Positions 1-64,000 of a stretch of DNA of 64,000 nucleotides are shown here, one piece after another (positions within the stretch are counted from its first letter, which is position 1; each line of letters begins with the position of its first letter). Source of the DNA: Bacillota bacterium (lineage in GTDB: Bacteria; Bacillota; Desulfitobacteriia; Desulfitobacteriales; JAJXUE01). Where the stretch lies: the NCBI GenBank assembly GCA_021783135.1, contig JAJXUE010000007.1, forward strand, positions 15,136-79,135, read 5' to 3'. The notes beneath the pieces are model-generated. The model saw only the letters and a program-made list of their open reading frames with translations, did not search any database and had not been told where the DNA came from. The translations under genes and the position numbers were made by a program.

Positions 1-807
1 AAAGGGGTTATTGTGGCCATGGATTTAAATACCGCTTTGACTGCCGTCACGGAAATTATGGAAGGGCAGTTTGGCGCAGCCGGGCGACGGGTTGTCGTTG
101 AGGAATTTCTCGTAGGCCAGGAAGTAAGCCTCTTGGCTTTTGTGGACGGTAAACATGCCTTGGCTATGGTGCCGGTCCAGGATCATAAACGGATTTATGA
201 CGGAGACTTGGGGCCCAATACCGGTGGCATGGGCACTTATTCGCCGCCGCCTGTATTTACGCCGGAGCTGGCCGCTGAGGTGATGCGGACTATTGTTGAG
301 CCAACCGTCAAGGCCATGGCCGAAGAAGGCCGGGAATTTACCGGGGTCTTGTTCACAGGTTTGATTCTGACCCAAGACGGTCCTAAGGCCTTGGAATATA
401 ATGCGCGCTTTGGCGATCCGGAGACCCAAGTGGTAATGCTGCGTCTGGAAAATGACTTAGTTGATGTAATCGAAGCAGCGCTCGAGCAGCGCCTGGATGA
501 AATCGAGCTAACTTGGTCGCCGGGCTCGGCCGTCTGCGTGGTGTTGGCCGCCGGAGGATATCCCGGCAAATACCACAAAGGGGATAGTATCACCCTCCCG
601 ACCACCCTGCCGGAGTGGGGGACAATTCTGCATGCCGGCACAAGTTTACACCAAGGGCAGGTCGTTACCAATGGTGGGCGGGTCTTAGGGGTTGTCGCCA
701 AGGGCCAAGATTTGCCGGAAGCTCGAGCCCGCGTGTATGAACTGGTGGAACAAGTTCAGTTTAAGGATATGTTCTACCGTACCGATATCGGTGCAAAGGG
801 ATTGTAA
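1..807 (+). CDS. purD: Phosphoribosylamine--glycine ligase, C-terminal ~268 aa (5' end lies left of the window)
   Basis: Frame is open from nt 1 to TAA at 805-807. The translation carries PurD ATP-grasp/C-domain motifs (LEYNARFGDPETQ, NGGRVLGV). Confidence 0.9.
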   Translation, partial: KGVIVAMDLNTALTAVTEIMEGQFGAAGRRVVVEEFLVGQEVSLLAFVDGKHALAMVPVQDHKRIYDGDLGPNTGGMGTYSPPPVFTPELAAEVMRTIVEPTVKAMAEEGREFTGVLFTGLILTQDGPKALEYNARFGDPETQVVMLRLENDLVDVIEAALEQRLDEIELTWSPGSAVCVVLAAGGYPGKYHKGDSITLPTTLPEWGTILHAGTSLHQGQVVTNGGRVLGVVAKGQDLPEARARVYELVEQVQFKDMFYRTDIGAKGL

Positions 808-823
808 GCATTAATAACTCAGC

Positions 824-865
824 AAAAGAGAGAGCACGCCCCTAGGGACGATGCTCTCTCTTTTT
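824..865. terminator. Bidirectional intrinsic terminator between convergent purD and ppnP
   Basis: 13-bp perfect stem AAAAGAGAGAGCA / TGCTCTCTCTTTT with a 15-nt loop, and A/T runs on both sides. Confidence 0.75.
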
Positions 866-877
866 GGCTGGGGAGGT

Positions 878-1153
878 TCACTTATAATAACAAATATAAG
901 AAACATCCATGTCCGCTGCCACGTCAAACGAGGATTTCTCCGGCACGACAAACTCTTCCTTGGCGCTAAATTCAATCCAGTCGGCACAAGGGAGCTTAAC
1001 CTTGAGGCGACCTGAAGTAATAACCATTCTTTCCTCGGACGCGGTGGAAAAAGTGTACTTTCCCGGTGTCATAACTCCCACTGTGGCGCGCCCTTGTTGC
1101 GAGTTTAATTCCAGGCTTTGGACCTTTCCGTCAAAATAAACACTATGTTGCAT
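878..1153 (-). CDS. ppnP: Pyrimidine/purine nucleoside phosphorylase PpnP (YaiE/DUF1255 family)
   Basis: 91 aa. Colinear with recalled E. coli PpnP (YFDGKV.S..........A.VGVM..G.YTFST...E.M.v.SG.l.V.LP). Confidence 0.8.
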   Translation of the reverse strand: MQHSVYFDGKVQSLELNSQQGRATVGVMTPGKYTFSTASEERMVITSGRLKVKLPCADWIEFSAKEEFVVPEKSSFDVAADMDVSYICYYK

Positions 1154-1369
1154 GCCTAAATTCCCTCCCTATTCTTCGCTGCAACCGAGCAAGGCGCTAG
1201 CGGTAGTTTAATTATAATACATCATAAATTGAAAATAAACTAGGAGTAGTTACAGTGGGTACAACGTGCCTTTTGTGCCCTGGCTGCATAGGCTGAAAAT
1301 TGGGACGGTTGGATACTCTATCAGTAGAACGTTTAATAATTAAGCGGTGGTGAAGCGGAGGGTTCAAAA

Positions 1370-3094
1370 TTGCAACAAGTGTTGGTACAAGAACAAAGCA
1401 AACGTCGCTTTGGCTTAGTGGATATTTTCGTACTCTTATTCGCCTTTGGGTTATTGTCCTTCCTGCTCACCTTTGGCAAAGATATGCGCGCCCCATTTTT
1501 TCCGGGCCAGACTATGCAGCTGGATTTAAACCAGGCACTCTTGCCATACTACGCCGGCAGATCGCTAGTCCGGATGTTTCTAGCCTATGGCTTAGCGCTG
1601 CTGTTTACCTTTGTCTATGCCAGGGTGGCGGCATACCGTCCGCAGGCGCGTCTGGTGATGCTGCCAATGCTGGATATTTTACAGTCAATTCCGGTGCTGG
1701 GATTTTTATCGGTGAGTGTTACAGGGCTAATCAGGCTTTTTCCCGGCAGTATCATCGGCCCTGAGCTAGCGGCGATTTTTGCCATCTTTACTGGGCAAGC
1801 CTGGAATATGACTTTTAGCTTTTATTACTCGTTGAGCTCGATTCCGAAAGAATTCAATGAAGTAGCAGCGATGACGCGTATTTCTGCCTGGGAACGCTTT
1901 GCTAAGCTGGAAGTTCCGTACGGCATGATTGGGTTGGTGTGGAACAGTATGATGTCCTTCGGCGGCGGGTGGTTTTTCCTCGCCGCGAGTGAAGCCATTA
2001 CCGTGCTGGGGACCAATATTCGCCTGCCTGGGCTTGGTTCATATATGGCTACGGCGATTACGCAAGGCAACATGCAGGCGATTTATGCCTCGATTTTTAC
2101 GATGATTGGCGTGATTTTGCTCGTTGATCAGCTGTTTTGGCGCCCCTTAGTCGCTTGGTCTCAAAAATACAAGCTGGAGCAGTCGGAGGGTGAAGCGGCA
2201 GAGTCGTGGTTTCTAAATTTATTGCGAAAATCACTGCTAGTGGGGCAAATCAATAAGCTGACAGCCAAACAGGTCAATAACGCTGCAACACGCTTCCGAC
2301 GTGCTCAAGTAGGTATTAATAAAAGTCGGAGTACATATCGCGCTAACGCACAACGGGTAGTGACCTGGGGTCTAATCTTAGGTTTGCTGTATGTGGCGGG
2401 GAAGTATGTCGTAGTGGGGATAAACCTGGTGCTGCAGCTTAAGGGCAGCGAATTGCTAACCCCGCTTGGCTACGGCACCCTAACTTTCCTGCGGGTGCTC
2501 TGCAGTACGGCCTTAGCCACCTTGTGGACGGTTCCGGTCGGAGTAGCCATCGGCCTCAATCCCAAAATGGCACGTCTTGCCCAACCGGTGGTTCAGATAG
2601 CCGCTTCCTTTCCGGCGAACATGATCTTTCCATTTGTTACCCTGCTTTATCTCAACTTCCAGGTCAATATGGGAGTCGGTTCGATTCCTTTAATGATGCT
2701 GGGAACGCAGTGGTATATCTTATTTAATGTAATTGCGGGAGCCTCGGCCATACCCAATGACCTCAAAGAAGCCAGTTTGGTGTTGGGCTTGCGCAACCTA
2801 GACAAATGGAAAAAACTTATTTTGCCGAGCATCTTCCCTTTTTTGGTCACAGGTTGGGTTACCGCCAGCGGCGGCGCTTGGAATGCGAGTATTGTGGCTG
2901 AGATTGTGAGCTGGCAAAGTCATAGTTTGGTGGCCCCCGGGCTGGGGTCATATATTACCCTAGCCACTTCCGAGGGGAATTGGGCCAAAATTATCTGGGG
3001 TATTGTCATCATGGCCTTATTTGTAGTGTTAACAAATAGGTTGGTGTGGCGGAAATTGTACGCGGTTGCCCAGGAAAAATACAGCCTTGGCTAG
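1370..3094 (+). CDS. ABC transporter permease, fused double permease (NitT/TauT-like family)
   Basis: 574 aa polytopic protein with two permease halves. TTG start lies 7 nt after GGAGGG. It sits immediately upstream of the cognate ATPase. Confidence 0.75.
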   Translation: MQQVLVQEQSKRRFGLVDIFVLLFAFGLLSFLLTFGKDMRAPFFPGQTMQLDLNQALLPYYAGRSLVRMFLAYGLALLFTFVYARVAAYRPQARLVMLPMLDILQSIPVLGFLSVSVTGLIRLFPGSIIGPELAAIFAIFTGQAWNMTFSFYYSLSSIPKEFNEVAAMTRISAWERFAKLEVPYGMIGLVWNSMMSFGGGWFFLAASEAITVLGTNIRLPGLGSYMATAITQGNMQAIYASIFTMIGVILLVDQLFWRPLVAWSQKYKLEQSEGEAAESWFLNLLRKSLLVGQINKLTAKQVNNAATRFRRAQVGINKSRSTYRANAQRVVTWGLILGLLYVAGKYVVVGINLVLQLKGSELLTPLGYGTLTFLRVLCSTALATLWTVPVGVAIGLNPKMARLAQPVVQIAASFPANMIFPFVTLLYLNFQVNMGVGSIPLMMLGTQWYILFNVIAGASAIPNDLKEASLVLGLRNLDKWKKLILPSIFPFLVTGWVTASGGAWNASIVAEIVSWQSHSLVAPGLGSYITLATSEGNWAKIIWGIVIMALFVVLTNRLVWRKLYAVAQEKYSLG

Positions 3095-3112
3095 GCAAAG
3101 AAGGCGGGTAAA

Positions 3113-4393
3113 ATGGCGGATACCTTGATAACATTGCAAGGAGTGCAAAAAACCTATGGTTTGCCGGGTAACAACAGCGCAATTGTCCTGGCAGATATTA
3201 ATTTGACCGTTAAGGAACATGAGTTTGTGGCAATTTTAGGTCCTTCCGGTTCCGGCAAGTCCACTCTACTGCGGATTATCGCGGGATTAATTGAGCCCAA
3301 TCAAGGCCTGGTGAGCTATCGTAACCAAACAGGCAGCGGCTTTCGCGAGGGAATTGGCATGGTGTTTCAGTCCTTTGCCTTATTTCCGTGGCTTACGGTG
3401 TTGGAAAACGTCAAACTGGGTTTGCAATATAAAGATCTCAGTCCCCAAAGCAAACAGAATAGAGCGCTTGAAGTCATCGATATGATTGGACTGGACGGTT
3501 TTGAAGGCGCCTACCCCAAGGAGTTATCCGGCGGGATGAAGCAAAGGGTCGGTTTGGGTCGGGCTTTGGTCATGGAACCGGATGTATTGCTCATGGATGA
3601 GCCGTTTTCCGCCCTTGATGTGCTCACTGCCGAAAACTTGAAGCGAGACCTGTTGGAATTGTGGACGGAGCAGCGCATTCCCACCAAGTCGATTATCATG
3701 GTTACGCATGGGATTGAAGAAGCGGTCTATATGGCCAACCGAGCGGTTGTGCTTTCCCGCGACCCGGCTCGGATAATTGCCGATATTGCAATTAATTTGC
3801 CGCATTGGCGTGACAAGCAGAGTAAACCTTTTGTCGAAGTCGTGGACAAAATATATTCAGTGTTGACTTTGCACCAAGAACAGCACGTGAGCTACAAGGA
3901 AGAAAAAATGAAAAAGGACATTAAAATGCCCAATGTTCGTTCCGGCGCGCTGACCGGATTTATTGAATTGCTGGAAGATGTCGGGGTCAAAGTCGACCTG
4001 TATAAGTTGGGTGAACAACTTAGCTTGGACTTAGAAGAATTTCTGCCGATTGTCGATGCAGCTTCGCTCTTGGAATTTGTCAGGGTCCAGGCCGGGGATA
4101 TCGAATTAACTGCTGTAGGAATTAAGTTTGCCCAAGCTACAGTGTTGCAGCGTAAAGAGCTGTTTCGCGAGCAAATCCTGCAAAATGTCCCTATCATCAT
4201 CAAAATTACTGCGACTTTGCGCTCTAAGTCGAACGGCAGGATGGCGGAGGAATTCTTCAGCAATATTCTCAGCGGCCAATTTGGCGAAGAAGAGGCACTG
4301 CAACAACTCAACACAGCGATTGACTGGGGGCGCTATGCGGAGTTGTTTGCTTATGATGAACACTCCGGGACGGTATATCTGGAAGAAAATTAA
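3113..4393 (+). CDS. ABC transporter ATP-binding protein (nitrate/sulfonate/taurine type) with ~170-aa C-terminal extension
   Basis: Walker A GPSGSGKST, signature LSGGMKQR, Walker B LLMDEP. The long C-terminal non-ABC domain resembles the AAA-associated domain of this subfamily. Confidence 0.85.
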   Translation: MADTLITLQGVQKTYGLPGNNSAIVLADINLTVKEHEFVAILGPSGSGKSTLLRIIAGLIEPNQGLVSYRNQTGSGFREGIGMVFQSFALFPWLTVLENVKLGLQYKDLSPQSKQNRALEVIDMIGLDGFEGAYPKELSGGMKQRVGLGRALVMEPDVLLMDEPFSALDVLTAENLKRDLLELWTEQRIPTKSIIMVTHGIEEAVYMANRAVVLSRDPARIIADIAINLPHWRDKQSKPFVEVVDKIYSVLTLHQEQHVSYKEEKMKKDIKMPNVRSGALTGFIELLEDVGVKVDLYKLGEQLSLDLEEFLPIVDAASLLEFVRVQAGDIELTAVGIKFAQATVLQRKELFREQILQNVPIIIKITATLRSKSNGRMAEEFFSNILSGQFGEEEALQQLNTAIDWGRYAELFAYDEHSGTVYLEEN

Positions 4394-4540
4394 GCCCGAA
4401 GCGAGGCACTCAGGCTTGACGCAAATGTCATTTAACATTACATTTACACTAGGTTAAAAAAAGGTGCATTAAGACCCATGACATTTGCATCACTCCGGGA
4501 GTGAAGTAAGATTTCAACTTTTGCTACTCTGGTCATTTTT

Positions 4541-6139
4541 TTGGGTGGTCTGGGACTTTTTATGTATGGCGTAAGTACGACATCGGAAGGCCTGCAAAAA
4601 TTCGCGGCAAGTAGACTGAGACAGATTCTACATTCCCTGACGAAACGCTCGCTCTTGGCGTTAATATTCGGCATGGTAATGACTGTTGCCTTTCAAAGCA
4701 GCGCTGCTACAACGGTACTGGTAGTGGAATTTGTCAATGTCGGGTTAATGAATTTGGCGCAAGCCTTAGGAATCGTTTTAGGCTCCGCGGTCGGCACGTC
4801 CCTGACTATCCAACTAATTGCGTTTCAAATTTCAACTATTGCTTTAGGCATTATATTCATTGGTTTCATTCTGTACATACTTAAGCAGGGGCGCTCCAAA
4901 TATCTGGGCCAGGCCTTAATTGGCTTTGGCATAATTTTTGTCGGTATGGATACCATGGCCAGGGCCTCTGAGCCATTGAAAAATATTCCGCAGGTTTATC
5001 AATTTCTGGCTCATTTAGGCAGTAACCCGTTGTTGGCCATTATGGTAGGCTTGATTTTCACTGCGCTGATTCAGAGTACCCCCGCAGTTTTTGCCGTAAT
5101 TATGTCCTTAGCCGGCCAACACTTGCTGCCCATTGATGCCGTAATTCTCTTGGTGCTGGGGGCGCATACCGGTGGAACCATGACCACACTGGTGTCTAGT
5201 TTCGCTGCGCCGAAAATGGACGCGAAACGGACTGCGCTCGCTAATACGGGATATAAGGTAGTGGCGACTTGTTTGGTGTTGCCGTTTTTAAATGAGTACG
5301 CCAAAGTTGTTCAGTGGACCACAACCGATTTGCAACGTCAGGTGGCTAACGCGCACCTCCTGTTTGCCCTGTTGATGGTGGTGATATTTGCCCCGTTTAA
5401 CGCCGTCATCGCCAGGTGGTTAGTTCGTGTCTTGCCTGATAAAAAAGGGCAACGGGATTTTGTCAGTATGCAGTTTATTGACGAATCGGCGACAGAAGTG
5501 CCGGCAGTAGCTTTAAAGCAGGTGAGCAAGGAGCTTGTGGCGCTGGGGCAAATGATTCGCAGCAAGATGCTGGAACAAATTGCAGTTGTGGTAACCGGGA
5601 CCTCGGAGGATGCGAGAGAGGCGGTACTTGCTGCTGAAAAAAGTGTGGACTGGTATTACCTCCATATCTCAGAGTTTTTGACCGTATTGGGCAATAAAGG
5701 ACTGACAGAAGAACAGGTTCGGGACAGCGTGAACGCTCGCTTTATTCTCAAGGAACTGGAGTACATCGGTGACACCATCGTCGATATCGTACGCTTGCAG
5801 CGGAAATTGGCCCTGGAACAAATAGCTATTACAGAATGGGAACGGTTTAAGGTGCTGTATGAGAAGATCAGCGGAAATTTTTCTTTGGTCCTGGAAGTGC
5901 TGAAAACGTGGGACCAATCCATGGCTGAGCAAGTTGTACAGGAGCATCTGGCCATCAGCCAAGTGCAGCACCAACAGCAGTTGACCATCATGGCCCAGGC
6001 GAAACAAGGCATCAGCCAAGAAGATGTAATGCAAAGGGAAGAGAAACTCCACTTTGCCATGGTTGACTTGACTAATTTGTTGACTGTGGTCGATGAACAT
6101 TCAGTTAATATTGCGCAGGTGGTACTGGGATTTATCTAG
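4541..6139 (+). CDS. Na+/phosphate cotransporter family protein (NptA-like N-terminal half plus PhoU-like C-terminal half)
   Basis: GGLGLFMYG...SEGLQ motif and its internal repeat, with a helical PhoU-like tail. The start is uncertain because the frame is open from 4505 without a canonical start codon. Confidence 0.8.
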   Translation: MGGLGLFMYGVSTTSEGLQKFAASRLRQILHSLTKRSLLALIFGMVMTVAFQSSAATTVLVVEFVNVGLMNLAQALGIVLGSAVGTSLTIQLIAFQISTIALGIIFIGFILYILKQGRSKYLGQALIGFGIIFVGMDTMARASEPLKNIPQVYQFLAHLGSNPLLAIMVGLIFTALIQSTPAVFAVIMSLAGQHLLPIDAVILLVLGAHTGGTMTTLVSSFAAPKMDAKRTALANTGYKVVATCLVLPFLNEYAKVVQWTTTDLQRQVANAHLLFALLMVVIFAPFNAVIARWLVRVLPDKKGQRDFVSMQFIDESATEVPAVALKQVSKELVALGQMIRSKMLEQIAVVVTGTSEDAREAVLAAEKSVDWYYLHISEFLTVLGNKGLTEEQVRDSVNARFILKELEYIGDTIVDIVRLQRKLALEQIAITEWERFKVLYEKISGNFSLVLEVLKTWDQSMAEQVVQEHLAISQVQHQQQLTIMAQAKQGISQEDVMQREEKLHFAMVDLTNLLTVVDEHSVNIAQVVLGFI

Positions 6140-6758
6140 AGCTTGCAGTTAAGCGGCCCAATAAACGCTCGAACTCTTTGATATGGGCCAGTTCTTCGTG
6201 AAGAATATGGGCAATGCGCTTGCGAATAAAACGCTCCGGGATCTGTGTCAGCACTTGTTGATACGCATTCACGGCGTGTTGTTCGGATCTAATGTCTGCT
6301 GCCAATATGGCTGCCGGATCCGGCGTGTAATCGATCAGACAGGCATCCCAATATACCGGAGCGTCATCCATAATCCAATAACGCGGTTCATACCCCAAAT
6401 TCTTGAGGATTTGGGCTAGAGTATTGAGGTGCTCGCGTTCATCCCGGGTGATGCGCGCGAGTACATTTTTTGCTTCCAGGTCATCCCACACAACCTGTTG
6501 ATACTCGTACTGCGTTATCGCCGTTAATTCTGACAATGGCGCGGCATAAGCCACGTAGAGTAACTTGGCCCACGCGTGAAGTTCGGCAGCGGAATAAGCA
6601 AAATCGGGACTTGGTACGAGTAAGTTTTGGCCCGGCAATACCCAGTTGGCATCGGGCAAGCCGCTAGCCCGGACAATGTCCGGCACGGATGAATTATAAT
6701 CGAGCGCAATTTGGTAAACTGTTTCACCGGCACGCACGCGATGACTCCATAACGCCAT
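6132..6758 (-). CDS. LysM domain protein fused to a ferritin-like (di-metal ExxH) domain
   Basis: N-terminal LysM (HRVRAGETVYQIALDYN...GQNLLVP). The C-terminal four-helix-type region has two ExxH motifs (DEREHL, EELAHI). Its 3' end overlaps the convergent Na/Pi gene by 8 nt. Confidence 0.6.
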   Translation of the reverse strand: MALWSHRVRAGETVYQIALDYNSSVPDIVRASGLPDANWVLPGQNLLVPSPDFAYSAAELHAWAKLLYVAYAAPLSELTAITQYEYQQVVWDDLEAKNVLARITRDEREHLNTLAQILKNLGYEPRYWIMDDAPVYWDACLIDYTPDPAAILAADIRSEQHAVNAYQQVLTQIPERFIRKRIAHILHEELAHIKEFERLLGRLTASSR

Positions 6759-6869
6759 GACGTCAACCCCCTCGGTACTAGGTAATAAAACTAACTAATT
6801 CATATGTTGCTGGGCTTTTTTTTAGAATTAGGCAGATAATTTGCAAATGTGATTAAATTGATGCCGATA

Positions 6870-6885
6870 AGTGATAAAACTCACA
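6870..6885. promoter_or_regulatory. CRP/FNR-family (HcpR-like) binding-site candidate upstream of hcp
   Basis: AGTGATAAAACTCACA fits TGTGA-N6-TCACA at 9/10 half-site positions. It is centred about 31 bp upstream of a TATGAT -10 candidate (6908-6913), which matches class II activator geometry. Confidence 0.5.
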
Positions 6886-6968
6886 GCGCTTGTCCCACTC
6901 TTTTTGTTATGATGTGCATGTAAGCGAAATACGCTTGTAATTTGTTAAATTTCGAAGGAGGCCGTTAC

Positions 6969-8258
6969 ATGTTTTGCTATCAGTGTGAACAAACTCCCAA
7001 AGGCGGTTGCACGCGCGTTGGAGTGTGCGGTAAAGATGAGAATATTGCCAGTTTGCAAGACACGATGATTTTTGGTTTAAAAGGTATCGCAGCGTATCTC
7101 ACGCATGCCAGAGAGTTAGGTTTTACCGACCCTGAGGTGGATGCGATTGTATCGGAAGCGCTGTATACTACCTTAACTAATAGTAATTTTAATTTGCAAG
7201 AGCATATCAACATGGCCCTGAAGGTCGGTCAAGGTACTGTTAAAGCCATGGATTTATTGGACCGGGCTCACACTACCCGCTTGGGCGTTCCTTCTCCGGC
7301 TACAATCAGTCAAAATAAAGTTGAAGGACATGCGATCCTCGTTACCGGCCATGACCTGTTTGCCCTAGAAGCACTGCTGCAACAAACCGAGGGCAAAGGT
7401 ATTAATATCTATACCCATTCGGAAATGCTGCCGGCGCACGGCTATCCTGCCCTCAAAAAATACGCCCACTTAAAAGGTAATGTCGGCAAAGCATGGCATG
7501 ATCAGCGCACTGTTTTCGAACAATTCCCGGGAGCTATTCTTGCTACCACGAACTGCGTTATGCCGATTAAAGGCAGCTATGCAGACCGCTTCTTCTCCTA
7601 TGGTATAGCCGGTCTGGAGGGTGTAACCAAAATTCAGGACAACGATTTTAGCCCTGTGATTGCCAAAGCTTTGGCCTTGCCTGTAGCTGACGTGGCTTCG
7701 GATTTAACTTTAACCACAGGTTTTCACCACACCACTGTTTTGAGCATTGCACCGGAAATCATCGACGCAGTTAAATCCGGAAAAATCCGTCGTTTCTTTG
7801 TCATCGCCGGTTGCGATGCCCCTGGTAAAGGTGGCGAGTACTATCGTGAACTAGCCCAATCCCTGCCCAAAGAATGCGTAATCTTAACCACATCGTGCGG
7901 CAAGTTCCGGTTCAACGATATTGACTTCGGCAATGTACCGGGCACAGGCATTCCACGTCTGATTGATCTGGGTCAATGCAACAATTCCGGTTCAGCTGTA
8001 AAAATCGCGGTAGCTTTAGCAGAAGCCTTTGGTTGTGGCGTCAACGATTTGCCGTTGAGCATCGTATTATCTTGGTTTGAGCAAAAAGCCGTTGCCATTT
8101 TACTTGGTCTGTTCAGCCTAGGGGTGCAAAATATTTATATCGGACCCAAAGCACCTGAATTCCTCACCCCCGGCGTAGTGGATGTACTAGTCAAAACCTT
8201 TGGTCTGAAGCTGACCGGCACCGCTCAGGAAGACTTAAAAGCGATGCTGGGCGAATAG
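6969..8258 (+). CDS. hcp: Hydroxylamine reductase / hybrid-cluster protein, short form (429 aa)
   Basis: Starts MFCYQCEQTPKGGC...GVCGK (the N-terminal Cys cluster of Hcp). ATG at 6969 lies 7 nt after GAAGGAGG. The rest is colinear with the Hcp/CODH family. Confidence 0.88.
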   Translation: MFCYQCEQTPKGGCTRVGVCGKDENIASLQDTMIFGLKGIAAYLTHARELGFTDPEVDAIVSEALYTTLTNSNFNLQEHINMALKVGQGTVKAMDLLDRAHTTRLGVPSPATISQNKVEGHAILVTGHDLFALEALLQQTEGKGINIYTHSEMLPAHGYPALKKYAHLKGNVGKAWHDQRTVFEQFPGAILATTNCVMPIKGSYADRFFSYGIAGLEGVTKIQDNDFSPVIAKALALPVADVASDLTLTTGFHHTTVLSIAPEIIDAVKSGKIRRFFVIAGCDAPGKGGEYYRELAQSLPKECVILTTSCGKFRFNDIDFGNVPGTGIPRLIDLGQCNNSGSAVKIAVALAEAFGCGVNDLPLSIVLSWFEQKAVAILLGLFSLGVQNIYIGPKAPEFLTPGVVDVLVKTFGLKLTGTAQEDLKAMLGE

Positions 8259-8424
8259 GCCTGAGCACGCGAGTTAAATAATTAAACGCAGCATAACCGG
8301 CGGTGGGCTAAGACCTGCCGTCGGTTTCAAGCATGCGGCATGAAAAAACTTGCACGTCAGGCCAAAAGGGTATATGAAAATTTTGACGCTTGTCATATTA
8401 TTAGGGAAGGGGGGAGATGTGATA

Positions 8425-10107
8425 GTGCTAAAGATTAAATTTATCAAGTCCATCAAAACTAAGATCTTTTTATTTACCTTACTATTGTCGTTGCTCATCG
8501 CTGTTTTTTGCGTGTTCGATTACTACACCTTTAGTACCCTAAACGCCAAGAATCAACAGCTTCGCGCGCTTACTGTCGCTACCCAAAATGCTACCGACCT
8601 GAATACATCGATTTATCAGCAATATGTCCAAGCGGAGCAATATTTCGCTACCAAAGATCCGAACTATGCCCAACAATACAGCGAGGCCGCGCAGGTTCGC
8701 GATGCCGATGTTAAGACAATGGTTGCTAACGGGAAGGGATATGTTGATACCACTGAGGTGGCTTTGTTAAATTCAATCATCCAAAAAACCGACGCGCAGT
8801 TTGCCGGCATTGTAGCCTCAGGCCAAATCAGCGCTGACAGCACGGCACAATTCAAAAACTGGATGACCCAACTTTTGTCCACGTCTCAGGATGTTCAAAC
8901 TAGGTTGGCCAAGTCATTCACTGCAATCGACAAGGGAGACATTAGTTATGGGCAATGGGCCCAGAACCTGGAGATTTTAGTCGGAGCGATAATAGTTGTC
9001 TTACTTTTTGTAGTAGGCTATTTTTGGGCCGGTATTTTGACCAATGCATTAATCGGAGTGGTTAAGCTCCTAGATAGGGTTGCCAACAAGGAACTTAATC
9101 TTGAGGTTGAACAAAGAAACTACGATGAAGTCGGCAAAATCGAGCGGGCCCTAGGCAAAATGACGCGAGATTTACATACAATTGTGAGTCGTATCCATGC
9201 TAACTCGGAGACAGTATCTACTACCTCCGGCGAATTGGCTGTCAGCGTGGGACAGGCGGCAGGAGGCTCTAATAACGTGTCCCAGACTATTCAGGCCATT
9301 AACCTAGAGGCTCAGGCTCAGGTGGAAGACGTACAACGAGTTTCCAACACCTTTGCCGAACTCGATCAAGCTGTGCAGCACAGTAACACCGGGGTGCAAA
9401 GTGTAGTGCGCAATAGTCAAAGTGCCTTTCAAGCCGCGCGCGTCGGGTCTACAGCCATGGAACATGTCACGAGTAAAATGGAGTCAATTGTGAGTAAGGT
9501 CAAGGAGAGTGCCTTAGTAATTGAAGAATTAGGCGATCGAAGTCGTGAAATAGGGCAAATAGTTGAGGTTATTAATGAAATCGCGGACCAAACAAATTTG
9601 CTGGCCTTAAATGCCGCCATTGAAGCCGCCCGGGCGGGCGAACAGGGCAGAGGTTTTGCCGTAGTGGCCGAGGAAGTACGGAAATTAGCGGAACAATCTT
9701 CCAGTTCAGCCGGGAGAATTTCAGGGCTTATCCAGGGCATTCAGGCGGAAACGGATCGGGCTGTTACAGTGATGCATGCCAGCAACGCGGAAGTGACCGA
9801 TGGGCTTAATGTCTCTAGTGAAGCCGGACAAGCTTTTCAACAGATCCTAGACGTAATTACAGAGGTTAATAGTCGGATGCAAGAAATTTCGGGTGCCAAC
9901 GAGCAAATGGCGGTAACCTCGCAAAATGTAGCGCCACTGGTGGCTAATCTGAACAAGAGCGCCAATTCCATCGGGATGGCCACGGCTGAGGTCGCGGCTG
10001 CAGTGCAACAAGAGTCAGCCTCCATGGCTGTAATATCGAGCAATATCGAAAATCTGGTTAGTATAGCGAACGACTTAAATGCGATAGTGCAAGAGTTTAA
10101 GCTGTAG
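8425..10107 (+). CDS. Methyl-accepting chemotaxis protein
   Basis: Two TM segments, a HAMP region and a highly conserved signalling domain ([41 protein letters not shown]). The start is uncertain: GTG 8425 follows a G-rich SD, and the ORF is open from 8350. Confidence 0.88.
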
Positions 10108-10129
10108 AAGAAACCTAATTGGCGTCAAC

Positions 10130-10173
10130 AAAATGGTCTGTCCGGTAGAAAACCTACACGGACAGACCATTTT
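10130..10173. terminator. Bidirectional intrinsic terminator between MCP and the convergent transporter gene
   Basis: 15-bp perfect stem AAAATGGTCTGTCCG / CGGACAGACCATTTT with a 14-nt loop. Confidence 0.8.
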
Positions 10174-10192
10174 ACTGCTTAAAACTGTTTTT

Positions 10193-11467
10193 TTACAAGT
10201 AGAAAATTAACAGGTAAAAGCTCGAAATCAGGATGGACACCAACATTAAGGGAAAGGCTAGCTTGAGATATTGGCCAAACTTGATGGGAGAACCGTATTT
10301 TTCCGCGATTCCCGCTACAATCACATTGGCGGATGCGCCAATAATGGTACCGTTGCCGCCTAAGCAGGCGCCTAAGGACAACGACCACCAGAGTGGTTCT
10401 AAGGTAGTGGGGGACATACCGGTCAGGGTGCCCAACTGGTGAATGAGCGGAATCATGGTGGCAACAAAAGGAATGTTATCGACGAAAGCAGATGCTACTG
10501 CGGACAACCACAGAATGAGCATGCCGGTCAGGCGGAAATTGCCTGCGGTAATGGTGAGCGCCCAACTCGCCAGACGGGCGATCAAGCCTGTTTCCACCAA
10601 CCCGCCCACAATGATAAACAGGCCGATAAAGAAAAAAATAGAAGGCCACTCCACCGCCAGCAAGATATCTTCCGGCTCTTCGCGGGCGAGCAGCATCAAC
10701 AGCGTAGCGCCGGATAAAGCAATCGTAGCTGATTCCAGGCCCAAGGCCTGGTGCAGAATAAAGCCAAGCATGACCAGGCCTAAGACCAACAGACTTTTGT
10801 TTAATAAGGCGTAATCCTTAATTTCCTCGCGCGGGTCGCCCAAACAAACCTGTAGTTTTAGGGCCTCAGGCACCTCGAGACGTTTACGGTAGATCAGATA
10901 CAGGGCGGCCATTGTAACTATGTAAATGACGATAACTACGGGAGCAAGATTAAACACAAAGTCCATAAAGCCCAGATGAGTCTGGCTGCCAATCATAATG
11001 TTGGGAGGATCGCCAATTAAAGTCGCAGTACCGCCAATGTTACTGGCGAGAATCTGGCTTATAATGAATGGAATCGGGTCTAGTTCAAGACTTGCCGCAA
11101 TACTAAAGCTGATTGGGACAATCAGCAAAACGGTTGTCACATTGTCCAAACAGGCGGACAGCACCGCGGTAACCGTAGCCAACGCAATCAGGATGCGAAT
11201 CGGTTCACCTTTAGTCGCCTTTACCGCTTGGAGCGCCACATATTCGAAGACGCCGGAGCGGCGAGTTATGCCTACAATAATCATCATGCCGATGAGTAAG
11301 CCCAAGGTATTCCAATCGATGTAGGTAACCGCCTTAGATTGCGACAGAACGCCCAAAACGATTAAAAGCATCCCACCCAGCAGTGCGGCTATGGCGCGGT
11401 GGATTTTATCCCAGAGTAACAGTATGTAAGTAAAACAGAAAACAGCGAGTGCCAGCGCAGCAGACAA
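10193..11467 (-). CDS. ArsB/NhaD-superfamily (citrate-transporter-like) permease
   Basis: 424 aa with about 10-12 TM segments. The internal repeat architecture and motifs (GGTATLIGDPPNIMIG, GGNGTIIGASANV) are typical of the ArsB/NhaD permease superfamily. Confidence 0.7.
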   Translation of the reverse strand: MSAALALAVFCFTYILLLWDKIHRAIAALLGGMLLIVLGVLSQSKAVTYIDWNTLGLLIGMMIIVGITRRSGVFEYVALQAVKATKGEPIRILIALATVTAVLSACLDNVTTVLLIVPISFSIAASLELDPIPFIISQILASNIGGTATLIGDPPNIMIGSQTHLGFMDFVFNLAPVVIVIYIVTMAALYLIYRKRLEVPEALKLQVCLGDPREEIKDYALLNKSLLVLGLVMLGFILHQALGLESATIALSGATLLMLLAREEPEDILLAVEWPSIFFFIGLFIIVGGLVETGLIARLASWALTITAGNFRLTGMLILWLSAVASAFVDNIPFVATMIPLIHQLGTLTGMSPTTLEPLWWSLSLGACLGGNGTIIGASANVIVAGIAEKYGSPIKFGQYLKLAFPLMLVSILISSFYLLIFYL

Positions 11468-11503
11468 TGGTTATCATCCCCTAACCCAAAAACATCTAAA
11501 CAC

Positions 11504-11537
11504 ACAATTCTACTCTAAACACAATTCTACTCTAAAC
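11504..11537. repeat. Perfect 17-bp tandem duplication (ACAATTCTACTCTAAAC x2) in a divergent intergenic region
   Basis: Read directly: 11504-11520 equals 11521-11537. Confidence 0.9.
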
Positions 11538-11583
11538 CAAGCTGATTTGGAAAGAGCAGGAATAAATCTAGTACATAAGTTAA

Positions 11584-11603
11584 TACTTTAATGAATTAAA
11601 GTA
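11584..11603. promoter_or_regulatory. Perfect 9-2-9 palindrome TACTTTAAT-GA-ATTAAAGTA, candidate HisR/YerC operator
   Basis: Perfect inverted repeat lying 40-60 nt upstream of the candidate yerC starts (ATG 11644, TTG 11668). A 15/20-identical copy follows the hisG promoter (14387-14406). Confidence 0.45.
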
Positions 11604-11643
11604 AGAAAGAGGATAACTGAGTGATTTGGCGAATAATAAGGGT

Positions 11644-12003
11644 ATGGTACAGTTTGGGGGTGTTATATTGATCAATGATAAGCTGCGCGATCCGTTTGTC
11701 GATCGTTTATTTGAAGCAGTGCTCTTGTTGCAAAACCAGGAAGAATGCTACAGCTTTTTTGAAGATATAGCTACTGTGAGTGAGCTAAAATCCTTAGCTC
11801 AACGCCTGGAAGTAGCTAAAATGCTGGAAAAAGAATGTACGTATACCCTAATTGCAGAGCTTACCGGAGCGAGCACAGCCACTATCAGCCGAGTGAAACG
11901 CAGTCTTAATTATGGCGCGGACGGGTACAAATTAGTCTTGCGGCGTCTGGCTGAGCGGGCGCCAAACAGTAAAGATGGGGAGATGGCTGCCGATGAAACG
12001 TAG
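11644..12003 (+). CDS. yerC: YerC/YecD TrpR-like DNA-binding protein (predicted histidine regulon repressor HisR in Firmicutes)
   Basis: Colinear with recalled B. subtilis YerC (DKLR...LF.A.L.L...EE.Y.FFED..T..E..SL.QR.EVAKML......Y..I...TGASTATISRV.R.LNYG.DGY). The start is uncertain (11626 TTG, 11644 ATG or 11668 TTG). Confidence 0.75.
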   Translation: MVQFGGVILINDKLRDPFVDRLFEAVLLLQNQEECYSFFEDIATVSELKSLAQRLEVAKMLEKECTYTLIAELTGASTATISRVKRSLNYGADGYKLVLRRLAERAPNSKDGEMAADET

Positions 12004-13144
12004 TGCTTTAGGATTACAAGTTCCCGTGGGGACAGAAGATATACTACCCCGCAATCAAGCCTTCAGTCGAACTCTGGAACAGGGGATTCTCGGGCTATTT
12101 GCCGCCTGGGCGTACCAAGAAGTAAGTACTCCAACCTTGGAATATGGTTCGGCGATAAGTCCACAGCCGGATAAGGAAGACCTGTTATACAAGTTCTTTG
12201 ACCGGGAAGGCAGAGTTTTGGCTTTGCGTCCGGAACTTACTACGCCGATTGCCAGGATGGTGGGAACACGTTTGCGGCATGAACCTGTCCCGTTGCGACT
12301 GTGTTATGCTGCTGATGTTTTTCGCTTGCAAAAGGCACCGGCGCGACGAGAATTCCGCCAAGCAGGTGTGGAATTGTTGGGTTCCTCCAGCGCAGTGGCC
12401 GATGCTGAAATAATTGCCTTGGCGGTGGACACACTGAAGTTAGTAGGGGTCAAAGACTTTCAAATCAACCTGGGCCATATTGAAATTTTCCGCGGCCTGA
12501 TCGCTGACCTTGGTCTGAACCGAGAGACTTGTGCCGTAGTGGAAGGATGCTTGGCCCGTAAGGACTTTGTCGCCTTGGAGCTCACATTGGCTAAGACGAA
12601 ATTGACGGCGGAGCAAATCAGCTTAGTGTTGTCCGTTCCGACCTTTCACGGTGGGGAAGAAGTGCTGGCACGGGTGGAAAAACTGGCGCAAAGTCAACGT
12701 ACGCTCGCAGCCTTAGCCAACCTGCGTCAGGTATATCAAGCCTTAGGGCTGTTTGGCGTGCAGGCCCAAGTCGCCATAGACCTCGGGGTTTTGCGGGGGT
12801 TTGATTACTATACCGGCATTGTCTTTGAAGGCTATGCGCCGGATTTAGGTTTTCCGCTGTGTGAAGGCGGGCGCTATGACGACTTACTGGGTAACTTTGG
12901 TTATGCCTGTCCTGCCACAGGCTTTGCGATTAACCTGGAGCACCTCGTCAAGGTCTTGGAGCTGCCGGAATACGAGGCGGCCCAAGTATTTGTTGCAGGA
13001 GGCGATCAGGCAAGTGTCATCAATAAGGCTGCCTCCCTGCGCCAACAGGGCTTGCGGGTCCAGATTGCCTTGGAAGCCATGACCGGACCGGAAGCGGAGG
13101 CATATGCTAAGGCTAGGGGTATTAAAAGGGTAGAATTCGTCTAG
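11993..13144 (+). CDS. hisZ: ATP phosphoribosyltransferase regulatory subunit HisZ (HisRS paralog)
   Basis: Class II aaRS-like core without an anticodon-binding domain (LRPELTTPIARM, GGRYDDL). It pairs with the short-form HisG in the operon. ATG 11993 overlaps the yerC stop, and 11975 is an alternative start. Confidence 0.85.
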   Translation: MKRSALGLQVPVGTEDILPRNQAFSRTLEQGILGLFAAWAYQEVSTPTLEYGSAISPQPDKEDLLYKFFDREGRVLALRPELTTPIARMVGTRLRHEPVPLRLCYAADVFRLQKAPARREFRQAGVELLGSSSAVADAEIIALAVDTLKLVGVKDFQINLGHIEIFRGLIADLGLNRETCAVVEGCLARKDFVALELTLAKTKLTAEQISLVLSVPTFHGGEEVLARVEKLAQSQRTLAALANLRQVYQALGLFGVQAQVAIDLGVLRGFDYYTGIVFEGYAPDLGFPLCEGGRYDDLLGNFGYACPATGFAINLEHLVKVLELPEYEAAQVFVAGGDQASVINKAASLRQQGLRVQIALEAMTGPEAEAYAKARGIKRVEFV

Positions 13145-13192
13145 CCGCGGGTGTGAGGGTATCACGCGAATGGTGCGGCAAGGAGGGTGCAC

Positions 13193-14278
13193 ATGGTCAA
13201 AAGAATTGGAATCTTAACAGGCGGCGGTGATTGTCCGGGTCTAAATGCGGTAATCAGAGCGATTGTCAAGTCGTCGATTTACACCTATGGAATAGAAGTA
13301 GTTGGTATTTCTGATGGATTTAAAGGCGCCGTGGAGAAAATGTTTCAACCACTTGACTTAAACTCCATCTCGGGAATTTTGCCGCGAGGCGGCACCATAC
13401 TAGGCACCTCCAATCGTGATAACCCCTTTAGCTACGCCGTCAAAGTAGGCGATAAGACAGTGTATGAAGACCGCAGCGCTCAGATGCTGGAGAACTTTCG
13501 TACGGCTGGGATTGAACTATTGGTAGCAATCGGCGGGGACGGTAGCCTGAATATCGCCAAAGAAATCTTTGATTTGGGTTTCCCGGTTATTGGTGTACCC
13601 AAGACGATTGATAATGATCTGTTTGCAACTGATGCCACATTTGGCTATCAGACTGCGGTGGAAACTGCATGTGATGCCTTAGATAAACTCCACACCACCG
13701 CAGAATCACATCACCGGATTATGATCTTAGAAGTAATGGGCCGTTATGCCGGCTGGATTGCCTTGGCGGCCGGAATTGCGGGCGGCGCGGATGTGGTGCT
13801 GATTCCGGAAATACCATATGACTTGTTTAAAATAACTAAGACGCTGGAAAAACGCGTCCAGCAGGGTAAAAAGTATAGTGTAATCATCGTGGCTGAGGGC
13901 GCGAAGCCGTTCGGCGGTCAAATGGTAGTGGAAAAGAGGATCGAGGGGAGAACCGACCCCATTAAACTCGGCGGTATCGGCAATCGGGTGGGGGAGAAGC
14001 TGGAGCAAATGACCGGAATGGAAACAAGGGTAACCGTGCTGGGTCACTTGCAACGCGGCGGGTCCCCAAACAGCTATGACCGGATCTTAGCCACTCGCTA
14101 TGGTGTCGCCGCGGTTGAGGCGGTGACTAACGGTGAAAACGGAGTGATGGTTGCCTTGCAAGGCAGTCAAATCTGCACTGTGCCGTTAGCTGAGGCTGTT
14201 TCTCAACTGAAATTCGTCCCCCTCAATCATGAACTGCTGTTAGCAGCTCGCAGCATAGGCATTGGCTTGGGTGATTAG
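13193..14278 (+). CDS. pfkA: 6-phosphofructokinase (PfkA family; phosphoryl donor not assignable from sequence alone)
   Basis: GGGDCPGLNAVIR, GGDGSL, PKTIDNDL and MGRYAGW motifs. ATG lies 7 nt after AAGGAGGG. Confidence 0.88.
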   Translation: MVKRIGILTGGGDCPGLNAVIRAIVKSSIYTYGIEVVGISDGFKGAVEKMFQPLDLNSISGILPRGGTILGTSNRDNPFSYAVKVGDKTVYEDRSAQMLENFRTAGIELLVAIGGDGSLNIAKEIFDLGFPVIGVPKTIDNDLFATDATFGYQTAVETACDALDKLHTTAESHHRIMILEVMGRYAGWIALAAGIAGGADVVLIPEIPYDLFKITKTLEKRVQQGKKYSVIIVAEGAKPFGGQMVVEKRIEGRTDPIKLGGIGNRVGEKLEQMTGMETRVTVLGHLQRGGSPNSYDRILATRYGVAAVEAVTNGENGVMVALQGSQICTVPLAEAVSQLKFVPLNHELLLAARSIGIGLGD

Positions 14279-14291
14279 GGACTGTGTAGCG

Positions 14292-14324
14292 AAAAGGAGT
14301 AGAGCGACAAGGCTACTCCTTTTT
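14292..14324 (+). terminator. Intrinsic terminator after pfkA, separating yerC-hisZ-pfkA from hisG...
   Basis: 11-bp stem AAAAGGAGTAG / CTACTCCTTTT followed by a T-run. Confidence 0.8.
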
Positions 14325-14344
14325 GCTGGGTCAAATTAAAAGTA

Positions 14345-14373
14345 TTGTATTCTCGCAATAATAAAGTTATAAT
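14345..14373 (+). promoter_or_regulatory. Sigma-A-type promoter of the hisGDCBHAF(IE) operon
   Basis: TTGTAT, a 17-nt spacer, then TATAAT (consensus -10), about 45 nt upstream of the hisG start. Confidence 0.65.
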
Positions 14374-14386
14374 GTTACCATACTAA

Positions 14387-14406
14387 TACTTTAACGTAAT
14401 GAAGTG
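14387..14406. promoter_or_regulatory. Second copy (15/20 identical) of the yerC-upstream palindrome, candidate HisR operator
   Basis: TACTTTAACGTAATGAAGTG; its left 8 nt are identical to the left arm of the 11584-11603 site. It lies between the -10 box and the hisG RBS. Confidence 0.4.
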
Positions 14407-14417
14407 GGGTTGCGGAT

Positions 14418-15086
14418 ATGTCGCGTAATTTCTTAACAATTGCTCTGCCTAAAGGAAAGTTATTGGAAGAATCAGTTCGCCTCTTAGTTGCCGCCGGCAT
14501 CAACTGTGCGGCCATCGATGAAGATTCACGCAAGTTGTTATTTGAATTTCCGGAAGAAGAAGTCCGCTGCATTATCTGTCGGCCGACCGATATCCCTACC
14601 TATGTTGAGTATGGGGCTGCAGACCTCGGTTTTGTCGGTAAAGACACCATTATTGAAGAGAATAAAAATGTGGCGGAACTGCTTGATTTGAAGTTTGGTT
14701 ACTGTCGCTTTGTCGTCGCAGTGCCGGAAGAGGACTTACCGCCTAATCCGGCTGAATTTGATCTCCGTGCGCTCAACCACAAACGAGTGGCAACGAAATT
14801 CCCGCGTGTTGCCCAGAGTTTCTTTGCGGATAAGGGTATGCAGGTAGGTGTTATCAAACTCCACGGCAACATCGAGCTGGCCCCGCGGGTAGGCTTGGCG
14901 GAAATGATTGTTGACATCGTGTCTACCGGTAAGACCTTGCGCCAAAACCGGCTAAAGGAAGTAGAACAAATCCTCGAGGCGACTACACGTTTGATTGCTA
15001 ACCGGGTGAGTTACCGGATGAAATATCAGCGCATTCAGAGTCTTCAAGACAAACTGCGCGAATTGCTCACTGAGGAGGGTTGCTAA
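14418..15086 (+). CDS. hisG: ATP phosphoribosyltransferase, short form (HisZ-dependent)
   Basis: 222 aa lacking the C-terminal regulatory domain. HisG motifs present ([16 protein letters not shown]). Confidence 0.92.
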
Positions 15087-16379
15087 ATGTTGCGCGTGTT
15101 AGATAGTAAAAGCGGAGAAATTAAGTGCTTGCTGGACAAATGCTATACTAACTTACAGGAATTTACCCGCCGCACCACAGAAATAGTGGCAGATGTCCGC
15201 GTGCGAGGGGATGCGGCACTAGTCGAGTTAGCTTTAAAATTTGACGGGTTTGTCGTGACACCGGATACCTTGCAAGTTACGGATGCCGAGTTTGCGGCTG
15301 CATATCAGTCCGTTAGCGAGGAATTTCTCGCCGCATTGCGGCGGGCCCATCAGAGTATTAGCGAATTTCACCAAAAACAAGTACGCACCTCCTGGCTGGA
15401 GCCGGACGAGCAGGGCAATATTTTAGGTCAGGTCTTGCGTCCGTTGGAGCGAGTAGGTATATACGTTCCGGGCGGAACGGCGGCTTATCCCTCATCTGTA
15501 TTAATGAATGCAGTGCCTGCTCGAGTGGCAGGGGTTAAGGAAATTGCTATGGTGACTCCGGTCAAGTCTGACGGAATTGTGACCCCTGAGGTTTTAGTGG
15601 CGGCGAAAGAGGCCGGTGTCAGTGAAGTCTATAAAGTTGGCGGAGCGCAGGCCATTGCCGCTTTGGCCTATGGTACTAAGAGTATCAAAAAAGTAGATAA
15701 AATCACCGGACCGGGCAACATCTACGTGACCTTGGCCAAAAAAATGGTGTACGGTGAGGTTGACATCGATATGCTGGCCGGTCCCAGTGAAATTTTAATT
15801 GTAGCGGATGAGAGTGCAGATGCAGCCTATGTGGCAGCGGACATGCTCTCCCAGGCCGAGCACGACGTTTTGGCCTCGGCTATTTTAATTACTCCGACGC
15901 AGGGTTTGATCGACAAGGTCTTAGCCGAGCTGGAGCGTCAGCTGGCTGACCTCCCTCGCCGCGAAATTGCCCAGAGGTCGCTTGCCGATTACGGCGCCGT
16001 TATCTTGGCTGATTCTGTGCAAGATGCGCTGAATTTGGCGAACCGGTTCGCGCCGGAACACCTGGAATTAATGTTGGCGGAGCCATTTCAATATTTAGGT
16101 CAAGTCCAAAACGCCGGAGCAGTCTTTTTAGGCCAATACTCGCCTGAACCTTTGGGTGATTACTATGCCGGACCGAACCACGTCTTGCCTACCGGTGGGA
16201 CAGCCAGGTTTTATTCCCCGTTGAGTGTTGACACCTTTACGAAAAAAACGAGTGTGATTGCCTATTCCCAACAAGGCTTGTGCCAAGTAGCAGATGATGT
16301 AATGCTCTTGGCAGAAACAGAAGGTTTGGCTGCCCATGCCAGAGCGATAAAAGTGAGGGTGAATGAGCGTGGAGTTTAA
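15087..16379 (+). CDS. hisD: Histidinol dehydrogenase
   Basis: 430 aa with SQAEHD and GDYYAGPNHVLPT motifs. Its start abuts the hisG stop. Confidence 0.93.
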   Translation: MLRVLDSKSGEIKCLLDKCYTNLQEFTRRTTEIVADVRVRGDAALVELALKFDGFVVTPDTLQVTDAEFAAAYQSVSEEFLAALRRAHQSISEFHQKQVRTSWLEPDEQGNILGQVLRPLERVGIYVPGGTAAYPSSVLMNAVPARVAGVKEIAMVTPVKSDGIVTPEVLVAAKEAGVSEVYKVGGAQAIAALAYGTKSIKKVDKITGPGNIYVTLAKKMVYGEVDIDMLAGPSEILIVADESADAAYVAADMLSQAEHDVLASAILITPTQGLIDKVLAELERQLADLPRREIAQRSLADYGAVILADSVQDALNLANRFAPEHLELMLAEPFQYLGQVQNAGAVFLGQYSPEPLGDYYAGPNHVLPTGGTARFYSPLSVDTFTKKTSVIAYSQQGLCQVADDVMLLAETEGLAAHARAIKVRVNERGV

Positions 16380-17427
16380 CGTTGGCAAATTAATGCGCAG
16401 TGCAATTAAGAATTTCCAACCATATCAAGCTAAGGACTACCCGGGCGTGGTCAAGCTAGATGCAAACGAAAATCCCTATGCCTGGCCGGCGGGCTTGGCA
16501 ACACAGCTTTACGAGCAGGTGCGCTTTAACCGCTATCCTGACCCGGAGGCACGGGTGTTAAGACAAAAAATCAGCGCCTATACCGGGGTGGATGTTAACA
16601 ATGTCATGGTGGGTAATGGCTCAGATGAGTTGATTCAAATGCTGCTGTTAGCCTTTGGCGGGGACGGCACGAAAACGGTGGTAGCCACACCTACCTTTAC
16701 CATGTATTCGTTGGCAACTGAGTACTTGGGCGGCCAGGTCGTAGAGGTACCGCTTGTGAACGGATGCAAGCTTGATGTAGCGGGGATGCTCGCGGCAGCA
16801 GCCGATCCTCAGGCGAACCTAGTAATCCTTTGCAATCCGAATAATCCGACCGGCAATACTTTTGCCCCAGAGGATATCCGCGCGATAATTGCCGGTACGG
16901 ACAAGCTAGTGGTGTTAGACGAAGCCTACTATGAATTTGCCGGCGCTAGTTTAGTTAGCGAGCTGGCCGATTTCCCTAATTTAGTTATCCTGCGTACCTT
17001 TTCGAAAGCATTTGCGATGGCAGGTTTGCGCATCGGGTATCTCCTGGCCGCGCCCAATATCACTAACGTATTGCAACGCGTACGCCAGCCGTATAACTCC
17101 AATAGTTTTTCGCAAGCGGCCGGGGCTTTAGCCCTCGATTTCTTGCCCCAATTTCAGAGCCAAATTCAACAGATTTTGCGTGAACGGGACAAGCTGGTAA
17201 GTTTTTTAGGCGCGCAAAATTTACGGCAGGTCTATCCTACCGATGCGAACTTTATCCTGTTTGCGCCGCATAGCGGCGCGAAGCAATTGCACCAGCAATT
17301 ACTTGACCGCAATATTTCCATCCGCTATATGGGGAATCTGCCGGTAGTCGGGGAGAGCCTGCGTGTGAGCATTGGTTTACCGGCAGAAAATGAACTGTTT
17401 ATGACTGCCTTGGCGGCAGTTATCTAG
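16363..17427 (+). CDS. hisC: Histidinol-phosphate aminotransferase
   Basis: Class II aminotransferase with the PLP-lysine motif TFSKAFAMAGLRIGY and NPNNPTG. Overlaps the hisD 3' end. Confidence 0.9.
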   Translation: MSVEFNVGKLMRSAIKNFQPYQAKDYPGVVKLDANENPYAWPAGLATQLYEQVRFNRYPDPEARVLRQKISAYTGVDVNNVMVGNGSDELIQMLLLAFGGDGTKTVVATPTFTMYSLATEYLGGQVVEVPLVNGCKLDVAGMLAAAADPQANLVILCNPNNPTGNTFAPEDIRAIIAGTDKLVVLDEAYYEFAGASLVSELADFPNLVILRTFSKAFAMAGLRIGYLLAAPNITNVLQRVRQPYNSNSFSQAAGALALDFLPQFQSQIQQILRERDKLVSFLGAQNLRQVYPTDANFILFAPHSGAKQLHQQLLDRNISIRYMGNLPVVGESLRVSIGLPAENELFMTALAAVI

Positions 17428-17439
17428 GAGGTAAGGCAA

Positions 17440-18024
17440 ATGCGCACAAGTCAAATCCAACGTGAAACCCACGAAACTGCAATTGGAGTTAACCTGAACC
17501 TTGATGGTGCGGGAACCAGTGTAGTTGACACAGGCATCGGTTTTTTGGATCACATGCTTACCCTGCTGGCCAAAATGGGTCAAATCGATGTGACCTTGAA
17601 GGCCAAAGGAGATTTAAACGTGGATGCCCATCACACTATTGAGGATGTGGGCATTGTGCTGGGTAAAGCCATAAACCGCGCCGCAGGTGAGCGTGAAGGT
17701 ATTACGCGTTACGGAGCGGCCTTTGTCCCGATGGATGAGGCCTTGGTCCAAGTGGTTTTGGATTTTTCCAATCGCCCTTTTTTGGTGTGGGATGTCCCCC
17801 TGCCGTATGGCCAGGTTGGTGAATTTCCGCTGGAAATGGCGGAGGAATTTATGCGGGCTTTGGCATTTAATGCCGGCATCACTCTGCACATTCGGCTGCT
17901 GAGCGGCAAAAATACCCACCACATTTTAGAAGCTATATTTAAGGCGTTAGGACGCGCTTTGCGTGAAGCCTTGACAGTAGACCCGAAACTTAAGGGTGTC
18001 TTATCCACCAAAGGCATGTTATAG
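17440..18024 (+). CDS. hisB: Imidazoleglycerol-phosphate dehydratase
   Basis: 194 aa with IGPD motifs (DAHHTIEDVGI, NTHHILEAIFKALGRAL). Confidence 0.93.
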   Translation: MRTSQIQRETHETAIGVNLNLDGAGTSVVDTGIGFLDHMLTLLAKMGQIDVTLKAKGDLNVDAHHTIEDVGIVLGKAINRAAGEREGITRYGAAFVPMDEALVQVVLDFSNRPFLVWDVPLPYGQVGEFPLEMAEEFMRALAFNAGITLHIRLLSGKNTHHILEAIFKALGRALREALTVDPKLKGVLSTKGML

Positions 18025-18074
18025 CACAACGGGTTTAAGACGGGGTCTACCCATTATACGGCGGAGGGAACCGG

Positions 18075-18683
18075 ATGATAGCAATCATAGATTATGGCAG
18101 GGGTAACCTGCGCAGTGTACAAAAGGGTTTGCAAAAGTTTAACTTCGAGGCAGTGATAACCGACGCCCCCGCAGTTATGGCTAAGGCCAAAGGGCTTATT
18201 CTGCCCGGCGTGGGAGCGTTTGGCGATGCTATGCACCAACTCAAACAACGCAACTTGATTGATGCTATTTTGGGCAATATTGCGGACGGCAAGCCCTTTT
18301 TAGGGATATGTTTAGGCATGCAGGTCTTATTTACCCGCGGGGAGGAGCATGGCCAGCATCAGGGCTTGGGGATTTTACCCGGAACAGTGGTAAAGTTCCC
18401 GCCGGGACTCAAGATACCGCACATGGGGTGGAACCAGTTGCACTTGCAGTCGGAGACGCCGTTATTACGCGGTATTGCCGAAGGAACGGCGTGTTACTTC
18501 GTGCATTCTTATTATGCAGCGGCGGAAGATCCGGCGACGGTTTTGGCCAGCTCCGATTACGGCATTGATTTTGCGGCTGTAGTGGGGCGCGATAACGTAT
18601 TTGGGGTTCAGTTTCATCCGGAGAAGAGTAGTAGCTTGGGGCTGCAAATTTTGCAAAACTTTGGGGGATTAGTTGAGCTATGA
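18075..18683 (+). CDS. hisH: Imidazole glycerol phosphate synthase, glutaminase subunit
   Basis: Class I amidotransferase with catalytic GICLGMQ and the FHPEKS motif. Confidence 0.93.
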   Translation: MIAIIDYGRGNLRSVQKGLQKFNFEAVITDAPAVMAKAKGLILPGVGAFGDAMHQLKQRNLIDAILGNIADGKPFLGICLGMQVLFTRGEEHGQHQGLGILPGTVVKFPPGLKIPHMGWNQLHLQSETPLLRGIAEGTACYFVHSYYAAAEDPATVLASSDYGIDFAAVVGRDNVFGVQFHPEKSSSLGLQILQNFGGLVEL

Positions 18684-19408
18684 TTATTTTTCCAGCGATT
18701 GATTTAAGACAAGGCAAGGCGGTGCGCCTTTTACAGGGCGACCCGGACCAACAGACCGTTTTTTCGGATGACCCCGTCGCAGTAGCCGTAAGGTGGCAAG
18801 AGCTGGGTGCTAAGTTTTTACACCTGGTGGATTTAGACGGGGCCTTTGCCGGCAAACCGCAAAACTTAACTGTCGTGCAAGCGATTGTGGCTGCCCTGAA
18901 GATTCCCGTGCAATTAGGGGGCGGTATCCGCGATATGGCCACCATTGAGCAAATTCTGGACCTTGGCGTAAACCGGGTTATTTTAGGTACTACAGCAATT
19001 TCGCAGCCACAATTGGTGCAAGAGGCGGCTAAACGTTTCTCGGACCGGATAGTTGTCGGGATCGACGGCAAAAACGGTTTGGTGGCAATTGAAGGATGGG
19101 GTCAGACTGCTAGCACCAGCGTTTTAGATTTGGCTCGAGCCATGGGCGATGTGGGGATTACGCGAATTGTGTTTACCGATACGCGGCGTGATGGGATGAT
19201 GCAGGGACCGAACCTGGCCAGTACACGTGAAATGGCACTTGCTTCAGGTCTTAAAGTAATTGCTTCCGGCGGCATATCAAGTCTGGCCGACATCAAGGCG
19301 TTAGTTGAGTTGGAAGCTGACGGCGTGGAAGGTGCCATTACCGGTAAGGCGCTGTATACCGGGGCGCTCGACCTGACAGAGGCTTTGGCAGTAGCGGAGG
19401 GGAAATAA
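18680..19408 (+). CDS. hisA: ProFAR isomerase
   Basis: [14 protein letters not shown] start and the (beta/alpha)8 HisA pattern. ATGA overlap with hisH. Confidence 0.92.
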
Positions 19409-20163
19409 TGCTGGCAAAACGCATTATCCCTTGCCTTGATGTGCATGAGGGAAGGGTTGTTAAGGGGACCAACTTTGTTAATTTGCGCGATGCCGGTGAT
19501 CCGGTGGAATTGGCGGCACTCTATGACGCAGCAGGCGCGGATGAGCTCGTTTTTCTCGATATATCAGCCTCGAATGAGGGCAGAGCCACAATGCTTGATG
19601 TAGTAAGACGGACGGCGGAAGAGGTCTTTATTCCCTTTACCGTCGGCGGCGGCTTGCGCAGTCTGGAGGATATTCGCAACATGCTGCGGGCAGGTGCCGA
19701 TAAAGTGTCCTTAAACACTTCAGCGGTGCAAAATCCTGATTTGCTGCGGCAAGGAGCGGAAGCCTTTGGCAGCCAGTGCATAGTCCTGGCCGTGGACGCG
19801 CGGGCGCGCCAAGGCGGCGGTTGGGAAGTATATATTCACGGGGGACGTACGCCAACCGGACTTGATGTCCTGGCGTGGGTTGAGCAGGGTCAAAGCTTGG
19901 GAGCCGGAGAAATTTTGCTGACCAGCATGGACAGAGACGGTACCAAAGACGGCTATGATCTCGAGTTAACTCGCCAAGTGAGCGAGGCTGTTTCTGTGCC
20001 GGTTATTGCCTCCGGCGGCGTGGGCAATTTGGCTCATATTTTGGCTGGCTTAACCTTAGGTAAAGCCGATGCCGCCCTGGCCGCCTCCATCTTTCATTAC
20101 GGTGAGTACACGATCAAAGAAACTAAGCAATATCTCGCGCAACACGGGGTGTTAGTGCGATAA
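19408..20163 (+). CDS. hisF: Imidazole glycerol phosphate synthase, cyclase subunit
   Basis: KRIIPCLDV...[10 protein letters not shown]...GGGL and SGG.G motifs. Start overlaps the hisA stop. Confidence 0.93.
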
Positions 20164-20207
20164 TTAGTACGTTGCTGCGAGCAAAGCCAGAAAGAGAGGT
20201 AACTTTA

Positions 20208-20891
20208 ATGCAAGATAGATTTACGGTAGATAATGTTGAAGTCATTGCCAAACTAAAGTTTGACGCCCATGGACTTATTCCGGCGGTGATTCAGGACGTC
20301 AAATCAAATGCAGTATTGATGTTAGCGTATATGAATCAAGCATCGTTGACCCAAACGCTGCAAGAGGGCAGGGCCTGCTATTTTAGCCGCAGCCGCCAGA
20401 GTATGTGGCTCAAAGGGGAAACCTCCGGTCATTATCAATATGTGCGGCAAATTTACTATGATTGTGATGCCGACTCGCTCTTGGTATTGGTGGAACAAGC
20501 AGGAGTTGCCTGTCATGAAGGGTATTTTACCTGTTTCCACAACCGTATCGAGCCTAACGGTTCGGTAACTGTTGAGGGTGAAGCAGAGGCGATACCGGAG
20601 GCCAAACTGGGCAAGGTTTTGGATGAGCTGTATAGCATGATCCTCGAACGTAAACAGAGCAAGCCTGAGGGTTCCTATACGACGTATCTGTTTGACAAAG
20701 GGCAAGACAAAATTCTGAAGAAGTTCGGTGAGGAAACAGCGGAAAGCATCATAGCCTCGAAGAATAACGATAGCACGGAGATTGTGTATGAAGTAAGTGA
20801 TTTACTCTACCACATGATGGTGCTGCTTGCGTACCATGAGTTAGGGCCAGCCCAAATTGCCGCCGAGCTAATCAAACGGCGCAGCAAATAG
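20208..20891 (+). CDS. hisIE: Bifunctional phosphoribosyl-AMP cyclohydrolase / phosphoribosyl-ATP pyrophosphatase
   Basis: N-terminal HisI (LIPAVIQD...WLKGETSGH...DCD.D..L) and C-terminal HisE (SYTTYLF..G.DKILKK.GEE, EVSDLLYH). ATG lies 8 nt after an AGAGAGG SD. Confidence 0.9.
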   Translation: MQDRFTVDNVEVIAKLKFDAHGLIPAVIQDVKSNAVLMLAYMNQASLTQTLQEGRACYFSRSRQSMWLKGETSGHYQYVRQIYYDCDADSLLVLVEQAGVACHEGYFTCFHNRIEPNGSVTVEGEAEAIPEAKLGKVLDELYSMILERKQSKPEGSYTTYLFDKGQDKILKKFGEETAESIIASKNNDSTEIVYEVSDLLYHMMVLLAYHELGPAQIAAELIKRRSK

Positions 20892-20974
20892 AAATTGCAG
20901 CAAATAAAAAAGGAAAGGCGCTACCTTAATGGTTTGCAGCCTTCCCTTTTTTTGTTGCCCCACTATGGGTGCTA

Positions 20975-21496
20975 TTACTTTTCGAAGTCTTTATACAGCA
21001 TGCTGGCTTGCACGCCCTGGTTGTTTTGATATTTGCCGGAAGAGTATTTGGCGTATTCACCCTCAATGGAGTGGTAAAAGATTTGGCATATTTCAACTCC
21101 CGGATAAATACGAATGGGATGAATACAGTGCATTTCCAAGGTCCAAAAGCCGCAAAAGCCAACATCACCAAAGCCTGCCGTAACATGAATGTAAAGACCT
21201 AGCCTACCAACGGAAGAACGACCTTCTAACATCGGCACGTATTTATCGGTGGCGGTGTACTCCACAGTTCTACCTAAGTAAAGGATGCCAGGTTGCAGGA
21301 GCAGACCTTCAGGGGGAATAATAATACTCGTAACATCGTTTTTTTGTTTCATATCGAGCACCGGGTTAACGTAAACAAGCAACTCATTGTGCAACGTTAA
21401 ATTATAACTATTGGGGTTAAGCTGTTTCTGATTATAAGGTTCAATTACAATTTCTTGTCCTAGTTTGTTTTGAATTTCCTTACCGGATAAGATCAT
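20975..21496 (-). CDS. dcd: dCTP deaminase
   Basis: 173 aa. MILSGKEI start and the GRSS.GRLGL...HVTAGFGD.GF.G.WTLE motif of the Dcd/dUTPase fold. Confidence 0.88.
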   Translation of the reverse strand: MILSGKEIQNKLGQEIVIEPYNQKQLNPNSYNLTLHNELLVYVNPVLDMKQKNDVTSIIIPPEGLLLQPGILYLGRTVEYTATDKYVPMLEGRSSVGRLGLYIHVTAGFGDVGFCGFWTLEMHCIHPIRIYPGVEICQIFYHSIEGEYAKYSSGKYQNNQGVQASMLYKDFEK

Positions 21497-21659
21497 TTTT
21501 ATCCCCCTTAATCAACTTAAATTGTATAACTAGGATAAAACTACTATAGCAGAAGTAGGCCAATTTTGCATCAAGTAGGGTGTAACGGATTTTTCAATCG
21601 GAACGAAAACCTGTTATAATATGGGTAGAGATTAAATTTTAAACAAAAGGGTGGGAAAT

Positions 21660-22712
21660 ATGCATAATAAGCTAGTGTCACTTTTGGGGGATGAAGCCGA
21701 ATATTTGTTAGAACATAAGTGTAATACAATCAGTCAAGACCTAATCCATCTGCCTGGTGCAGATTTTATCGACCGGGTATTTAGTGCCACCGATCGCAAC
21801 ACCAATGTTTTGCGCAACTTGGCTGCTCTCTACAACCACGGCCGCTTAGCCGGTACAGGCTATGTTTCGATCTTGCCGGTTGACCAAGGGGTAGAGCATT
21901 CCGGTGCAGCTTCATTTGCACCCAATCCGTTGTATTTTGATCCGGAGAATATCGTCAAGCTGGCAATTGAAGGCGGTTGTAATGCTGTAGCTTCAACCTT
22001 GGGTGTCTTAGGCATGACCTCGCGCAAATATGCCCACAAGATTCCCTTTATCCTCAAGATTAATCATAACGAACTGCTTACATATCCTAATACCTATGAT
22101 CAAAGGTTATTTGCGGCAGTAGAACAGGGCTACCAAATGGGCGCAGCAGGCATTGGCGCCACAATTTACTTTGGTTCGCAAGAGTCGCGCCGGCAAATCG
22201 AAGAAATAAGCTTAGCTTTTAAGCGCGCGCATGAATTGGGTATGTTTACGGTGCTCTGGTGTTATTTGCGCAATGACGGGTTTAAAACGGATAAAGTTGA
22301 TTATCATGAGTCGGCAGATTTAACAGGCCAGGCCAACTATTTAGGTGTAACTATCGAAGCCGATATTATTAAACAAAAGCTGCCCACTAATAATGGCGGC
22401 TACACAGCCCTCAAGTTTGGTAAAACAAGTCCCCTGGTATATGAAAAATTAAGTTCTGACCACCCGATTGATTTAACCCGTTATCAAGTCGCCAATTGCT
22501 TCATGGGTCGGGCCGGACTAATTAATTCCGGCGGACCTTCCGGCCAAGATGATTTACAGCAAGCGGTGAAGACGGCGGTCATCAATAAGCGGGCCGGCGG
22601 CATGGGGTTGATATCCGGCCGTAAGGCGTTTCAAAAACCGATGCCGGCAGGAATCGAATTGCTGCAGGCCATCCAAGATGTATACCTCGACCAAGCCATC
22701 GTTATAGCCTAA
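21660..22712 (+). CDS. fbaB: Class I fructose-bisphosphate aldolase (FbaB/DhnA type)
   Basis: Near-colinear with recalled E. coli FbaB ([47 protein letters not shown]). Confidence 0.88.
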
Positions 22713-22723
22713 CTGAACAGTTG

Positions 22724-22766
22724 GGACATTAATGGGGACTGCCTAAGGCAGTCCCCATTAATGTCC
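22724..22766. terminator. Bidirectional terminator between fbaB and the convergent flavin reductase gene
   Basis: 20-bp perfect stem GGACATTAATGGGGACTGCC / GGCAGTCCCCATTAATGTCC with a 3-nt loop. Confidence 0.8.
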
Positions 22767-22783
22767 TCGTTATGTACGCATAT

Positions 22784-23356
22784 CTATTTAGGCTGCTTTT
22801 GGGAGAACCCAAAGGTACCAAGCTTTTCCCCTAACGCGCGATACTCGTTTAAGCAATAGCCGTATGGGTTGAGTTTGGCCAAATCGGGTCGGCCGGCTGT
22901 GTCTAGTACCGTTTCAGAATAGTTTACGGCCAGGACATCGGCCACAAATACATCATGACTGCCTAACTCGATGGTCTGGCGTACCCGGCACTCTATATTG
23001 ACCGGACACTCGGCAATTAACGGCGCCTTGACTTGCGTCGCCGCAACAGGGGTAAGGCCGGTGGCTTGAAACTTATCAATATCCCGTCCGGATACTACCC
23101 CGCAATAGTCTACCGCCCGCGCCAGGTCGGCAGAAGGAATGTTAATTACATATTCACCCGATTCTTGCACCAGTTTGTGTGAGAATCTGCTGGGGTTAAT
23201 ACTGACATAGACAATAGGAGGCACGGAGTTCATGATGCCGGTCCAAGCAATAGTCAAGACATTGGCTTTATCACCTAACTGAGAACTCACGAGAACGTTA
23301 GGCACCGGAAACAGGGTTGTGGAGGGCGTTTTAGTGACCTTACGCATTGTAATCAT
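22784..23356 (-). CDS. Flavin reductase family protein (FMN-binding split barrel)
   Basis: 190 aa. The pattern (P.PV.LV.S......N..T.AW.G...S.PP.V.VSI.PSR.S..LI..SGEF.IN.P) is typical of the flavin reductase-like domain. Confidence 0.7.
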   Translation of the reverse strand: MITMRKVTKTPSTTLFPVPNVLVSSQLGDKANVLTIAWTGIMNSVPPIVYVSINPSRFSHKLVQESGEYVINIPSADLARAVDYCGVVSGRDIDKFQATGLTPVAATQVKAPLIAECPVNIECRVRQTIELGSHDVFVADVLAVNYSETVLDTAGRPDLAKLNPYGYCLNEYRALGEKLGTFGFSQKQPK

Positions 23357-23514
23357 CCCCTTCGAACAACGGAAATATTTCTTCTATATTTTATCATTGA
23401 CCAGGGTGTTTAACAATTTACCGCGTAAATTTTATTATGCTAAAAACCTCTTATCAAAATAACATGCTTGAGGTTATAATAGGGTTCAACTATGTCGTGA
23501 GAGGATTTGTAGCT

Positions 23515-24681
23515 ATGTCTTTCTCTCGTACCTCATTTAGCAGTTTAATCTTGGCCGTGGCAATTTCCGGGATGAGTCAGGGCTTGATTATACCCTTACT
23601 AACCATTCTTTTGGCGAACAGGGGAATTTCTTCACTCGCGAACGGTTTTAATGCCACTGCCCTGTATTTAGGCATCTTACTGGCGTCGCCCTGGATGGAC
23701 ATCCCGCTGCGCCGACTTGGCTATCGCAAGACCTTGCTGATAGGGTTATTACTGGTAACCTTCAGTACACTACTCTTTCCGTTGTTTCGCTCGTACAGTA
23801 TATGGTTCGGACTCAGATTTATTCTGGGTATTGGCGATGTTTGGCTCAATTATGCCAGTCAAATGTGGGTAACTGCCATTTCACCGCCGAATCGACGGGG
23901 GAGAAACTTGTCAATATATGGGCTTGCCTATGGCTTGGGTTTTAGCATCGGCCCCCAAGGAATTTTATTGCTGCCTTGGGGTGTATTTGCACCTTTCTTG
24001 GCTATTAGTGTAATTTACGTTGTCGCGTTTATCCTGATTGGCAGGCTGCCCAATTCTTACCCGGAGTCGTTCACACCATCGGCACAACAGGAAAACCGCT
24101 ATATTTCAGTGATGCGCCTGGCCTGGATTGCGTTACTGCCGGCTTTCTTATATGGGTTCATGGAAGCAACATTGAACAATAGTTTCCCAATCTACATCTT
24201 GCGGCTAGGACTTGCCAAGGATTGGATTCCTTTGCTGCTATTTACGTTTACAGCAGGTTCCTTGGTGTTGCAGCTTCCTTTAGGGGTATGGAGCGACAGG
24301 ATTGGCAGGCAAAAAGTAATGCTAGGTTGCGCCGCAGTAGGTACGCTTATGTTTGCGCTCTTTCCTCTAATCGGCCACTCGTTTTGGTCTATGGCTATTT
24401 TATTTGCCGTAGCCGGAGGAGTGGTAGGTTCGTTCTATTCCTTAGGGATGGCCTTTGCCACTGATATTTTGCAGCCTAAGCTGGTGCCGACTTTCGGGAT
24501 ATTAGCAGGTATCTATTATAGCCTTGCCAGCATCTTAGCTCCCGGTGTGAATGGTTTCATCCTAGACCATCTACCACCCGGTCTAATATTTGCGACCTTA
24601 GCTTTATTGCTTGCTCTGTTTTGTGGCGCGGGCTTTTTCTTTCGCGCACCGCAACTACAAAGCAGTGCGGACGGGAGTTAA
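23515..24681 (+). CDS. MFS transporter
   Basis: 12-TM-type hydrophobic profile with an MFS loop motif (PLRRLGYRKTL, WSDRIGRQKVM). ATG 23515 is the preferred start within an ORF open from 23437. Confidence 0.75.
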   Translation: MSFSRTSFSSLILAVAISGMSQGLIIPLLTILLANRGISSLANGFNATALYLGILLASPWMDIPLRRLGYRKTLLIGLLLVTFSTLLFPLFRSYSIWFGLRFILGIGDVWLNYASQMWVTAISPPNRRGRNLSIYGLAYGLGFSIGPQGILLLPWGVFAPFLAISVIYVVAFILIGRLPNSYPESFTPSAQQENRYISVMRLAWIALLPAFLYGFMEATLNNSFPIYILRLGLAKDWIPLLLFTFTAGSLVLQLPLGVWSDRIGRQKVMLGCAAVGTLMFALFPLIGHSFWSMAILFAVAGGVVGSFYSLGMAFATDILQPKLVPTFGILAGIYYSLASILAPGVNGFILDHLPPGLIFATLALLLALFCGAGFFFRAPQLQSSADGS

Positions 24682-24683
24682 AC

Positions 24684-24956
24684 ATGAAATATTATTGGTT
24701 GGCTCTGGCAATCTGGAACATAGTAACTCTACTCATCACCGGCTATGACAAGTTAATTGCGGGCAGCAAAAGGCGGCGTATCCCGGAAAAAACGCTGTTG
24801 CTTCTAGCGGCATGCCAGGGTGCGTTGGGAGTGTATGCTGCGATGTATCTATTCCATCACAAGACACGCCATCAGAAATTTACGCTCGGCGTACCCGTGC
24901 TGGTAGTGGGCAATATTGTGCTTACTTACTTTTTGGTGACGCGGGTGCACTTATAG
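24684..24956 (+). CDS. DUF1294-family small membrane protein
   Basis: 90 aa. The pattern YDK..A......RIPE..L...A..GGA.G...AM..F.HKT.H..F is as recalled for DUF1294. The start follows a GGGAG SD. Confidence 0.6.
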   Translation: MKYYWLALAIWNIVTLLITGYDKLIAGSKRRRIPEKTLLLLAACQGALGVYAAMYLFHHKTRHQKFTLGVPVLVVGNIVLTYFLVTRVHL

Positions 24957-25062
24957 AATACATAATACATGCGCGTAAACCGTTTACTTTTGGGCCTGAT
25001 TTTTGTTTTAATGACAATAGAACGTAAAATTGTGTTAACTATGTGGAAGGTCAGGTGGTTTG

Positions 25063-26043
25063 ATGGCAGTCGAAATGAAGTTACCACCGGTGTTAGACAT
25101 CATTCGCAGTAATATTGTCAAGTATGGCAATCCTTTGGCCTTAAAGGGCGGGGAAGTTGCGGCTTGGGCTAAGAGCCTGAACCTGCCCGCGCAGGGTGAG
25201 TTGCTTTTTTATACCGGTGGTGAGTATCAACTTCTTCCCTATATTGATACGTTAGTCAAGACGATGACCAAGGTTGATCAAGCCAGTAAAGGCTTTTCTC
25301 TGTTAATGGGCGTGCGCAATGTTTTAGACAAAGCCGGAATTAACGCAGAGAAGATGTACGCATCGGTTTTGGCCAAGGACAAGGAACGTTATAATACGGT
25401 CTGTTACAAGGCCGCTGTGATATTACGCCAATTGGGCTATGAGTTGAGTTATTCCGGTGAACATGAACTCTATAGCGGTGCTTTGCTGTACGAACTTGGC
25501 TATTGGGACGACCTCAGGGCATATGCACCCAAGGTAGCTAATGTCATAGCTCAAAGCGGCGCAAAGACCATTGTCTGCTTATCACCGCACGCGGCCGAGG
25601 TATTTAAGTATGTTTATCCCAAATTGCTCCCGGATTTTGCGTTTGAGATCAAGACCTTTGTGGAACTGGTATGGGAGAAACGCGATTTGCTGCCGCAGGT
25701 TGATTATGCCGCTCCGGTCGTTATTCATGATTCCTGTCGCTTAGCCCGGGAACTGGGTATTGACGAGCAATTACGTGACATTTTAACCAGTGTGGGTGTG
25801 CAACAGCGAGAAGCGCTGCGTAATCGTAAGTGGACGACTTGCTGCGGTGGCCCGAACAAATTGTTGTTTCCGGAAATTTCGCATGAAGTAGCGGAACGCA
25901 GGGTGAACGAACTGACCCATACTGAGGCCGAAACGATTTTGACCTCCTGCCCTTATTGTCTGTCTGCTTTGGAGAACGGGAATGCTGCCAATGCCGGCGT
26001 GGAAGATTTAATTGAATTTCTCTACAGGGGGGTTAAGCCGTGA
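25063..26043 (+). CDS. Cysteine-rich (CCG-domain) Fe-S oxidoreductase subunit, LutA/HdrB-like
   Basis: Two CCG-type motifs (HDSCRLAR..., WTTCCGGP, SCPYCL). Translationally coupled to the downstream LutB-like gene. Confidence 0.65.
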   Translation: MAVEMKLPPVLDIIRSNIVKYGNPLALKGGEVAAWAKSLNLPAQGELLFYTGGEYQLLPYIDTLVKTMTKVDQASKGFSLLMGVRNVLDKAGINAEKMYASVLAKDKERYNTVCYKAAVILRQLGYELSYSGEHELYSGALLYELGYWDDLRAYAPKVANVIAQSGAKTIVCLSPHAAEVFKYVYPKLLPDFAFEIKTFVELVWEKRDLLPQVDYAAPVVIHDSCRLARELGIDEQLRDILTSVGVQQREALRNRKWTTCCGGPNKLLFPEISHEVAERRVNELTHTEAETILTSCPYCLSALENGNAANAGVEDLIEFLYRGVKP

Positions 26044-27284
26044 ACACTGATTTGCAAAAGGAATTTGCGGATTACACCAAAAATCTGAATGCGGCAGGAA
26101 AAGACGAGAGGATTAAGACTGCGTTAACGCGCGCGGTTCACGCCTATCGCAGTACTGTAGATGAAACCTTGCAGCGCTTTCCGCATACCCCGGAATTGGC
26201 TGCGGAAGTTAGAGAACTTAAAGCTGAGGCTGTGATAAAGCGCGACGACTTGCTGCGGCAAGCCATGGAGTCCGTAGAACGCAACAAAGGGAAGGCCTTT
26301 TATGCGGCAGACAAACAAGCTGCCCTAGCTCTGGCGCGGGAAATCATCGGCAAAGGTAAAGTGGTGGTCAAGGGCAAGAGCATGCTGGGCGAGGAGCTTC
26401 ACCTGCGTGAGGATTTAGAGGAATACGGTAACGAGGTTTGGGAGACTGACTTGGGGGAATTTATCCTGCAGTTAAAGCATGACCGCCCCATGCATATCCT
26501 GTCCCCAGCCATTCACGTGCCGCGTGAACAAGTGGCCGAGATCTTCAGTAAGTTTTTTGGCAAGGAAGTTCCGCCGGATATCGCGCAGGAAGTGGCCGTA
26601 GTTAAGGAATTTATGCGTGATAAGTTTTTCCAAGCTGACGTTGGGATAAGCGGCGCTAACGTAGTGGCAGCTGATACCGGCGCCATGGTGATGATTGAGA
26701 ACGAGGGCAATGTTCGCCTTGCGACTGCCGCTCCGCCTGTGCACATCGTATTTGTTGGGGTCGAAAAAATTGTACCTACGTTCCAGGATGCTATGAAAGT
26801 GGCGGAGGTAACTTGGCGCTACGCCCAGTACGGCGTACCGGGCTATGTCAGCATTATAACCGGCCCGAGCAAGACCGGGGATATTGAAAAGGTAACTACT
26901 TACGGTGCGCATGGGCCAAAGGAGTTTGTGGTTATTTTTGTCGACAATGGCCGCAGCACCATGGCCACAGAGCCTGAGTTCAGCGCAGCGTTGCATTGCT
27001 TGCGCTGCGGCGGTTGTATGTATGAATGCCCGGTGTTTCAGGTCACCGCCGGACATTTTGGCCATACCTATTTGGGAGGTATCGGTACAGTATGGACTGC
27101 GTTTGTCGCCGGAGGCATGGAGAAGGCGGCACCGCTAGCCTATACCTGCCTGCGCTGCGGACGGTGTGTGGAGCGTTGCCCGATGCAGATCAATATTCCG
27201 GCGATGGTCGGGGAGCTACGCAAGCGTATTGTTAACGGTGAGGGTCTTGGCAAAGAGGAAGTTTCCCAAGAGGAAGCATCTTAA
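26040..27284 (+). CDS. LUD-domain / 2x[4Fe-4S] lactate-utilisation-type protein (LutB-like)
   Basis: LUD/DUF162-type central region plus two ferredoxin motifs (CLRCGGCMYECP, CLRCGRCVERCP). Confidence 0.65.
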   Translation: MNTDLQKEFADYTKNLNAAGKDERIKTALTRAVHAYRSTVDETLQRFPHTPELAAEVRELKAEAVIKRDDLLRQAMESVERNKGKAFYAADKQAALALAREIIGKGKVVVKGKSMLGEELHLREDLEEYGNEVWETDLGEFILQLKHDRPMHILSPAIHVPREQVAEIFSKFFGKEVPPDIAQEVAVVKEFMRDKFFQADVGISGANVVAADTGAMVMIENEGNVRLATAAPPVHIVFVGVEKIVPTFQDAMKVAEVTWRYAQYGVPGYVSIITGPSKTGDIEKVTTYGAHGPKEFVVIFVDNGRSTMATEPEFSAALHCLRCGGCMYECPVFQVTAGHFGHTYLGGIGTVWTAFVAGGMEKAAPLAYTCLRCGRCVERCPMQINIPAMVGELRKRIVNGEGLGKEEVSQEEAS

Positions 27285-27313
27285 GCTGGTAAAAACTACA
27301 TTGTTGGCCTTGG

Positions 27314-27536
27314 GCCTTAGCTGTAGAGCAACGACGTGGAAAATAGTACGAGGAAAAGCGCGCTCAGAGGAAATTGATGCGCGCTTTTTCTCGTACTAGC
27401 GTGAAACTAGCTTTGGGTCGCTGGGGTCGAGTTTACTTTCTGCTCCGCTCAACAGACTTCAGCGCCGAGCATACTTATCGGCTCGCTGCCTCACTTTCGC
27501 AAACGTAGCCGTAAATTGGGCGCGAGCAGGCGTGCG
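27314..27536. repeat. Dispersed structured intergenic repeat, copy A: 3' tail and 18-bp hairpin (27346-27396) followed by the 5' arm and core (27421-27536)
   Basis: 27421-27536 aligns with 40111-40226 at high identity, and 27346-27396 aligns with 40328-40377. Read directly. Confidence 0.85.
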
Positions 27537-27562
27537 TAAAAACATGGTGGTAACTTATAAAA

Positions 27563-28573
27563 CTAGTGCTGACAGTTGTCATGGTGCCAGTTGCTTTCGA
27601 CACAACAGGTTTCATTGGCATGGTGGTGGTTTCTGCTTTCCAGCTGCAAGGTGACATGCCCAATGCCGAACCTCTCACTTAACGTGGCTTCGATCGATTC
27701 AACCATGGCCTGTGACTCGTTAATGCACATGTCGCCATCTACGACCAGATGGCCGCTTAAGGCATGGCGGTTAGAGGTGAGGCTCCAAATGTGCAGGTCG
27801 TGCAGGTTTATTACCTCCGGAATAGAGTTGAGAAACTCTTCTACATCCGTAAACAGGATGCCGGAGGGAGTGCCTTCCATGAGGACGACGTAGGTTTCTT
27901 TGACAATGCGCCACGCACCTATCGCTACGAGCAGGGCAATCAGAATACTCATAATCGGGTCGGCAATGTACCAATGCGCAAAGTACATGACGAGGCCGGC
28001 GATGATAACACCGGCAGAGGCGGCGGCATCGCCAAAAACGTGCAGCATCGCGCTTTTGATGTTGATGTTGTCTGACTGATCCCGCATACCCAGCCCAATG
28101 TAGAGGTTAACCAAGATGCCGATGGTGGCGGTGACAAACAAGATTAAGCCTTGAACCGGCTCCGGGTGTAAAATGCGCCGGTATGCTTCGCCGCCAATAA
28201 AAAAGGCGATACCAACCAAGGTTAAAGCGTTAAACAGGGCTGCTAAAATGGTAATGCGGTGATACCCGTAGGTCATCATGGGTGACGGAGATTTAGTCGC
28301 GACGCGAATCGCCCACCAGGCAACTACCAGCGAAATGACATCTGTCAGCATATGTCCGGCATCGCTGAGCAGGGCCAAGCTGTTGGCCCACAAGCCGCCA
28401 AACAGTTCGACGCCTAAAATCAACAGGGCCAAGAAAATGGCCTGTCGCAGTTTTGTTTGGGCTACATGGGCATGCCCCACGTGGGAGTGATGGTGGGAAT
28501 GGGTGTGATCGGTATGATTGTGATCGTTATGATGATGGTCGGCATGATGGTGATCGGAATGAGTGTGCTCCAT
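27563..28573 (-). CDS. czcD: Cation diffusion facilitator (CzcD/ZitB-like) with His-rich N- and C-termini
   Basis: Six-TM CDF core (SLALLSDAGHMLTD, HVFGDAAAS) and a cytoplasmic C-domain. The N-terminus is MEHTHSDHHHADHHHNDHNHTDHTHSHHHSH. Confidence 0.85.
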   Translation of the reverse strand: MEHTHSDHHHADHHHNDHNHTDHTHSHHHSHVGHAHVAQTKLRQAIFLALLILGVELFGGLWANSLALLSDAGHMLTDVISLVVAWWAIRVATKSPSPMMTYGYHRITILAALFNALTLVGIAFFIGGEAYRRILHPEPVQGLILFVTATIGILVNLYIGLGMRDQSDNINIKSAMLHVFGDAAASAGVIIAGLVMYFAHWYIADPIMSILIALLVAIGAWRIVKETYVVLMEGTPSGILFTDVEEFLNSIPEVINLHDLHIWSLTSNRHALSGHLVVDGDMCINESQAMVESIEATLSERFGIGHVTLQLESRNHHHANETCCVESNWHHDNCQH

Positions 28574-28596
28574 GCATAACCTCCGGTAAAAGCATT

Positions 28597-28620
28597 TGCA
28601 GTCACCCCGGGGTGGCTACA
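28597..28620. promoter_or_regulatory. 24-bp imperfect palindrome with perfect core CACCCCGGGGTG in the czcD leader
   Basis: TGCAGTCACCCC|GGGGTGGCTACA, with 10/12 arm complementarity, about 24 nt upstream of the czcD start codon. Confidence 0.4.
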
Positions 28621-28699
28621 GAAAGGTGAGCAGTAATTAAACCAAATGTACGGTTTGACAGGGTATAATAGAGAGTAGCAAAGTGAATGAAGGTGGACA

Positions 28700-29128
28700 A
28701 TGAAATTGTTGGTTGATGCGGACGCCTGTCCCAAAGCGTGTCTGCAAATTTGCCTAAGGTTAGGACATGCCTTCGGCTGTCCGGTTTGGACTGTCGCCAG
28801 TTTTAATCACAATATTGAGTCTGACCATCATATCGTGGTCGGAAATTCTTCCCAGGAGGCCGATATCAAGCTGATGAATTTGGCTGAAGCGGGTGACATT
28901 GTAGTGACGCAAGACTGGGGTCTGGCCGCTATGCTCCTGGGCAAAGGCGCCAGGTGCTTAAATCCGACCGGGCGCGAGTACAAGCCGGACACTATCGAAT
29001 TTTTGCTGGAGGAGCGGGAAGTCAAGGCCAAACTCCGGCGAACCGGCGGGCGAACCAAGGGACCCAAGCCCAGGGTGCCAGCAGATGATCAACGTTTTGC
29101 CGCGGCCCTCTCACACTTGTTCAGTTAA
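28700..29128 (+). CDS. yaiI: YaiI/YqxD family protein (UPF0178/DUF188)
   Basis: Starts [11 protein letters not shown] and has the ...AD..L......GD.VVTQD..LA pattern recalled from E. coli YaiI. Confidence 0.75.
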
Positions 29129-29375
29129 AAAACAAAACTCGCATCCCAGCGTAAGCTCAGCCTACAGATGGTGCGAGATTGTTTGTTGTTGACTGCAACA
29201 TTGGTTGTAAACAGCCTGCCTGCACGCTCGCCAACTCGTGCAAGTTCGCGAGCGTGCAGTCCACTGCAGGTGTTTTTCCGTGCAACGCAATTAACGTTAC
29301 CCGATGTCAGCTCAATATAATAGTAAAATAAAATCTATGTAGCGTCAACCAGCAAAAAAAAACAACCCGGCAATT

Positions 29376-29549
29376 TTATTCTTCAGTTTTATTGCCAGGC
29401 GGAGTGGGACGGGGGAAGGTACGGCGGCGTTGACCCGGTACGCCTGGAGCGATCTCGCCGGGGCGGCCATATTTGGCATAAAGTAATTCCAATTCTTCCT
29501 TCGATAGGCTTGAGGTGACTAATGAGTCACTAGATCCTGCTTTGCTCAT
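29376..29549 (-). CDS. Small hypothetical protein (57 aa), below the ORF-track cutoff
   Basis: ATG at 29549 lies 6 nt downstream of the perfect SD AAGGAGGG. It translates to MSKAGSSDSLVTSSLSKEELELLYAKYGRPGEIAPGVPGQRRRTFPRPTPPGNKTEE. No family was recognised. Confidence 0.45.
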   Translation of the reverse strand: MSKAGSSDSLVTSSLSKEELELLYAKYGRPGEIAPGVPGQRRRTFPRPTPPGNKTEE

Positions 29550-29684
29550 CCGATACCCTCCTTAAGTGGCTTAACCTTTTTATTGTACCCCGAACCAGCC
29601 AATTAATACAGGGTGTTTGAGTATTCACGGACACAAATATTTGCTAAAATGAATGAAGACTGGAGAAAATAAGGGGGCCTAACG

Positions 29685-31913
29685 TTGGAACAAATCGCTC
29701 ATTTGAACCCTAAACAGCAGGAAGCTGCATTACATACGTCAGGACCGCTTTTGATTTTAGCCGGGGCGGGCAGTGGTAAAACCCGAGTGCTCACCTACCG
29801 CATTTCTCACTTGGTTGAGCAAGGCGTAGCTCCGTATCAAATTCTGGCTATTACGTTTACCAATAAAGCCGCCGGAGAGATGAAGGAAAGAGTGGCGCAG
29901 CTCGTAGGCGATGCCGCGCGCGAAATGTGGGTGGCTACCTTTCATTCCGTCTGTGTGCGCATCTTGCGGCGGGAAATAGAAGCCATACCGGGCTATAACC
30001 GCAATTTCGTCATCTATGATAGCGGGGACACCAACACCTTAGTCAAACAATGTCTCAAAGAAGCTAATCTTGACGATAAGAAATTTCCGGTCCGCAATGT
30101 CGGGTCCGTGATTAGTGACGCCAAAAATAAACTACAGGGCCCGGAACAGTTTGCTGCCCTGGCTGGAGATTATTTTCAACAAAAGTGTGCCGAGGTCTAT
30201 AAGCTCTACCAGCAAAAGTTGCAAGCTAACAACGCCTTGGATTTTGATGACTTAATTATGCAAACGGTGCGGCTGTTTGAGCTTGCACCGCATACTTTAG
30301 GTTATTATCAATCGCGTTTTCGCTATATTTTGGTGGACGAGTACCAAGACACCAACCATGCCCAGTATAAGCTGGTTAATATGTTAGCTGAGCGCTACCG
30401 CAATTTGTGTGTAGTGGGGGATGCCGACCAGTCTATTTACGGCTGGCGCGGCGCTGACATCACTAATATTTTAGAGTTTGAACACGATTACCCTGAAGCA
30501 AGGGTAATTAATTTGGAGCAAAACTACCGCTCCACGCAAGCAATCCTTACAGTTGCCAACAAAGTCATCGAGAATAACCCTGGGCGCAAAGCGAAAAATC
30601 TCTGGACCGAAAACAGCGCCGGGCACCCTGTCGTTTACTACACTGCCAACGATGAATATGACGAAGGACGTTTTATCGCCGATCGCATTGGGTTATTGCG
30701 GCGTAAAGAAAACCGCAACTATCGTGATTTTGCGGTATTATATCGTACCAATGCCCAGTCCCGTGCCCTTGAGGATGTGTTTATGCGTGCAGGCATACCC
30801 TATCGCATGTTCGGCGGGCAGAAGTTCTATGAGCGTAAAGAAATTAAGGATATTTTAGCCTACTTGCGGGTTATCCTTAATCCGTCGGACAGTATCAGTT
30901 TAGGTCGAATTATCAATGTACCCAAGCGAGCGATTGGTGATACTTCGTTTAGCAGGGCAGCGGAATATGCCAACGAGCAAGGTATGAGCGTGTTCGAGGT
31001 GCTGACAGATCCTTACCGGGTTACCGGTCTGGGTGCCAGGGCGGCCAAGGCCATGCAGGAATTTAATACTCTAATCAGGCACTGGCAGGAGAGCAAGGAA
31101 CGGTTACATGTTACGAGTTTAGTGGAAGAGGTATTGGCCAAAACGGGTTACTTGGACGAACTGCGCGCCGAAAAAACTCCGGACGCGGAAAGTAGAATTG
31201 AGAACTTACAAGAGTTTTTGTCTGTTACTAAGGAGTATGACGCGACAAGTGAAGACAAGAGCCTGGAAGGTTTCTTGGCGGAGGTATCCTTAGTTACCGA
31301 TTTGGATTCCCTGGATGATGCTGATGATGCCGTGGTCATGATTACGATGCATGGCGCGAAGGGCTTGGAATTTCCGGTCGTTTTTCTGGCCGGAATGGAA
31401 GAAACTATCTTTCCGCACAACCGGGCGTCGTTGGACAACTTGGAGCTGGAGGAAGAGCGACGCATCTGCTATGTGGCCATTACACGGGCGCAAAGCAAGC
31501 TCTATCTCACTAATGCGTCCCGCCGCATGTTGTTTGGCCGCACCCTCTACAACAACCCTTCGCGCTTTATTGACGAGATTCCGGAGGATTTGATTTCACG
31601 CGATGATCCCAGCGACCCGGGTAAGTTAGGCAAAAATGCCGCCCCAATCCGCAAAAAGCCGGCAGAGGACAAAGGGCCTAGTCCCTTGTGGACCAGTTAT
31701 GGCTCCACCCTGCAACCGCCGAAGCCTGTAAACAGCGGACCGGTTTACCTGCTGGGCGATAAAGTTACCCATGCCAAATTCGGCGATGGAGTAATCGTCA
31801 GCGTGAAGGGTGAAGGGTCGGATGCGGAAATTGCCGTAGCCTTTAGTGGCGCCGGTATTCGCAAGCTCATCGCCCAATATGCCAATTTGAAAAAAATTAC
31901 GACGGAGGGTTAA
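29685..31913 (+). CDS. pcrA: ATP-dependent DNA helicase PcrA (UvrD family)
   Basis: 742 aa with SF1 motifs (AGAGSGKTRVL, VDEYQDTN, YRS, MTMHGAKGLEF, YVAITRA) and a C-terminal Tudor-like tail. Confidence 0.92.
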   Translation: MEQIAHLNPKQQEAALHTSGPLLILAGAGSGKTRVLTYRISHLVEQGVAPYQILAITFTNKAAGEMKERVAQLVGDAAREMWVATFHSVCVRILRREIEAIPGYNRNFVIYDSGDTNTLVKQCLKEANLDDKKFPVRNVGSVISDAKNKLQGPEQFAALAGDYFQQKCAEVYKLYQQKLQANNALDFDDLIMQTVRLFELAPHTLGYYQSRFRYILVDEYQDTNHAQYKLVNMLAERYRNLCVVGDADQSIYGWRGADITNILEFEHDYPEARVINLEQNYRSTQAILTVANKVIENNPGRKAKNLWTENSAGHPVVYYTANDEYDEGRFIADRIGLLRRKENRNYRDFAVLYRTNAQSRALEDVFMRAGIPYRMFGGQKFYERKEIKDILAYLRVILNPSDSISLGRIINVPKRAIGDTSFSRAAEYANEQGMSVFEVLTDPYRVTGLGARAAKAMQEFNTLIRHWQESKERLHVTSLVEEVLAKTGYLDELRAEKTPDAESRIENLQEFLSVTKEYDATSEDKSLEGFLAEVSLVTDLDSLDDADDAVVMITMHGAKGLEFPVVFLAGMEETIFPHNRASLDNLELEEERRICYVAITRAQSKLYLTNASRRMLFGRTLYNNPSRFIDEIPEDLISRDDPSDPGKLGKNAAPIRKKPAEDKGPSPLWTSYGSTLQPPKPVNSGPVYLLGDKVTHAKFGDGVIVSVKGEGSDAEIAVAFSGAGIRKLIAQYANLKKITTEG

Positions 31914-31916
31914 CGC

Positions 31917-33548
31917 TTGGATAAACCTGTCTATATTATTGGCCATAAGAACCCGGACACGGATTCGATTTGCGCGGCCCTGGCTTATGCTGCCCTCAAA
32001 CGTGAACTAGGCCACAACGCCATCGCCTGTCGTGCCGGGGAGATAAACCGGGAAACGCAATATGTACTGGATTATTTTAACCAAGCAGCCCCGTTGTTGT
32101 TACCGGATTTGCATACCCGGGTCAAGGACTTACTGCATGATAATAACGCTACGATTACACCGGATGTACCGCTGCGGGAAGCTTGGCTCTTGATGCGAGC
32201 TCAAGGTTCCAAGGCCTTAGCTGTCGTGGATAAAGCCGGGCACCTGTTAGGACTGGTTACCGGGGGTGACTTGGCTGATAAGTATCTAGTCGATTTAGGG
32301 GAACAGGACTTAGATGATTTACACGTCACGGTTGCCAATGTATTGACCACGCTCTCCGGCTGTTTGATAGTCGGCGCGCCCCAAGCTGAGTTAAAAGGTA
32401 AGGTTGTCATCGGCGCCATGCAATCCAAAACCTTGGAACAGTTTTTGGCTCCGAATTGTGTGGTGATTGTGGGTGATCGGGAAGACGGTCAGCTTGCCGC
32501 GCTTGAGGCAGGCGCATCTTGTCTGATTATTACCGGCGGTATGGAAGTTAGCAGTAAAGTGGATGCCCTGGCTAAGGCGCGAGGCACGATTGTGGTCAGT
32601 GTACCTATGGACACCTTCGCTGCGGCACGCTTGATTTTAACCAGTATTCCGGTGGGCAGTATGATGCGTACCACTAATTTGGTCGTATTTCAGGAGGATG
32701 ATTTACTCGACGAGGTACGCAAGGTGATGCTGGAAACTCGCTTTCGTAATTACCCGGTGGTCGATGAACAAAACCGGGTGGTGGGAGGCATAGCGAGATA
32801 TAACCTGCTGGCCGAGAGTAAGCACAAAGTAATCTTGGTGGACCATAATGAGTTTGGTCAGGCGATTGAAGGCATTGATGAAGCGCAAATCCTCGAGGTG
32901 GTTGATCACCACCGCGTCGGTGGCATTCAAACCGGTGAGCCGATTTTATTCCGCAATGAGCCTCTTGGTTCGACTTGTACCTTAATTGCGAAAGCCTATT
33001 TTGAACACGACCTAACGCCAACGGCATCAATAGCAGGAATTATGTGCGCGGCGATTTTATCGGACACGGCCATATTCAAATCCCCGACCAGCACCCAGAC
33101 GGACCGTGCTATCGCCCAACGCCTGGCGGAGCTGGCCGGGATTGACCCGGTGCCCTTTGGTACCGCGATGTTTCAGGCTACCTCTTCCTTAAGCGGGCGC
33201 ACCCCGGCGGAAATTCTGTTGGCGGATTATAAAGAATTTGCCGTGGGTGAGTTGCGCATGGGCGTGGGCCAAATTAACATCATGGGTGCCGATGAGGTAG
33301 CGAAGCTAAAACCCGAGCTGTTGCAGGAGATGGAGCAGCAGCGCCGCAAAGAAGGGGTGGACAGCGTTTTGTTGATGGTCACTGACCTTTTAAGCGAAGC
33401 TACCAATCTGTTGATTGCTGCGCCCGAACCCGCTGAGTTTGCTAAAGTATTTAAGGTAGAGGTAATCGATAATGCCGCATATTTGCCAGGCGTCCTTTCG
33501 CGCAAAAAGCAAATCGTACCGCCGTTGGTCAAGTATTTTAGCGCGTAA
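31917..33548 (+). CDS. ppaC: CBS-domain-containing family II (DHH) inorganic pyrophosphatase
   Basis: N-terminal DHH (GHKNPDTDS; VDHNE; DHHR), an internal CBS pair and DRTGG-like insert, and a C-terminal DHHA2 domain. 543 aa, typical of CBS-PPases. Confidence 0.8.
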   Translation: MDKPVYIIGHKNPDTDSICAALAYAALKRELGHNAIACRAGEINRETQYVLDYFNQAAPLLLPDLHTRVKDLLHDNNATITPDVPLREAWLLMRAQGSKALAVVDKAGHLLGLVTGGDLADKYLVDLGEQDLDDLHVTVANVLTTLSGCLIVGAPQAELKGKVVIGAMQSKTLEQFLAPNCVVIVGDREDGQLAALEAGASCLIITGGMEVSSKVDALAKARGTIVVSVPMDTFAAARLILTSIPVGSMMRTTNLVVFQEDDLLDEVRKVMLETRFRNYPVVDEQNRVVGGIARYNLLAESKHKVILVDHNEFGQAIEGIDEAQILEVVDHHRVGGIQTGEPILFRNEPLGSTCTLIAKAYFEHDLTPTASIAGIMCAAILSDTAIFKSPTSTQTDRAIAQRLAELAGIDPVPFGTAMFQATSSLSGRTPAEILLADYKEFAVGELRMGVGQINIMGADEVAKLKPELLQEMEQQRRKEGVDSVLLMVTDLLSEATNLLIAAPEPAEFAKVFKVEVIDNAAYLPGVLSRKKQIVPPLVKYFSA

Positions 33549-33578
33549 ATCGGCCACAAACAGCGACTCTCGGCTCGC

Positions 33579-34655
33579 TCAGACCAGCGGTCTAAGGGCG
33601 TAGCTAAGTAATTTTAGCGGGTTACGGCGACTGTTAAGGAGGTTTTGCGCTACGTTGGTGCGCAAAAAACTGACGAGCAGGTCCAGCCGGCTGTTATTGA
33701 GCTTTTCCATGGCGCGGCGCAGGACCAGTGAATTGGCATAGCTGCGGTGCAGGGGCTTGGTTAACTCACTATAATTGCCCATGCCGCATAAATCCTGGGC
33801 GGCGTAAACGCCAGTCAAAATAGAGGTAAACTGGCCGAAGCCGAAGGCCGGCATGACGGAGCCAAAACAGTTGCCGACAAAAAACGTATTGCCGATACGC
33901 GGATAAGCACAGGTGCCGATGATATAACGCGATACGCTAAAGCGGTCGCTGACTTTTACGTCCTGCCCGATATTTTCGCTGGCCCGAGCCAAGAACTTTT
34001 CCCATAAGGCGTCTTGGGCTTGTGACTGATTGTGCGGATAATCCGGATAAGCCAACGTAAGGTTGGCCTCATGCTCGGAATAGGGAATGAGAAACCCGTA
34101 CCCTTGGGGAGCCAGGTCGTTATCCAGCCAGATGCTAACGCTGTTACGGGTAAACTTGCCCTCTAGCGTAGCGCCGGTCAGACTGACCGTGAGATCACTG
34201 TGAAAAGTTTGCAGCTTAGCGGTATAGGCTGCATCACCTGTAGCCAGGACGACGTAGTTGAAATCTTGCAGGAGGCGTTCATAGCTAAAGTCGGAATTAA
34301 AGACGATTCTACTTTTAACCTGCCGCACCAGTTGGCTTTCAAACGAGTCATAGTCACGCCCTCTCAGGTTGGTAAAACCGAGGTTGCCGCTAACCACAGC
34401 GCTGTGGTGCGGGGCAAAAAATTTAAGCTGTGTAATGTTGCTGATCGGAGTGAGAAAGATGCTGTGCTTATCGGCCAGATAGGCAATACTATCTTGGACA
34501 GGCCGCTCTTGCAGTGGCAGTAAGGCTTCGGCATTAATAAACCTGTCGCCGACCTGGCTGCGCTTTTCAAATATGACCGGGGCGATACCCTGTTGTTCTA
34601 AAGTGATAGCACAGGCAAGACCGGATAGGCCTGCTCCCATAATCGCTATTTTCAT
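33579..34655 (-). CDS. FAD-dependent oxidoreductase (geranylgeranyl-reductase-like)
   Basis: N-terminal Rossmann motif MKIAIMGAGLSGLACA...FEK. 358 aa. Confidence 0.65.
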   Translation of the reverse strand: MKIAIMGAGLSGLACAITLEQQGIAPVIFEKRSQVGDRFINAEALLPLQERPVQDSIAYLADKHSIFLTPISNITQLKFFAPHHSAVVSGNLGFTNLRGRDYDSFESQLVRQVKSRIVFNSDFSYERLLQDFNYVVLATGDAAYTAKLQTFHSDLTVSLTGATLEGKFTRNSVSIWLDNDLAPQGYGFLIPYSEHEANLTLAYPDYPHNQSQAQDALWEKFLARASENIGQDVKVSDRFSVSRYIIGTCAYPRIGNTFFVGNCFGSVMPAFGFGQFTSILTGVYAAQDLCGMGNYSELTKPLHRSYANSLVLRRAMEKLNNSRLDLLVSFLRTNVAQNLLNSRRNPLKLLSYALRPLV

Positions 34656-34713
34656 CTGCCGCTCCTAAATCCTTTTAATTAGTATGAACGAAATCGCCGG
34701 AACCATGCATTGA

Positions 34714-36783
<2,070 letters not shown>

Positions 36784-36885
36784 AAACGGGCACGACGTGC
36801 CACCGTTACTGCCGACATCGCTTGCCGAAAAGGGCTTATTTTGGTATATTGGACATATGTATGACTCGACAGGGATGGTGAAATT

Positions 36886-37170
36886 ATGAAGATTTCCAAG
36901 GAACAAGTAGAACACGTGGCGATGCTCGCCCGTTTGGAATTGACCGAAGCTGAGCAGGAGATTTATACGGAACAGCTCAACTCCATTCTCGACTACGCGG
37001 CCCTGTTGGACAAGCTGGACACCCAAGGGGTAGAACCAATGGCACATGCTTTGCCGCTGAAGAATGTATTTCGAGATGATGTGGTGCAACCCTCCATCAG
37101 CCAAGCGCGAGCCTTAGCTAATGCACCTGATGCCGAAGAGGGCTTTTTTAAGGTCCCGAAGATTGTCTAG
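36886..37170 (+). CDS. gatC: Asp/Glu-tRNA amidotransferase subunit C
   Basis: 94 aa (MKISKEQVEHVAMLARLELTEAE...) in the canonical position before gatA. Confidence 0.9.
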   Translation: MKISKEQVEHVAMLARLELTEAEQEIYTEQLNSILDYAALLDKLDTQGVEPMAHALPLKNVFRDDVVQPSISQARALANAPDAEEGFFKVPKIV

Positions 37171-37182
37171 GAGGAAGAATTG

Positions 37183-38649
37183 ATGACGCTTACGGAGCTC
37201 ACGGCCCACGAACTGCATGATCGGTTAAGCCGCAAGGAAACCAGCGCAGTGGAGATTGCACGGGCCTTCACCCAGAGAATTGAAGCTGTAGAAGATAGTG
37301 TCCAGGCCTATAACCTATTAACAGGCGAGCGGGCCATGGCACAAGCAGAAGCCATCGACGCCAAGCTTGCGCGCGGTGAGTCGATCGGGGCGTTGGCGGG
37401 GATACCGATGGCCCTGAAGGATAACATGTGCACGGAGGGAATCCCCACGACATGCTCCTCCAAAATGTTGCAAAACTTTGTACCGCCCTATAATGCCACC
37501 GTTGTGGAACGCTTGGCAGAAGCGGGTTCTGTAGTGTTAGGCAAATTAAACATGGATGAATTTGCGATGGGTTCGTCGACGGAAAACTCAGCCTTTAAGC
37601 AAACCTGCAATCCGTGGGATTTAGCTCGCGTGCCGGGCGGCTCGTCCGGCGGCGCAGTAGCGTCAGTGGCTGCGGATGAAGCAGTGTTTTCGTTAGGCTC
37701 AGATACCGGTGGCTCGATTCGTCAACCGGCAGCTTTTTGCGGGGTAGTCGGACTGAAACCCACCTATGGTTATGTGTCGCGCTATGGCTTGATTGCATTT
37801 GCCTCTTCTTTGGACCAAATCGGTCCGATTACCAAAGATGTAACTGATTGTGCGCTGGTTATGAACACTATCGCGGGTCACGACCCGAAGGACTCCACTT
37901 CGGCGCCGGTAGACACCCCCGACTTTACTAAATACCTGGTGAATGACATCAAGGGTTTGCGCGTAGGTATCCCGCAAGAATACTTTGGCTCAGGCCTTGA
38001 ACCGGAAGTTGCGGCGGTAATTAAAGCTGCCATTGCCAAGCTGGAGGAACTTGGTGCGATTGTGGACGAGTGTTCCATGCCGCATACTGAATATGCGATG
38101 CCAACTTATTACTTAATTGCCCCGGCGGAGTGCAGCTCGAACTTAGCCCGTTATGACGGGGTGAGTTACGGCTATCGCACCGAGGGAGCCACAGATATCA
38201 TCAATATGTTTAAAAAGACCCGCTCGGAAGGCTTTGGTCCGGAAGTAAAGCGGCGGATTATGTTAGGTACTTATGCTCTAAGCTCCGGCTATTATGATGC
38301 GTATTACCTGAAAGCACTGAAAGTCAGAACCTTGATCAAACAGGACTTTGACCGCGCCTTTGCCAAGTTTGATGTCTTGCTTTCGCCCACAGCGCCCACT
38401 GCGGCGTTCAAATTTGGCGAAAAATCGGCGAACCCGTTGGCTATGTATATGTCGGATATCTGCACCGTGCCCGCGAATCTGGCCGGAATTCCGGCAATTT
38501 CCGTACCGTGCGGCTTTGCGAACGGCTTACCTGTAGGTATGCACTTAATGGGTAAGGCGTTTGATGAAGGAACCCTGCTGCGGGCGTCCTATACCTTCGA
38601 ACAAAACACCGAACATCATAAAGCTAAACCCAAGCTGGGGGTGAGTTAG
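37183..38649 (+). CDS. gatA: Asp/Glu-tRNA amidotransferase subunit A
   Basis: Amidase signature (GGSSGG..., GSDTGGSIR). ATG follows an AGGAGGAAG SD. Confidence 0.93.
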
Positions 38650-40098
38650 ATGCTTGACGATTTTGAAATGGTTGCGGGTGTGGAGGTTCACACCGAATTA
38701 TGGACTAAAACCAAGATTTTCTGCGGGTGTACGACTGAGTTTGGCGGGGAACAAAACACACATGTTTGCCCTGTATGCCTAGGTCTGCCAGGTGTCTTGC
38801 CGGTGTTAAACCGTCAGGTCGTGGAATATGCCATTAAGACCGGTCTGGCCTTAAACAGCGAAATTGCTGAGTTTAGCAAATTTGATCGCAAGAACTACTA
38901 CTATCCGGATTTGCCGAAAAACTTTCAGACTTCGCAGTATGACCTGCCCATCTGTATCGGGGGTCATGTAGAAATCGAAGTTGACGGAGTAAAGAAAAAA
39001 GTCGGCATCACCCGCGCTCATATGGAGGAAGATGCCGGCAAACTGGTCCACAGCGGCGCGACCATTTCCACCTCGGATACTTCCTTTGTGGACTATAACC
39101 GCACCGGAGTGCCCTTGCTGGAGATTGTATCGGAACCGGATTTGCGTTCCATCGATGAAACGGTGGCTTATTTAGAAAAACTGGTGCAGATCCTTGAGTA
39201 TATCGAAGTGTCCGACTGTAAAATGGAACAAGGCTCAGTGCGCTTTGACATCAATGTTTCCTTGCGTCCGATTGGCAGCGATAAGTTGGGTACTAGGACT
39301 GAAACCAAAAACTTAAATTCCTTTAGCTCAGTGCGCCGGTGTCTTGAATATGAGATCGAACGGCAAGCTGAGGTGCTGCGTGAAGGCGGCAAAGTCAGCC
39401 AAGAAACCAGAACGTGGGATGAGGCCAAAGGAATTACACTTTCCCTGCGTTCCAAGGAAGAAGCGCACGATTACCGCTATTTCCCAGAGCCGGATTTGGT
39501 ACCGATGCTGATTGACCGGGAATGGGTGGAAAGAGTGCGGCAGACCCTGCCGGAACTACCGGACGCGCGTAGGCTAAGGCTTATGGGGCTGGGTTTATCC
39601 GACTACGATGCCGGGGTTATTATTAACTCTAAGGCCCTGGCGGAATTTTTCGATGCGGCTTTGGCGCAGTTCAATGATGCCAAAACTCTGGTTAATTGGG
39701 TGACGGGGGACTTCCTAGGCACCTTGAAGGCAAAGGGACTGCCAGTACAACTCTCCCCGGTAAACCCGGAAGGCTTGGCCGAGCTGCTAAACTTGGTAGC
39801 CAAAGGTACGATTAACGGCAAGATTGCGAAAAGTGTGTTGGAGGAAATGTTTGCCACCGGTAAAGGCGCGGCGCAAATTGTGCAAGATAAAGGACTGGTC
39901 CAAATCAGCGATGAAGGCGCAATCGCAGCCATTGTGACCCAAGTCATTGAGGCTAATCCCCAGTCTGTGGCCGACTTTAAAGCCGGCAAAGAAAGAGCCA
40001 TCGGCTTTTTGGTCGGGCAGGTCATGAAAGCAAGCAAAGGGAAGGCCAATCCGGGCCTGGTCAATAAACTGTTGCAGGAGCAATTGGCACAGCTTTAA
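38650..40098 (+). CDS. gatB: Asp/Glu-tRNA amidotransferase subunit B
   Basis: 482 aa (GLEVH..L.T..K.FC.C; the YFPEPDL motif). Start abuts the gatA stop. Confidence 0.93.
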
Positions 40099-40109
40099 GC
40101 TTGTCGGAA

Positions 40110-40377
40110 GCTGGGGTCGAGTTTACTTTCTACTCCGTTTTGCAAACTACATCGCCTAGCATACTTTTCGGTTCGCTGCCTCACTGCCGCAAACGTAGCC
40201 TTAAATTGGGCGCGAGCAGGCGTGCTCTCGTTCGGGCGCTCACCGAGTATGTTAACGGCGCCTCCGTAATGCTTCTCTGCGCAGAAAGTAAACTCACCCT
40301 TTAGCTAAGCGGCCCCAGCGGAAGATAGTACGAGGAAAAGCGCACGCAGAGGAAATTGATGCGCGCTTTTCTTGTAC
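40110..40377. repeat. Dispersed structured intergenic repeat, copy B: full ~210-nt unit with terminal inverted arms, plus the adjacent 18-bp hairpin (40328-40377)
   Basis: Arms GCTGGGG..GAGTTTACTTTCT (40110-40131) and AGAAAGTAAACTC...CCCCAGC (40283-40319) are complementary. The core 40111-40226 matches 27421-27536. Confidence 0.85.
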
Positions 40378-40544
40378 ACAAAACAGCCTGGACGAATCCC
40401 AAACAACAAGCCTTGGCGTTTAGTTGAAGTTTAATTACAAGTATACAGTATTAACTGCAATGCTTGCTTTTACAGAATAAGGGTTTGTGATAAAATTAAC
40501 TTTACTAATTAAATTCATACTGATAATAGAGGAGGTGGGGGTAC

Positions 40545-41666
40545 GTGTCGAAGCACATAAGTATTGTAGATACAACCCTGCGCGACGGGGAGCAAACTGC
40601 AGGGGTAGTGTTTGCGAATCAAGAAAAACTACGTATTGCCAGACTCTTAGATGAAGTCGGCGTTGACCAGATAGAAGCTGGCATCCCTGTAATGGGTGGC
40701 GATGAACAACAGGTAATTAAAGATATGGTTAAAATGAAGCTGAACGCCAGTATTATGGGCTGGAACAGAGCCGTAATAGCGGACATTCAAGCTTCGATTA
40801 ACTGTGGTGTCGACGCCGTAGCTATCTCAATTTCAACCTCAGATATCCATATTCAACATAAATTAAAGACAACCCGCGAAGATGTGCTGGAACGGATGAT
40901 TAAAGCGACTGAATTCGCCAAAAAAGAGGGCTTGTACGTCTCAACCAATGCGGAGGATGCTTCGCGTTCGGACATGGACTTTTTGGTGCAGTTTGCGACC
41001 GAAGCGAAAAAAGCCGGTGCTAACCGGATTCGTTACTGTGATACGGTAGGTATCCTCGATCCCTTTGTGACGTTTGAGCGGATTCAAACGTTGATTAGCC
41101 GAGCCGGGATTGAGGTGGAGATGCATACCCATAATGATTTTGGCATGGCTACCGCTAATGCTTTTGCCGGAGTTAAAGCAGGTGCCACTCATGTGGGCGT
41201 TACCGTTAACGGCCTAGGTGAACGGGCGGGCAACGCGGCCTTAGAGGAAGTGGTAATGGCCTTAAAGCATCTCGCGGATAATGACTTGAACTTTAAGACG
41301 CCGCGTTTCCGCGAGCTTTCCGAATATGTCTCAATGGCTTCCGGTCGGGTTCTGCCGGCTTGGAAGGCAATTGTCGGGACCAATATGTTTGCGCATGAAT
41401 CCGGCATCCATGCCGATGGGGTACAGAAAAACCCGTTAACCTATGAAGTATTCTCCCCGGAGGACGTGGGGCTGCAGCGGCAGATCGTTATCGGTAAGCA
41501 CTCAGGTACAGCTTCTATCGTAGCAAAATTCAATGATTACGGGCGGGTAATTACCGAGCAAGAGGCCGCAGACCTCCTAGTGCGAGTGAGGACACTTGCG
41601 GTAGAGCTGAAACGCTCGCTGTTTGATAAAGAATTGATATATCTCTATGAGGAACTGGCAAAATAG
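40545..41666 (+). CDS. Homocitrate synthase / 2-isopropylmalate synthase family enzyme; candidate Re-face citrate synthase
   Basis: 373 aa DRE-TIM metallolyase (DTTLRDGEQ, HTHNDFGMA) with no LeuA regulatory domain. GTG start follows a GGAGGTGGGGG SD. An NAD-type isocitrate dehydrogenase lies directly downstream. Confidence 0.6.
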   Translation: MSKHISIVDTTLRDGEQTAGVVFANQEKLRIARLLDEVGVDQIEAGIPVMGGDEQQVIKDMVKMKLNASIMGWNRAVIADIQASINCGVDAVAISISTSDIHIQHKLKTTREDVLERMIKATEFAKKEGLYVSTNAEDASRSDMDFLVQFATEAKKAGANRIRYCDTVGILDPFVTFERIQTLISRAGIEVEMHTHNDFGMATANAFAGVKAGATHVGVTVNGLGERAGNAALEEVVMALKHLADNDLNFKTPRFRELSEYVSMASGRVLPAWKAIVGTNMFAHESGIHADGVQKNPLTYEVFSPEDVGLQRQIVIGKHSGTASIVAKFNDYGRVITEQEAADLLVRVRTLAVELKRSLFDKELIYLYEELAK

Positions 41667-41674
41667 TTACCGAT

Positions 41675-41699
41675 AGAGGGTGGGAAAACCACCCTCTTT
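41675..41699 (+). terminator. Hairpin (attenuator or partial terminator) between the synthase gene and icd
   Basis: 9-bp stem AGAGGGTGG / CCACCCTCT, a 5-nt loop, then TTTG. Confidence 0.5.
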
Positions 41700-41724
41700 G
41701 TATGGAAGTGGAGGAATAAAATAA

Positions 41725-42729
41725 ATGTCGGTCAGAGTAACCTTAGTTCCCGGAGATGGTATTGGCCCGGAAGTGGCTGGTGCCGCACGGGAAGTAATTG
41801 ACGCCTCGGGAGCGGCTATCGAATGGGAGACAGTTGAAGCCGGGGAGCATATGATTCCGGATTACGGTACCCCGTTGCCGGATTATGTTTTGAATTCAAT
41901 TCGTAAAAATAAGGTGGCCTTGAAAGGGCCGATTACCACCCCGATCGGCAAGGGCTTTCGCAGTGTGAACGTTACCTTGCGTCAGGCTTTGAACCTCTAT
42001 GCCAATGTGCGACCGCTCGCCAACTTCCCCAATGTGCCTTCGCGCTATGCGGGAATTGATATGGTCATCGTGCGCGAAAATACGGAAGATCTCTATGCCG
42101 GCGTAGAACATATGGTAGGTCCGGATGCGGCAGAAAGCATTAAAATTATTACGCGCGCCGCGTCCACCCGTATTGCCCGCTATGCATTTGAATTAGCGCG
42201 CCAAGAAGGACGCAGCAAAGTAACCGCAGTGCACAAGGCGAATATCATGAAGCTTTCCGACGGCTTGTTTCTCGATGCTGTGCGAACCGTGGCGCGGGAC
42301 TTTGCGGAAATTGAACTGGAAGAAGTAATCGTGGACGCCATGTGCATGAACTTGGTGCAGTTTCCGGAGCGATATCAAGTCCTCGTACTGCCAAATTTGT
42401 ATGGGGATATCGTGTCTGACCTGGGCGCAGGCCTAGTAGGCGGACTTGGGGTAGCACCAGGGGCCAACATTGGGGAAGACGGTGCGGTATTTGAAGCAGT
42501 ACATGGTTCGGCGCCGCAAATTGCGGGCAAGAATCTGGCCAATCCCTTAGCCATGATTCTATCCGGGGTTAATATGCTGAAATATCTAGGCGAACAAGGC
42601 GCGGCCGAGAAGATTACCAAGGCAATTATTGTAGCTTTAAGCGATAAGGCCAATCTAACGCCGGATTTAGGTGGCAGCAACGGCACGCAAGAAATGGCTA
42701 GAGCCATAGTGCGCGCCATGCGAAGCTAG
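41725..42729 (+). CDS. icd: Isocitrate dehydrogenase, NAD-dependent type (334 aa, IDH3-like beta-decarboxylating dehydrogenase)
   Basis: GDGIGPEV, LRQALNLYANVRP, VRENTEDLY, HKANIMKLSDGLFL and LYGDI.SD motifs. The KANIMK.SDGLFL block matches recalled IDH3-type enzymes rather than LeuB. Confidence 0.75.
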   Translation: MSVRVTLVPGDGIGPEVAGAAREVIDASGAAIEWETVEAGEHMIPDYGTPLPDYVLNSIRKNKVALKGPITTPIGKGFRSVNVTLRQALNLYANVRPLANFPNVPSRYAGIDMVIVRENTEDLYAGVEHMVGPDAAESIKIITRAASTRIARYAFELARQEGRSKVTAVHKANIMKLSDGLFLDAVRTVARDFAEIELEEVIVDAMCMNLVQFPERYQVLVLPNLYGDIVSDLGAGLVGGLGVAPGANIGEDGAVFEAVHGSAPQIAGKNLANPLAMILSGVNMLKYLGEQGAAEKITKAIIVALSDKANLTPDLGGSNGTQEMARAIVRAMRS

Positions 42730-42824
42730 GTAAAACGTTGAGAAATTTAAACTGGGTCGCAAGTCTAACTAAAAAGGGCCTAGCAAAAAAAGTCTAATTG
42801 GGAAAAAATTTAACTGCTAAATTG

Positions 42825-42864
42825 AAACCTCGTACCGCAGCACTATGTGGTTACGAGGTTTTTT
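42825..42864 (+). terminator. Intrinsic terminator after icd
   Basis: 10-bp stem AAACCTCGTA / TACGAGGTTT followed by TTTT. Confidence 0.75.
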
Positions 42865-43072
42865 GGCACAAGCCGCAAGTTCAAATCCACCTGGCTGGAG
42901 AAAAGGCGCAAGCATTATGGGGAAATAAGAAACGCACGCTTTGTTTTCTATAAAAGTTCTCGCAAGATTTGAGCAGGGAAAGGCTTTTGCGGGTTTAAGT
43001 AGGGAGTTAATTAATGGTAGAATAGAAGACATGATGTAGGAAATGCTACTAGGTAGATTTGGAGGGATGTTT

Positions 43073-43789
43073 ATGATCAAAGCGGTAACGTTTGATTTTT
43101 GGAGTACACTATTTGACGATATAGGAGATGTAGGGCATCGGCGGCAGGAGTGGCGGGTTGCCACAATGCAGCAAGCACTGGCTAAAGGTGGCTGGCAAGG
43201 CGAACTGGAGCAAGTAATCGCCGCAGTGGGTGAAGCGGAAGGCCAGTGTACAACGATCCGACATTTAGGCGGGGTCGACTTTACCCCAGAGGAACAGTTG
43301 ACAGCTATTTTGAATATGCTGGAGTTTAATCCGAGTCCTGTTGTACGCGACGAAGTTTTTGAAGCGTACACTACCGCTGTTGATCACTTTCCGCCGGACC
43401 CATTGCCCGGTGCAATCAGTGTAGTTAAAGAAATAAGCCGTGAATTGCCAATTGCCTTAATATCCAATACCGGAATTACACCTGGCAGTGTACTACGCCG
43501 AGTTTTAGCCAAAGCAGGCATCTTAGAATGCTTTAAAGTCCTGACTTTTTCCAATGAGGTCAATATGGTTAAGCCCAACCCCGGCATATTTTTGCACACG
43601 GCCCACCAGCTAGGCGTGGATATAAGTGAAACTCTGCATGTGGGTGATAATTTTCGGGCGGACGTTTTGGGTGCGGTCGGAGTCGGCGCCAAGGGAGTTT
43701 GGCTAAATCCCCAAGGCGGCTCAGCGCCGGAGGCGTATGCTGTGATTAAAGCAATGGCCGAATTGCGCGACGTAGTGTTACGAGGGTAA
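43073..43789 (+). CDS. HAD-superfamily hydrolase
   Basis: Motif I FDFWSTL (DxD variant), SNT (motif II) and GDN..AD (motif IV). ATG lies 6 nt after GGAGGG. Confidence 0.7.
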   Translation: MIKAVTFDFWSTLFDDIGDVGHRRQEWRVATMQQALAKGGWQGELEQVIAAVGEAEGQCTTIRHLGGVDFTPEEQLTAILNMLEFNPSPVVRDEVFEAYTTAVDHFPPDPLPGAISVVKEISRELPIALISNTGITPGSVLRRVLAKAGILECFKVLTFSNEVNMVKPNPGIFLHTAHQLGVDISETLHVGDNFRADVLGAVGVGAKGVWLNPQGGSAPEAYAVIKAMAELRDVVLRG

Positions 43790-43793
43790 GAGG

Positions 43794-44483
43794 ATGGAGC
43801 AAGCGGAGCGGCAAGTCAGAGCACCCTGGAGCGCACGCCAGGCGTTAGCGGTTTTGGTGGCAATAAACCTTCTAGAGCTAGGGCTAAGCCGCGCACTGAA
43901 TTTAGCAACCACCGGTGTATGGCAGCTATTGCTGTGGACCAGCCTGGACGCAGCACTTAACATTGGCTTGATTTTGCTGTTTATGCGGTGGCGCCATCAG
44001 AAGGGGAGCGTGGCACTGGGCCTAACCGGCCGACGTTGGCTGCACGCCGTAATTTTTGGGCTAGGCGCAGGCTTAGTTGCAGCGGCAGTCGCTTTGCTAG
44101 TGGGGGACTTGCTGGTGGAATTGACAGGACATGCGCCTGAATGGCAACCGGTACAAGAGTTGTTGACGCGGCCGAGTAGCTTATTGCAAACCGTGGCGTT
44201 AATTGGCGCTGCTTCTGTATTGGTGCCGCTTAAAGAGGAAATTATGTTTCGAGGTTTCTTGTACCCGGCTTTACGTGACCGAATGGGTATAGTCGGGGGA
44301 ATTTTGGTAACCTCGCTTTTGTTTGCCCTGGTACATGGCGATTTAATGCGCGCGCTGCCACTGTTTATTGGTGGCGTAATTTTAAATGTAGCATATCAAA
44401 AGACCGGGTCACTTTATGCGGCGATAGTCGGGCATGGGGTGTGGAATTTACTGATGAGTATCTTGGCATATACGTGGAGGTAG
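43794..44483 (+). CDS. CPBP family intramembrane glutamic endopeptidase (CAAX protease-like)
   Basis: EEIMFRG and FALVHG...HGVWN motifs in a polytopic protein. Confidence 0.75.
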   Translation: MEQAERQVRAPWSARQALAVLVAINLLELGLSRALNLATTGVWQLLLWTSLDAALNIGLILLFMRWRHQKGSVALGLTGRRWLHAVIFGLGAGLVAAAVALLVGDLLVELTGHAPEWQPVQELLTRPSSLLQTVALIGAASVLVPLKEEIMFRGFLYPALRDRMGIVGGILVTSLLFALVHGDLMRALPLFIGGVILNVAYQKTGSLYAAIVGHGVWNLLMSILAYTWR

Positions 44484-44487
44484 AAAT

Positions 44488-45774
44488 TTGGCTAGCGTAA
44501 AAGTTACGATTACAGGCTTGGGGCACGAAGGAGAAGGGGTTGGCCGTGTAGACGGCAAAGCCACCTTTGTTGCAGGAGCCCTACCTGGTGAAACCGTACT
44601 GACAGAAATCAGACAGCAAAAGAAGAATTTTCAACGCGGCGAGCTACGGGAAGTGCTGGAAGCGGCACCCGAGCGCATAAACCCGCCCTGCCCGGTATTT
44701 GGCCGCTGCGGCGGGTGTCAGGTACAGCAGCTGGAATATCAGGCAACCTTAAATTGGAAACGCCAAAAAGTGCAAGACGCGTTAGTTAGGTTGGGCAAGC
44801 TTGAGCAAGTGGAAGTTAGTCCGGTACTGGGTATGCCAGAGCCATGGCGCTACCGCAACAAGGTTCAACTACATGTCGGGGAGCGCAGCGGAAGCATCCA
44901 GTTGGGGTATTACGGGCATAACACTAACCGCCTGGTGGCCTTTGACGATTGTCTGCTGCTGCCGCAAAGGTTTAATGCTTTAAAGGCTCGGCTGGAGATA
45001 TTTTTCAGGGAAAATGGGGTTAAACCGCAGCAGGTACAGCAGGTCGTCATACGCAATTCACCTGTTACAGGTGAGCTGATGGTGGGGATTATAGGTGTGT
45101 TGCCGCCATTGCCGTGGCAGGAAATTAGGCGCGATTTTCCGGAGCTTAAGTCGTTAGTCGTAGTCGACCCGGTAAGTGGTAAACCAAAGTTGGCGGCCGG
45201 ACAAGCGGTAATTAATGACGTCATTTATGATAATCAATTTGCAATATCCTTCGCGTCTTTTGTGCAGGTAAATCCGGGGCAAACTAAGGCGTTGTATGCC
45301 AAGGTACTGGAGTATGCCAATTTGCAGGGACAAGAAGTGGTATTAGATGCCTATTGTGGGATTGGGACGATTACATTGGCCTTGGCGCAACAGGCCAGGT
45401 GGGTAATTGGCGTAGAGGTGGCCCCAGAGGCAATCGCGGACGCCCGGGCCAATGCCACAGCTAATAAGATTCCAAACGTTGAATTCCACGCGGCGACAGC
45501 GGAGGAACTCTTGCCCCAGCTAGCGGCGCAAAAGCTCAAAGTAGATGTGGTGGTAGTCGATCCGCCGCGCAAAGGGTGCGAGCGGGAGGTGCTCGACGCG
45601 ATAGGCAAACTAGGCCCGAAGCGGCTGGTGTATGTATCATGCGACCCGGCGACCTTGGCGCGGGATTTAGGCGTGATGCAGGAGTTGGGGTATGTGACGG
45701 TAGGGGTGCAGCCGGTGGATATGTTCCCGTGGACGGCGCACGTTGAAACGATAATTCGGATAAATCGTGCTTAA
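44488..45774 (+). CDS. rlmD: 23S rRNA (uracil-C5)-methyltransferase RlmD/RumA family
   Basis: TRAM N-domain, Fe-S Cys cluster (CPVFGRCGGCQ), SAM motif LDAYCGIGT, DPPRKG, and C-terminal DMFPWTAHVE. TTG start. Confidence 0.88.
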   Translation: MASVKVTITGLGHEGEGVGRVDGKATFVAGALPGETVLTEIRQQKKNFQRGELREVLEAAPERINPPCPVFGRCGGCQVQQLEYQATLNWKRQKVQDALVRLGKLEQVEVSPVLGMPEPWRYRNKVQLHVGERSGSIQLGYYGHNTNRLVAFDDCLLLPQRFNALKARLEIFFRENGVKPQQVQQVVIRNSPVTGELMVGIIGVLPPLPWQEIRRDFPELKSLVVVDPVSGKPKLAAGQAVINDVIYDNQFAISFASFVQVNPGQTKALYAKVLEYANLQGQEVVLDAYCGIGTITLALAQQARWVIGVEVAPEAIADARANATANKIPNVEFHAATAEELLPQLAAQKLKVDVVVVDPPRKGCEREVLDAIGKLGPKRLVYVSCDPATLARDLGVMQELGYVTVGVQPVDMFPWTAHVETIIRINRA

Positions 45775-45874
45775 AGCCGCTGATACCAAGGGTTTCAGGC
45801 ACTTTGATTTACGACCTAAAAAAAGAAAAGATCACTGATAAAAAATAGATTCTAAGTTAAATTTGATAAAAATG

Positions 45875-45907
45875 AAGCGGTTTCATTCTAAAAGGATGAA
45901 GCCGCTT
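45875..45907 (+). terminator. Hairpin terminator in the island's left flank (would terminate rumA read-through)
   Basis: 12-bp stem AAGCGGTTTCAT / ATGAAGCCGCTT (one G-U pair) followed by a T-rich tract. The sequence is related to the terminator at 47012-47051. Confidence 0.6.
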
Positions 45908-46204
45908 TATTATTTTCACAGTATTTCCCAGACCTCAAAATGAGAAAAAATAAGGATAGGAGGGTGAAAAACAATGAACCCTGAATGATTTCTTTAATGA
46001 GTCTACATAAAAGCACACATCGCTAGGTCTCACAGTTGGCACAGTATCAGATGACCACTTACCAATATATCTTTAGAAAGTAAAGAAGAAAGGAAAATGA
46101 AAATGGACAATAATGAATTATAAACCGTATATATTGAAAAGCTCAAGGATATCAACACACTCTGCCAAGCAATAGAACGAACTTGCTAATATGGTTATGA
46201 CGAT

Positions 46205-46318
46205 ATGGCAGAACGCCTAGCAGCCAGCGATGCGGGATATGCAAGAGAGCTGATGGCTGTGGTTGAGCAATTCATTCAGGCACAACAATCACAAACGATG
46301 GGAGAATGTAAATGCTGA
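46205..46318 (+). pseudogene. Remnant of an ArdA-like gene 3' end plus the inter-gene junction scar
   Basis: Ends ...QSQTMGEC with DNA CAAACGATGGGAGAATGTAAATGCTGAAAGC. This matches the intact junctions CAAAGGATGGGAGGGATGTAAATGCTGAAAGT (48241-) and ...GATGGGAGGGATGTAAATG (49425-). The following MLKALIAD... start is cut off after about 8 codons. Confidence 0.5.
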
Positions 46319-46372
46319 AAGCTTTGATCGCAGACATGAGTCATAGTTTTCATAAAACGGGAGGACATCGAC

Positions 46373-46624
46373 ATGATGAGTCAATGGAAAATCAACGCAA
46401 TTAAAAAAGACTATCCCCAGGGTACACGAGTAGAGCTTGGGTCCATGGCGGGAGAACAGCAGATGCCGTTAGGTCTTCAAGGTACTGTGGAAATTGTGGA
46501 CGATATCGGGCAAATCCATGTGAAATGGGATAATGGCAGAAACCTGGTATTAGTGCCGGAGGAAGATTCATTCCGCAAATTACCGGATCAGGAACAGGGG
46601 AAGTCTCAACAGATGATCCTATAA
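46373..46624 (+). CDS. DUF4314-like small protein (common in Firmicutes conjugative elements)
   Basis: 83 aa. The pattern YP.GTRVEL..M......P.GL.GTV..VDD.GQIHV.WDNG..L.L is as recalled for DUF4314. Confidence 0.6.
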   Translation: MMSQWKINAIKKDYPQGTRVELGSMAGEQQMPLGLQGTVEIVDDIGQIHVKWDNGRNLVLVPEEDSFRKLPDQEQGKSQQMIL

Positions 46625-46641
46625 TTAAAGGAGGGAAAGCA

Positions 46642-46974
46642 ATGGATTACCCATATTTAATTGGCAATGTCTATTCGGAGGAAGTAAGAAGCGAACATTT
46701 TTTGAAAGCTACTCCGACAAACATTGCCTCTTTCATTGTAAAAAATTCGCCGCTAGATGTCATTCAAATTACTACCCCGCTGGATACTGCCTTCATATCC
46801 ACCAGAGCAGGATTTATCGACTATTGCGCCGATCAGGAATTTCTAAGGAATGAGTTGCTTCCCGTGCTGATTCCAATGCAGATGGGCGACACAGAACCCT
46901 CAGAAGTAGAGTTGGTTCCTGAAAATGAAATGAATTCGATGGATGAGGAAGGATGGGATTCCCCAGAATTTTAA
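46642..46974 (+). CDS. Hypothetical acidic protein (110 aa)
   Basis: GGAGGG SD 7 nt upstream, 17 nt after the preceding gene, followed by a strong terminator. No family was recognised. Confidence 0.55.
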   Translation: MDYPYLIGNVYSEEVRSEHFLKATPTNIASFIVKNSPLDVIQITTPLDTAFISTRAGFIDYCADQEFLRNELLPVLIPMQMGDTEPSEVELVPENEMNSMDEEGWDSPEF

Positions 46975-47011
46975 ATTTGCAGGGAACTCTTACTTAAAAC
47001 AGTATAGTAGT

Positions 47012-47051
47012 AAAAAGCGGTTGCATTTTCAAAAGATGCAACCGCTTTTTT
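47012..47051 (+). terminator. Intrinsic terminator
   Basis: 15-bp perfect stem AAAAAGCGGTTGCAT / ATGCAACCGCTTTTT, a 9-nt loop and a T-run. Confidence 0.85.
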
Positions 47052-47088
47052 ATTTCTCAAACTCTATTAAGGAAAGGATTGGTACAGG

Positions 47089-48261
47089 ATGATTATTGCC
47101 GAACTCAAAAACGGTGTATATCGCGATAACTATAGCATCGACATCACCTTCCCTGTTGATGAGGAAAGCATGATGGAACAGCTCAGTGGGATAAACATCA
47201 GCGACAGCAACATAGAAGATTGTCATGTTGCGAAGATAAGCGGAGACATACCTGCTCTTTGCGTACTTGAAAACAACTGCATCAATGTGGATGAGATGAA
47301 CTATCTCGCGAGACGGATAGACAGCTTTGACTACTATGAGCTTGCCAAGTTTCAAGGAGCTATTGCAAGAGAGGGTATCTGCACCATGAAAGACCTCATC
47401 AACCTAACCTTCAACCTTCACAATTATACGGTCGTCACTGATTTCTTGAACCTGAAAAACATCGGAAGTAATCATTACCTTGATAAGAACATCGGATGCC
47501 CTGCAAGTGAAATGGAACGGCTCGACTTTGAAACAATGGGCAGAAATCTTTTAAGCAGCGGTGATGGTAAGGTAACACCTTATGGTGTAGTATTTTGCAA
47601 CAGCCTTCCCATGGAAGAAGTATACAAAGGAAAAATGTTTCCCGATTATGATTACACCAGTGACTATGTATTGAAGCTGGAGATGATGAGAAAGGGTTCC
47701 CAATCAACAAGCCCGGAAAAGGTATGGCTATATCTTCCCACATCAAAAGCCTGTATTTTGAAAGCGCTCCTCCATCTCGGCGCAGACACATATAACGACT
47801 TGACCTTTCAATGTGTAGACAGCATGAGCTTGTCGGAGAGCTTTATGGATCATCTTTCCCTGATGGACAACATTGGTGAAATCAATGAATTGAGTAAAAT
47901 CATCCATGAGCTTGATCCGGAGGAAATCAAGAAACTGGAGGGGGTCATAGATTATACCCAAGCGAAAACTGCAGGAGAAATGATCGAGCTGGCAAACAAA
48001 CTTGACAGCTTCTTTTTTGTTGCAGGCATTTCCAACGTGGAGCAGTACGGCAGACACATGATTATAGAGTCCGGCCATTTTAAATATGACAGCGAGTTGG
48101 AAAGCTACGTCGACTTTGAAAAGTACGGTCAGGACCGCCTTAAACATGAGCAGGGGTGCTTCACCTCATACGGATATATCTGCCGTACTGATTCAATGGA
48201 AGAAGTCTGTGAACTGTATGAACAGCAGGAAGAAAACACCCAAAGGATGGGAGGGATGTAA
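47089..48261 (+). CDS. ArdA-like anti-restriction protein, two tandem-fused modules (390 aa)
   Basis: Internal duplication of about 190 aa. Each half ends in an ArdA-C-terminal-like motif (RLDFETMGRNLLSSGDGKVTPYGVVF; SYVDFEKYGQDRLKHEQGCFTSYGYIC), compare recalled Tn916 ArdA NYIDYQAYGRDLDLSGTFISTNHGIF. The protein is D/E-rich. Confidence 0.65.
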   Translation: MIIAELKNGVYRDNYSIDITFPVDEESMMEQLSGINISDSNIEDCHVAKISGDIPALCVLENNCINVDEMNYLARRIDSFDYYELAKFQGAIAREGICTMKDLINLTFNLHNYTVVTDFLNLKNIGSNHYLDKNIGCPASEMERLDFETMGRNLLSSGDGKVTPYGVVFCNSLPMEEVYKGKMFPDYDYTSDYVLKLEMMRKGSQSTSPEKVWLYLPTSKACILKALLHLGADTYNDLTFQCVDSMSLSESFMDHLSLMDNIGEINELSKIIHELDPEEIKKLEGVIDYTQAKTAGEMIELANKLDSFFFVAGISNVEQYGRHMIIESGHFKYDSELESYVDFEKYGQDRLKHEQGCFTSYGYICRTDSMEEVCELYEQQEENTQRMGGM

Positions 48262-49440
48262 ATGCTGAAAGTCTTTTTAACAAGAGTAGACAAAGAAAAT
48301 GGTGTATGGCTCTCGTTGCCCACTACTCCTGCAGACATAGGGGTAGCTTATGCAACACTTGATAATATCAATGGCACTGAGAACCTTGATACACGCCTCA
48401 CCGGGGTGGAATCTTCTATCCGGAATCTACGACAATACTTAATAGGAAAAAGTACCGATGACCCCAATACCATAAAAGAGCTTGACTTCATCGCTCGGCG
48501 TATAGATGGCTTTACTGAAACGGAAGCAGTCCTTTTCTCCGGCGCTCTTGGTATTGAATCCATCAACACACTGACAGACATCATCAACTTGACCTACAGT
48601 TTGGAAGGATACGAGTTGTACCCCGATGTCACCACTGCCAATGAGCTTGGGCAATATCTGGTGGAAAGCGGTGAGGTGCAAATCCATGAAAGCGCCCTGC
48701 CTTATGTGGATTATGAAAGGGTTGCAACGGAATATGAGGCAAACAACTCCGGTAGCTATACCGCAGCAGGATATGTGGCAAAGACTGGCGGCAGCATGGA
48801 GCGCATCTATGATGGGATCACGCTGCCCGATGTGAATGCCGATAAGGATTATATTTTCAATCTCAAGCTCATATCTCAGTACAGCTTTGATAGTCTGGAG
48901 GCCCCCTACACCCTCAAGTTGCCAACATCGGATATTGCCTTGCGTCAGGCAAGGGATCAGCTGCGGGTAAAACATTTTGACGAGTGTGAAATTGTGGATT
49001 TTGACTGTCCGATCGCAAACCTATCAGACAAGCTTCATATGGATGGGGACATCTATTCTCTCAACAAGCTGGCGCAGAAAATTAAAGACATGCTGCCAAA
49101 CGAGGGAATGGTCACGAAGCTTCTCGCTGCCCTTGAAGCAGAAATGCCGGAGGATTTGGGCAATACGCTGGATATCGCAGAAGACCTCGATAGGTATGAA
49201 CTTATCCCTGTCTCTGTTATCAATGCAACGGACTACGCTCATCATGTGCTCTTTGAGTCCGGCAGATATGATATATTCGTTGACGATGAGATTAATAGCT
49301 TTGTCGACTACGAGAAATATGGCAATTACAAAATGGTAGAAGATGGTGTAAAGCAGACGGCATTTGGAATGATCCGAAGAATTGATGAGCCGTTCCAAGA
49401 ACAGGAGCAAGGCTTCACACAAAAGATGGGAGGGATGTAA
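48262..49440 (+). CDS. ArdA-like anti-restriction protein, two tandem-fused modules (392 aa), paralog of the preceding gene
   Basis: ATG abuts the upstream TAA. Module ends are LPYVDYERVATEYEANNSGSYTAAGYV and NSFVDYEKYGNYKMVEDGVKQTAFGMI. It has the same C-terminal ...QKMGGM as its neighbour. Confidence 0.65.
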   Translation: MLKVFLTRVDKENGVWLSLPTTPADIGVAYATLDNINGTENLDTRLTGVESSIRNLRQYLIGKSTDDPNTIKELDFIARRIDGFTETEAVLFSGALGIESINTLTDIINLTYSLEGYELYPDVTTANELGQYLVESGEVQIHESALPYVDYERVATEYEANNSGSYTAAGYVAKTGGSMERIYDGITLPDVNADKDYIFNLKLISQYSFDSLEAPYTLKLPTSDIALRQARDQLRVKHFDECEIVDFDCPIANLSDKLHMDGDIYSLNKLAQKIKDMLPNEGMVTKLLAALEAEMPEDLGNTLDIAEDLDRYELIPVSVINATDYAHHVLFESGRYDIFVDDEINSFVDYEKYGNYKMVEDGVKQTAFGMIRRIDEPFQEQEQGFTQKMGGM

Positions 49441-49580
49441 ATGAGTAAAATGTTTTCATTGGTAGCACCAAGAATATAGTATGGAACAGCATTTGCTTTC
49501 CAAGATCTTATTTTCTAGGAATGACTTTTCTCTCTCATAGCAAGACCTTTGGCAATCACCGATTGCACTACCGATGAACA

Positions 49581-49985
49581 TCAGCCACCGGCAGGATTTT
49601 TAGTCAGACATTCACACCCTGTATTGGCTCCCGTATGCCTCTTAATATCTTCCAATGTTGAACAGCATTGTGCTTCAGCTACATGATATAAGATCTCCTC
49701 CTCCTTAACATTTGCACAGTAACAAATTGGAATTGGGGGAGGAACGTTTTTAAACCAAATCTTGTTGACCAATTGGTCTTGACTAATGGTCATCTTACTG
49801 TTTTGTGTGTAATAAGCGACTTCACATTCGGGAGTTCTACACAAGAAAAAATGTTCTTCTTCTTCAATTTCAACGCCAGGTTGTACCTGATGTTCAACTG
49901 TTTCCTTACGTACTTTCTGCCCTATCCCATTACAAACAGGGCAATCCGGAATTACTTTTGAATTTGCGGATAGTTCAATAATCAT
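49581..49985 (-). CDS. Cysteine-rich metal-binding protein: N-terminal Zn-ribbon-like CxxC...CxxxC plus C-terminal BFD-like CxC...CxC (CopZ N-terminal-domain-like)
   Basis: CPVCNG...CRTPEC, then ICYCANV...(about 30 aa)...GCEC. The architecture is as recalled for the A. fulgidus CopZ N-domain family. TTG 49991 is an alternative start. Confidence 0.55.
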   Translation of the reverse strand: MIIELSANSKVIPDCPVCNGIGQKVRKETVEHQVQPGVEIEEEEHFFLCRTPECEVAYYTQNSKMTISQDQLVNKIWFKNVPPPIPICYCANVKEEEILYHVAEAQCCSTLEDIKRHTGANTGCECLTKNPAGG

Positions 49986-50061
49986 GAGCAAACACTTCTT
50001 TCACAACAACTTGCGTGTATTTAATTGACCTCCAGTTTTTGTCCTTCGGTTGATAGATCTT

Positions 50062-50091
50062 TTTGAAAAAGACCGGGAAACTATCCCGGCC
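50062..50091 (-). terminator. Intrinsic terminator after the thioredoxin-like gene (minus strand)
   Basis: On the minus strand: GGCCGGGATAGTTTCCCGGTC followed by TTTTT. Confidence 0.55.
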
Positions 50092-50127
50092 CATACAATT
50101 AAAATAAATCGTTCTTGGCGTTTACAT

Positions 50128-50400
50128 TTATTGACCTAGTCCGGCTCTTTTTAGTGTTTCATAGTCAATTCCCCTGTTGCTGCAGCAATCCACTAACTTT
50201 CCGTTGATAGCAACGGCAGGAACCGATTTAACGCCGTACTGCTCGGCCTTTTCAACGCATTCATTAGTATCACACTTTTTGTTTAAGTCGTATACCTTCA
50301 CTTCGCAGTTGGGACAAGCTAGAGTCTTTATTTCTTTTACAGCATTCTCACAGATGTAGCAACCAGCCGTAAAAATTTCAATCAGCCTCTTGTTAGCCAT
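50128..50400 (-). CDS. Thioredoxin-fold small redox protein (MTH895/Thioredoxin_3-like), Cys-rich
   Basis: 90 aa with CYIC and CPNC motifs plus four more Cys residues and the SVPAVAINGK pattern. ATG 50400 lies 6 nt after AAGGAGGTG and overlaps the merR stop. Confidence 0.65.
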   Translation of the reverse strand: MANKRLIEIFTAGCYICENAVKEIKTLACPNCEVKVYDLNKKCDTNECVEKAEQYGVKSVPAVAINGKLVDCCSNRGIDYETLKRAGLGQ

Positions 50401-50809
50401 TTTCCTCACCTCCTTCCGACAACCTTTCTACAATAGGACAACTATGAACAGGCCCTTGGTCGGGACATCTGCTCGATAAATCTTGTAGAACGCTTTTGAT
50501 GCTTTGTAGGTCACGTATTTTGGACTCTATCTCCTTTATCTTTTGTGAGGCAAATAGCCGAACTTCCCGACAACCAGAACTTTCGCTCTCAGTTATACTA
50601 AGAAGTTTTTTAATTACCGAAAGAGTAAACCCTAAATCTTGAGAGCGTTTTATGAACCTAATTCGCTGAATCACTTCAGGTGGAAAGATTCGGTAACCAG
50701 ATTTTGTTCGTGGGGGTTCCGATATCAAGCCTAATCTTTCATAATACCTAATCGTCTCGATATTTACGCCAGCGTTTTTAGCTAATTCGCTAATAGTCAG
50801 TCCATTCAT
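50393..50809 (-). CDS. merR: MerR-family metal-responsive regulator with Hg(II)-type cysteine triad
   Basis: HTH LTISELAKNAGVNIETIRYYERLGLI. Cys80, Cys115 and Cys124 have spacings of 35 and 9, identical to the recalled MerR triads (Tn501 C82/C117/C126; Bacillus C79/C114/C123). Confidence 0.8.
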   Translation of the reverse strand: MNGLTISELAKNAGVNIETIRYYERLGLISEPPRTKSGYRIFPPEVIQRIRFIKRSQDLGFTLSVIKKLLSITESESSGCREVRLFASQKIKEIESKIRDLQSIKSVLQDLSSRCPDQGPVHSCPIVERLSEGGEENG

Positions 50810-50828
50810 TTGCTCACCTCACATGTCT

Positions 50829-50860
50829 AGTATAAAGTCTGTAGTTAGGTACGGTGTCAA
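50829..50860 (-). promoter_or_regulatory. MerR-type promoter with over-long spacer (TTGACA, 20 nt, TATACT)
   Basis: The minus strand reads TTGACA CCGTACCTAACTACAGACTT TATACT, 19 nt upstream of the merR ATG. A 19-20 bp spacer is the hallmark of MerR-activated promoters. Confidence 0.6.
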
Positions 50861-50928
50861 GGGTTTATTAGCACCATTTTAACATATCCTTATATGGAGT
50901 AAGATAAGCAAGCTGATCATGGGTATCA

Positions 50929-51239
50929 GAGTTCAAGGCTGCCCTTAAACATGAAGAATGCACAGACCTTGACTGGGCAGCAGACATTTCGCAAAACCTT
51001 GGCTGTTATGACTTTTATTTCTCACTGACATCACCGGAGGAATATGGCGTGCGCACATTACAGGCAGCGGATATATGAATTCCCTTGAACCGGTATTATG
51101 CTGTTTTGACTTTGAGCAGTACGGAAGGGATCAGATAGCAGCCGGGGGTACAGTGACAACAGAATATGGTATGATTGCCCGCAATGAAAAGGAATTTTAC
51201 TTCGACTACTATACCCCGCCGTCTACACGCAGCAATTGA
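50929..51239 (+). pseudogene. 5'-truncated, frameshifted remnant of an ArdA-like gene
   Basis: EFKAALKHEECTDLDWAADISQNLGCYDFYFSLTSPEEYG...* (stop 51076-78), then in another frame ...CCFDFEQYGRDQIAAGGTVTTEYGMIARNEKEFYFDY. This is colinear with the C-terminus of the ORF at 62840 (KYKAALQYEYCTDLDLAIDIAQNLDCYSFYSSLCSPEDYG...FLDFRQYGEAKMKEHGVKFTDYGLICRNEKEFVFEF). Confidence 0.75.
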
Positions 51240-51304
51240 TATAGTGCCTTTTGGTTTTCAAAAACTGAAAGGCATTTTTTATTTAAATAAATAGGAGGGA
51301 AAAA

Positions 51305-52171
51305 ATGCTTAAATTAATTATCAGCAACACCCAAAAAGATGAACATGGGCAGCAGCTTGCGGTGCACGTTGAGCTTCCCGCGGCAGAGGAAACGCTTCAA
51401 AAAGCTGTCGGAGAAATCGGATTGAGCGATTTCGACAACGGCGGCTATGAGATCATTGGTCACTCCTTCGGAAAATATGAGGACCTGCAGAACAACATCC
51501 CAGGAGGCGCCAACATCAATGAACTCAATCTCCTTGCCCATAAGTTCAAAGGATTTACTGAAGAACAGGCTGAGGATTTCATGTCCCTGCTCACAGACTG
51601 CGGGGATATTACGGTCAAAGACCTCATCAACAAGGCGTACTACCTTGAAGACGACTCCTATGAAATATGGCATGGCGTCACGGATTTAGATGAGCTTGGA
51701 CACCGTTTTGTAGAGGAAAAAGCACCGGATCTGCCGGAGGAAATCTTTGAAAACATTGACTATGAGGATGTAGGCTACCATGTGCAGTCCAATGACCATG
51801 GCGAGTTTACTAATGCCGGATATATTCGCAACTCCAATGCGGTAGTGGACGAGGTATACGATGGCACTAACCTCATTGAACTGATTGCCAAAGAACGGGA
51901 GAAGCAAAAATCGTTGAAAAGTAAAGACGGATCTTTAAGTAAAGAGGATGTAATGATTAAAGCAACTATCGATGGTCTGACTGCTACTGCTGTAGAAAAA
52001 GCTTGTGTTCTTGGAGTGGAAGCAACAGAGGATATCGGTGAACTTCGTAAAACGGTAGCTGAACTGATCCGTTTTTGGAGCCTTGATGAGCGATGGCTTG
52101 AACAGTTTGATATGGAGGTTCAAACCGTCATGGAGGGTACGGTGAAGCAGAGCGGCATGCAGATAAACTAA
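51305..52171 (+). CDS. ArdA-like anti-restriction protein, single module plus ~90-aa C-terminal extension
   Basis: MLKLII start like its paralogs. Module end is FENIDYEDVGYHVQSNDHGEFTNAGYI. Strong SD (AGGAGGG). It ends 13 nt before the first pilus gene, with no terminator between them. Confidence 0.6.
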   Translation: MLKLIISNTQKDEHGQQLAVHVELPAAEETLQKAVGEIGLSDFDNGGYEIIGHSFGKYEDLQNNIPGGANINELNLLAHKFKGFTEEQAEDFMSLLTDCGDITVKDLINKAYYLEDDSYEIWHGVTDLDELGHRFVEEKAPDLPEEIFENIDYEDVGYHVQSNDHGEFTNAGYIRNSNAVVDEVYDGTNLIELIAKEREKQKSLKSKDGSLSKEDVMIKATIDGLTATAVEKACVLGVEATEDIGELRKTVAELIRFWSLDERWLEQFDMEVQTVMEGTVKQSGMQIN

Positions 52172-52184
52172 ATTCCTTGAAGGA

Positions 52185-52916
52185 GTGATGAATAAGTTGA
52201 AGATACTCAAGAACCGGATATTTTTAAGCGTCCTCTGCATTGTCCTGGCAGGAGCCATTTCTTTTTTGCTCCTGCCGAAGTTTTATGCAGACAAGGGTGC
52301 GACAGTGATGGTGCTTCGGGCTGCGGAGGACATCCCGGCAGGCACAAAGATACAGAGTAAATATCTTGCTATGGTGGAGGTGGGAAAATTCGGTTTGCCC
52401 GATGCCGTCATCAAAGATAAGGTCTTGGCTGAAGGGAAGATCGCGCAGACTGACATTGCGAAGGGGGACTACGTGTTTACCCAAAAGATCGGTGACTTTG
52501 TCGCCGATGAAAAGCTGGACCGTATTGCCAGGGATAATAAACGGCTGGTTACCATCAGTGTGCCAAGCATTGCCGCAGGGCTCTCCTCCCATTTAGAAAG
52601 CGGCGACATTGTGACAGTGGCTGTCTTTTCAAATCAAAAAAAAGAGGGGGACGCAAGTCAAAGCACTCCCGCCCAGGTTATCCTCTACCCTGAACTGAAA
52701 GGACTGGAGGTTTACAGTGTGGAGAATGCCCGCACACAGAGCACCGCCCAGGTCCGAAAGCAGCAAGCGGAAAATCAGCAGTCTTCCAGCGATCCCATCC
52801 CCAAGGCGGTTACCCTGATAGCTACCGAAGCGCAGGCAGCGAAACTCATCGAAGCCGAATACACGGGCAAGCTGCATCTGATCTTTGAAAAAAGGGGGGT
52901 AAGCCATGAGCAGTAA
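52185..52916 (+). CDS. cpaB: Flp pilus assembly protein CpaB-like (SAF domain plus RcpC/CpaB region)
   Basis: N-terminal TM, SAF-like VLRAAEDIPAGTKIQSKYLAMVEV, and ...LVTISV...GD.V.V pattern. The exact start is uncertain. Confidence 0.65.
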   Translation: MMNKLKILKNRIFLSVLCIVLAGAISFLLLPKFYADKGATVMVLRAAEDIPAGTKIQSKYLAMVEVGKFGLPDAVIKDKVLAEGKIAQTDIAKGDYVFTQKIGDFVADEKLDRIARDNKRLVTISVPSIAAGLSSHLESGDIVTVAVFSNQKKEGDASQSTPAQVILYPELKGLEVYSVENARTQSTAQVRKQQAENQQSSSDPIPKAVTLIATEAQAAKLIEAEYTGKLHLIFEKRGVSHEQ

Positions 52917-53643
52917 AATCATCACTGTTTGGGGCAAGGGCAACAGCGGAAAAACCACTTTTGCGGTCAACTTAGCCTGCGCTTTGGCAAACCGTGACCA
53001 CCTTGTGGGGCTCATTTCCTCCAACCTGATCTACGGCGACCTGCAGGTGTATTTTGGGCAGAGCATACCACCGGAAAAGGGACTGTTCCGTGCGCTCCAT
53101 GAAGACAATCCCAATGTGGGTGAGAAGTTTATGGAGGCCGGGGAAAGTAAAAATCTCTTTTTTCTGTCCGTACCCAATCATTACACAGGGCTTTTATGTG
53201 ACAGCGTATCCCTCCAAAGCGTGGAAAGGCTCATCACCGCATCCACTCTCCTGTTCGACATCTTACTGATTGACGGCTCGGGGGATCTAACCAATCCCAT
53301 ATCCGGAACAGGGCTCTGGCTGGCGGAAAAGGTGTACACCCTGTACAGGCCGTCTGCCTCTGCCCCTATGTGGCATAAAGGAGTAGAGGATTTTGTCCAG
53401 GAACTTCATATCGCCGACAAGCAAATCAATGTAATGCAAACACCGAATGGTGAGTTCGATGACAAAACCTTTAAGAGTCTTATAGAGCTTTCCTTTAAAT
53501 ATGAACTTCCCTTTGTAAAGCAAGCAGGTGAGCTTGAAAACGCCGGTACTCCGGTGTTTTTTTATGAGGATCGAGGGTGCAGACAGTACAGAAGAGTCCT
53601 GGAAAAAATCTCAGATGAACTATGCGGAGGAAAGGACCAATGA
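52906..53643 (+). CDS. ParA/MinD-type ATPase, TadZ/CpaE-like pilus localisation protein
   Basis: Deviant Walker A VWGKGNSGKTTFAVNLA. 245 aa. Overlaps both neighbours (11-nt and ATGA overlaps). Confidence 0.65.
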   Translation: MSSKIITVWGKGNSGKTTFAVNLACALANRDHLVGLISSNLIYGDLQVYFGQSIPPEKGLFRALHEDNPNVGEKFMEAGESKNLFFLSVPNHYTGLLCDSVSLQSVERLITASTLLFDILLIDGSGDLTNPISGTGLWLAEKVYTLYRPSASAPMWHKGVEDFVQELHIADKQINVMQTPNGEFDDKTFKSLIELSFKYELPFVKQAGELENAGTPVFFYEDRGCRQYRRVLEKISDELCGGKDQ

Positions 53644-55034
53644 ACAAGGGATTTTCAGTCAATGAACTGATCTACAAGGCCAACAAGCAGGGCTCCGACA
53701 GCGGGGAGAACAGCCTGGAAGCCCAGGACTACGGCGACATTCTGGATAAATTGCAGCGGATTATCTCTAAAAACCACTCCACCGAATTGGCACAGGTGCT
53801 GTATTCGGAAGAAGCGGAGGGAAAGCTGAAGAACCTCATCATGCAGTATTTGAATAGTGAACGGATGGTGGCAAAGGGGATTCAAAATATTTCTGAGCTG
53901 GTCGATAGGGTATACAACGATATGGCAGGCATGGGGATTTTATCGGAATACCTGAAGGACAGCGAGGTTGAAGAGATCAACGTCAATGGGTACAACGGAG
54001 TATGGGTTTTATACAAGGATAAAAAGGTGCGGCTCCCGGTAACCTTCAGCAGCCCGGAGGCTTGCTCCAACATCGCCAAGAAAATGAGCCGCTTTGGCAA
54101 TGTCATCCTGGATGGCTCAAAGCCTATAGGCGACAGCTTTATTTCACGGGGCATCCGCATGTCCGGTGCCATTGTACCCTGCGTTGATTTCGATGCCGGT
54201 GCCATTGCTTCCATCAGAAAGCAAAAGCCGTCCTATATCACAAGAGAAAACCTGATTTATTGGGGGACAGCTACAGAAGATGAGCTGGATTTTCTCACCC
54301 TCTGCGTTAATAACGGCATATCGGTAGCCATCGCTGGGGCAACCGGCAGCGGAAAGACCTCCGATATGGGATATATTCTAAGCTGTATTTCAAGTGATAA
54401 AAGAATCGTAACCATAGAGGACACCCGCGAACTGACTCTGGTCCAAGTGGATGAAAACGGCGTAATGGTCAACGATGTCATTCACCTTTTGACAAAGGAA
54501 GAACCCAATCCCATTACCATGCTGGACCTGTTGAAGCTGTCTTTGAGGCTCCACCCGGCAATCCTTGTCCCGGCTGAGATGAGGGGGAAGGAAGCCCTGA
54601 CGGTGCAGGAAGCAGGACGTACAGGGCACACCATCGTCAGCACTCTGCATGCCAACAGTGCCAGGACAGCCTATGAAAGAATCCTGACCATGTGCCTGGA
54701 AGCCGGAACCTCCTTGTCGGAAGAAAGGTTGCTTAAAAATATCGTAGAAGCTTTTCCCATTATGGTCTTTAAAATGCAGTTGCCCGACCAGTCCCGAAAG
54801 TACATGGAAATCTTCGAGGCCACCGGGGTAAAAGATGGAGAGTTGGCAGGCAATACCCTTTTCCGATACGACATTGATCATTATGAAAAAGACGAAGCTG
54901 GAAGAATCAAAACGGTTGTAGGAAGTCACAAGCACATAGGGCATATATCCCAGACCCTTGCCGAGAGGCTCTTGATCAATGGGGTTGAACGAAAGGAAAT
55001 TTGCCGTTTCGCAGGAAACAAGTTTAAAAATTGA
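53640..55034 (+). CDS. cpaF: CpaF/TadA-family secretion ATPase (T2SS-E/VirB11 superfamily)
   Basis: Walker A GATGSGKTS, Asp box VTIEDTRELT, His box GHTIVSTLHANSA. ATG 53640 overlaps the upstream TGA. Confidence 0.85.
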   Translation: MNKGFSVNELIYKANKQGSDSGENSLEAQDYGDILDKLQRIISKNHSTELAQVLYSEEAEGKLKNLIMQYLNSERMVAKGIQNISELVDRVYNDMAGMGILSEYLKDSEVEEINVNGYNGVWVLYKDKKVRLPVTFSSPEACSNIAKKMSRFGNVILDGSKPIGDSFISRGIRMSGAIVPCVDFDAGAIASIRKQKPSYITRENLIYWGTATEDELDFLTLCVNNGISVAIAGATGSGKTSDMGYILSCISSDKRIVTIEDTRELTLVQVDENGVMVNDVIHLLTKEEPNPITMLDLLKLSLRLHPAILVPAEMRGKEALTVQEAGRTGHTIVSTLHANSARTAYERILTMCLEAGTSLSEERLLKNIVEAFPIMVFKMQLPDQSRKYMEIFEATGVKDGELAGNTLFRYDIDHYEKDEAGRIKTVVGSHKHIGHISQTLAERLLINGVERKEICRFAGNKFKN

Positions 55035-55047
55035 AGGGAGGTTGACT

Positions 55048-55962
55048 ATGAATAGCATCCAGGGTTCCCTTGCCTTTGTCTTTGTCCTGATCAGCCTTGC
55101 CCTTTTCCTCCTGCTGAAGCTTAACCCTTTTGCAGTGGAGAAAAACACTTTGAAACAGCGGCGGTTGTATCTGTCTAGGACAAAGCTGAAAATCAGCGAG
55201 AGAGTGATCCTCCGGTTCACAACCCTGTTCCGGCAAACCAGATACACGCTTAAGAAATTTATCCTGATGGTTGCCGCAGCATTTGTGTCGGGTTTTTTGG
55301 CGGGGGTTTTGCTTTTTAACAACGCTGGCTTAGCAGCGGTTACAGCAGTCTGCCTTATCCCTGCTCCTTACTTTTACCTGACTGTGAAAAGTTCCAGAGC
55401 AGCGAGGGAAGAAATTGAGGGGTTGGAAAATACCATGTCCATCATCACCAACGCCTATGCTGGATGTGACGATATTATCAAGGCGGTGGAAACCTATGTC
55501 GAAGAGAAGAACCGCTATACCCCTGTGGAGTTAATGAAGCCAACACCCTTCGATGAATTTATCTCAGAAATAAAGCTTATAAATCCCAACATAGAACATG
55601 GGCTGTACCGCCTGTCTGCTAAAATCAAAAACCGATACTTTGCCGAGTGGATAAAAATGTTGATTCTCTGCTATCACGACAGGCGGCTGAAATTTGCCCT
55701 GTTTCCCGTGATAAAGTCGATGAATGATGCCAAGGCCATGCAGATTGAAAGTGACAGCATGATGAGCAGGGTATGGCGGGATTATCTGATGACGGTGGGC
55801 ATGATGTTCAGTATTATTCCATTGATGCGTTTTTCAAATGCCGAATGGTTTGCCATTCTGACCGGAACCACCCTAGGAAAATTACTGATTGTCGTCATGC
55901 TCGTAACCGCTCTGGCAACTTCGTTCTTCGTGATGAAGATGACCAGGCCTGCCAACCGATAG
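55048..55962 (+). CDS. tadB: TadB-like type II secretion system F-family membrane protein
   Basis: N-terminal TM, cytoplasmic helical domain and C-terminal TM pair. It is in the canonical position after cpaF. ATG lies 7 nt after GGGAGG. Confidence 0.65.
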   Translation: MNSIQGSLAFVFVLISLALFLLLKLNPFAVEKNTLKQRRLYLSRTKLKISERVILRFTTLFRQTRYTLKKFILMVAAAFVSGFLAGVLLFNNAGLAAVTAVCLIPAPYFYLTVKSSRAAREEIEGLENTMSIITNAYAGCDDIIKAVETYVEEKNRYTPVELMKPTPFDEFISEIKLINPNIEHGLYRLSAKIKNRYFAEWIKMLILCYHDRRLKFALFPVIKSMNDAKAMQIESDSMMSRVWRDYLMTVGMMFSIIPLMRFSNAEWFAILTGTTLGKLLIVVMLVTALATSFFVMKMTRPANR

Positions 55963-56001
55963 AAAACTCAACCAAAATCAATTTTTCAGGGAGGTTTAAT
56001 T

Positions 56002-56907
56002 TTGTTCTATCAAATCATCGTCTTTGTCCTGCTGACTGCGGCAGGATTTTTAATTTGCAGGCAAATACTCAAAATACCCAAGCTGAGCATGAAAAAAAAC
56101 ATCAAAAACTTACAGGTAGAAAAAGAAAAAACGGGAGCAAGGTTGCTCAACCTTTTTGTGATGCCCCTTGTAAAGCCGGTATCCCGATTGATCAGAATTG
56201 AACCGGAGAAAGAAGCAAAAATGGCGTCAATGCTAAGACGTGGAGGACTTGCGCTAACACCAAAGGAATATCATGCACGTGCTCTCATCTGTGCTGCTTT
56301 CACCCTGCCGCTCTTGATTCTGCTTTTGGCAATCGGAGCAACAAACATTGCTCCTGCAATTCTTATCTTTTCGGTGGTAGTATATTTCCACTTCATGACC
56401 GACCTCAAAGACAAGCTGAAAGAGAAAAAGGAATTAATCGAAATAGAACTTCCAAGTTTTGTTCGCTCCATCCTCTATAAGCTTGAAGATGTGCGGGGCG
56501 GCAACGAAAATACGGTTGTCCAGGTGGACCTGATCCAGATATTTGAGGACTATCTAAAGGTAGCGAGTGAGGTTTTCTACTATGACATTGCGGTTCTGAT
56601 CATGGAGATGAAAGCCAAGGACATAGAAACAGCGCTTCGAAACTTCAGTGAGCGTGTCGGACTTCTTGAGGTATCCTTTTTGGTCAATGCCCTTATCGGC
56701 CTATACCGCGGAGAACATCAGGGCGAGGCTCTAATGTATCTTGCCAAGGATATGGACATCAAGGCGAAGGAAGCCCTGCGCAAAAATCTGGGCAAGCTGC
56801 CCGGCAAAATAAAAATGGCATCCATACCCCTTGTGGTAGTGACCCTGGCAAGCCTTTTATATGTTATAGGCTCCCATTTAGTCCGATCCATGGGGGGCCT
56901 TTTTTGA
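56002..56907 (+). CDS. tadC: TadC-like type II secretion system F-family membrane protein
   Basis: Same architecture as the preceding gene (a second T2SS-F paralog). TTG start 7 nt after GGGAGG. Confidence 0.65.
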   Translation: MFYQIIVFVLLTAAGFLICRQILKIPKLSMKKNIKNLQVEKEKTGARLLNLFVMPLVKPVSRLIRIEPEKEAKMASMLRRGGLALTPKEYHARALICAAFTLPLLILLLAIGATNIAPAILIFSVVVYFHFMTDLKDKLKEKKELIEIELPSFVRSILYKLEDVRGGNENTVVQVDLIQIFEDYLKVASEVFYYDIAVLIMEMKAKDIETALRNFSERVGLLEVSFLVNALIGLYRGEHQGEALMYLAKDMDIKAKEALRKNLGKLPGKIKMASIPLVVVTLASLLYVIGSHLVRSMGGLF

Positions 56908-56962
56908 TGTGAAAACGGGGCAACCCTTTTCAAATAAAACTATATTATTCAGGAGGTAAAGC

Positions 56963-57214
56963 ATGAAAAACGGAACAAACACAATCCAAATCACGGAGGA
57001 AAGGAGGTCAAACCCCATGAGAAACAAAATGGCAAACGCCTTTTCAAAGGCAAGAGGACTTATGGTTAACAAGTCCGGTGACCAGATGACAGGCTGGCTC
57101 ATTGTCGTACTGATCGTAGTGGTAGTGGGTGCAGTATTCATGACCCTGTATCAGGGTTCCATTACGCAAATCTGGAACAGTATTGTCACCAAGATTACAA
57201 GTCTTTTGGGCTAA
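56963..57214 (+). CDS. Flp-like type IVc pilin candidate 1
   Basis: Basic leader ending ...NKSG, then DQMTGW and a 20-aa hydrophobic helix. The mature part would be about 44 aa. ATG 57017 is an alternative start and aligns better with paralog 2. Confidence 0.55.
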   Translation: MKNGTNTIQITEERRSNPMRNKMANAFSKARGLMVNKSGDQMTGWLIVVLIVVVVGAVFMTLYQGSITQIWNSIVTKITSLLG

Positions 57215-57240
57215 ATAACGGCAAACTGTAAAATTACCCA

Positions 57241-57279
57241 CAAAGGTAAAAAGGAGAAACTTTCTCCCTTTTACCTTTG
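57241..57279 (+). other. Long hairpin after pilin gene 1 (attenuator or 3' stabiliser)
   Basis: 19-bp stem CAAAGGTAAAAAGGAGAAA / TTTCTCCCTTTTACCTTTG with one mismatch and a 1-nt loop. No canonical U-tract follows. Confidence 0.55.
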
Positions 57280-57377
57280 ATGAAATGTTTTGCAACTGAT
57301 ATTACGGGCCTCAACTCTGGTAAAACCTTAAAAAATCAAACTGAAATCAAAAAATAACTATACGGAGGCATTTTTCT

Positions 57378-57587
57378 ATGATGAGAACTTTGAGAAACAA
57401 AATGGCGATGGCAGGCTTAAAGGCTAGGAAAGTATTGACCAATCAATCCGGCGATCAGATGACAGGCTGGCTGATCGTTGTACTGATCGTAGTCGTCGTC
57501 GGTGCGGTATTTATGACGCTTTACCAGGGTTCTATTACGCAGATTTGGAACAGTATTGTAACCAAAATCACCGGCCTTTTGAGCTAA
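57378..57587 (+). CDS. Flp-like type IVc pilin candidate 2 (paralog of 56963-57214)
   Basis: SGDQMTGWLIVVLIVVVVGAVFMTLYQGSITQIWNSIVTKIT is identical to paralog 1 over 42 aa. The leader differs. It has its own SD (ACGGAGG). Confidence 0.55.
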   Translation: MMRTLRNKMAMAGLKARKVLTNQSGDQMTGWLIVVLIVVVVGAVFMTLYQGSITQIWNSIVTKITGLLS

Positions 57588-57637
57588 ACTATTCGGCGGC
57601 TGCGAAACAACACCGCCAGAACAGGGGGTGTAAAGGG

Positions 57638-58126
57638 ATGAACAGGCAGTGCCGGAGCTTATGGGGGAGATGTTCTCCCCCTTTTTCTTTGAAAAAGGTG
57701 TTGGTTAATCGAAAAGGTAGTGCCTATTATGAACTGATTATCAAAACCTTGGTGGTCATTACACTGATGGCGACGGTGATGTCCTTCTTAAGCATCTTCA
57801 CCACCTATCTGAGTCTTAACCAGGTCTGCCGCCGGGTGGTCCGGGTCATTGAGCTGGAGGGACAGGTATCGGACAATGCATATGATGTTTTTTATCGGCT
57901 CAAGGAACAAACCGGGCTGTCTCCTGAAATGAGCATCGGGGATGTCAATTATTGTGATGAACAAAACCAAAAAATTCAGCTAAGAGATACTTTTACAGTA
58001 AAGATGAAATACAACTATGCCTTTACGGTGTTTCGGCCTTCCTCCTCTCCACCGGTGCAAATCATCATACCCATGGAGGTGCGCATCACGGGCATGTCGG
58101 AAAAATATTGGAAGCTTTTAGAGTGA
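57638..58126 (+). CDS. TadE-like minor pilin / pseudopilin candidate (DUF4320-like)
   Basis: ...NRKG/SAYYELIIKTLVVITLMATVM has Gly, then Glu at +5, then a hydrophobic helix, which is a class III signal-peptide-like site. The start is uncertain (ORF open from 57545). Confidence 0.5.
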   Translation: MNRQCRSLWGRCSPPFSLKKVLVNRKGSAYYELIIKTLVVITLMATVMSFLSIFTTYLSLNQVCRRVVRVIELEGQVSDNAYDVFYRLKEQTGLSPEMSIGDVNYCDEQNQKIQLRDTFTVKMKYNYAFTVFRPSSSPPVQIIIPMEVRITGMSEKYWKLLE

Positions 58127-58152
58127 AAGCGCCGGAAGGGAGGGATAATTTT

Positions 58153-58638
58153 GTGGGCAAAACCGGACCCATTTTAAAAAGCAAAAAAGGCGATGGGCTG
58201 GTGTTTATCTTGATCCTCATCTTTTTTATTATGACCCTTGCAGCCATCGTCATTGAATATTTCCGCATGGACAGCCTGTACCAGCAGGTGGAATATGTGC
58301 TCCAGCGGGGAGTGAATTCCTCCGTGGAGTACGCCATGCTGGACGAATACCGCAAAGACGGCTATGCCCGGATGGACAGCGCCCTTGCGGAAGAACAGCT
58401 CTACGGCTATCTTCATGAAAGCATGCAGCTGGACCGAGATCTGAACAAGTATTCCGGGGAGCAATGGGTGTACACCCTTGAAATCCAGAGCCTCACCGCA
58501 ACCGATGATCCGCCCCGGCTCATCTTGAAAGGGCAGTTGAGAACCCGGAGCGTTTTTAGTTTCCTGACTGGCGAGGTGCGGCTGCCCTTTACTCTCTCCA
58601 GCAGCAACAACAGAATTGATGAAGGAGGTTCCCCATGA
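58153..58638 (+). CDS. TadE/TadG-like minor pilin candidate
   Basis: ...KSKKGDGLVFILILIFFIMTLAAIVIEYF N-terminal hydrophobic helix. GTG 58153 lies 8 nt after GGGAGGG. Its 3' end overlaps the next gene (ATGA). Confidence 0.45.
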   Translation: MGKTGPILKSKKGDGLVFILILIFFIMTLAAIVIEYFRMDSLYQQVEYVLQRGVNSSVEYAMLDEYRKDGYARMDSALAEEQLYGYLHESMQLDRDLNKYSGEQWVYTLEIQSLTATDDPPRLILKGQLRTRSVFSFLTGEVRLPFTLSSSNNRIDEGGSP

Positions 58639-61600
58639 AGCAAAAAGTAATTATTGCTATACCCTTGGCGTTTTTATGCTGTCTGCTATTTTCAACGCAA
58701 GTCTTTGCCCTGTCCGGCAGCGACATTACGCTGAAAATACGCTCTCCCGTAAACAGCCTGACCAGTGAAAGCGGTGTGATCGCGGTGGAGCAGTTTCCGG
58801 CAGAAATTGCCATCAGCGTTGCGGCAAAGGCGGGCAATTTGGCAGGAATACAATTAAGCCATAACGGTCAGACCCTGGAGATTCCGGCGGACCACATTCT
58901 GACCATTGCGAATAAAGAAGCCTGCGGGGTGTATACCCTGACAGCGAAAACAGATGGGGGCGCAGTCCTCACCATAAGCACAAATGTAGTATTCCAGGTA
59001 AAAGCCACATACAATATCCGCTACCGCACGGTAGGGATGAATTTGAAGGAAGCCTATGATGGAGCAGACAAGCTAAAGACCTTCCCCACACCCCAGCGCA
59101 TTGACCTGGTGCAGGCCAACACCATCGCCGGATACGAGCAGAAACGCTTTGCCGGGCTGATCGGCAGGAGCGACGGCAGGACCTACACGTTGAAGGGCAG
59201 TCTGGTGGTGGAGGTTTACGACTATTCCACCGGGAAGGTCATCGGGACCTATGATGCAAATCAGGATTTTGATGCCCTGACTAAAGGTTTTCATTGGACC
59301 ACCAAGAGCCTCATGGCCTTTGAAACCATGCGGAACACGGCAATCACCTATCAAGCCCCTGTGAAAATTGACGTCCAGGCTACATGGTGCAGTGAAGACA
59401 AGCAGGAGGTGTACGGCAAAGCTACGGCACAGGACAGGGGTGTGCCGGAATACCTCTATCCCTACCAGACTACCAGCGTCACCTTCTCAAAGGATGATAT
59501 CCCCCTATCGCGCAACTATATCTATAGAGGTCTGGAATGGGATTACAAACCGGAAACTGCCGGATACACCGATGGGGAAAGTCAGACCCAAACGGTAATT
59601 ACTCAGAAAATCAATTATATGATTCCAGTAGCGAATTTTTACTTCAAGTTTAAAAAACAGGATGGCAACGACCTTTCCGTGAGCATCCACGCCCCTGAAA
59701 CCGTCTACCGAGGGGATAGCTATTCTTTCGAGGAGGTTTTTACCAACCATGGCGCAGCACCTGCCTATGATGTGCCCTTGATCGGCACCGTAGACCGGGA
59801 GCAGATGAAAGAAATCCCTGCCAAGCAGGATTTCTCGCCTAACGAAAGCAAAACCTTCACCCTCACACGGAATACTGACAAAGCAGGGGCAGTCATAACG
59901 TTGTGGGCGCAGATCGAAGTGCCCGAGGGATTTATGGATAAGAACCCGGAGAACAATACCGCGACATCGGTCATCCGGGTGGTGGAAAAACCGGAGCCGA
60001 CCCCAAGCCAGGGGAAGAACCCCGAACCGGACAAAGAAAATCCGCCACCGGCGGAAAATCCCGACCCGGAAAAGCTGTGTGATGAATCGGCAAGCATTGC
60101 AGCGCCGCCCACCGTTTACGAAGGGGAGACTTATCGCTTTACGGTGAGCTTTACCAACCATTCCGACAGGATGCTGAAGGATGCAGGGGTACAGGGGAAA
60201 AACAATGAGGTCGTTTTAGACTCAATTCCCAAAGCGCTTGACTTCAATCCCCTGGAAACCAAGACCTATACCCGCACCGGACAGGCGGGGCATGTGGGTG
60301 AGGTATATAACCTGTGGGCGAATATCGGAGTGCCCGAGGGCTTCCAGGATGAAAATCCGGTCGATAACACCGCGGCTTCCAAAATTACTGTTGTGGCAAA
60401 ACCCTCGGGCAATCCGCCCAGAAACTCGGATAATCCACCCAACAATCCGGATAATCCGCCGAAAAACCTGGACAATCCACCTAAAAATCCGGATAATCCG
60501 CCGAAAAACCCGGACAATCCACCTAAAAATCCGGATAATCCACCGACAAACCCAGACAATCCACCTGAAAATCCGAATAACCCGCCAACGAATCCGGTTC
60601 CCCCCCATGATCCCGGACATCCGCCCGTCGACCCGGTGGTGCCGCAGGAGAAGCTGTGCGATGTATGGGTGAACCTGTCCTACCCGCCCACGGTCTATGA
60701 GCAGGAGGAATATAGCTTTACTGTGTACTTCGGCAATGACACGGATAAAGCGCTGTCAGGGGTAAGCTTAAACGCTTCCATTGACGGTAAGGCAGTTTCA
60801 GCCGTACCGACTGCGGCAGATTTCCAAGCCCATGAAACTAAAGCCTTCCTTGTCAAAGGCAAGGCAGGAGAAAAAGGCACAACCATCCGACTGTCGGCCC
60901 AGGTGTCGCCACCTGCAGAGTACAGGGATACCAACACAAGCAACAACCGAGCTGAGGCAGAGCTTTCTGTAGTGGAGCGTCCCTATGACTTGGATGTGCA
61001 GCGGATCACGCCCGACTGGTACAAGGAGAATCAGACGGTCATCAGCACCATCAAGGTGTCAAACCGGGGAAGCCTGGACTTTACGCCTGGACAGAAGGTT
61101 TCAGTCCAGTTTGAAGTCCCGGAGCTTTTACTTAAAAAACGTATTGATGCTATCGTCATGGAAAAGGATACATGGAACGTCGTATCGGTCAAATGGGATA
61201 CCCCCAACGTGCAGGCCGATAAAAACATCACCCTGATTGCGGTCATCAATCCCGACCAAGTCCTGGACAATGAAACATCCAACGCCAACAACACCTATAC
61301 CCAAAAGGCCATCATCAAAAATGTAACCTATGATGAGCCGGAAGAGAATACAACCATTCCTGCACCACCGCCAAGAAGTGAGCAGCCCAGGGTGACCTGG
61401 AAGGAGCAGCAATATGAAAACGACCGGTTTGTTTGGAAAGACTTCTACGCCGAGCTAAAAGTAGATGCCGTCCTTGACTATGAAACAAAGGCAAAAGGCT
61501 ATATCAAATCGGGATATGGTTTTTCCATCAATGTTACGACCTCTGTGAATACCAACTATGATAAGTCGGAGCTGATTACTGCGCCGCAGACTGCCGAGGT

Positions 61601-61874
61601 CTATCTGCCCCAGTACCGCTATGAAACAGCCATACCACTAATGAAGGAGGGCGACCATTTTACATTCAAAGAAAATCTCACTTCACCCTTTCGATACAAG
61701 AAGCAATATGTCCCGGTATGGTTCCCCGATGACAGGGACTATATCGTGCAGCTCCTTGTCACCGATGTGCACACTCCCGGAGGTACCCTATCTAAATGGA
61801 TCACCGGAGGAAATCTGAAAATGAAGGTGGTTGACAGCATGTACTCCGATGATGTCACCACGGGAAGTCCATGA
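58635..61874 (+). CDS. Secreted 1079-aa CARDB-repeat protein with Pro/Asn-rich heptad stalk (candidate pilus-associated adhesin)
   Basis: Signal peptide MKQKVIIAIPLAFLCCLLFSTQVFA. Four CARDB-like modules of about 110 aa each end in E/D-N-x-x-N-N (about 59672-59995, 60074-60410, 60652-60985, 60985-61320). There is a (D-N-P-P-x-N-P)n linker and no LPXTG motif. Confidence 0.7.
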   Translation: MKQKVIIAIPLAFLCCLLFSTQVFALSGSDITLKIRSPVNSLTSESGVIAVEQFPAEIAISVAAKAGNLAGIQLSHNGQTLEIPADHILTIANKEACGVYTLTAKTDGGAVLTISTNVVFQVKATYNIRYRTVGMNLKEAYDGADKLKTFPTPQRIDLVQANTIAGYEQKRFAGLIGRSDGRTYTLKGSLVVEVYDYSTGKVIGTYDANQDFDALTKGFHWTTKSLMAFETMRNTAITYQAPVKIDVQATWCSEDKQEVYGKATAQDRGVPEYLYPYQTTSVTFSKDDIPLSRNYIYRGLEWDYKPETAGYTDGESQTQTVITQKINYMIPVANFYFKFKKQDGNDLSVSIHAPETVYRGDSYSFEEVFTNHGAAPAYDVPLIGTVDREQMKEIPAKQDFSPNESKTFTLTRNTDKAGAVITLWAQIEVPEGFMDKNPENNTATSVIRVVEKPEPTPSQGKNPEPDKENPPPAENPDPEKLCDESASIAAPPTVYEGETYRFTVSFTNHSDRMLKDAGVQGKNNEVVLDSIPKALDFNPLETKTYTRTGQAGHVGEVYNLWANIGVPEGFQDENPVDNTAASKITVVAKPSGNPPRNSDNPPNNPDNPPKNLDNPPKNPDNPPKNPDNPPKNPDNPPTNPDNPPENPNNPPTNPVPPHDPGHPPVDPVVPQEKLCDVWVNLSYPPTVYEQEEYSFTVYFGNDTDKALSGVSLNASIDGKAVSAVPTAADFQAHETKAFLVKGKAGEKGTTIRLSAQVSPPAEYRDTNTSNNRAEAELSVVERPYDLDVQRITPDWYKENQTVISTIKVSNRGSLDFTPGQKVSVQFEVPELLLKKRIDAIVMEKDTWNVVSVKWDTPNVQADKNITLIAVINPDQVLDNETSNANNTYTQKAIIKNVTYDEPEENTTIPAPPPRSEQPRVTWKEQQYENDRFVWKDFYAELKVDAVLDYETKAKGYIKSGYGFSINVTTSVNTNYDKSELITAPQTAEVYLPQYRYETAIPLMKEGDHFTFKENLTSPFRYKKQYVPVWFPDDRDYIVQLLVTDVHTPGGTLSKWITGGNLKMKVVDSMYSDDVTTGSP
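60408..60596 (+). repeat. In-frame 21-nt tandem repeat, 9 units, encoding (D/G/N)NPPxN(P/L/S)
   Basis: Units were read directly. The pair of units at 60450-60491 is repeated at 60492-60533 with 41/42 identity. Confidence 0.9.
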
Positions 61875-62284
61875 TGCTGCTGCTTTACGCCATCCCGATG
61901 GTCTGTGCTGCCATCACGGATTGGAAAAAACGGATTATTCCCGATTGGACATGGATTGCCATTCTTATGGTGGGATTTGCTTCTGCGGTCATCAATGGTA
62001 AAGGAATCTTATATATTCCCCTGCTTGAAAGATTTACGGGACTTTTGTTCCCGGCAGTCTGCCTTCTTATGATTGCTTTCAAATGGGGCGGTGTTGGTGG
62101 AGGAGATATTAAGCTGATGGCAGCCTTAGGCTTTTGTTTCGGGCTTTACGGACTTGTAGCCATCCTCTTTTTTGCTGTCATCCCTGCCTGCATTTATGCC
62201 AGAGCGACAAAGCAAAGGAGCGTGCCTTTGGCCGTATTTTTGTGCATCGGTTTCTTTGTATATGCCGGTCTTTTACTTTCATAG
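61871..62284 (+). CDS. A24-family prepilin peptidase (TadV/CpaA-like)
   Basis: 137-aa polytopic protein with two Asp motifs (AITDWKKRIIPD; GGGDIKLMAALG). ATGA overlap with the upstream gene. Confidence 0.75.
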   Translation: MMLLLYAIPMVCAAITDWKKRIIPDWTWIAILMVGFASAVINGKGILYIPLLERFTGLLFPAVCLLMIAFKWGGVGGGDIKLMAALGFCFGLYGLVAILFFAVIPACIYARATKQRSVPLAVFLCIGFFVYAGLLLS

Positions 62285-62351
62285 AGGGGATATTTTTTGA
62301 AAGTATTATTGGTGCTGCAGATTTGCAGCCCTTTATAGGGAGGAATATTGT

Positions 62352-62783
62352 GTGATACATTTTCACGATGAAGTCCACCGGCAGAAGGTCGTAAACTGCT
62401 TGCAAAAGGAAAACAGGATTTATCCCGATGGCAGGGCTGACAGCTATTACCTGCCTGCCCTGTATCTGCTTCTCTCTACAAAAAACGATCTGTATAAAAA
62501 GACCAGCAGGTATATCGACAGGGATGGCATCGACTTTGAAAAAATGCTATCCAAACAGGACTTTCCCAGCAGTGAAAGAAAGCTTATCAAACTGGCGGCC
62601 AATCTTTTCAACGACTCTATGGAGGTTTCCCCTTCGGAGTTGATCGACACGCTGGATGAGGAAAACTTTACTCTGGCTATGCAGGCCATTTTTCTCAAAC
62701 GCACCAGTTGCCACGTTCAGGAGCTGCTTCCTGCTGCAAAGGAAGTTCCTGAACTGGAGCCACAGTATGAGCTGAAGATGTAG
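62352..62783 (+). CDS. DUF6075-like protein (conjugative-element associated)
   Basis: 143 aa. The pattern ...F...EH......L.......D.YY.PALYLL... ...R.LIKLAANLFN is as recalled for DUF6075. GTG start after GGGAGG. Confidence 0.45.
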   Translation: MIHFHDEVHRQKVVNCLQKENRIYPDGRADSYYLPALYLLLSTKNDLYKKTSRYIDRDGIDFEKMLSKQDFPSSERKLIKLAANLFNDSMEVSPSELIDTLDEENFTLAMQAIFLKRTSCHVQELLPAAKEVPELEPQYELKM

Positions 62784-62839
62784 ATGGATTGACCTCCACG
62801 CTGCAGATAAACAAATTCTCATAGATGGGAGGATTGAAA

Positions 62840-64000
62840 TTGAATGAAATAAAAATAACGGTTTTAAGAGATGATCTCTGCGATAACTCCAGCTATATCG
62901 GTGCACACCTCTGTCTACCTGCAACGAATGCCGAAATACAGGATGCCCTTGAAAAAGCAAGGATCGATGATGAGCATCCAGATTTTATGGTAGTGGATTA
63001 TGCGTGTGGGCAGGATTACTTAAACGAGCTTCTGCCGAAGAAGGCTTCGCTTTATGAGCTTGACTACCTCGCAAGGCGGCTGGCCAGTATGGATGATTTT
63101 GAAAAAGTAGCTTTTGAGGGAGTAGTAAAAATGGAGGGAGCGCCTGACCTTGTTAAGCTCATCAACCTCACCTACAACCTCGCCGATTGTAATGTAGCCT
63201 TTGCAGTGTACAATGACAAGCAGCTCGGCAAATTTTATGTCGACAATGAGTTCATAACGGAGCTGGAGAAAGTGCCTGAAAAAGTGCTGCAATACCTCGA
63301 CTATGAAAAGGTGGGACGTATCCACAGAGAGGCAGAAAAGGGTGTGTTCACGAAAACCGGTTATGTAGTGCAATCAGAGCCGGATATAAAGGTTGTCTAT
63401 GACAGCACCAACATTCCCAAGCCCGATGACGATAGCGGATATGTTTTCAAGCTGTATCTTATAGAAGGATGTTTTGAACCGGAAAAAGCAAAAGGGGTTT
63501 GGCTGAAGCTTCCTGCATCGGAGGCAGAAATCGTGTCGGCCCTGGCGGAGATCGGGGTGGCTTCTTTATTTGATTGCGTTTTTACCCACTGCGAAAGCAG
63601 CATGCCCTGCTTCGAGGATGTGTTCTCTGAAAGTGAGGACATAGAAATGCTGAATATCTTAAGCAATGCTATTTCAAAAATCATAGATAGCAATATGGGC
63701 ACTAAGTACAAAGCTGCCCTTCAATATGAATACTGCACCGATCTGGACTTGGCCATTGACATTGCACAAAACCTGGACTGCTACAGCTTTTATTCCTCTC
63801 TTTGCTCACCAGAGGACTATGGACGGCAGGCACTGCTCAAAGCATCCGGGCTCCCGCCCGATGATATAGCCTTTAAGTTTCTTGATTTCAGACAGTACGG
63901 TGAAGCAAAAATGAAGGAGCATGGGGTGAAATTCACAGATTACGGATTGATTTGCCGCAACGAGAAAGAGTTTGTGTTCGAATTTTGTACCAGACCGCAA
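62840..64000 (+). CDS. ArdA-like anti-restriction protein, at least two modules, 3' end outside the window (absent from the ORF track because no stop is reached)
   Basis: Frame is open from TTG 62840 (7 nt after GGGAGG) to nt 64000. Module ends are LQYLDYEKVGRIHREAEKGVFTKTGYVV and FKFLDFRQYGEAKMKEHGVKFTDYGLIC. Confidence 0.65.
   Translation, partial: MNEIKITVLRDDLCDNSSYIGAHLCLPATNAEIQDALEKARIDDEHPDFMVVDYACGQDYLNELLPKKASLYELDYLARRLASMDDFEKVAFEGVVKMEGAPDLVKLINLTYNLADCNVAFAVYNDKQLGKFYVDNEFITELEKVPEKVLQYLDYEKVGRIHREAEKGVFTKTGYVVQSEPDIKVVYDSTNIPKPDDDSGYVFKLYLIEGCFEPEKAKGVWLKLPASEAEIVSALAEIGVASLFDCVFTHCESSMPCFEDVFSESEDIEMLNILSNAISKIIDSNMGTKYKAALQYEYCTDLDLAIDIAQNLDCYSFYSSLCSPEDYGRQALLKASGLPPDDIAFKFLDFRQYGEAKMKEHGVKFTDYGLICRNEKEFVFEFCTRPQ

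Follow-up and report, generated by a model that had tools for sequence, protein, structure and literature searches.

A probable integrative and conjugative element with two Tad/Flp-type pilus loci at the 3′ end of rumA in an uncultured Bacillota bacterium

We analysed a 64,000-nt stretch of contig JAJXUE010000007.1 from an uncultured Bacillota MAG (hereafter the window), in which the end of rumA/rlmD separates two kinds of DNA. On the backbone side lie the his operon, the fructose-bisphosphate aldolase gene, pcrA, ligA and gatCAB, together with leuA/leuB-like genes, transporters and a chemoreceptor. On the island side the genes encode DUF4314, ArdA (four times), a Tad-like pilus locus and DUF6075 (Table 1). 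This Pfam gene content agrees with an earlier sequence-only reading of the locus, in which housekeeping genes give way to element-associated ones at this point; that reading was also correct in finding the 18.2 kb in view to be free of genes for an integrase, relaxase, coupling protein or VirB4.

Table 1. Features of the rumA junction and of the island within the window
Feature	Position	Strand	Basis or remark
rumA/rlmD, 428 aa	44488..45774	+	Pfam TRAM + tRNA_U5-meth_tr; host/element chimera
Junction zone (attL core), GCACGTTGAAACGATAAT	45738..45755	.	L208/L211 identity start, L216 divergence
Left arm of element (P'), ATAATTCGGATAAATCGTGCTTAAAGCCGC..AAGGGTTTCAGGCACTTT	45751..45800	+	alignment with L018
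Hairpin then U-rich run	45871..45911	+	fold: -27.2 kcal/mol, z = -8.4
DUF4314 protein, 83 aa	46373..46624	+	Pfam 5.5e-27; first gene of element
Hypothetical protein, 110 aa	46642..46974	+	no Pfam match; always adjoins DUF4314
ArdA-like protein 1, 390 aa	47089..48261	+	Pfam ArdA 2.4e-17
ArdA-like protein 2, 392 aa	48262..49440	+	Pfam ArdA 1.4e-16, DUF6329 2.3e-8
Cargo: CopZ-type zinc-binding/BFD protein, thioredoxin-like, MerR regulator	49581..50809	-	Pfam
C-terminal fragment of another ArdA paralogue	51075..51239	+	blastp to ArdA4
ArdA-like protein 3, 288 aa	51305..52171	+	Pfam ArdA 1.3e-17
Tad/Flp-type pilus locus 1	52185..62284	+	Pfam, including precomputed; paralogy with locus 2
DUF6075 protein, 143 aa	62352..62783	+	precomputed Pfam, weak; same position in Dehalobacter
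ArdA-like protein 4, 394 aa	62840..64000, cut by window end	+	translation; L001 gene call Pfam ArdA

Composition changes at the same place. Every 4-kb interval left of 46 kb lay at a tetranucleotide distance of 0.13–0.19 from the backbone profile and every interval to the right at 0.28–0.38, a doubling at 46 kb, while GC fell from 0.499 to 0.461, in keeping with the claim that the island is AT-richer and patchy. Two other claims of that reading did not hold. Third positions, described as GC-rich on the backbone side, showed no significant drop on the island side (GC3 0.54 vs 0.52, Mann-Whitney p = 0.44); the island is only more variable (sd 0.08 right vs 0.04 left of the boundary), with its minimum of 0.33 in the MerR/CopZ cargo. 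Nor was intergenic space longer in the island overall (coding fraction 0.89 vs 0.90).

Other contigs locate the boundary more finely. Conspecific contig L216 matches the window with 1 mismatch in 11,953 nt ending at 45,746. Beyond that point it carries a different element, the first difference falling at 45,747 and all similarity ceasing at 45,756. Contig L208 shows the reverse pattern, unrelated DNA left of 45,738 and complete identity to the window right of it, and the identity of L211 to the window likewise begins at 45,738. These breakpoints therefore place the junction within 45,738–45,755. In one Logan sample a contig ending at 45,767 and a contig starting at 45,738 overlap by 30 nt, which we read as a k-1 graph branch. 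The earlier reading had set the boundary at the 3′ end of rumA/rlmD, starting at 45,745. Composition confirms a boundary there, and L216 and L208 place it within a few bases of that coordinate, which falls on the first base of the GA in the HVE glutamate codon. Streptococcal work (PMC4120198) makes this GA (45,745–45,746) the likely point of crossover. The 4 nt that follow are AACG here and GTGC in L018, a related element at the same codon, and may be of host or element origin.

Assemblies from NCBI, ENA and Logan together yielded 12 contigs with the same rumA–element join. None of the conspecific contigs shows an empty site, each being occupied by one or the other element, and all 12 contigs with the exact RumA carry the island, as would be the case if the region were ancestral, vertically inherited chromosome of odd composition with no insertion at all. 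We regard that explanation as very improbable: the strain represented by L216, with a 99.98% identical backbone, has a different element starting from the same codon, and proteins of the element are 78–99% identical in Dehalobacter, Desulfosporosinus, Faecalispora, Lacrimispora and others, against 58–60% for the best RumA in reference genomes among the matches listed.

Host DNA in rumA extends to about 45,746, and the last 7–8 codons, (T)IIRINRA, with the stop codon come from the element. This tail lies within the DNA common to L208 and is conserved in L018, and the rumA of conspecific L216 ends differently (TIIMMTNCGQNKK). We compared rumA tails across 80 Bacillota rumA loci. The left arm is conserved across the stop codon in L018, whose distant Bacillota host has a RumA with only 47% protein identity to the one here and in which rumA is followed by genes for a STAND NTPase, ArdA, a D12 methyltransferase and a MazE-like protein. 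The insertion falls in the conserved ...PWTxHVE codons within the bracket given above, and three independent comparisons (L216, L208 and L018) show both the integration of a mobile element at the rumA 3′ end and, as the earlier reading had suggested might be so, its supply of the last ~7 codons. Further into the element DNA, a hairpin matched in stability by 0 of 200 shuffles, and missed by a simple terminator scan, is likely to serve as an intrinsic terminator for rumA. Since the element arm replaces the last codons and brings a stop codon and this predicted terminator, rumA stays open and intact.

The visible island has four ArdA-like genes and a fragment of another. Three of the proteins score 64.4, 61.9 and 65.3 bits for the ArdA domain, where the Pfam gathering cut-off is 27; the fourth has a precomputed Pfam ArdA match, and the fragment matches ArdA4 with 49% identity over 39 aa (E 1e-10, blastp). 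All four paralogues are predicted anti-restriction proteins. The cargo in their midst has the lowest GC3 of the island (0.33–0.45) and is where variants of the element part: L208 diverges after 49,562, and contigs L207, L209 and L002 end there. The backbone common to related elements begins at ArdA 4, and the element is colinear with L216 from that gene on.

Tad/Flp-type locus 1 encodes, in order, CpaB/RcpC, a ParA/TadZ-like protein, the CpaF ATPase, two TadB/C-like membrane proteins, two Flp-like pilins (56963–57214 and 57378–57587), DUF4320, a 176-aa protein, a 1079-aa DUF8194/8195 surface protein and an A24 prepilin peptidase. Pfam matches include T2SSE (2e-27), RcpC with SAF (2.6e-17) and Peptidase_A24 (5.7e-17). 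The two membrane proteins and the two pilin candidates (69–83 aa) had no Pfam match; these putative TadB/C and pilin calls were made from position, from paralogy with locus 2 and from a 'secretion protein F' annotation in plasmid pTPHSE1. The motif of the pilin candidates is SG/DQMTGW, compared with the canonical G/xxxxEY. Judged by ORF sizes alone, the 1079-aa protein and its neighbours gave a first impression of prophage tail components. We attach a negligible probability to a prophage here, as Pfam gives a Tad pilus and ArdA with no portal, capsid or terminase, and VirB4, a relaxase and a coupling protein follow.

These last genes lie beyond the window. We walked rightwards along the source contig and an identical metagenome contig (L001, L098, L104 and L111), the sequence past the source contig being taken from another assembly of the same population; L111 and the source contig are 100% identical over 11.8 kb. 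The composite is 55,267 nt long. Past the window it encodes a D12 orphan methyltransferase, Tad locus 2, VirB6/TrbL, VirB4, an M23 hydrolase, an RHH protein, a MobL relaxase, a primase-like DUF3991-Toprim protein, a VirD4 coupling protein and an HTH_36 protein, in that order, with the stretch from VirB6 to VirD4 lying 28–52 kb from rumA. Homology to related elements stops at L111 position 17,380, about 120 bp past HTH_36, giving a conserved ICE backbone of 52.2 kb.

All of the conjugation genes are intact ORFs. The VirB4 ATPase (610 aa) has DUF87/AAA_10/P-loop_TraG domains, the coupling protein (597 aa) has T4SS-DNA_transf, TrwB_AAD_bind and TraG-D_C domains, and the mating-pore genes encode a TrbL_5 (VirB6-like) protein and the Peptidase_M23 hydrolase. 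The relaxase (934 aa) has a precomputed Pfam MobL domain and Sel1 repeats; cluster mates of the small protein encoded upstream of it are annotated RHH/CopG, and PLSDB has no close plasmid relative. The sequence-only reading had left the class of the element to be settled by extension to the right, and since VirB6/TrbL, VirB4, the MobL relaxase and VirD4 were reached there, the class is ICE, not IME. Its expectation of both recombination and conjugation genes further right was answered in part: the conjugation genes are present, but within 55 kb a recombinase appears only as a 36-codon remnant.

This remnant is frameshifted and corresponds to the final 36 codons of a gene for a large serine recombinase. 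No intact recombinase was found within 55 kb of rumA, a tblastn search with seven serine recombinases giving no relevant hit at E below 1. As far as L111 position 20,408 we likewise found neither a second junction nor a displaced rumA tail, nor any sequence resembling a right arm. Relatives of the element, found via their coupling proteins (74–81% identical), have one to three large serine recombinases downstream of the coupling gene: in L189 there are three in a row (524, 283 and 521 aa; Resolvase, Recombinase and Zn_ribbon_recom domains), and L197 and L138 also have large serine recombinases. The integrating enzyme is thus most likely of this type, judging from relatives and the literature; as this copy has no intact recombinase, the description 'serine-recombinase ICE' rests on those family members and published elements.

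It is possible, if rather unlikely, that the same ICE is now locked in, its recombinase gene deleted to a 3′ stub and excision lost; the island would then be fixed, or would move only when the recombinases of adjacent elements act on it in trans. The remnant lies about 650 bp past the coupling gene, where L138 has an intact recombinase, no other recombinase occurs in the 55 kb, and homology to the relatives ends so soon after HTH_36. On the other hand, the conjugation genes are all intact, no right-end arm follows the remnant, and the low GC of the DNA past it (0.34–0.42) persists. In L189 and L197, moreover, 6–9 kb of cargo separates HTH_36 from the recombinases, so the true recombinase may lie past the 3 kb visible here.

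The junction in L208 bears on activity. If it were the attP of an excised circular copy, the element would be active, about 88 kb long, and would have GAPS4 and TIR defence genes at its right end. L208 matches the element at every position from 45,738 to about 49,562. The 60 nt left of its junction share 80% identity with the right end of a Pelotomaculum element that is inserted in rumA (L065), which makes that flank a genuine element right arm. A graph branch occurs at the same point in a second sample, and circular forms of the rumA island have been shown in Dehalobacter (PMC11578063). We nevertheless find the circle doubtful. A permutation of the same element should show its exact proteins, and the absence of the 87.9-kb contig from the three long contigs with exact CpaF-2, HEPN or RHH proteins therefore counts against it. 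No recombinase adjoins the L208 right arm, which is of the L065/L052 type, and the left arms of L065 and L052 are unlike that of this element. More likely than a circle is tandem accretion, in which a second element separates the ICE from rumA in some members of the population; this has parallels in L065, where two serine-recombinase elements stand in tandem, and in streptococci (PMC4120198).

Taken together, it is very likely that 45,747–64,000 of the window is the left 18 kb of an ICE of at least 52 kb inserted at the 3′ end of rumA. The element would have entered by site-specific recombination in the Ala-His-Val-Glu codons, its left arm swapping in the last 7–8 rumA codons, the stop codon and the terminator. 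The visible part would comprise establishment and anti-restriction genes (DUF4314 and the four ArdA), a small MerR/thioredoxin/CopZ-like metal/redox cargo and Tad locus 1, and the recombinase would lie further right or have been lost, leaving the remnant. The ICE belongs to a family that occurs across Clostridia, and at this hotspot it is probably part of a larger composite island made up of several units, as in Dehalobacter.

Of all parts of the element, the conserved pair of Tad loci has been described least. Loci 1 and 2 are colinear paralogues with 24–37% amino acid identity, and both are conserved in Dehalobacter. In this element, as in L096 and Dehalobacter, locus 2 is followed immediately by DUF3852, TrbL and VirB4. 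Terrisporobacter pTPHSE1, an unrelated plasmid encoding a MobP2 relaxase and a pLS20-like transmembrane protein, has a homologous module at the head of its conjugation operon, directly before the VirD4 gene; this module comprises DUF6133 pilin-like genes, A24 peptidase, CpaB, CpaF, a TadC-like protein and DUF4320. The position of locus 2, the conservation in Dehalobacter and the pTPHSE1 module support a proposal that we make tentatively, at somewhat short of even chances: that the two diverged loci are transfer machinery, not cargo, of a very widespread Gram-positive conjugative element family. If so, a type IV-filament pilus would make or stabilise donor–recipient contact for a monoderm T4SS.

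Conjugation-assisting type IV pili are known from the IncI (R64) thin pilus and from PAPI-1 (reviewed in PMC12857230). A December 2025 review of T4SS diversity has T4P-assisted conjugation for the Gram-negative IncI and PAPI-1 only, and 'Tad' is absent from its main text. Like R64 and PAPI-1, this element encodes a type IV-filament machine, here a predicted one, beside VirB4 and VirD4. The R64 and PAPI-1 pili, however, are type IVb and diderm, whereas the machine here is Tad/Flp-like (CpaF, CpaB, A24 peptidase, small pilins), monoderm and present in two diverged copies.

The insertion is real, but rumA is a known hotspot, so the finding is of a known kind. The hotspot at the rumA 3′ end named in the sequence-only reading is documented (PMC4120198, PMC11578063). 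Published rumA elements have a GA target in the Glu codon, occur in tandem and have a serine recombinase at the right end; among them, vanG elements and ICE-r sit in rumA of Streptococcus agalactiae, S. anginosus and Roseburia intestinalis (PMC4120198). PMC4701971 and PMC5357655 describe rumA-specific ICEs and IMEs of streptococci. Among 63 other Bacillota rumA loci, six had a second copy of their own rumA tail 1–6 kb downstream, and junctions with a displaced rumA 3′ fragment are present in L065, L052, L072 and L041. Our element shares with vanG elements and ICE-r the same conserved Glu codon, and with the streptococcal and Roseburia elements the supply of a substitute rumA 3′ end, the occurrence of tandem occupation and, in its relatives, serine recombinases towards the right end. 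It differs in its host, an uncultured Bacillota MAG with Dehalobacter-like elements, and in having no intact recombinase seen in this copy; as described, the streptococcal elements are also set apart from it by its MobL relaxase, two Tad-type pilus loci and four ArdA paralogues. In Dehalobacter a nested recombinase island of 100–400 kb lies between rdhB and the rumA 3′ end (PMC11578063), the same insertion site as far as that whole region goes. Dehalobacter sp. DCA has the same layout (end of Tad locus 1, DUF6075, ArdA, D12 methyltransferase, Tad locus 2, TrbL, VirB4, MobL, VirD4), and clustering at 90% identity groups its CpaF-2 with that of our element. PMC11578063 handles the Dehalobacter region as a whole, and this ICE and its pilus loci are neither delimited nor described there.

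The chromosomal side of the junction at rumA was read from L216, a contig from a MAG of the same species (GCA_027325285.1), which differs from the window by 1 mismatch over the 11,953 nt that end at 45,746. Beyond that point its first difference falls at 45,747, followed by eight common bases (ACGATAAT) and, from 45,756, by unrelated sequence; its RumA (433 aa) ends in TIIMMTNCGQNKK where that of the window has TIIRINRA, and a different element lies 3' of the gene. L208, an 87.9-kb metagenome contig that shares the left end of the element, matches the window at 100% identity between 45,738 and ~49,562 and has other DNA leftward. In L018, a distant Bacillota MAG, a RumA of 47% identity is followed by genes for a STAND NTPase, ArdA, DUF1281_C, a D12 methyltransferase and a MazE-like protein; there the DNA just after the codons for the conserved C-terminal residues HVE, ATAATTCrGATAAAwCGTGCTkAAAGCCGC..AAGGnTTTCnGGCAnTTT, is conserved across the stop codon, whereas the preceding coding DNA has diverged. 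Together these three comparisons place the junction within GCACGTTGAAACGATAAT (window 45,738–45,755). Two contigs from one Logan sample, one ending at 45,767 and the other starting at 45,738, overlap by 30 bases, which we interpret as a k-1 branch of the assembly graph. The start coordinate of the sequence-only reading, 45,745, held up: it is the GA of the RumA Glu codon (45,745–45,746), inside the bracket, and GA is the target dinucleotide of rumA-inserted elements in five species (PMC4120198). A dyad around the core, TTTATC...GATAAA, was considered and dropped; an ungapped inverted-repeat test gave 10/30 matches, the chance level, with L208, the window attL and the Pelotomaculum locus L065.

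Among 80 Bacillota rumA genes, conservation of the RumA C-terminus runs through HVE and gives way to variable tails of 6–15 residues. The suggestion that the last ~7 codons might be supplied by the element was borne out by the L216, L208 and L018 comparisons, in which the last 7–8 codons and the stop are element DNA. That DNA also carries a strong predicted hairpin terminator (-27.2 kcal/mol, z = -8.4). The insertion point, and the supply of RumA tail and terminator by the element, are direct observations. The border between chromosome and mobile element is now fixed to within a few bases, which is mainly of annotation value; the rumA 3' end is element-derived, and an uncultured Bacillota lineage is added to the hosts using the rumA hotspot.

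The proposed backbone-to-island transition just after rumA was confirmed by composition and by gene content. Measured in 4-kb windows against the profile of the left 45.8 kb, tetranucleotide distance is 0.13–0.19 throughout the left side, 0.21 in the window straddling the junction and 0.28–0.38 throughout the right side, while GC falls from 0.499 to 0.461. Genes on the left include the his operon, class I aldolase, PcrA, LigA, GatCAB, LeuA/LeuB-like enzymes, transporters and a chemoreceptor. Two other differences that had been described did not survive measurement: GC3 shows no significant decrease on the right (0.54 vs 0.52, p = 0.44), although its variability is 2x greater, and intergenic regions are not longer, the coding fraction being equal (0.89 vs 0.90). 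A non-coding repeat was noted in the backbone, built of blocks of 116 nt (88% identity) and 59 nt (92% identity) whose relative order differs between the two copies; it has no Rfam match, and no Rfam family was found in the whole window.

Features of the element, its surroundings and related contigs, listed in order for the element
Feature	Position	Strand	Context
Backbone repeat, two copies	window 27338–27535; 40110–40377		left of rumA
Predicted terminator	window 45,871–45,911		element DNA
DUF4314, 110-aa protein			first genes right of rumA
ArdA-like 1 and 2	window 47089–48261; 48262–49440		after 110-aa protein
CopZ-type zinc-binding/BFD protein, thioredoxin-like protein, MerR	window 49562–50809	minus	between ArdA 2 and ArdA fragment
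C-terminal fragment of a fifth ArdA	window 51075–51239		right of MerR trio
ArdA-like 3	window 51305–52171		after ArdA fragment
Tad/Flp-like pilus locus 1 (11 genes)	window 52185–62284		
1079-aa protein	window 58635–61874		in Tad locus 1
DUF6075			right of Tad locus 1
ArdA-like 4	window 62840–64000		runs off window
D12 methyltransferase, MazE/AbrB-like protein, YodL, two SpoVG-like proteins, DUF6133			with ArdA 4, first genes beyond window
Tad-like locus 2: RcpC, 271-aa protein, CpaF, two membrane proteins, DUF4320, DUF6550, 576-aa DUF8193-8195 protein			beyond window
DUF3852, TrbL_5 (VirB6-like), DUF7768, HEPN, Fic			after Tad locus 2
610-aa VirB4-like ATPase, M23 peptidase, DUF6329+DUF3846 protein, DUF6103			after Fic
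Protein with weak HipA_C match		minus	after DUF6103
Small protein (cluster mates annotated RHH/CopG), 934-aa MobL relaxase			after HipA_C-like protein
DUF3991-Toprim protein, 597-aa VirD4-type coupling protein, HTH_36 protein			after MobL relaxase
Putative recombinase remnant	L111 17540–17667		~290 bp after HTH_36
Tad-like modules outside the window, locus 2 included	L098 7720–17061; L221 2356–8992; L220		
Related element in conspecific MAG	L216 11997–20690 (GCA_027325285.1)		same rumA codon as window
Low-GC DNA joined to left end	L208 1–5365 (ENA ERZ27236847 k141_348583)		
Two tandem elements	L065 (Pelotomaculum terephthalicicum JT) 11374–17000		after rumA

The four ArdA-like paralogues share only 23–34% pairwise identity; several are ~2x as long as the ArdA domain, and a DUF6329 domain is present in one. 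GC3 of the island is lowest (0.33) in the MerR, thioredoxin-like and CopZ-zinc-finger/BFD genes; around them otherwise identical copies of the element begin to diverge, and several assemblies break there. In Tad locus 1, the 1079-aa protein begins with a signal peptide-like segment and contains three similar modules of ~150 residues and a run of NPPxNPDNPPK repeats; with weak DUF8194/8195 matches, it may be a pilus-associated surface protein.

Conjugation genes were expected right of the window, and a contig walk found them, namely VirB6-like, VirB4-like, MobL relaxase and VirD4-type coupling protein genes. The walk followed the source contig (L001, L098, L104) and then the metagenome contig L111, which is 100% identical to it over an 11.8-kb overlap. 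From the junction to the end of homology with relatives (L111 position 17,380) the backbone of the element measures 52.2 kb. The set of conjugation genes is complete, and the element is an ICE, neither an IME nor a prophage; a prophage reading was dropped after a Pfam profile search. The mobile-element reading of the right side is supported, with the recombinase as exception.

No recombinase gene lies in the 55 kb walked to the right of rumA. The HTH_36 gene is the end of the conserved backbone, and the frameshifted stretch that follows (LDKFDGELFRRLIEKVKV/KSMVEAVFVFKTGVEVREIIS) aligns with the 36 final codons of an annotated recombinase (533 aa) of a Clostridium butyricum plasmid; this one tblastn match (E 1e-3) suggests a remnant of the 3' end of a large serine recombinase gene. 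Pfam gave no match to the repaired remnant. On contigs with relatives of the coupling protein, recombinases lie downstream of it: a serine recombinase triplet (524, 283 and 521 aa) at ~6 kb in L189, and a large serine recombinase at ~9 kb in L197 and at ~0.65 kb in L138. The genes after the remnant encode a ChrB_N-like regulator, an MFS transporter and a metallophosphoesterase. Homologues in two other MAGs have ordinary chromosomal surroundings, yet gene order is not preserved and GC is low (0.34–0.42), so these genes may be either host flank or element cargo. Neither a displaced rumA fragment nor a second copy of the left arm was found in L111 by blastn-short and mismatch scans, and no right-arm-like sequence was found along the walked DNA. 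One candidate, the 100 nt after the remnant taken as an L208/L065-type right arm with a decayed HVE tail, was rejected at an alignment score of 20 against a shuffle mean of 19.9.

The rumA 3' end had been called a documented integration hotspot, and the literature agrees (PMC4120198, PMC11578063). Elements vanG and ICE-r occupy rumA in tandem, with serine recombinases at their right ends (PMC4120198), and in Dehalobacter a nested recombinase island of 100–400 kb, for which a circular form was detected, ends at the rumA 3' end (PMC11578063). Insertion at rumA is already known, the nearest cultured carriers of the window element included. In P. terephthalicicum (L065), rumA is followed by genes for a 415-aa serine recombinase, a D12 methyltransferase and an AAA_15 ATPase, then by arm sequence and a near-copy of its own rumA tail, then by genes for a 418-aa serine recombinase and Bro-N. 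This arrangement represents two small serine-recombinase elements in tandem, each headed by its 415–418 aa recombinase, with the rumA-tail-repeating junction between them. Paenibacillus sepulcri (L052) has the same arm type, and in 6 of 63 other Bacillota rumA loci their own rumA tail is present again within 1–6 kb (small inserts).

These arms bear on the DNA joined to the left end of the element in L208 exactly at window 45738, which has GC ~0.3 and encodes a 1027-aa protein, an SLFN/TIR protein, NA37 and two GAPS4 proteins. At 80% identity, the 60 nt to the left of the L208 junction match the L065 right end, 4.1 kb downstream of rumA, so L208 joins a true element right end to the left end of the window ICE. 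Such a join could be the attP of an excised circle, the flank then being the right end of the circular form, or the product of accretion, with a second element lying between the ICE and rumA in some of the population; we consider accretion the more likely.

At L072 and L041, whose rumA tails fit I(I/L)MT.(C/S)G...K, the duplicate downstream begins ~30 nt earlier, at the VDMFPW codons, which points to a second family of rumA-targeting elements whose crossover point differs. Many reference-genome contigs among L016–L095 (e.g. L017, L026, L029, L061) stop a few hundred bases past rumA, a pattern that repeated mobile DNA at the site would cause.

Relatives of the element are widespread. CpaF of Tad locus 2 has >4,400 homologues at E < 1e-30, the best 120 of which share no less than 64% identity, most of them 77% or more, with hosts in Dehalobacter, Desulfosporosinus, Faecalispora, Marasmitruncus, Anaerotaenia, Lacrimispora and Caproicibacterium. 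Metagenome contigs yielded hundreds of coupling-protein relatives, with identities of 74–81% for the best 80 and many from human gut; no close relative of the relaxase was found among PLSDB plasmids. Across many Clostridia, element proteins are 74–99% identical, and Dehalobacter sp. DCA has the same element layout, the end of Tad locus 1 included. Because the common backbone in L216 and L018 begins at the ArdA adjoining the methyltransferase, the 17 kb filling most of the element DNA in the window (DUF4314 to DUF6075, with Tad locus 1) is a left-hand extension present in some members only. The different but related element of L216 encodes 170-aa and 108-aa proteins, a 401-aa ArdA, a D12 methyltransferase, a MazE-like protein and a 1537-aa protein, and has neither DUF4314 nor Tad locus 1. 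Strain-to-strain replacement at the rumA site is thus observed: the site turns over within one species, because conspecific strains carry different elements at the same codon.

In the mechanism that we envisage, a large serine recombinase would integrate the element at the GA of the Glu codon, and the MobL relaxase would start single-stranded DNA transfer. VirD4 would pass the strand to a VirB4/VirB6/M23 channel, and the ArdA paralogues and orphan D12 methyltransferase may shield the incoming DNA from restriction.

The element family, a more useful lead than the boundary itself, carries one or two conserved pilus loci of Tad type within its conjugation region. Tad loci 1 and 2 are colinear paralogues of only 24–37% amino-acid identity, so the pair is not a recent duplication. 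Both diverged loci are kept in Dehalobacter sp. DCA, and locus 2 lies directly upstream of the T4SS genes in the window element, in L096 and in Dehalobacter. Our literature searches turned up no account of Tad loci in ICEs of Gram-positive bacteria, and likewise nothing specific under the DUF names. A role as conjugation pili is a lead, not a result; if true, it would give Gram-positive bacteria a counterpart of the IncI thin pilus. T4P-assisted conjugation is described only for IncI plasmids and PAPI-1 in a recent T4SS review (PMC12857230). The unrelated Terrisporobacter plasmid pTPHSE1 resembles the window ICE in carrying a homologous Tad module directly before VirD4, but its backbone is a different one, the operon including a pLS20_p028-like protein, a C40 peptidase and a MobP2 relaxase.

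What the first reader, a model, noticed from the sequence alone, without database searches (positions are those of the whole stretch)
47089..49440. Array of ArdA-like anti-restriction genes built from tandem-fused modules (at least 7 intact modules in 4 genes, plus remnants)
Four intact genes (47089-48261, 48262-49440, 51305-52171 and 62840 to beyond 64000) and three decayed fragments (46205-46318, 49441-~49478, 50929-51239) belong to one paralogous family. Each module of about 190 aa starts with a beta-strand-like ...LxLP...ExxxAL block. Each contains an (I/L)NxL(A/S)xx(I/L) helix and ends with Y-[IVL]-D-[YF]-E-x-[YV]-G-x(6-8)-G-x-[FY]-T-x2-G-[YIM]. This matches my recollection of the C-terminal region of Tn916 ArdA (NYIDYQAYGRDLDLSGTFISTNHGIF). 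The proteins are visibly D/E-rich, as expected for DNA mimics. Two genes, and probably the truncated fourth, contain two modules fused in one polypeptide. ArdA acts as a dimer, so a covalent pseudo-dimer is an unusual architecture. The sequence divergence between modules suggests a portfolio aimed at different restriction or defence specificities. Such a dense, multi-paralog anti-defence array next to a pilus operon is not an arrangement I know to be characterised.
Basis: partly seen in the sequence, partly recalled or inferred. Interest (0 to 1): 0.7.

Follow-up and report, generated by a model that had tools for sequence, protein, structure and literature searches.

The report
Array of double-module ArdA anti-restriction genes
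Just inside one end of an integrated mobile element sit four very acidic genes of the known ArdA "DNA-mimic" anti-restriction family; three encode two ArdA copies fused in a fixed order, a form that is common in Clostridia sequence databases but that I found described in no paper.

Summary
Genes A (47089-48261), B (48262-49440), C (51305-52171) and D (62840 to beyond the window; 394 aa in the source contig) all match Pfam ArdA well above threshold. Split into halves, A, B and D each contain two complete ArdA modules; C has one module plus a helical tail.

An AlphaFold model of B finds only ArdA structures (PDB 2W82 and phage ArdAs). The four genes are the most acidic long ORFs in the window.

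Of the three "fragments", only 50929-51239 is a real ArdA pseudogene. 46205-46318 is the 3' end of a different small gene. 49441-49478 is conserved spacer.

First modules resemble each other, and second modules resemble each other. The same N-then-C order holds in 134 independent homologues, so the fusion is old and predates the gene duplications.

The architecture is not rare: 614 clusters at 50% identity score E<=1e-30, from Desulfitobacterium, Lacrimispora, Oscillospiraceae and others, some already named "antirestriction protein ArdA". Similar arrays with DUF4314, a Dam-like methylase and Tad-like pilus genes recur, including in a distant human-gut contig.

Most likely these are single-chain ArdA DNA mimics blocking type I restriction on entry into a new host. 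The inter-module geometry and the targets are untested. This is a new variant of a known kind, of moderate interest.

The parts
45738..45774 (+). Left boundary of the mobile element: the last 37 nt of the rumA-like (TRAM/tRNA-U5 methyltransferase) gene, which are carried with the element.
   Evidence: Homology with L003, which has a different left flank, begins at window 45738. The gene is identified by the Pfam families listed.
46146..46341 (+). It ends in QTMGECKC and in the junction ATGGGAGAATGTAAATG.
   Evidence: The gene is intact in L009 7946-8341 and L011 8162-8548. It has no Pfam hit. The N-module HMM gives only 6 bits.
46373..46624 (+). DUF4314 gene (83 aa).
   Evidence: PF14192, E 5.5e-27. 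A DUF4314 gene also lies next to the ArdA pairs in L015.
46642..46974 (+). 110-aa protein with an acidic C-terminus; no family match.
   Evidence: Conserved in L009.
47012..47050 (+). 18-bp-stem hairpin followed by a T-run (terminator-like), 38 nt before gene A.
47089..48261 (+). Gene A, a double ArdA of 390 aa: N-type module 47089-47658, C-type module 47659-48258.
   Evidence: PF07275 64.4 bits with 2 stretches. Halves score 24.4 and 46.9 bits. HMM hits. dN/dS 0.10-0.15 against L009 and L013.
48247..48264 (+). A/B junction ATGGGAGGGATGTAAATG: the MGGM tail, the stop codon and the next start codon, with an embedded GGGAGG Shine-Dalgarno sequence.
   Evidence: Two exact copies against 0.02 expected by chance. 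The same junction occurs in relatives.
48262..49440 (+). Gene B, a double ArdA of 392 aa: N-type module 48262-48843, C-type module 48844-49437.
   Evidence: PF07275 61.9 bits. Halves score 37.7 and 29.0 bits, plus DUF6329. AF2 model pLDDT 83.6. Foldseek top hits are 2w82 and a phage ArdA.
49441..49479 (+). 12-codon ORF in the conserved spacer after B; not an ArdA fragment.
49581..50809 (-). Three-gene cassette lying inside the array: zf_CopZ/Fer2_BFD protein 49581-49991, thioredoxin-like 50128-50409, MerR regulator 50393-50809.
   Evidence: Pfam families. The segment 49469-51212 is absent from L009 and L010 and present in L013.
50926..51239 (+). Pseudogene: the 3' ~100 codons of a third, D-like double-ArdA gene, frameshifted near 51065.
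   Evidence: C-module HMM hits in two frames. In one frame in L013; homologous to the intact gene X of L012.
51243..51276 (+). Hairpin followed by a T-run (terminator-like), 28 nt before gene C.
51305..52171 (+). Gene C, 288 aa: one N-type ArdA module (51305-51835, net charge -26) plus a ~110-aa helical tail.
   Evidence: PF07275 65.3 bits with 1 stretch. The tail has no Pfam or C-module match. The tail unit is duplicated in homologue P0183. The AF2 model has low confidence, pLDDT 54; the tail is predicted as long helices.
52185..62284 (+). Tad/Flp-type pilus operon: CpaB-like SAF/RcpC, ParA-like, T2SSE ATPase, two membrane proteins, two Flp-like pilins, DUF4320, a 1079-aa DUF8194/8195 protein, and a prepilin peptidase.
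   Evidence: Pfam families; ORFs.
62352..62783 (+). DUF6075 gene (143 aa).
   Evidence: PF19552, E 2.7e-6.
62840..64000 (+). Gene D, a double ArdA cut off by the window end (394 aa in the contig, TTG start): N-type module 62840-63433, C-type module from 63437.
   Evidence: PF07275 97.3 bits. Halves score 73.3 and 29.1 bits. The full gene is L005 10489-11673.

Best explanation
These are ArdA-family DNA-mimic anti-restriction proteins in a derived, single-chain form. An ancient fusion joined two diverged ArdA copies, an N-type and a C-type module. Each copy keeps all three ArdA domains. Whole-gene duplication then produced a variable array (A, B, a now-broken third gene, D, and the single-module C), located just inside one end of an integrated, probably conjugative element.

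Shown:
- family membership
- the ArdA fold (for B)
- acidity
- the fixed N-C order
- purifying selection on A and B
- A-to-B translational coupling through a Shine-Dalgarno sequence embedded in the MGGM tail
- the same gene neighbourhood in related and distant elements

Inferred:
- After the element enters a new cell, these proteins are made early.
- The N and C modules of one chain pair through their domain-3 motifs, reproducing the ~42-bp-like ArdA dimer without depending on protein concentration. The Orf18 dimer has a Kd of about 1 uM.
- The divergent paralogues widen the range of enzymes blocked.
For: - Pfam ArdA hits for all four genes, and for each half taken separately.
- The N-module profile matches the 2W82 sequence over residues 5-157, E 5.5e-4. 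For the C-module profile, 2W82 is the top hit at E 0.046.
- The AF2 model of B (pLDDT 83.6) shows the same strand/helix order twice.
- Foldseek finds only ArdA: 2w82 with E 3.7e-5, probability 1.0 and TM 0.67-0.69 normalised to the target; phage ArdAs with E 8e-8.
- Net charge is -14 to -26 per module. The four genes are the most acidic ORFs in the window.
- Residues equivalent to the Orf18 interface (I138, D139, Y140) are kept in all 7 modules. Y137 is aromatic in 5 of 7 (the role of these residues is from PMC2731889).
- N modules group with N modules and C with C. In 134 independent proteins the order is N then C in 100% and 99.3% of cases.
- dN/dS is 0.10-0.26 for A and B.
- The array sits next to a Dam-like orphan methylase, DUF4314 and YodL genes. 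These are typical companions of ArdA domains in Firmicutes conjugative elements (PMC5512222). Anti-defence genes cluster in leading regions (PMC11541004).
- The element is mobile: the same left end is found with a different flank in L003, and a large serine recombinase lies beside the array in L011.
Against: - No functional data exist for any double-module ArdA.
- Six of the seven modules carry -14 to -18 net charge, below the -22 to -29 reported for canonical ArdA monomers (PMC3906837).
- Module A1 scores just under the Pfam cut-off. It has R and E where Orf18 has the interface residues Y137 and L134.
- The N-type profile aligns with a gap at Orf18 L127-G128.
- pTM is only 0.54, so the relative position of the two modules is not confidently predicted.
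- The 24-residue linker would have to run nearly the whole length of a module to allow a canonical domain-3-to-domain-3 pairing.
- Neither a relaxase/oriT nor a T4SS was seen in the 28 kb of element that I could read, so 'leading region' is an inference.
Confidence: 0.7

Rival explanations
1. The fold is the same but the assembly and target differ. The two modules lie head-to-tail as a rod and chains pair further, or the co-translated A and B products pair. This would give a much longer DNA mimic aimed at defence systems other than type I R-M, such as BREX or other DNA-tracking complexes.
For: - pTM is 0.54 despite good local confidence.
- The linker is short, conserved and only moderately confident (residues 175-198).
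- Both modules keep an interface-type motif that could serve contacts between chains.
- Double-ArdA genes occur as tightly coupled pairs here and in L015.
- Another DNA mimic, Ocr, has more than one target class. This last point is from my own knowledge and was not checked here.
Against: No evidence exists for any specific alternative target. Monomeric ArdA is already sufficient for anti-restriction (PMC3906837), so no larger assembly is required. The module length and domain order are canonical.
Confidence: 0.17
2. These are ArdA-fold proteins used for something other than anti-defence, for example titrating host DNA-binding regulators or nucleoid proteins, or acting in the donor cell.
For: ArdA proteins have been reported to alter gene expression in E. 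coli (titles and abstracts of PMC10746416 and PMC13300388). The modules are less acidic than canonical ArdA (against PMC3906837).
Against: The neighbourhood contains an orphan Dam-like methylase and polyvalent-protein-type domains, at the end of a mobile element. The family is consistently associated with mobile elements.
Confidence: 0.08
3. The copies are decaying duplicates with no current function.
For: One member is a frameshifted, truncated pseudogene. Array content varies among relatives.
Against: A, B, C and D are intact in several genomes. dN/dS is 0.10-0.26 for A and B. The N-C architecture is conserved across hundreds of clusters.
Confidence: 0.03

Closest known systems
Tn916 Orf18 ArdA (PDB 2W82; complexes 7BTO/7BTR) and plasmid ArdA (ColIb-P9, pKM101)
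   Same: Same Pfam family and same three-domain fold. The domain-3 'antirestriction' motif (Y-I-D-Y...G) and the hydrophobic pair after the final G are present. Strongly acidic. Carried by conjugative elements.
   Different: Canonical ArdA is a single module of 165-177 aa that forms a weak homodimer. Here two diverged modules are fused in one 390-394-aa chain in a fixed N-C order. Net charge per module is lower. A conserved disordered Q/E-rich ...MGGM tail is added. Several paralogues sit in one element.
ArdA domains inside polyvalent proteins of Firmicutes conjugative elements (Iyer, Burroughs, Aravind 2017, PMC5512222)
   Same: An ArdA module fused to other sequence in Clostridia mobile elements, with the same companions (YodL, LPD domains, methylases). 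L016 shows an N-type module at the N-terminus of a 1747-aa YodL protein.
   Different: Polyvalent proteins combine different domains. Here the only partner is a second ArdA module, and the word 'tandem' does not occur in that paper.
Small ArdA proteins sArdN/sArdC (PMC12548430)
   Same: Both show that ArdA is modular and that its parts can evolve as separate or recombined units. The 131-aa gene upstream of the array in L009 and L011 might be of this kind, but this is unproven.
   Different: The sArdA proteins are fragments about one-third the length of ArdA. The proteins here are the opposite: duplications of the whole ArdA.
Phage T7 Ocr
   Same: An acidic DNA mimic that blocks type I R-M enzymes by occupying the DNA groove.
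   Different: An unrelated fold that forms a homodimer mimicking about 24 bp. No sequence or structural match was found here.

Membership tests
ArdA (Pfam PF07275) | Significant match to the family profile above its gathering score (27 bits). | tested here: met
   Whole genes score 64.4, 61.9, 65.3 and 97.3 bits. Single modules score 46.9, 37.7, 29.0, 73.3 and 29.1 bits, with C1 within the 65.3 of gene C. A1 scores 24.4, just below the cut-off.
ArdA (Pfam PF07275) | Elongated three-domain fold as in PDB 2W82. | tested here: met
   Tested for B only. The AF2 model has pLDDT 83.6 and the domain pattern appears twice. Foldseek top hits are 2w82_B and 2w82_A (E 3.7e-5, probability 1.0, TM 0.67-0.69 by target) and phage ArdA proteins. 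The model of C is too poor to use. A and D were not modelled.
ArdA (Pfam PF07275) | Domain-3 antirestriction/dimer-interface motif (Orf18 L127, L134, Y137, I138, D139) and the VF motif. | tested here: met
   D139 is invariant. The I138 position is aliphatic in 7 of 7 modules. The Y137 position is Y or F in 5 of 7 (R in A1, N in C1). A hydrophobic pair follows the last G in all modules. Exceptions: the N-type profile aligns with a gap at L127-G128, and A1 has E at the L134 position.
ArdA (Pfam PF07275) | Net charge of about -22 to -29 per monomer (PMC3906837). | tested here: inconclusive
   Net charge is -15, -18, -18, -18, -17 and -14 for A1, A2, B1, B2, D1 and D2, and -26 for C1. The modules are clearly acidic but mostly below the canonical range.
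ArdA (Pfam PF07275) | Single module of about 165-177 aa. | tested here: not met
   A, B and D are 390-394 aa with two modules. C is 288 aa with one module plus a tail. This makes the proteins a variant architecture rather than canonical members.
ArdA (Pfam PF07275) | Dimer that mimics about 42 bp of bent DNA. | not testable with these tools
   Model coordinates are not returned, and fold libraries compare single chains only. pTM 0.54 leaves the inter-module geometry open.
ArdA (Pfam PF07275) | Relief of type I restriction in vivo, or binding to the methyltransferase core. | not testable with these tools
   This requires an experiment.
Polyvalent proteins of conjugative elements (PMC5512222) | Two to fifteen different conflict-related domains in one polypeptide. 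| tested here: not met
   Only ArdA modules were found, plus a short DUF6329 match inside B2. Relatives such as the L016 protein do meet this feature.

The most novel reading that the evidence does not exclude
The N-C double ArdA is a distinct, widespread class of single-chain, asymmetric DNA mimic. Its two halves have specialised, for example one for the methylase core and one for HsdR, or for a non-type-I defence system. Coupled pairs and arrays of these genes would then form a broad-spectrum counter-defence cassette characteristic of a large, undescribed family of Clostridia mobile elements that carry Tad-type pili.
Probability: 0.2. Interest if true: 0.7.

Novelty: new variant of a known kind. 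Interest (0 to 1): 0.45.

Why it matters
ArdA is a textbook DNA mimic and a determinant of how far conjugative elements spread, but only the single-module homodimer has been studied.

A conserved covalent hetero-tandem, present in hundreds of sequence clusters from gut and environmental Clostridia, offers a natural test of two open questions. The first is what the ArdA dimer is for: dimer-interface (domain 3) mutations abolished anti-modification but not anti-restriction. The second is whether asymmetry lets a mimic address several targets.

Variable arrays of such genes at the entry end of an element also fit the current picture of anti-defence islands. They could help predict the host range of elements in anaerobes such as Dehalobacter, Desulfosporosinus and gut Oscillospiraceae.

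Tried and rejected
- Megablast of 46000-52200 against plasmids found nothing.
- The search for related loci with the wide alignment A1 failed for lack of conserved stretches. A narrower alignment gave 6 loci.
- NCBIfam gave no hit for any ArdA-like gene. PHROGs gave only a weak anti-restriction hit for B.
- I considered gene C's tail as a degenerate C-type module and rejected it: there is no HMM signal even with filters off. The tail is a ~65-aa unit, duplicated in P0183 and predicted as long helices at low confidence.
- I considered the 131-aa upstream gene as a small ArdA. The result is inconclusive, and the gene could not be modelled because it lies outside the window.
- I first read the MGGM tail as only a ribosome-binding site for the next gene. 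That holds only in part: D and B keep the tail without a closely following gene, while array-terminal genes lack it.
- Two literature searches for Tad pili on Firmicutes conjugative elements returned nothing relevant.
- Searches for tandem, double or multiple ArdA found no description of the fused form. The closest statement is that some database ArdAs carry long N- or C-terminal extensions (PMC3906837).
- One dN/dS comparison (B against L013) was invalid because of a codon indel and is ignored.
Full report
**Source and setting**

The window is part of contig DAIDQL010000005.1 of the metagenome-assembled genome GCA_027447525.1. Up to about 45.7 kb it carries housekeeping genes: gatB, a leuA-like gene, isocitrate/isopropylmalate dehydrogenase, PcrA/UvrD, DNA ligase and transporters. 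It also carries a rumA-like methyltransferase gene (44488-45774).

From about 46 kb the G+C content falls from ~0.50 to ~0.42-0.44. The same DNA occurs on another contig (L003) with a completely different left flank. Homology there starts at window 45738, 37 nt before the rumA stop. The region to the right is therefore a mobile element inserted at the 3' end of rumA.

Near-identical copies (95-97% DNA identity) lie in Candidatus Dehalobacter alkaniphilus, Desulfosporosinus sp. I2 and D. metallidurans. Copies at 65-72% identity lie in a Clostridia MAG. In one of those MAG loci (L011), a large serine recombinase sits beside the array.

**Checking the observation**

The four ORFs exist as described. 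D continues past the window end to 394 aa. All four match Pfam ArdA far above its 27-bit cut-off.

When A, B and D are cut in half, each half matches nearly the whole ArdA profile on its own. C has one module and a 111-aa tail with no match.

The proteins have pI 4.3-4.5 and net charge -31 to -36. They are the four most acidic of the 45 long ORFs in the window.

Of the three proposed remnants, only one holds up.
- **50929-51239** is a true ArdA pseudogene. It is the last ~100 codons of a D-like double gene, frameshifted here, in one frame in L013, and intact as a third double gene in L012.
- **46205-46318** is the 3' end of a separate 128-131-aa gene that is intact in L009 and L011. A ~990-bp deletion truncated it here. 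It shares only the tail and junction sequence, and its ArdA similarity is not significant.
- **49441-49478** is a 12-codon ORF in the conserved spacer after B.

**What the proteins are**

An AlphaFold2 model of B, built from 29 homologues, has mean pLDDT 83.6. It shows the same sequence of strands and helices twice, at residues 2-174 and 199-373. A 24-residue coil joins the two copies, and the last 16 residues are disordered.

Foldseek against the PDB returns only the two chains of 2W82 (ArdA) as significant hits, with E 3.7e-5, probability 1.0 and TM 0.67-0.69 normalised to the target. Against viral models, the top hits are all single-module ArdA proteins. A profile of N-type modules matches the 2W82 sequence over residues 5-157 (E 5.5e-4). 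For the C-type profile, 2W82 is also the best hit, though weakly (E 0.046).

Membership of the ArdA fold family is therefore established for B and is very likely for the other genes. The size criterion is not met, and most modules are less acidic than the -22 to -29 quoted for canonical monomers (PMC3906837). I therefore file these proteins as a variant architecture rather than as ordinary ArdA.

**Evolution of the architecture**

Within the window, first modules (A1, B1, C1, D1) are most similar to one another, at 23-35% identity. Second modules (A2, B2, D2) are also most similar to one another, at 27-32%. The two modules of one protein are only ~19-30% identical, with weak scores.

An exhaustive profile search found 4,362 cluster representatives at E<=1e-3 and 614 at E<=1e-30. 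Nearly all of the top 150 span both modules, and their median length is 392 aa. Scoring these with separate N and C models gave 154 of 174 proteins as N-C. In 134 proteins that were not used to build the models, the first module is N-type in 100% and the second is C-type in 99.3%. One caveat applies: these proteins were retrieved with an N-C profile, which favours that order.

The fusion is thus old, heterotypic and fixed in order, and whole genes were later duplicated. Members occur in Desulfitobacterium, Anaerosolibacter, Lacrimispora, Oscillospiraceae and Anaerotruncus. They are labelled either 'antirestriction protein ArdA' or 'hypothetical protein'. A and B are under purifying selection, with dN/dS 0.10-0.26.

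**The array and its neighbourhood**

Array content differs among relatives:

| Locus | Order of genes before the Tad operon |
|---|---|
| L011 | A, B |
| L012 | A, B, X (an intact third double gene) |
| L009, L010 | A, B, C |
| Window, L013 | A, B, MerR/thioredoxin/CopZ-finger cassette, truncated X, C |

D lies after the pilus operon. It is followed by a Dam-like orphan methylase, YodL and SpoVG-like genes, and a second Tad-like operon.

A and B are joined by ATGGGAGGGATGTAAATG. This encodes the tail MGGM, the stop codon and the next start codon, and it places a GGGAGG 7-9 nt upstream of that start. The same junction recurs in relatives and in a distant contig, whereas the last gene of an array usually lacks MGG. 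The conserved disordered tail therefore probably doubles as the ribosome-binding site for translational coupling.

A human-gut contig, deposited as an unverified 'Bacteriophage sp.' record (L015), is only 25-29% identical at the protein level. It carries four N-C genes in two coupled pairs, together with LPD28, DUF4314, a D12 methylase, DUF3849 and T2SSE/T2SSF genes.

**Mechanism**

Published work on Orf18 ArdA provides the following background.
- The monomer is a 70-A row of three domains.
- Two monomers join through a small, mostly hydrophobic domain-3 interface (L127, L134, Y137, I138).
- The dimer imitates about 42 bp of bent DNA and fills the DNA groove of type I enzymes (PMC2731889).
- The dimer is weak, with a Kd of about 1.3 uM. 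Dimer-interface (domain 3) mutations abolished anti-modification but not anti-restriction (PMC3906837).

All seven modules here keep the aliphatic-Asp-aromatic core of that motif. Five keep the aromatic residue at the Y137 position.

The most economical reading is that the N and C modules of one chain form the ArdA 'dimer' intramolecularly. That would give full activity at the very low protein concentrations present just after DNA entry, and it would free the two halves to diverge.

This last step is inference only. pTM is 0.54, no coordinates were available, and the 24-residue linker would need to be almost fully extended. A head-to-tail rod, or pairing between chains (for example between A and B), remains possible. 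The paralogue 'portfolio' idea fits the deep divergence and the gain and loss of genes among relatives, but it is untested. That the array is in the leading region is also inferred, because I saw no relaxase, oriT or T4SS gene in the 28 kb of element I could read.

**Novelty**

ArdA, its DNA mimicry, its presence in leading regions (PMC11541004) and its fusion into polyvalent proteins of Firmicutes elements (PMC5512222) are all known. So is the existence of database ArdAs with long extensions (PMC3906837), and small one-third-length ArdAs were described in 2025 (PMC12548430).

I found no paper describing the ArdA-ArdA hetero-tandem or arrays of it. The held library is incomplete, so this is absence of evidence only.

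**Verdict**

This is a real feature, correctly recognised as ArdA-like. It is a new variant of a known kind, common in sequence data but uncharacterised, and of moderate interest.

Noticed in passing
window 48247-48264 and 49426-49443; L005 11657-11678; junctions in L011, L012, L014 and L015: The conserved disordered C-terminal tail ...Q-x-MGGM is encoded by ATGGGAGG(N)ATG followed by a stop codon and then the next gene's start. The tail codons therefore contain the Shine-Dalgarno sequence of the downstream gene, which looks like dual coding for translational coupling. Array-terminal genes mostly lack MGG, but B and D keep it without a closely following gene.
   Followed up: partly
window 49581-50809 (minus strand): A MerR regulator, a thioredoxin-like protein and a zf_CopZ/Fer2_BFD protein form an opposite-strand cassette inside the ArdA array, next to the truncated third gene. 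The 49469-51212 segment is absent from Dehalobacter (L009) and Desulfosporosinus sp. I2 (L010) and present in D. metallidurans (L013).
   Followed up: partly
L003 1-7476, compared with window 45738: On another metagenome contig, the same element end is preceded by defence-type genes (SLFN/AlbA plus a CAP12-PCTIR TIR domain, NA37, and the GAPS4 pair) instead of rumA. This could be the joined ends of an excised circle, with defence cargo at the far end of the element, or a second insertion site.
   Followed up: no
window 52185-62284; L005 17458-20432: The element carries two Tad/Flp-type pilus operons: CpaB-like, ParA-like, T2SSE ATPase, Flp-like pilins, DUF4320 and a prepilin peptidase. The first operon also encodes a 1079-aa repeat-rich DUF8194/8195 protein with PxNPDNPPKN repeats. 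No T4SS gene was seen in the part of the element I could read. I found no literature on Tad pili in such elements.
   Followed up: partly
L015 (MT835617.1) 1674-4012 and 7781-10048: A human-gut contig deposited as an unverified bacteriophage carries four double-ArdA genes in two coupled pairs, with LPD28, DUF4314, a D12 methylase, DUF3849 and Tad-like ATPase genes. It looks like a fragment of a related mobile element rather than a phage.
   Followed up: partly
L016 (Vescimonas fastidiosa pMM35_01) 11968-17211: An N-type ArdA module forms the N-terminus of a 1747-aa YodL-domain polyvalent protein inside a T4SS conjugation module (VirB4 of the CD1110 family, VirB6-like, topoisomerase III, relaxase nearby).
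   Followed up: no
window 45874-45915, 47012-47050 and 51243-51276: Three related hairpins with T-runs share a TTTTCAAAA loop region. The second and third each sit only 28-38 nt upstream of the next gene start. This leaves little room for a standard promoter after the terminator, so read-through or an unusual promoter arrangement is possible.
   Followed up: no
window 51836-52168; P0183: The tail of gene C is a ~65-aa unit (MIKATIDGLTATAVEKACVLG...LIRFWSLDERWLEQFD), predicted helical at low confidence. It is present twice in a 366-aa homologue, has no family match, and might replace the second ArdA module as a pairing element.
   Followed up: partly
L009 7010-7651 and 7946-8341; window 46100-46341: Relatives have two further small genes (213 aa and 131 aa) between rumA and the array. 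The window lost most of both through a ~990-bp deletion. The 131-aa protein has an LxFP...INxLxxAIE pattern reminiscent of ArdA domains 1-2 but no significant similarity.
   Followed up: partly

What the first reader, a model, noticed from the sequence alone, without database searches (positions are those of the whole stretch)
49581..50860. Hg(II)-type MerR sensor controlling only two small cysteine-rich proteins: no merA, merT/P or merB
The regulator has the exact Cys triad spacing of mercury MerR (C80, C115, C124, with spacings of 35 and 9). It sits first in its operon behind a promoter with a 20-bp spacer, as in Gram-positive mer operons. The co-transcribed partner is a 90-aa thioredoxin-fold protein with eight Cys (CYIC, CPNC, CC). 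After a terminator comes a 134-aa Zn-ribbon plus BFD-like CxC...CxC protein resembling the [2Fe-2S]/Zn N-domain of archaeal CopZ. No reductase or transporter is present anywhere in the visible island. This could be a minimal thiol-based sequestration or buffering module for soft metals (Hg, Cd, Cu, Au). It could also be a metal-triggered redox switch that the element uses as an environmental signal. Neither arrangement is a classical mer operon.
Basis: partly seen in the sequence, partly recalled or inferred. Interest (0 to 1): 0.55.

Follow-up and report, generated by a model that had tools for sequence, protein, structure and literature searches.

The report
Mercury sensor operon without a reductase
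A mercury-type MerR switch on a mobile element of a sulfate-reducing Desulfosporosinus drives only itself and a small cysteine-rich thioredoxin-like protein.

Summary
All three genes are real. The regulator is a Gram-positive Hg(II)-type MerR, with the Cys80/115/124 triad and a canonical mer operator inside a 20-bp-spacer promoter. Its stop overlaps the start of a 90-aa, 8-Cys thioredoxin-fold gene by 8 nt, and a strong terminator follows.

One correction: the third gene is not 134 aa. Its TGA (49583-49581) encodes selenocysteine, so the protein is 156 aa, ends at 49515 and carries a G-x-U-C motif. It belongs to an already catalogued CopZ-N-type Zn/[2Fe-2S] selenoprotein family.

No merA, merT, merP, merC or merB lies in the 64-kb window.

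In 80 loci from other genomes, a MerR gene flanks the thioredoxin-like gene in 68. A MerC-domain gene lies next to it in 25, and a true MerA lies within 8 kb in only 14-16. MerR-Trx and MerC-Trx fusion proteins exist.

So this is not a decayed mer operon. It is a conserved, modular, mostly reductase-less mercury module. The most likely mechanism is Hg(II)-induced production of a cytosolic Hg(II)-binding chaperone or buffer. The selenoprotein is a looser, separately transcribed companion.

Metal specificity and biochemistry are untested. Novelty: a new variant of a known kind.

The parts
50829..50860 (-). MerR-type promoter: -35 TTGACA (50860-50855), 20-nt spacer, -10 TATACT (50834-50829). The mer operator half-sites CCGTAC (50854-50849) and CTACAG (50844-50839) lie in the spacer, separated by CTAA.
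   Evidence: Sequence read. It is the only match to the operator pattern in the window. The same TTGACy-CyGTAC-N4-GTACrG-...-TATAAT layout, with a 19-20 nt spacer, lies upstream of merR in >40 of 68 homologous loci. It also lies upstream of merA/merT operons in L030, L068 and L079.
50393..50809 (-). merR: Hg(II)-type MerR regulator, 138 aa, with metal-ligand Cys80, Cys115 and Cys124 and an 8-residue loop between the last two.
   Evidence: Pfam MerR_1, MerR-DNA-bind and MerR. NCBIfam TIGR02051 MerR scores 155.4 bits against a cutoff of 150.85; the next best are ZntR/CueR/CadR at 100-110 bits. The best solved structure is B. megaterium Hg-MerR 4UA1 at 134.5 bits, versus CadR, PbrR and CueR at about 70. 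Cys positions.
50128..50400 (-). MerR-coupled 8-Cys thioredoxin-fold gene (90 aa). Its ATG overlaps the merR stop by 8 nt, and a GGAGGTGAGG ribosome-binding site lies inside the merR 3' end.
   Evidence: Pfam Thioredoxin_3 scores 26.3 bits against a cutoff of 24.8. No specific NCBIfam model reaches its cutoff. The AF2 model has pLDDT 79.5 with beta-alpha-beta-alpha-beta-beta-alpha topology, and Foldseek hits are all thioredoxins or glutaredoxins. The family is 49-100% identical across phyla. C14, C32, C43 and P61 are invariant, and C17, C29 and C48 are >=90% conserved. There are 291 50%-identity clusters at E<=1e-10.
50066..50092 (-). Intrinsic terminator after the trx gene: GGGCCGGGA-UAGUU-UCCCGGUCU followed by UUUU.
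   Evidence: strand folding gives dG -17.4 kcal/mol, z -3.95, and 0 of 200 shuffles fold as well. The simple terminator scan did not list it.
49515..49985 (-). CopZ-N-type Zn-ribbon plus [2Fe-2S]-type selenoprotein, 156 aa, with Sec135 in a G-G-U-C motif.
   Evidence: zf_CopZ 62 bits and Fer2_BFD 28 bits. Read-through aligns with the Cys homologues at ...NPLGKCCSPIIQEAIKKGL. The TGA plus conserved CS[SA]VVQSVIAKGL is present in 4 species. Among 80 metagenome loci, 39 have x-TGA-C and 39 have x-C-C at this site. It aligns to A. fulgidus CopZ-NT 2HU9 at ...NPSGRCC. The family is listed as '(2Fe-2S)-binding protein (CopZ family) form 1, GxUC' in PMC13188914.
49581..49583 (-). In-frame UGA read as selenocysteine (codon 135).
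49552..49566 (-). Candidate SECIS apical hairpin GCAAUC-GGU-GAUUGC. It starts 14 nt after the UGA, and its loop starts 20 nt after the UGA.
   Evidence: It is the consensus structure of 4 species. All 26 surrounding nucleotides are invariant, including third codon positions, but there is no covariation. No Rfam family matched. This part remains a candidate.

Best explanation
This is a reductase-less, transporter-less mercury-response module. It is carried as cargo between ArdA genes of a conjugative element in Desulfosporosinus (100% protein match to D. metallidurans).

Proposed mechanism:
1. Apo-MerR sits on the CCGTAC-N4-CTACAG operator inside the over-long 20-bp spacer and keeps the promoter poised.
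2. Hg(II) is bound by Cys80 of one subunit and Cys115/Cys124 of the other.
3. The DNA is under-wound and the bicistronic, translationally coupled merR-trx message is made, up to the terminator.
4. The product is a small cytosolic thioredoxin-fold protein. Its CxxC, second CxxC and vicinal CC capture Hg(II) as a dedicated metallochaperone or buffer. This is functionally like NmerA or MerP, but on a different fold.
5. The protein takes Hg(II) from membrane carriers or from MerR itself. It keeps the metal off cellular thiols and passes it to whatever sink the host has: MerA where present; low-molecular-weight thiols or sulfide in a sulfate reducer; and possibly the neighbouring protein.
6. That neighbour is a Sec-containing CopZ-N-type Zn/[2Fe-2S] protein. 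Its U-C pair sits at the position of the CC next to the cluster in archaeal CopZ.

Shown here: gene structures, regulator type, promoter/operator, operon structure, Sec recoding, conservation, neighbourhoods and domain fusions.

Inferred: Hg(II) as the inducer, Hg binding by the Trx-like protein, the direction of any hand-off, and any role of the selenoprotein.
For: Regulator and operator:
- MerR is Hg-type by the curated HMM cutoff, by PDB ranking, and by the Cys triad with an 8-residue loop described for Hg-MerR in PMC4551924.
- The operator/promoter is canonical and conserved across phyla. It matches promoters in front of merA/merT operons in the same genomes.
- The 8-nt merR/trx overlap plus the terminator define a two-gene transcript.

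Linkage in 80 loci from other genomes:
- A MerR gene is directly upstream on the same strand in 39 loci. One MerC-domain gene lies between in 14. MerR is divergent in 10 and downstream in 3.
- A MerC-domain (PF03203) gene lies next to trx in 25 loci.
- MerT/MerP occur in alphaproteobacterial loci.
- In Elusimicrobia, trx follows merA directly (L051, L053).

Domain fusions:
- MerR-Trx fusions: P0228, P0233, P0258 and P0261 confirmed by Pfam, and P0232 by sequence.
- MerC-Trx fusions: P0320 and P0274.
- These tie the protein physically to both the Hg sensor and an Hg carrier.

Other support:
- The stand-alone pair also occurs on a Halobacillus plasmid.
- MerA-less mer clusters end in a CopZ-N protein: L162 merR-merC-trx-merT-merP-copZN(CC); L122 merR-merB-merTP-copZN(Sec); L091 merR-merT(Sec)-merP(Sec)-copZN(Sec).
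- merA-copZN adjacency occurs in Tissierella, Sporosalibacterium and L136.
- MerA is rare in obligate anaerobes (PMC3466566), so a non-reductive strategy is plausible in this host.
Against: - No experiment shows the inducer or any metal binding.
- TIGR02051 is passed only narrowly (155.4 vs 150.85). The MerR-specific second-shell Lys118 of B. megaterium MerR is Gly here (alignment; PMC4551924).
- In 24 of 69 partner MerRs (Bacilli, Tissierellia) the first ligand Cys is Ser and the loop is one residue longer. Part of the family may therefore sense something else.
- The CC pair is deleted in some Trx members, for example the Staphylococcus and Virgibacillus types.
- Loci with a MerC-like importer but no MerA look paradoxical for a pure sequestration model.
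- The rest of the host genome is unseen, so MerA may exist elsewhere.
- The selenoprotein family mostly sits in non-mercury contexts (about 70 of 80 loci).
- The selenoprotein gene is knocked out by a TAA codon in two variants of this same element.
Confidence: 0.5

Rival explanations
1. The pair is an accessory arm of a complete mer system encoded elsewhere in the genome. The Trx-like protein is an NmerA-like feeder that delivers Hg(II) to a distant MerA. The module is then not reductase-independent.
For: A true MerA with the C-terminal CC lies within 8 kb of trx in 14 loci, with partial MerA genes in 2 more (L041, L062), out of 80. trx lies immediately after merA in L051 and L053. Several of these MerAs lack the NmerA domain: 466-488 aa in L020, L023, L024, L051, L053 and L057. 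Genomes with both systems keep a second MerR for the merA operon.
Against: About 80% of loci have no MerA within 8 kb. MerA is rare in obligate anaerobes (PMC3466566). The whole-genome MerA content of the hosts could not be examined with these tools.
Confidence: 0.2
2. The Trx-like protein is a thiol-disulfide oxidoreductase working on MerR or on Hg-damaged proteins. It would keep or reset the sensor cysteines, strip Hg from MerR to switch the promoter off, or repair oxidised thiols after metal stress. It would not act as a metal store.
For: The classical CxxC sits at the N-terminus of helix 1 and the cis-Pro61 is invariant in a Trx fold. MerR-Trx fusions occur in five separate 50%-identity clusters. 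merR and trx are translationally coupled at about 1:1.
Against: Six further conserved Cys, including a second CxxC and a vicinal CC, are not needed for redox catalysis and are typical of metal sites. The MerC-Trx fusions point to metal hand-off at the membrane.
Confidence: 0.15
3. The module senses and handles a different soft metal (Cd, Pb, Zn, Cu, Ag or Au) rather than mercury.
For: From memory, the 35/9 Cys spacing is shared by PbrR/CadR-type regulators. The CadR-PbrR, ZntR and CueR models score 100-110 bits. The Ser-for-Cys80 variants in Bacilli resemble monovalent-ion sensors. Neighbours often include P-type ATPases (12 loci), CDF-like genes (7), ArsR (16) and ars genes.
Against: Only the MerR equivalog model passes its cutoff. 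The Hg-MerR structure is by far the best PDB hit. The operator equals those of merA/merT operons. The gene-level partners that are fused or adjacent are mer-specific: MerC, MerT, MerP, MerA and MerB.
Confidence: 0.08
4. The cassette is a decayed remnant of a classical mer operon that lost merT, merP and merA.
For: It is cargo in a variable slot of a mobile element. A 54-aa ORF at 51075-51239 is a probable remnant of an ArdA-family gene. The slot content differs in L002. The copZN gene is a pseudogene in two variants.
Against: merR and trx are intact. They are 49-100% conserved over many phyla with invariant Cys and Pro. The same two-gene unit recurs as such in 39 of 80 loci with its promoter intact. 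There are no mer gene fragments in the window.
Confidence: 0.04
5. The conjugative element uses the module as a metal or redox signal to control its own transfer.
For: The module lies between anti-restriction (ArdA) genes and next to Tad/T4SS-like transfer genes.
Against: There is only one operator site in the 64-kb window, in front of merR itself. The same pair occurs in unrelated plasmids and chromosomal metal islands.
Confidence: 0.03

Closest known systems
Gram-positive mer operons (Bacillus RC607/TnMERI1-type, B. megaterium MerR 4UA1)
   Same: merR is the first gene and is co-transcribed with its targets. It has the Cys79/114/123-type triad with an 8-residue loop. The mer operator dyad lies inside a 19-20 bp spacer. 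The regulator is the best PDB match.
   Different: No merE/T/P transport genes and no merA or merB. The only co-transcribed gene is an 8-Cys thioredoxin-fold protein that is not part of described mer operons. No description was found.
NmerA / MerP (HMA-fold Hg(II) carriers)
   Same: The proposed role is the same: a small Cys-based protein that takes Hg(II) from transporters or other proteins and passes it on. Like NmerA, which is fused to MerA, the Trx-like domain is found fused to its presumed partners MerC and MerR.
   Different: A thioredoxin fold rather than the ferredoxin-like HMA fold. It has six to eight Cys instead of one CxxC. No biochemistry exists.
Small archaeal-type thioredoxins: Thioredoxin_3 (PF13192), MJ0307, MTH895/ArsE families
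   Same: Same minimal Trx fold, CxxC and cis-Pro. These are the weak best sequence hits: 1FO5, 1NHO and 2K8S.
   Different: It scores far below the curated cutoffs of those NCBIfam families (26.9 vs 92.75; 21.1 vs 62). It has an extra CxxC, C43/C48 and a CC pair, and has obligate MerR linkage.
Archaeoglobus fulgidus CopZ N-terminal domain (2HU9) and the '(2Fe-2S)-binding protein (CopZ family) form 1' selenoprotein family
   Same: Four-Cys Zn ribbon, CxC...C...C cluster motif and the C-terminal pair after NP-x-G. The GxUC Sec motif is as listed in PMC13188914 and PMC9312934.
   Different: It is stand-alone, with no C-terminal HMA CopZ domain. It has Sec instead of the first Cys of the CC pair. 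Here and in about 10 of 80 loci it is linked to mer genes rather than copper genes. It scores below the NF045877 'form 2' cutoff (106.8 vs 190).
CU-motif selenoproteins of heavy-metal systems (MerT-family selenoproteins, SAO system, HgcA)
   Same: Sec sits next to Cys at a presumed metal site. The related locus L091 carries MerT-like (C-U) and MerP-like (UxxC) ORFs next to a 76%-identical MerR.
   Different: The order here is U-C, not C-U. The protein is cytosolic and cluster-binding.

Membership tests
Hg(II)-responsive MerR (NCBIfam TIGR02051) | N-terminal MerR-type winged HTH plus a coiled-coil dimerisation helix | tested here: met
   PF13411 69 bits, PF09278 63 bits, PF00376 56 bits.
Hg(II)-responsive MerR (NCBIfam TIGR02051) | Three Hg-ligand cysteines (Cys79/114/123 in Bacillus numbering) with an 8-residue loop between the last two | tested here: met
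   Cys80, Cys115 and Cys124, aligned to the 4UA1 cysteines. Loop rule from PMC4551924.
Hg(II)-responsive MerR (NCBIfam TIGR02051) | Score above the curated equivalog cutoff and above rival metal-sensor models | tested here: met
   155.4 bits against a cutoff of 150.85, so a narrow pass. ZntR, CueR and CadR score 100-110 bits, all below their own cutoffs.
Hg(II)-responsive MerR (NCBIfam TIGR02051) | Dyad operator inside a promoter with a 19-20 bp spacer | tested here: met
   TTGACA-CCGTAC-CTAA-CTACAG-ACTT-TATACT with a 20-nt spacer. The layout is conserved in homologues and equals merA/merT promoters. The dyad here is imperfect, matching at 4 of 6 positions.
Hg(II)-responsive MerR (NCBIfam TIGR02051) | MerR-specific second-shell Lys (Lys118 in B. 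megaterium) | tested here: not met
   Gly119 occupies this position in the window protein (alignment; PMC4551924). This is a minor feature and not one that defines membership.
Hg(II)-responsive MerR (NCBIfam TIGR02051) | Hg(II)-dependent activation of transcription | not testable with these tools
   Needs a reporter or in vitro transcription assay.
Classical mer operon | Mercuric reductase merA under MerR control | tested here: not met
   No MerA homologue in the 64-kb window. MerA lies within 8 kb in only 14-16 of 80 homologous loci.
Classical mer operon | Hg(II) uptake genes (merT/P/C/E/F) | tested here: not met
   None in the window. A MerC-domain gene lies next to trx in 25 loci elsewhere.
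Thioredoxin_3 / MJ0307 / MTH895-ArsE small thioredoxins | Trx fold with CxxC at the start of helix 1 and a cis-Pro before strand 3 | tested here: met
   PF13192 26.3 bits against a cutoff of 24.8. AF2 topology. Foldseek hits are all Trx or Grx. C14 and P61 are invariant, and C17 is conserved in at least 90% of members.
Thioredoxin_3 / MJ0307 / MTH895-ArsE small thioredoxins | Score above the curated cutoffs of TIGR00411 or TIGR00412 | tested here: not met
   26.9 vs 92.75 and 21.1 vs 62. It is a separate family without a curated model.
(2Fe-2S)-binding protein, CopZ family, selenoprotein form 1 (GxUC) | zf_CopZ Zn ribbon plus BFD-like cluster motif | tested here: met
   PF18423 62 bits and PF04324 28 bits. 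2HU9 at E 8e-22 with the family profile.
(2Fe-2S)-binding protein, CopZ family, selenoprotein form 1 (GxUC) | In-frame UGA aligned with Cys of homologues, coding conservation after it, and a G-x-U-C motif | tested here: met
   (39 loci with TGA versus 39 with Cys). Motif as listed in PMC13188914.
(2Fe-2S)-binding protein, CopZ family, selenoprotein form 1 (GxUC) | SECIS element downstream of the UGA | tested here: inconclusive
   The invariant hairpin GCAAUC-GGU-GAUUGC at 49566-49552 is the consensus fold of 4 species, but it shows no covariation and has no Rfam match.
(2Fe-2S)-binding protein, CopZ family, selenoprotein form 1 (GxUC) | Actual Sec incorporation and metal or cluster content | not testable with these tools
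   Needs 75Se labelling or mass spectrometry, plus UV-vis and EPR.
Csac_0668 family (NF045877, 'form 2', CU) | Score above the curated cutoff | tested here: not met
   106.8 bits against a cutoff of 190 for the full-length protein with U read as C. The Tissierella homologue passes at 236.8.

The most novel reading that the evidence does not exclude
The 8-Cys thioredoxin-fold family is an unrecognised, cross-phylum mercury metallochaperone. It works directly with MerR and MerC and underlies a reductase-independent mercury strategy that is common in anaerobes. In that strategy the CopZ-N-type CC/UC Zn/[2Fe-2S] proteins occupy the place of MerA at the end of merR-merT-merP clusters. There they would act as the terminal Hg sink through Hg-Se/S bonding, or as an iron-sulfur-driven alternative to the flavoenzyme.
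Probability: 0.2. Interest if true: 0.8.

Novelty: new variant of a known kind. Interest (0 to 1): 0.6.

Why it matters
Mercury resistance is usually equated with MerA. Yet MerA is rare in obligate anaerobes, and many genomes carry MerB or Hg transporters without it. How those cells cope with cytosolic Hg(II) is an open question (PMC8261052, PMC3466566).

A conserved MerR-driven Cys-rich thioredoxin-fold protein that is fused in some genomes to MerR or MerC would be a concrete, testable candidate for that missing handling step. It would also be a new gene to score in mer surveys.

The host belongs to Desulfosporosinus, a sulfate-reducing genus of metal-rich acidic sites. The module is also on a conjugative element, so it can spread.

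Recognising the third gene as a selenoprotein corrects a systematic mis-annotation: most database entries for this family stop at about 133 aa. It also places a Sec-Cys pair next to a mercury sensor, which is chemically suggestive because Hg binds selenium extremely tightly.

Tried and rejected
- **SECIS search.** The Rfam scan of 49450-49650 gave only noise. My first SECIS guess (UCAUCGGU-AGUGCA-AUCGGUGA) is not conserved in other species. I replaced it with the invariant GCAAUC-GGU-GAUUGC hairpin.
- **Promoter and terminator scans.** The consensus scan did not list the trx terminator and found no sigma-70 promoter for the selenoprotein gene. The terminator was shown by folding.
- **Second operator.** A search for a second MerR operator in the window found none.
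- **Plasmid collection.** It held only two weak relatives. One was informative (Halobacillus merR-trx alone). The other was a truncated merR fragment next to a real mer operon.
- **Structure.** Coordinates of the predicted model are not exposed, so Cys-Cys distances could not be measured. Foldseek gave only generic Trx/Grx hits.
- **Literature.** Searches found no description of a MerR-coupled thioredoxin-like mer gene. The original CopZ-NT structure paper (PMC2859431) is not held, so the identity of the cluster ligands rests on my memory.
- **tRNA.** No tRNA, including tRNA-Sec, lies in the window.
- **Rejected readings.** A decayed operon, signalling for the mobile element, and the 134-aa length of the third gene.
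Full report
**1. What is in the sequence**

Three minus-strand genes occupy 49515-50860.

*merR.* merR (50393-50809) encodes 138 aa with Cys at 80, 115 and 124. Pfam finds the three MerR domains. The NCBIfam equivalog model for mercury MerR (TIGR02051) scores 155.4 bits, just over its cutoff of 150.85. The ZntR, CueR and CadR/PbrR models score 100-110 bits and fail their cutoffs.

Against solved structures, the Hg(II)-MerR of Bacillus megaterium (4UA1) is the top hit at 134.5 bits. Tn501 MerR follows at 84.9 bits, and CadR, PbrR and CueR score about 70. The three cysteines align with Cys79/114/123 of that protein. The 8-residue loop between the last two is the length said to fit trigonal Hg(II) (PMC4551924). 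One second-shell residue, Lys118, is Gly here.

*Promoter.* Upstream lies TTGACA, a 20-nt spacer, then TATACT (50860-50829). The half-sites CCGTAC and CTACAG sit directly after the -35 hexamer. This is the only such site in the 64-kb window.

*trx.* The ATG of the next gene (50400) overlaps the merR stop by 8 nt and is preceded by GGAGGTGAGG. It encodes 90 aa with eight Cys: C14-x2-C17, C29-x2-C32, C43, C48 and C72-C73.

- Pfam Thioredoxin_3 is just above threshold.
- No curated NCBIfam family is reached.
- An AlphaFold model (pLDDT 79.5) has the minimal thioredoxin topology, and Foldseek finds only thioredoxins and glutaredoxins.
- A 9-bp hairpin followed by Us (50092-50066; dG -17.4, z -3.95) ends the transcript.

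**2. The third gene is a selenoprotein**

That is exactly where Cys-containing homologues read G-K-C-C. Reading the TGA as Sec gives ...NPAGG-U-CSSVVQSVIAKGLAMREKSHS, 156 aa in total. This aligns with ...NPLGKCCSPIIQEAIKKGLEIKE of a Tissierella homologue.

Further evidence for Sec:
- The TGA and the following CS[SA]VVQSVIAKGL are conserved in Paradesulfitobacterium, Desulfitobacterium metallireducens and D. acidiphilus.
- Nearly all database homologues are annotated at about 133 aa and cover only 85% of the full-length query.
- Among 80 metagenomic loci, 39 have x-TGA-C and 39 have x-C-C at this site.
- An invariant hairpin, GCAAUC-GGU-GAUUGC (49566-49552), is the consensus fold of the four species. 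It shows no covariation and has no Rfam match, so it stays a candidate SECIS.

The protein aligns to the Zn/[2Fe-2S] N-terminal domain of A. fulgidus CopZ (2HU9). Sec135 and Cys136 fall on its ...NPSGR-C118-C119. From memory of the structure paper, which I could not read, Cys119 is a cluster ligand.

The family is already listed as '(2Fe-2S)-binding protein (CopZ family) form 1, GxUC' in selenoproteome surveys (PMC13188914 and PMC9312934).

**3. Setting**

The Trx-like protein is 100% identical to one from Desulfosporosinus metallidurans. The cassette lies between ArdA-family genes, next to Tad/T4SS-like transfer genes of a conjugative element. It sits a few kb from chromosomal leucine-biosynthesis genes.

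- The cargo slot varies. One variant (L002) has a methyltransferase, ArsR, an SBF-family transporter and DGC proteins after the selenoprotein gene.
- Two variants (L004, L006) have a TAA nonsense codon at codon 61 of the selenoprotein gene, while merR-trx is intact.
- tblastn with MerA, MerT, MerP, MerC, MerB and CcdA queries finds nothing in the window.

**4. Comparative evidence**

*Conservation.* The Trx-like family is strikingly conserved, at 49-100% identity from Bacillota to Zixibacteria, Elusimicrobia, Bdellovibrionota and Alphaproteobacteria. C14, C32, C43 and P61 are invariant, and C17, C29 and C48 are nearly so. An exhaustive profile search finds 291 50%-identity clusters at E<=1e-10.

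*MerR linkage.* I surveyed 79 species-level genome loci plus one plasmid. A MerR homologue lies:
- directly upstream on the same strand in 39 loci;
- upstream with one gene between in 14;
- divergently adjacent in 10;
- downstream in 3.

*Other mer neighbours.* A MerC-domain gene (PF03203) lies next to trx in 25 loci. These include nearly all of the one-gene-between and divergent arrangements. MerT and MerP occur in alphaproteobacterial loci. A true MerA, with the C-terminal CC, lies within 8 kb in 14 loci, plus two partial copies. In two Elusimicrobia, trx directly follows merA. A Halobacillus plasmid carries merR-trx alone.

*Promoters.* The promoters are alike across phyla: TTGACy, CyGTAC-N4-GTACrG, usually a 20-nt spacer, then TATAAT. 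Promoters of merA and merT operons in the same genomes have the same layout.

*Fusions.* Gene fusions exist:
- MerR-Trx: P0228, P0233, P0258 and P0261, confirmed by Pfam, and P0232 by sequence;
- MerC-Trx: P0320 and P0274;
- a tandem Trx and a receiver-Trx protein.

*Caveat.* In 24 of 69 partner MerRs (Bacilli, Tissierellia) the first ligand Cys is Ser and the loop is one residue longer.

*The selenoprotein family.* It is only partly mercury-linked. About 10 of 80 loci carry mer genes, and other members sit in unrelated contexts. The linked cases are telling:
- L162: merR-merC-trx-merT-merP-copZN(CC).
- L122: merR-merB-merT/P-copZN(Sec).
- L091: a 76%-identical merR, a MerT-like ORF with C-U, an HMA lipoprotein with UxxC, then copZN(Sec).
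- None of these three has merA.
- In Tissierella, Sporosalibacterium and L136, copZN directly follows a MerA that lacks the NmerA domain.

**5. Interpretation**

Shown here:
- a mercury-type MerR with a canonical operator drives a two-gene, translationally coupled transcript;
- its partner is a distinct, widely conserved Cys-rich Trx-fold family tied to MerR, MerC, MerT/P and sometimes MerA by adjacency and by fusion;
- the pair usually lacks a nearby reductase.

Inferred: Hg(II) induces the operon, and the Trx-like protein binds Hg(II) through its CxxC and CC motifs. It would act as a cytosolic chaperone or buffer, like NmerA, which strips Hg from proteins and feeds MerA (Ledwidge 2005, cited in PMC3466566). 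It would exchange metal with carriers and with MerR, and deliver it to whatever sink is present. In a sulfide-producing anaerobe, where MerA is rare (PMC3466566), that sink may be non-enzymatic.

The Sec-Cys pair of the neighbouring protein is an attractive extra sink or redox partner. However, it is separated by a terminator, lacks an operator and is dispensable in some variants.

Rivals, in order of likelihood:
1. an accessory feeder for a MerA elsewhere in the genome;
2. a thiol oxidoreductase that maintains or resets MerR;
3. another metal as the signal;
4. a decayed operon;
5. a signal used by the mobile element.

The last two are poorly supported.

**6. Novelty and verdict**

The regulator type and the selenoprotein family are known. 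What appears undescribed is the MerR-coupled 8-Cys thioredoxin-fold family, its fusions, and the recurring MerA-less mer clusters. Four literature searches and checks of three papers found no description. I class this as a new variant of a known kind. It is of moderate-to-good interest (0.6) because it gives a concrete candidate for mercury handling without MerA. Confidence in the proposed mechanism is 0.5. Every biochemical step remains to be tested.

Noticed in passing
L091 4809-6470 (Paradesulfitobacterium aromaticivorans BAAHYT010000004.1): A MerR 76% identical to the window's is followed by two ORFs with in-frame TGA at metal-site positions. One is a MerT-like membrane protein (...FFAAIC-TGA-LGSVV; PF02411 at 27.9 bits, below the cutoff). 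The other is a lipoprotein with an HMA domain (GFT-TGA-DTC; PF00403 at 28.8 bits). Then come the CopZ-N selenoprotein, CooT and NicO. This would be a triple-selenoprotein, merA-less mer-like cluster on a mobile element.
   Followed up: partly
L004 10416-10886 and L006 919-1389: In two metagenomic variants of the same element, codon 61 of the selenoprotein gene is TAA (CAA in the window), while merR-trx is intact. This suggests the third gene is dispensable there.
   Followed up: yes
L002 11113-17763: A variant of the element carries different cargo after the selenoprotein gene: an ArsM/UbiE-like methyltransferase, an ArsR-type regulator, an SBF-family (possibly Acr3-like) transporter and two DGC-domain proteins, in place of the two ArdA genes. 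The slot looks like a hot spot for metal(loid) cargo.
   Followed up: no
window 51075-51239 (+): A 54-aa ORF resembles the C-terminal part of the neighbouring ArdA-family proteins (37-41% identity over 27-30 aa). It is probably a remnant left when the cassette was inserted.
   Followed up: partly
L010, L018-L031, L041-L060 (Bacilli, Tissierellia): The MerR partners of the Trx-like gene in these lineages have Ser instead of the first ligand Cys and a C-x9-C loop (24 of 69). Their operator is the same. They may bind metal with two thiolates or sense a different ion.
   Followed up: partly
L025, L026, L030, L035, L037, L040-L042, L044: In Bacillaceae and Paenibacillaceae, a 314-aa polytopic membrane protein with no Pfam or NCBIfam match follows trx directly on the same strand (9 loci). 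It may be a transporter that belongs to the module.
   Followed up: partly
L033, L034, L038, L043, L048 and the 226-aa MerC-domain proteins (e.g. L076 178-858): Further small Trx-like/DUF2703-like units with a single 'F-x-G-C-P' Cys occur in these mer-like clusters. They appear either free (110 aa) or fused to the N-terminus of the MerC domain.
   Followed up: no
L122 3709-6420: A merR-merB-merT/merP(fusion)-copZN(Sec) cluster with no merA. It is an example of MerB without MerA, where the Hg(II) released would need another sink.
   Followed up: partly
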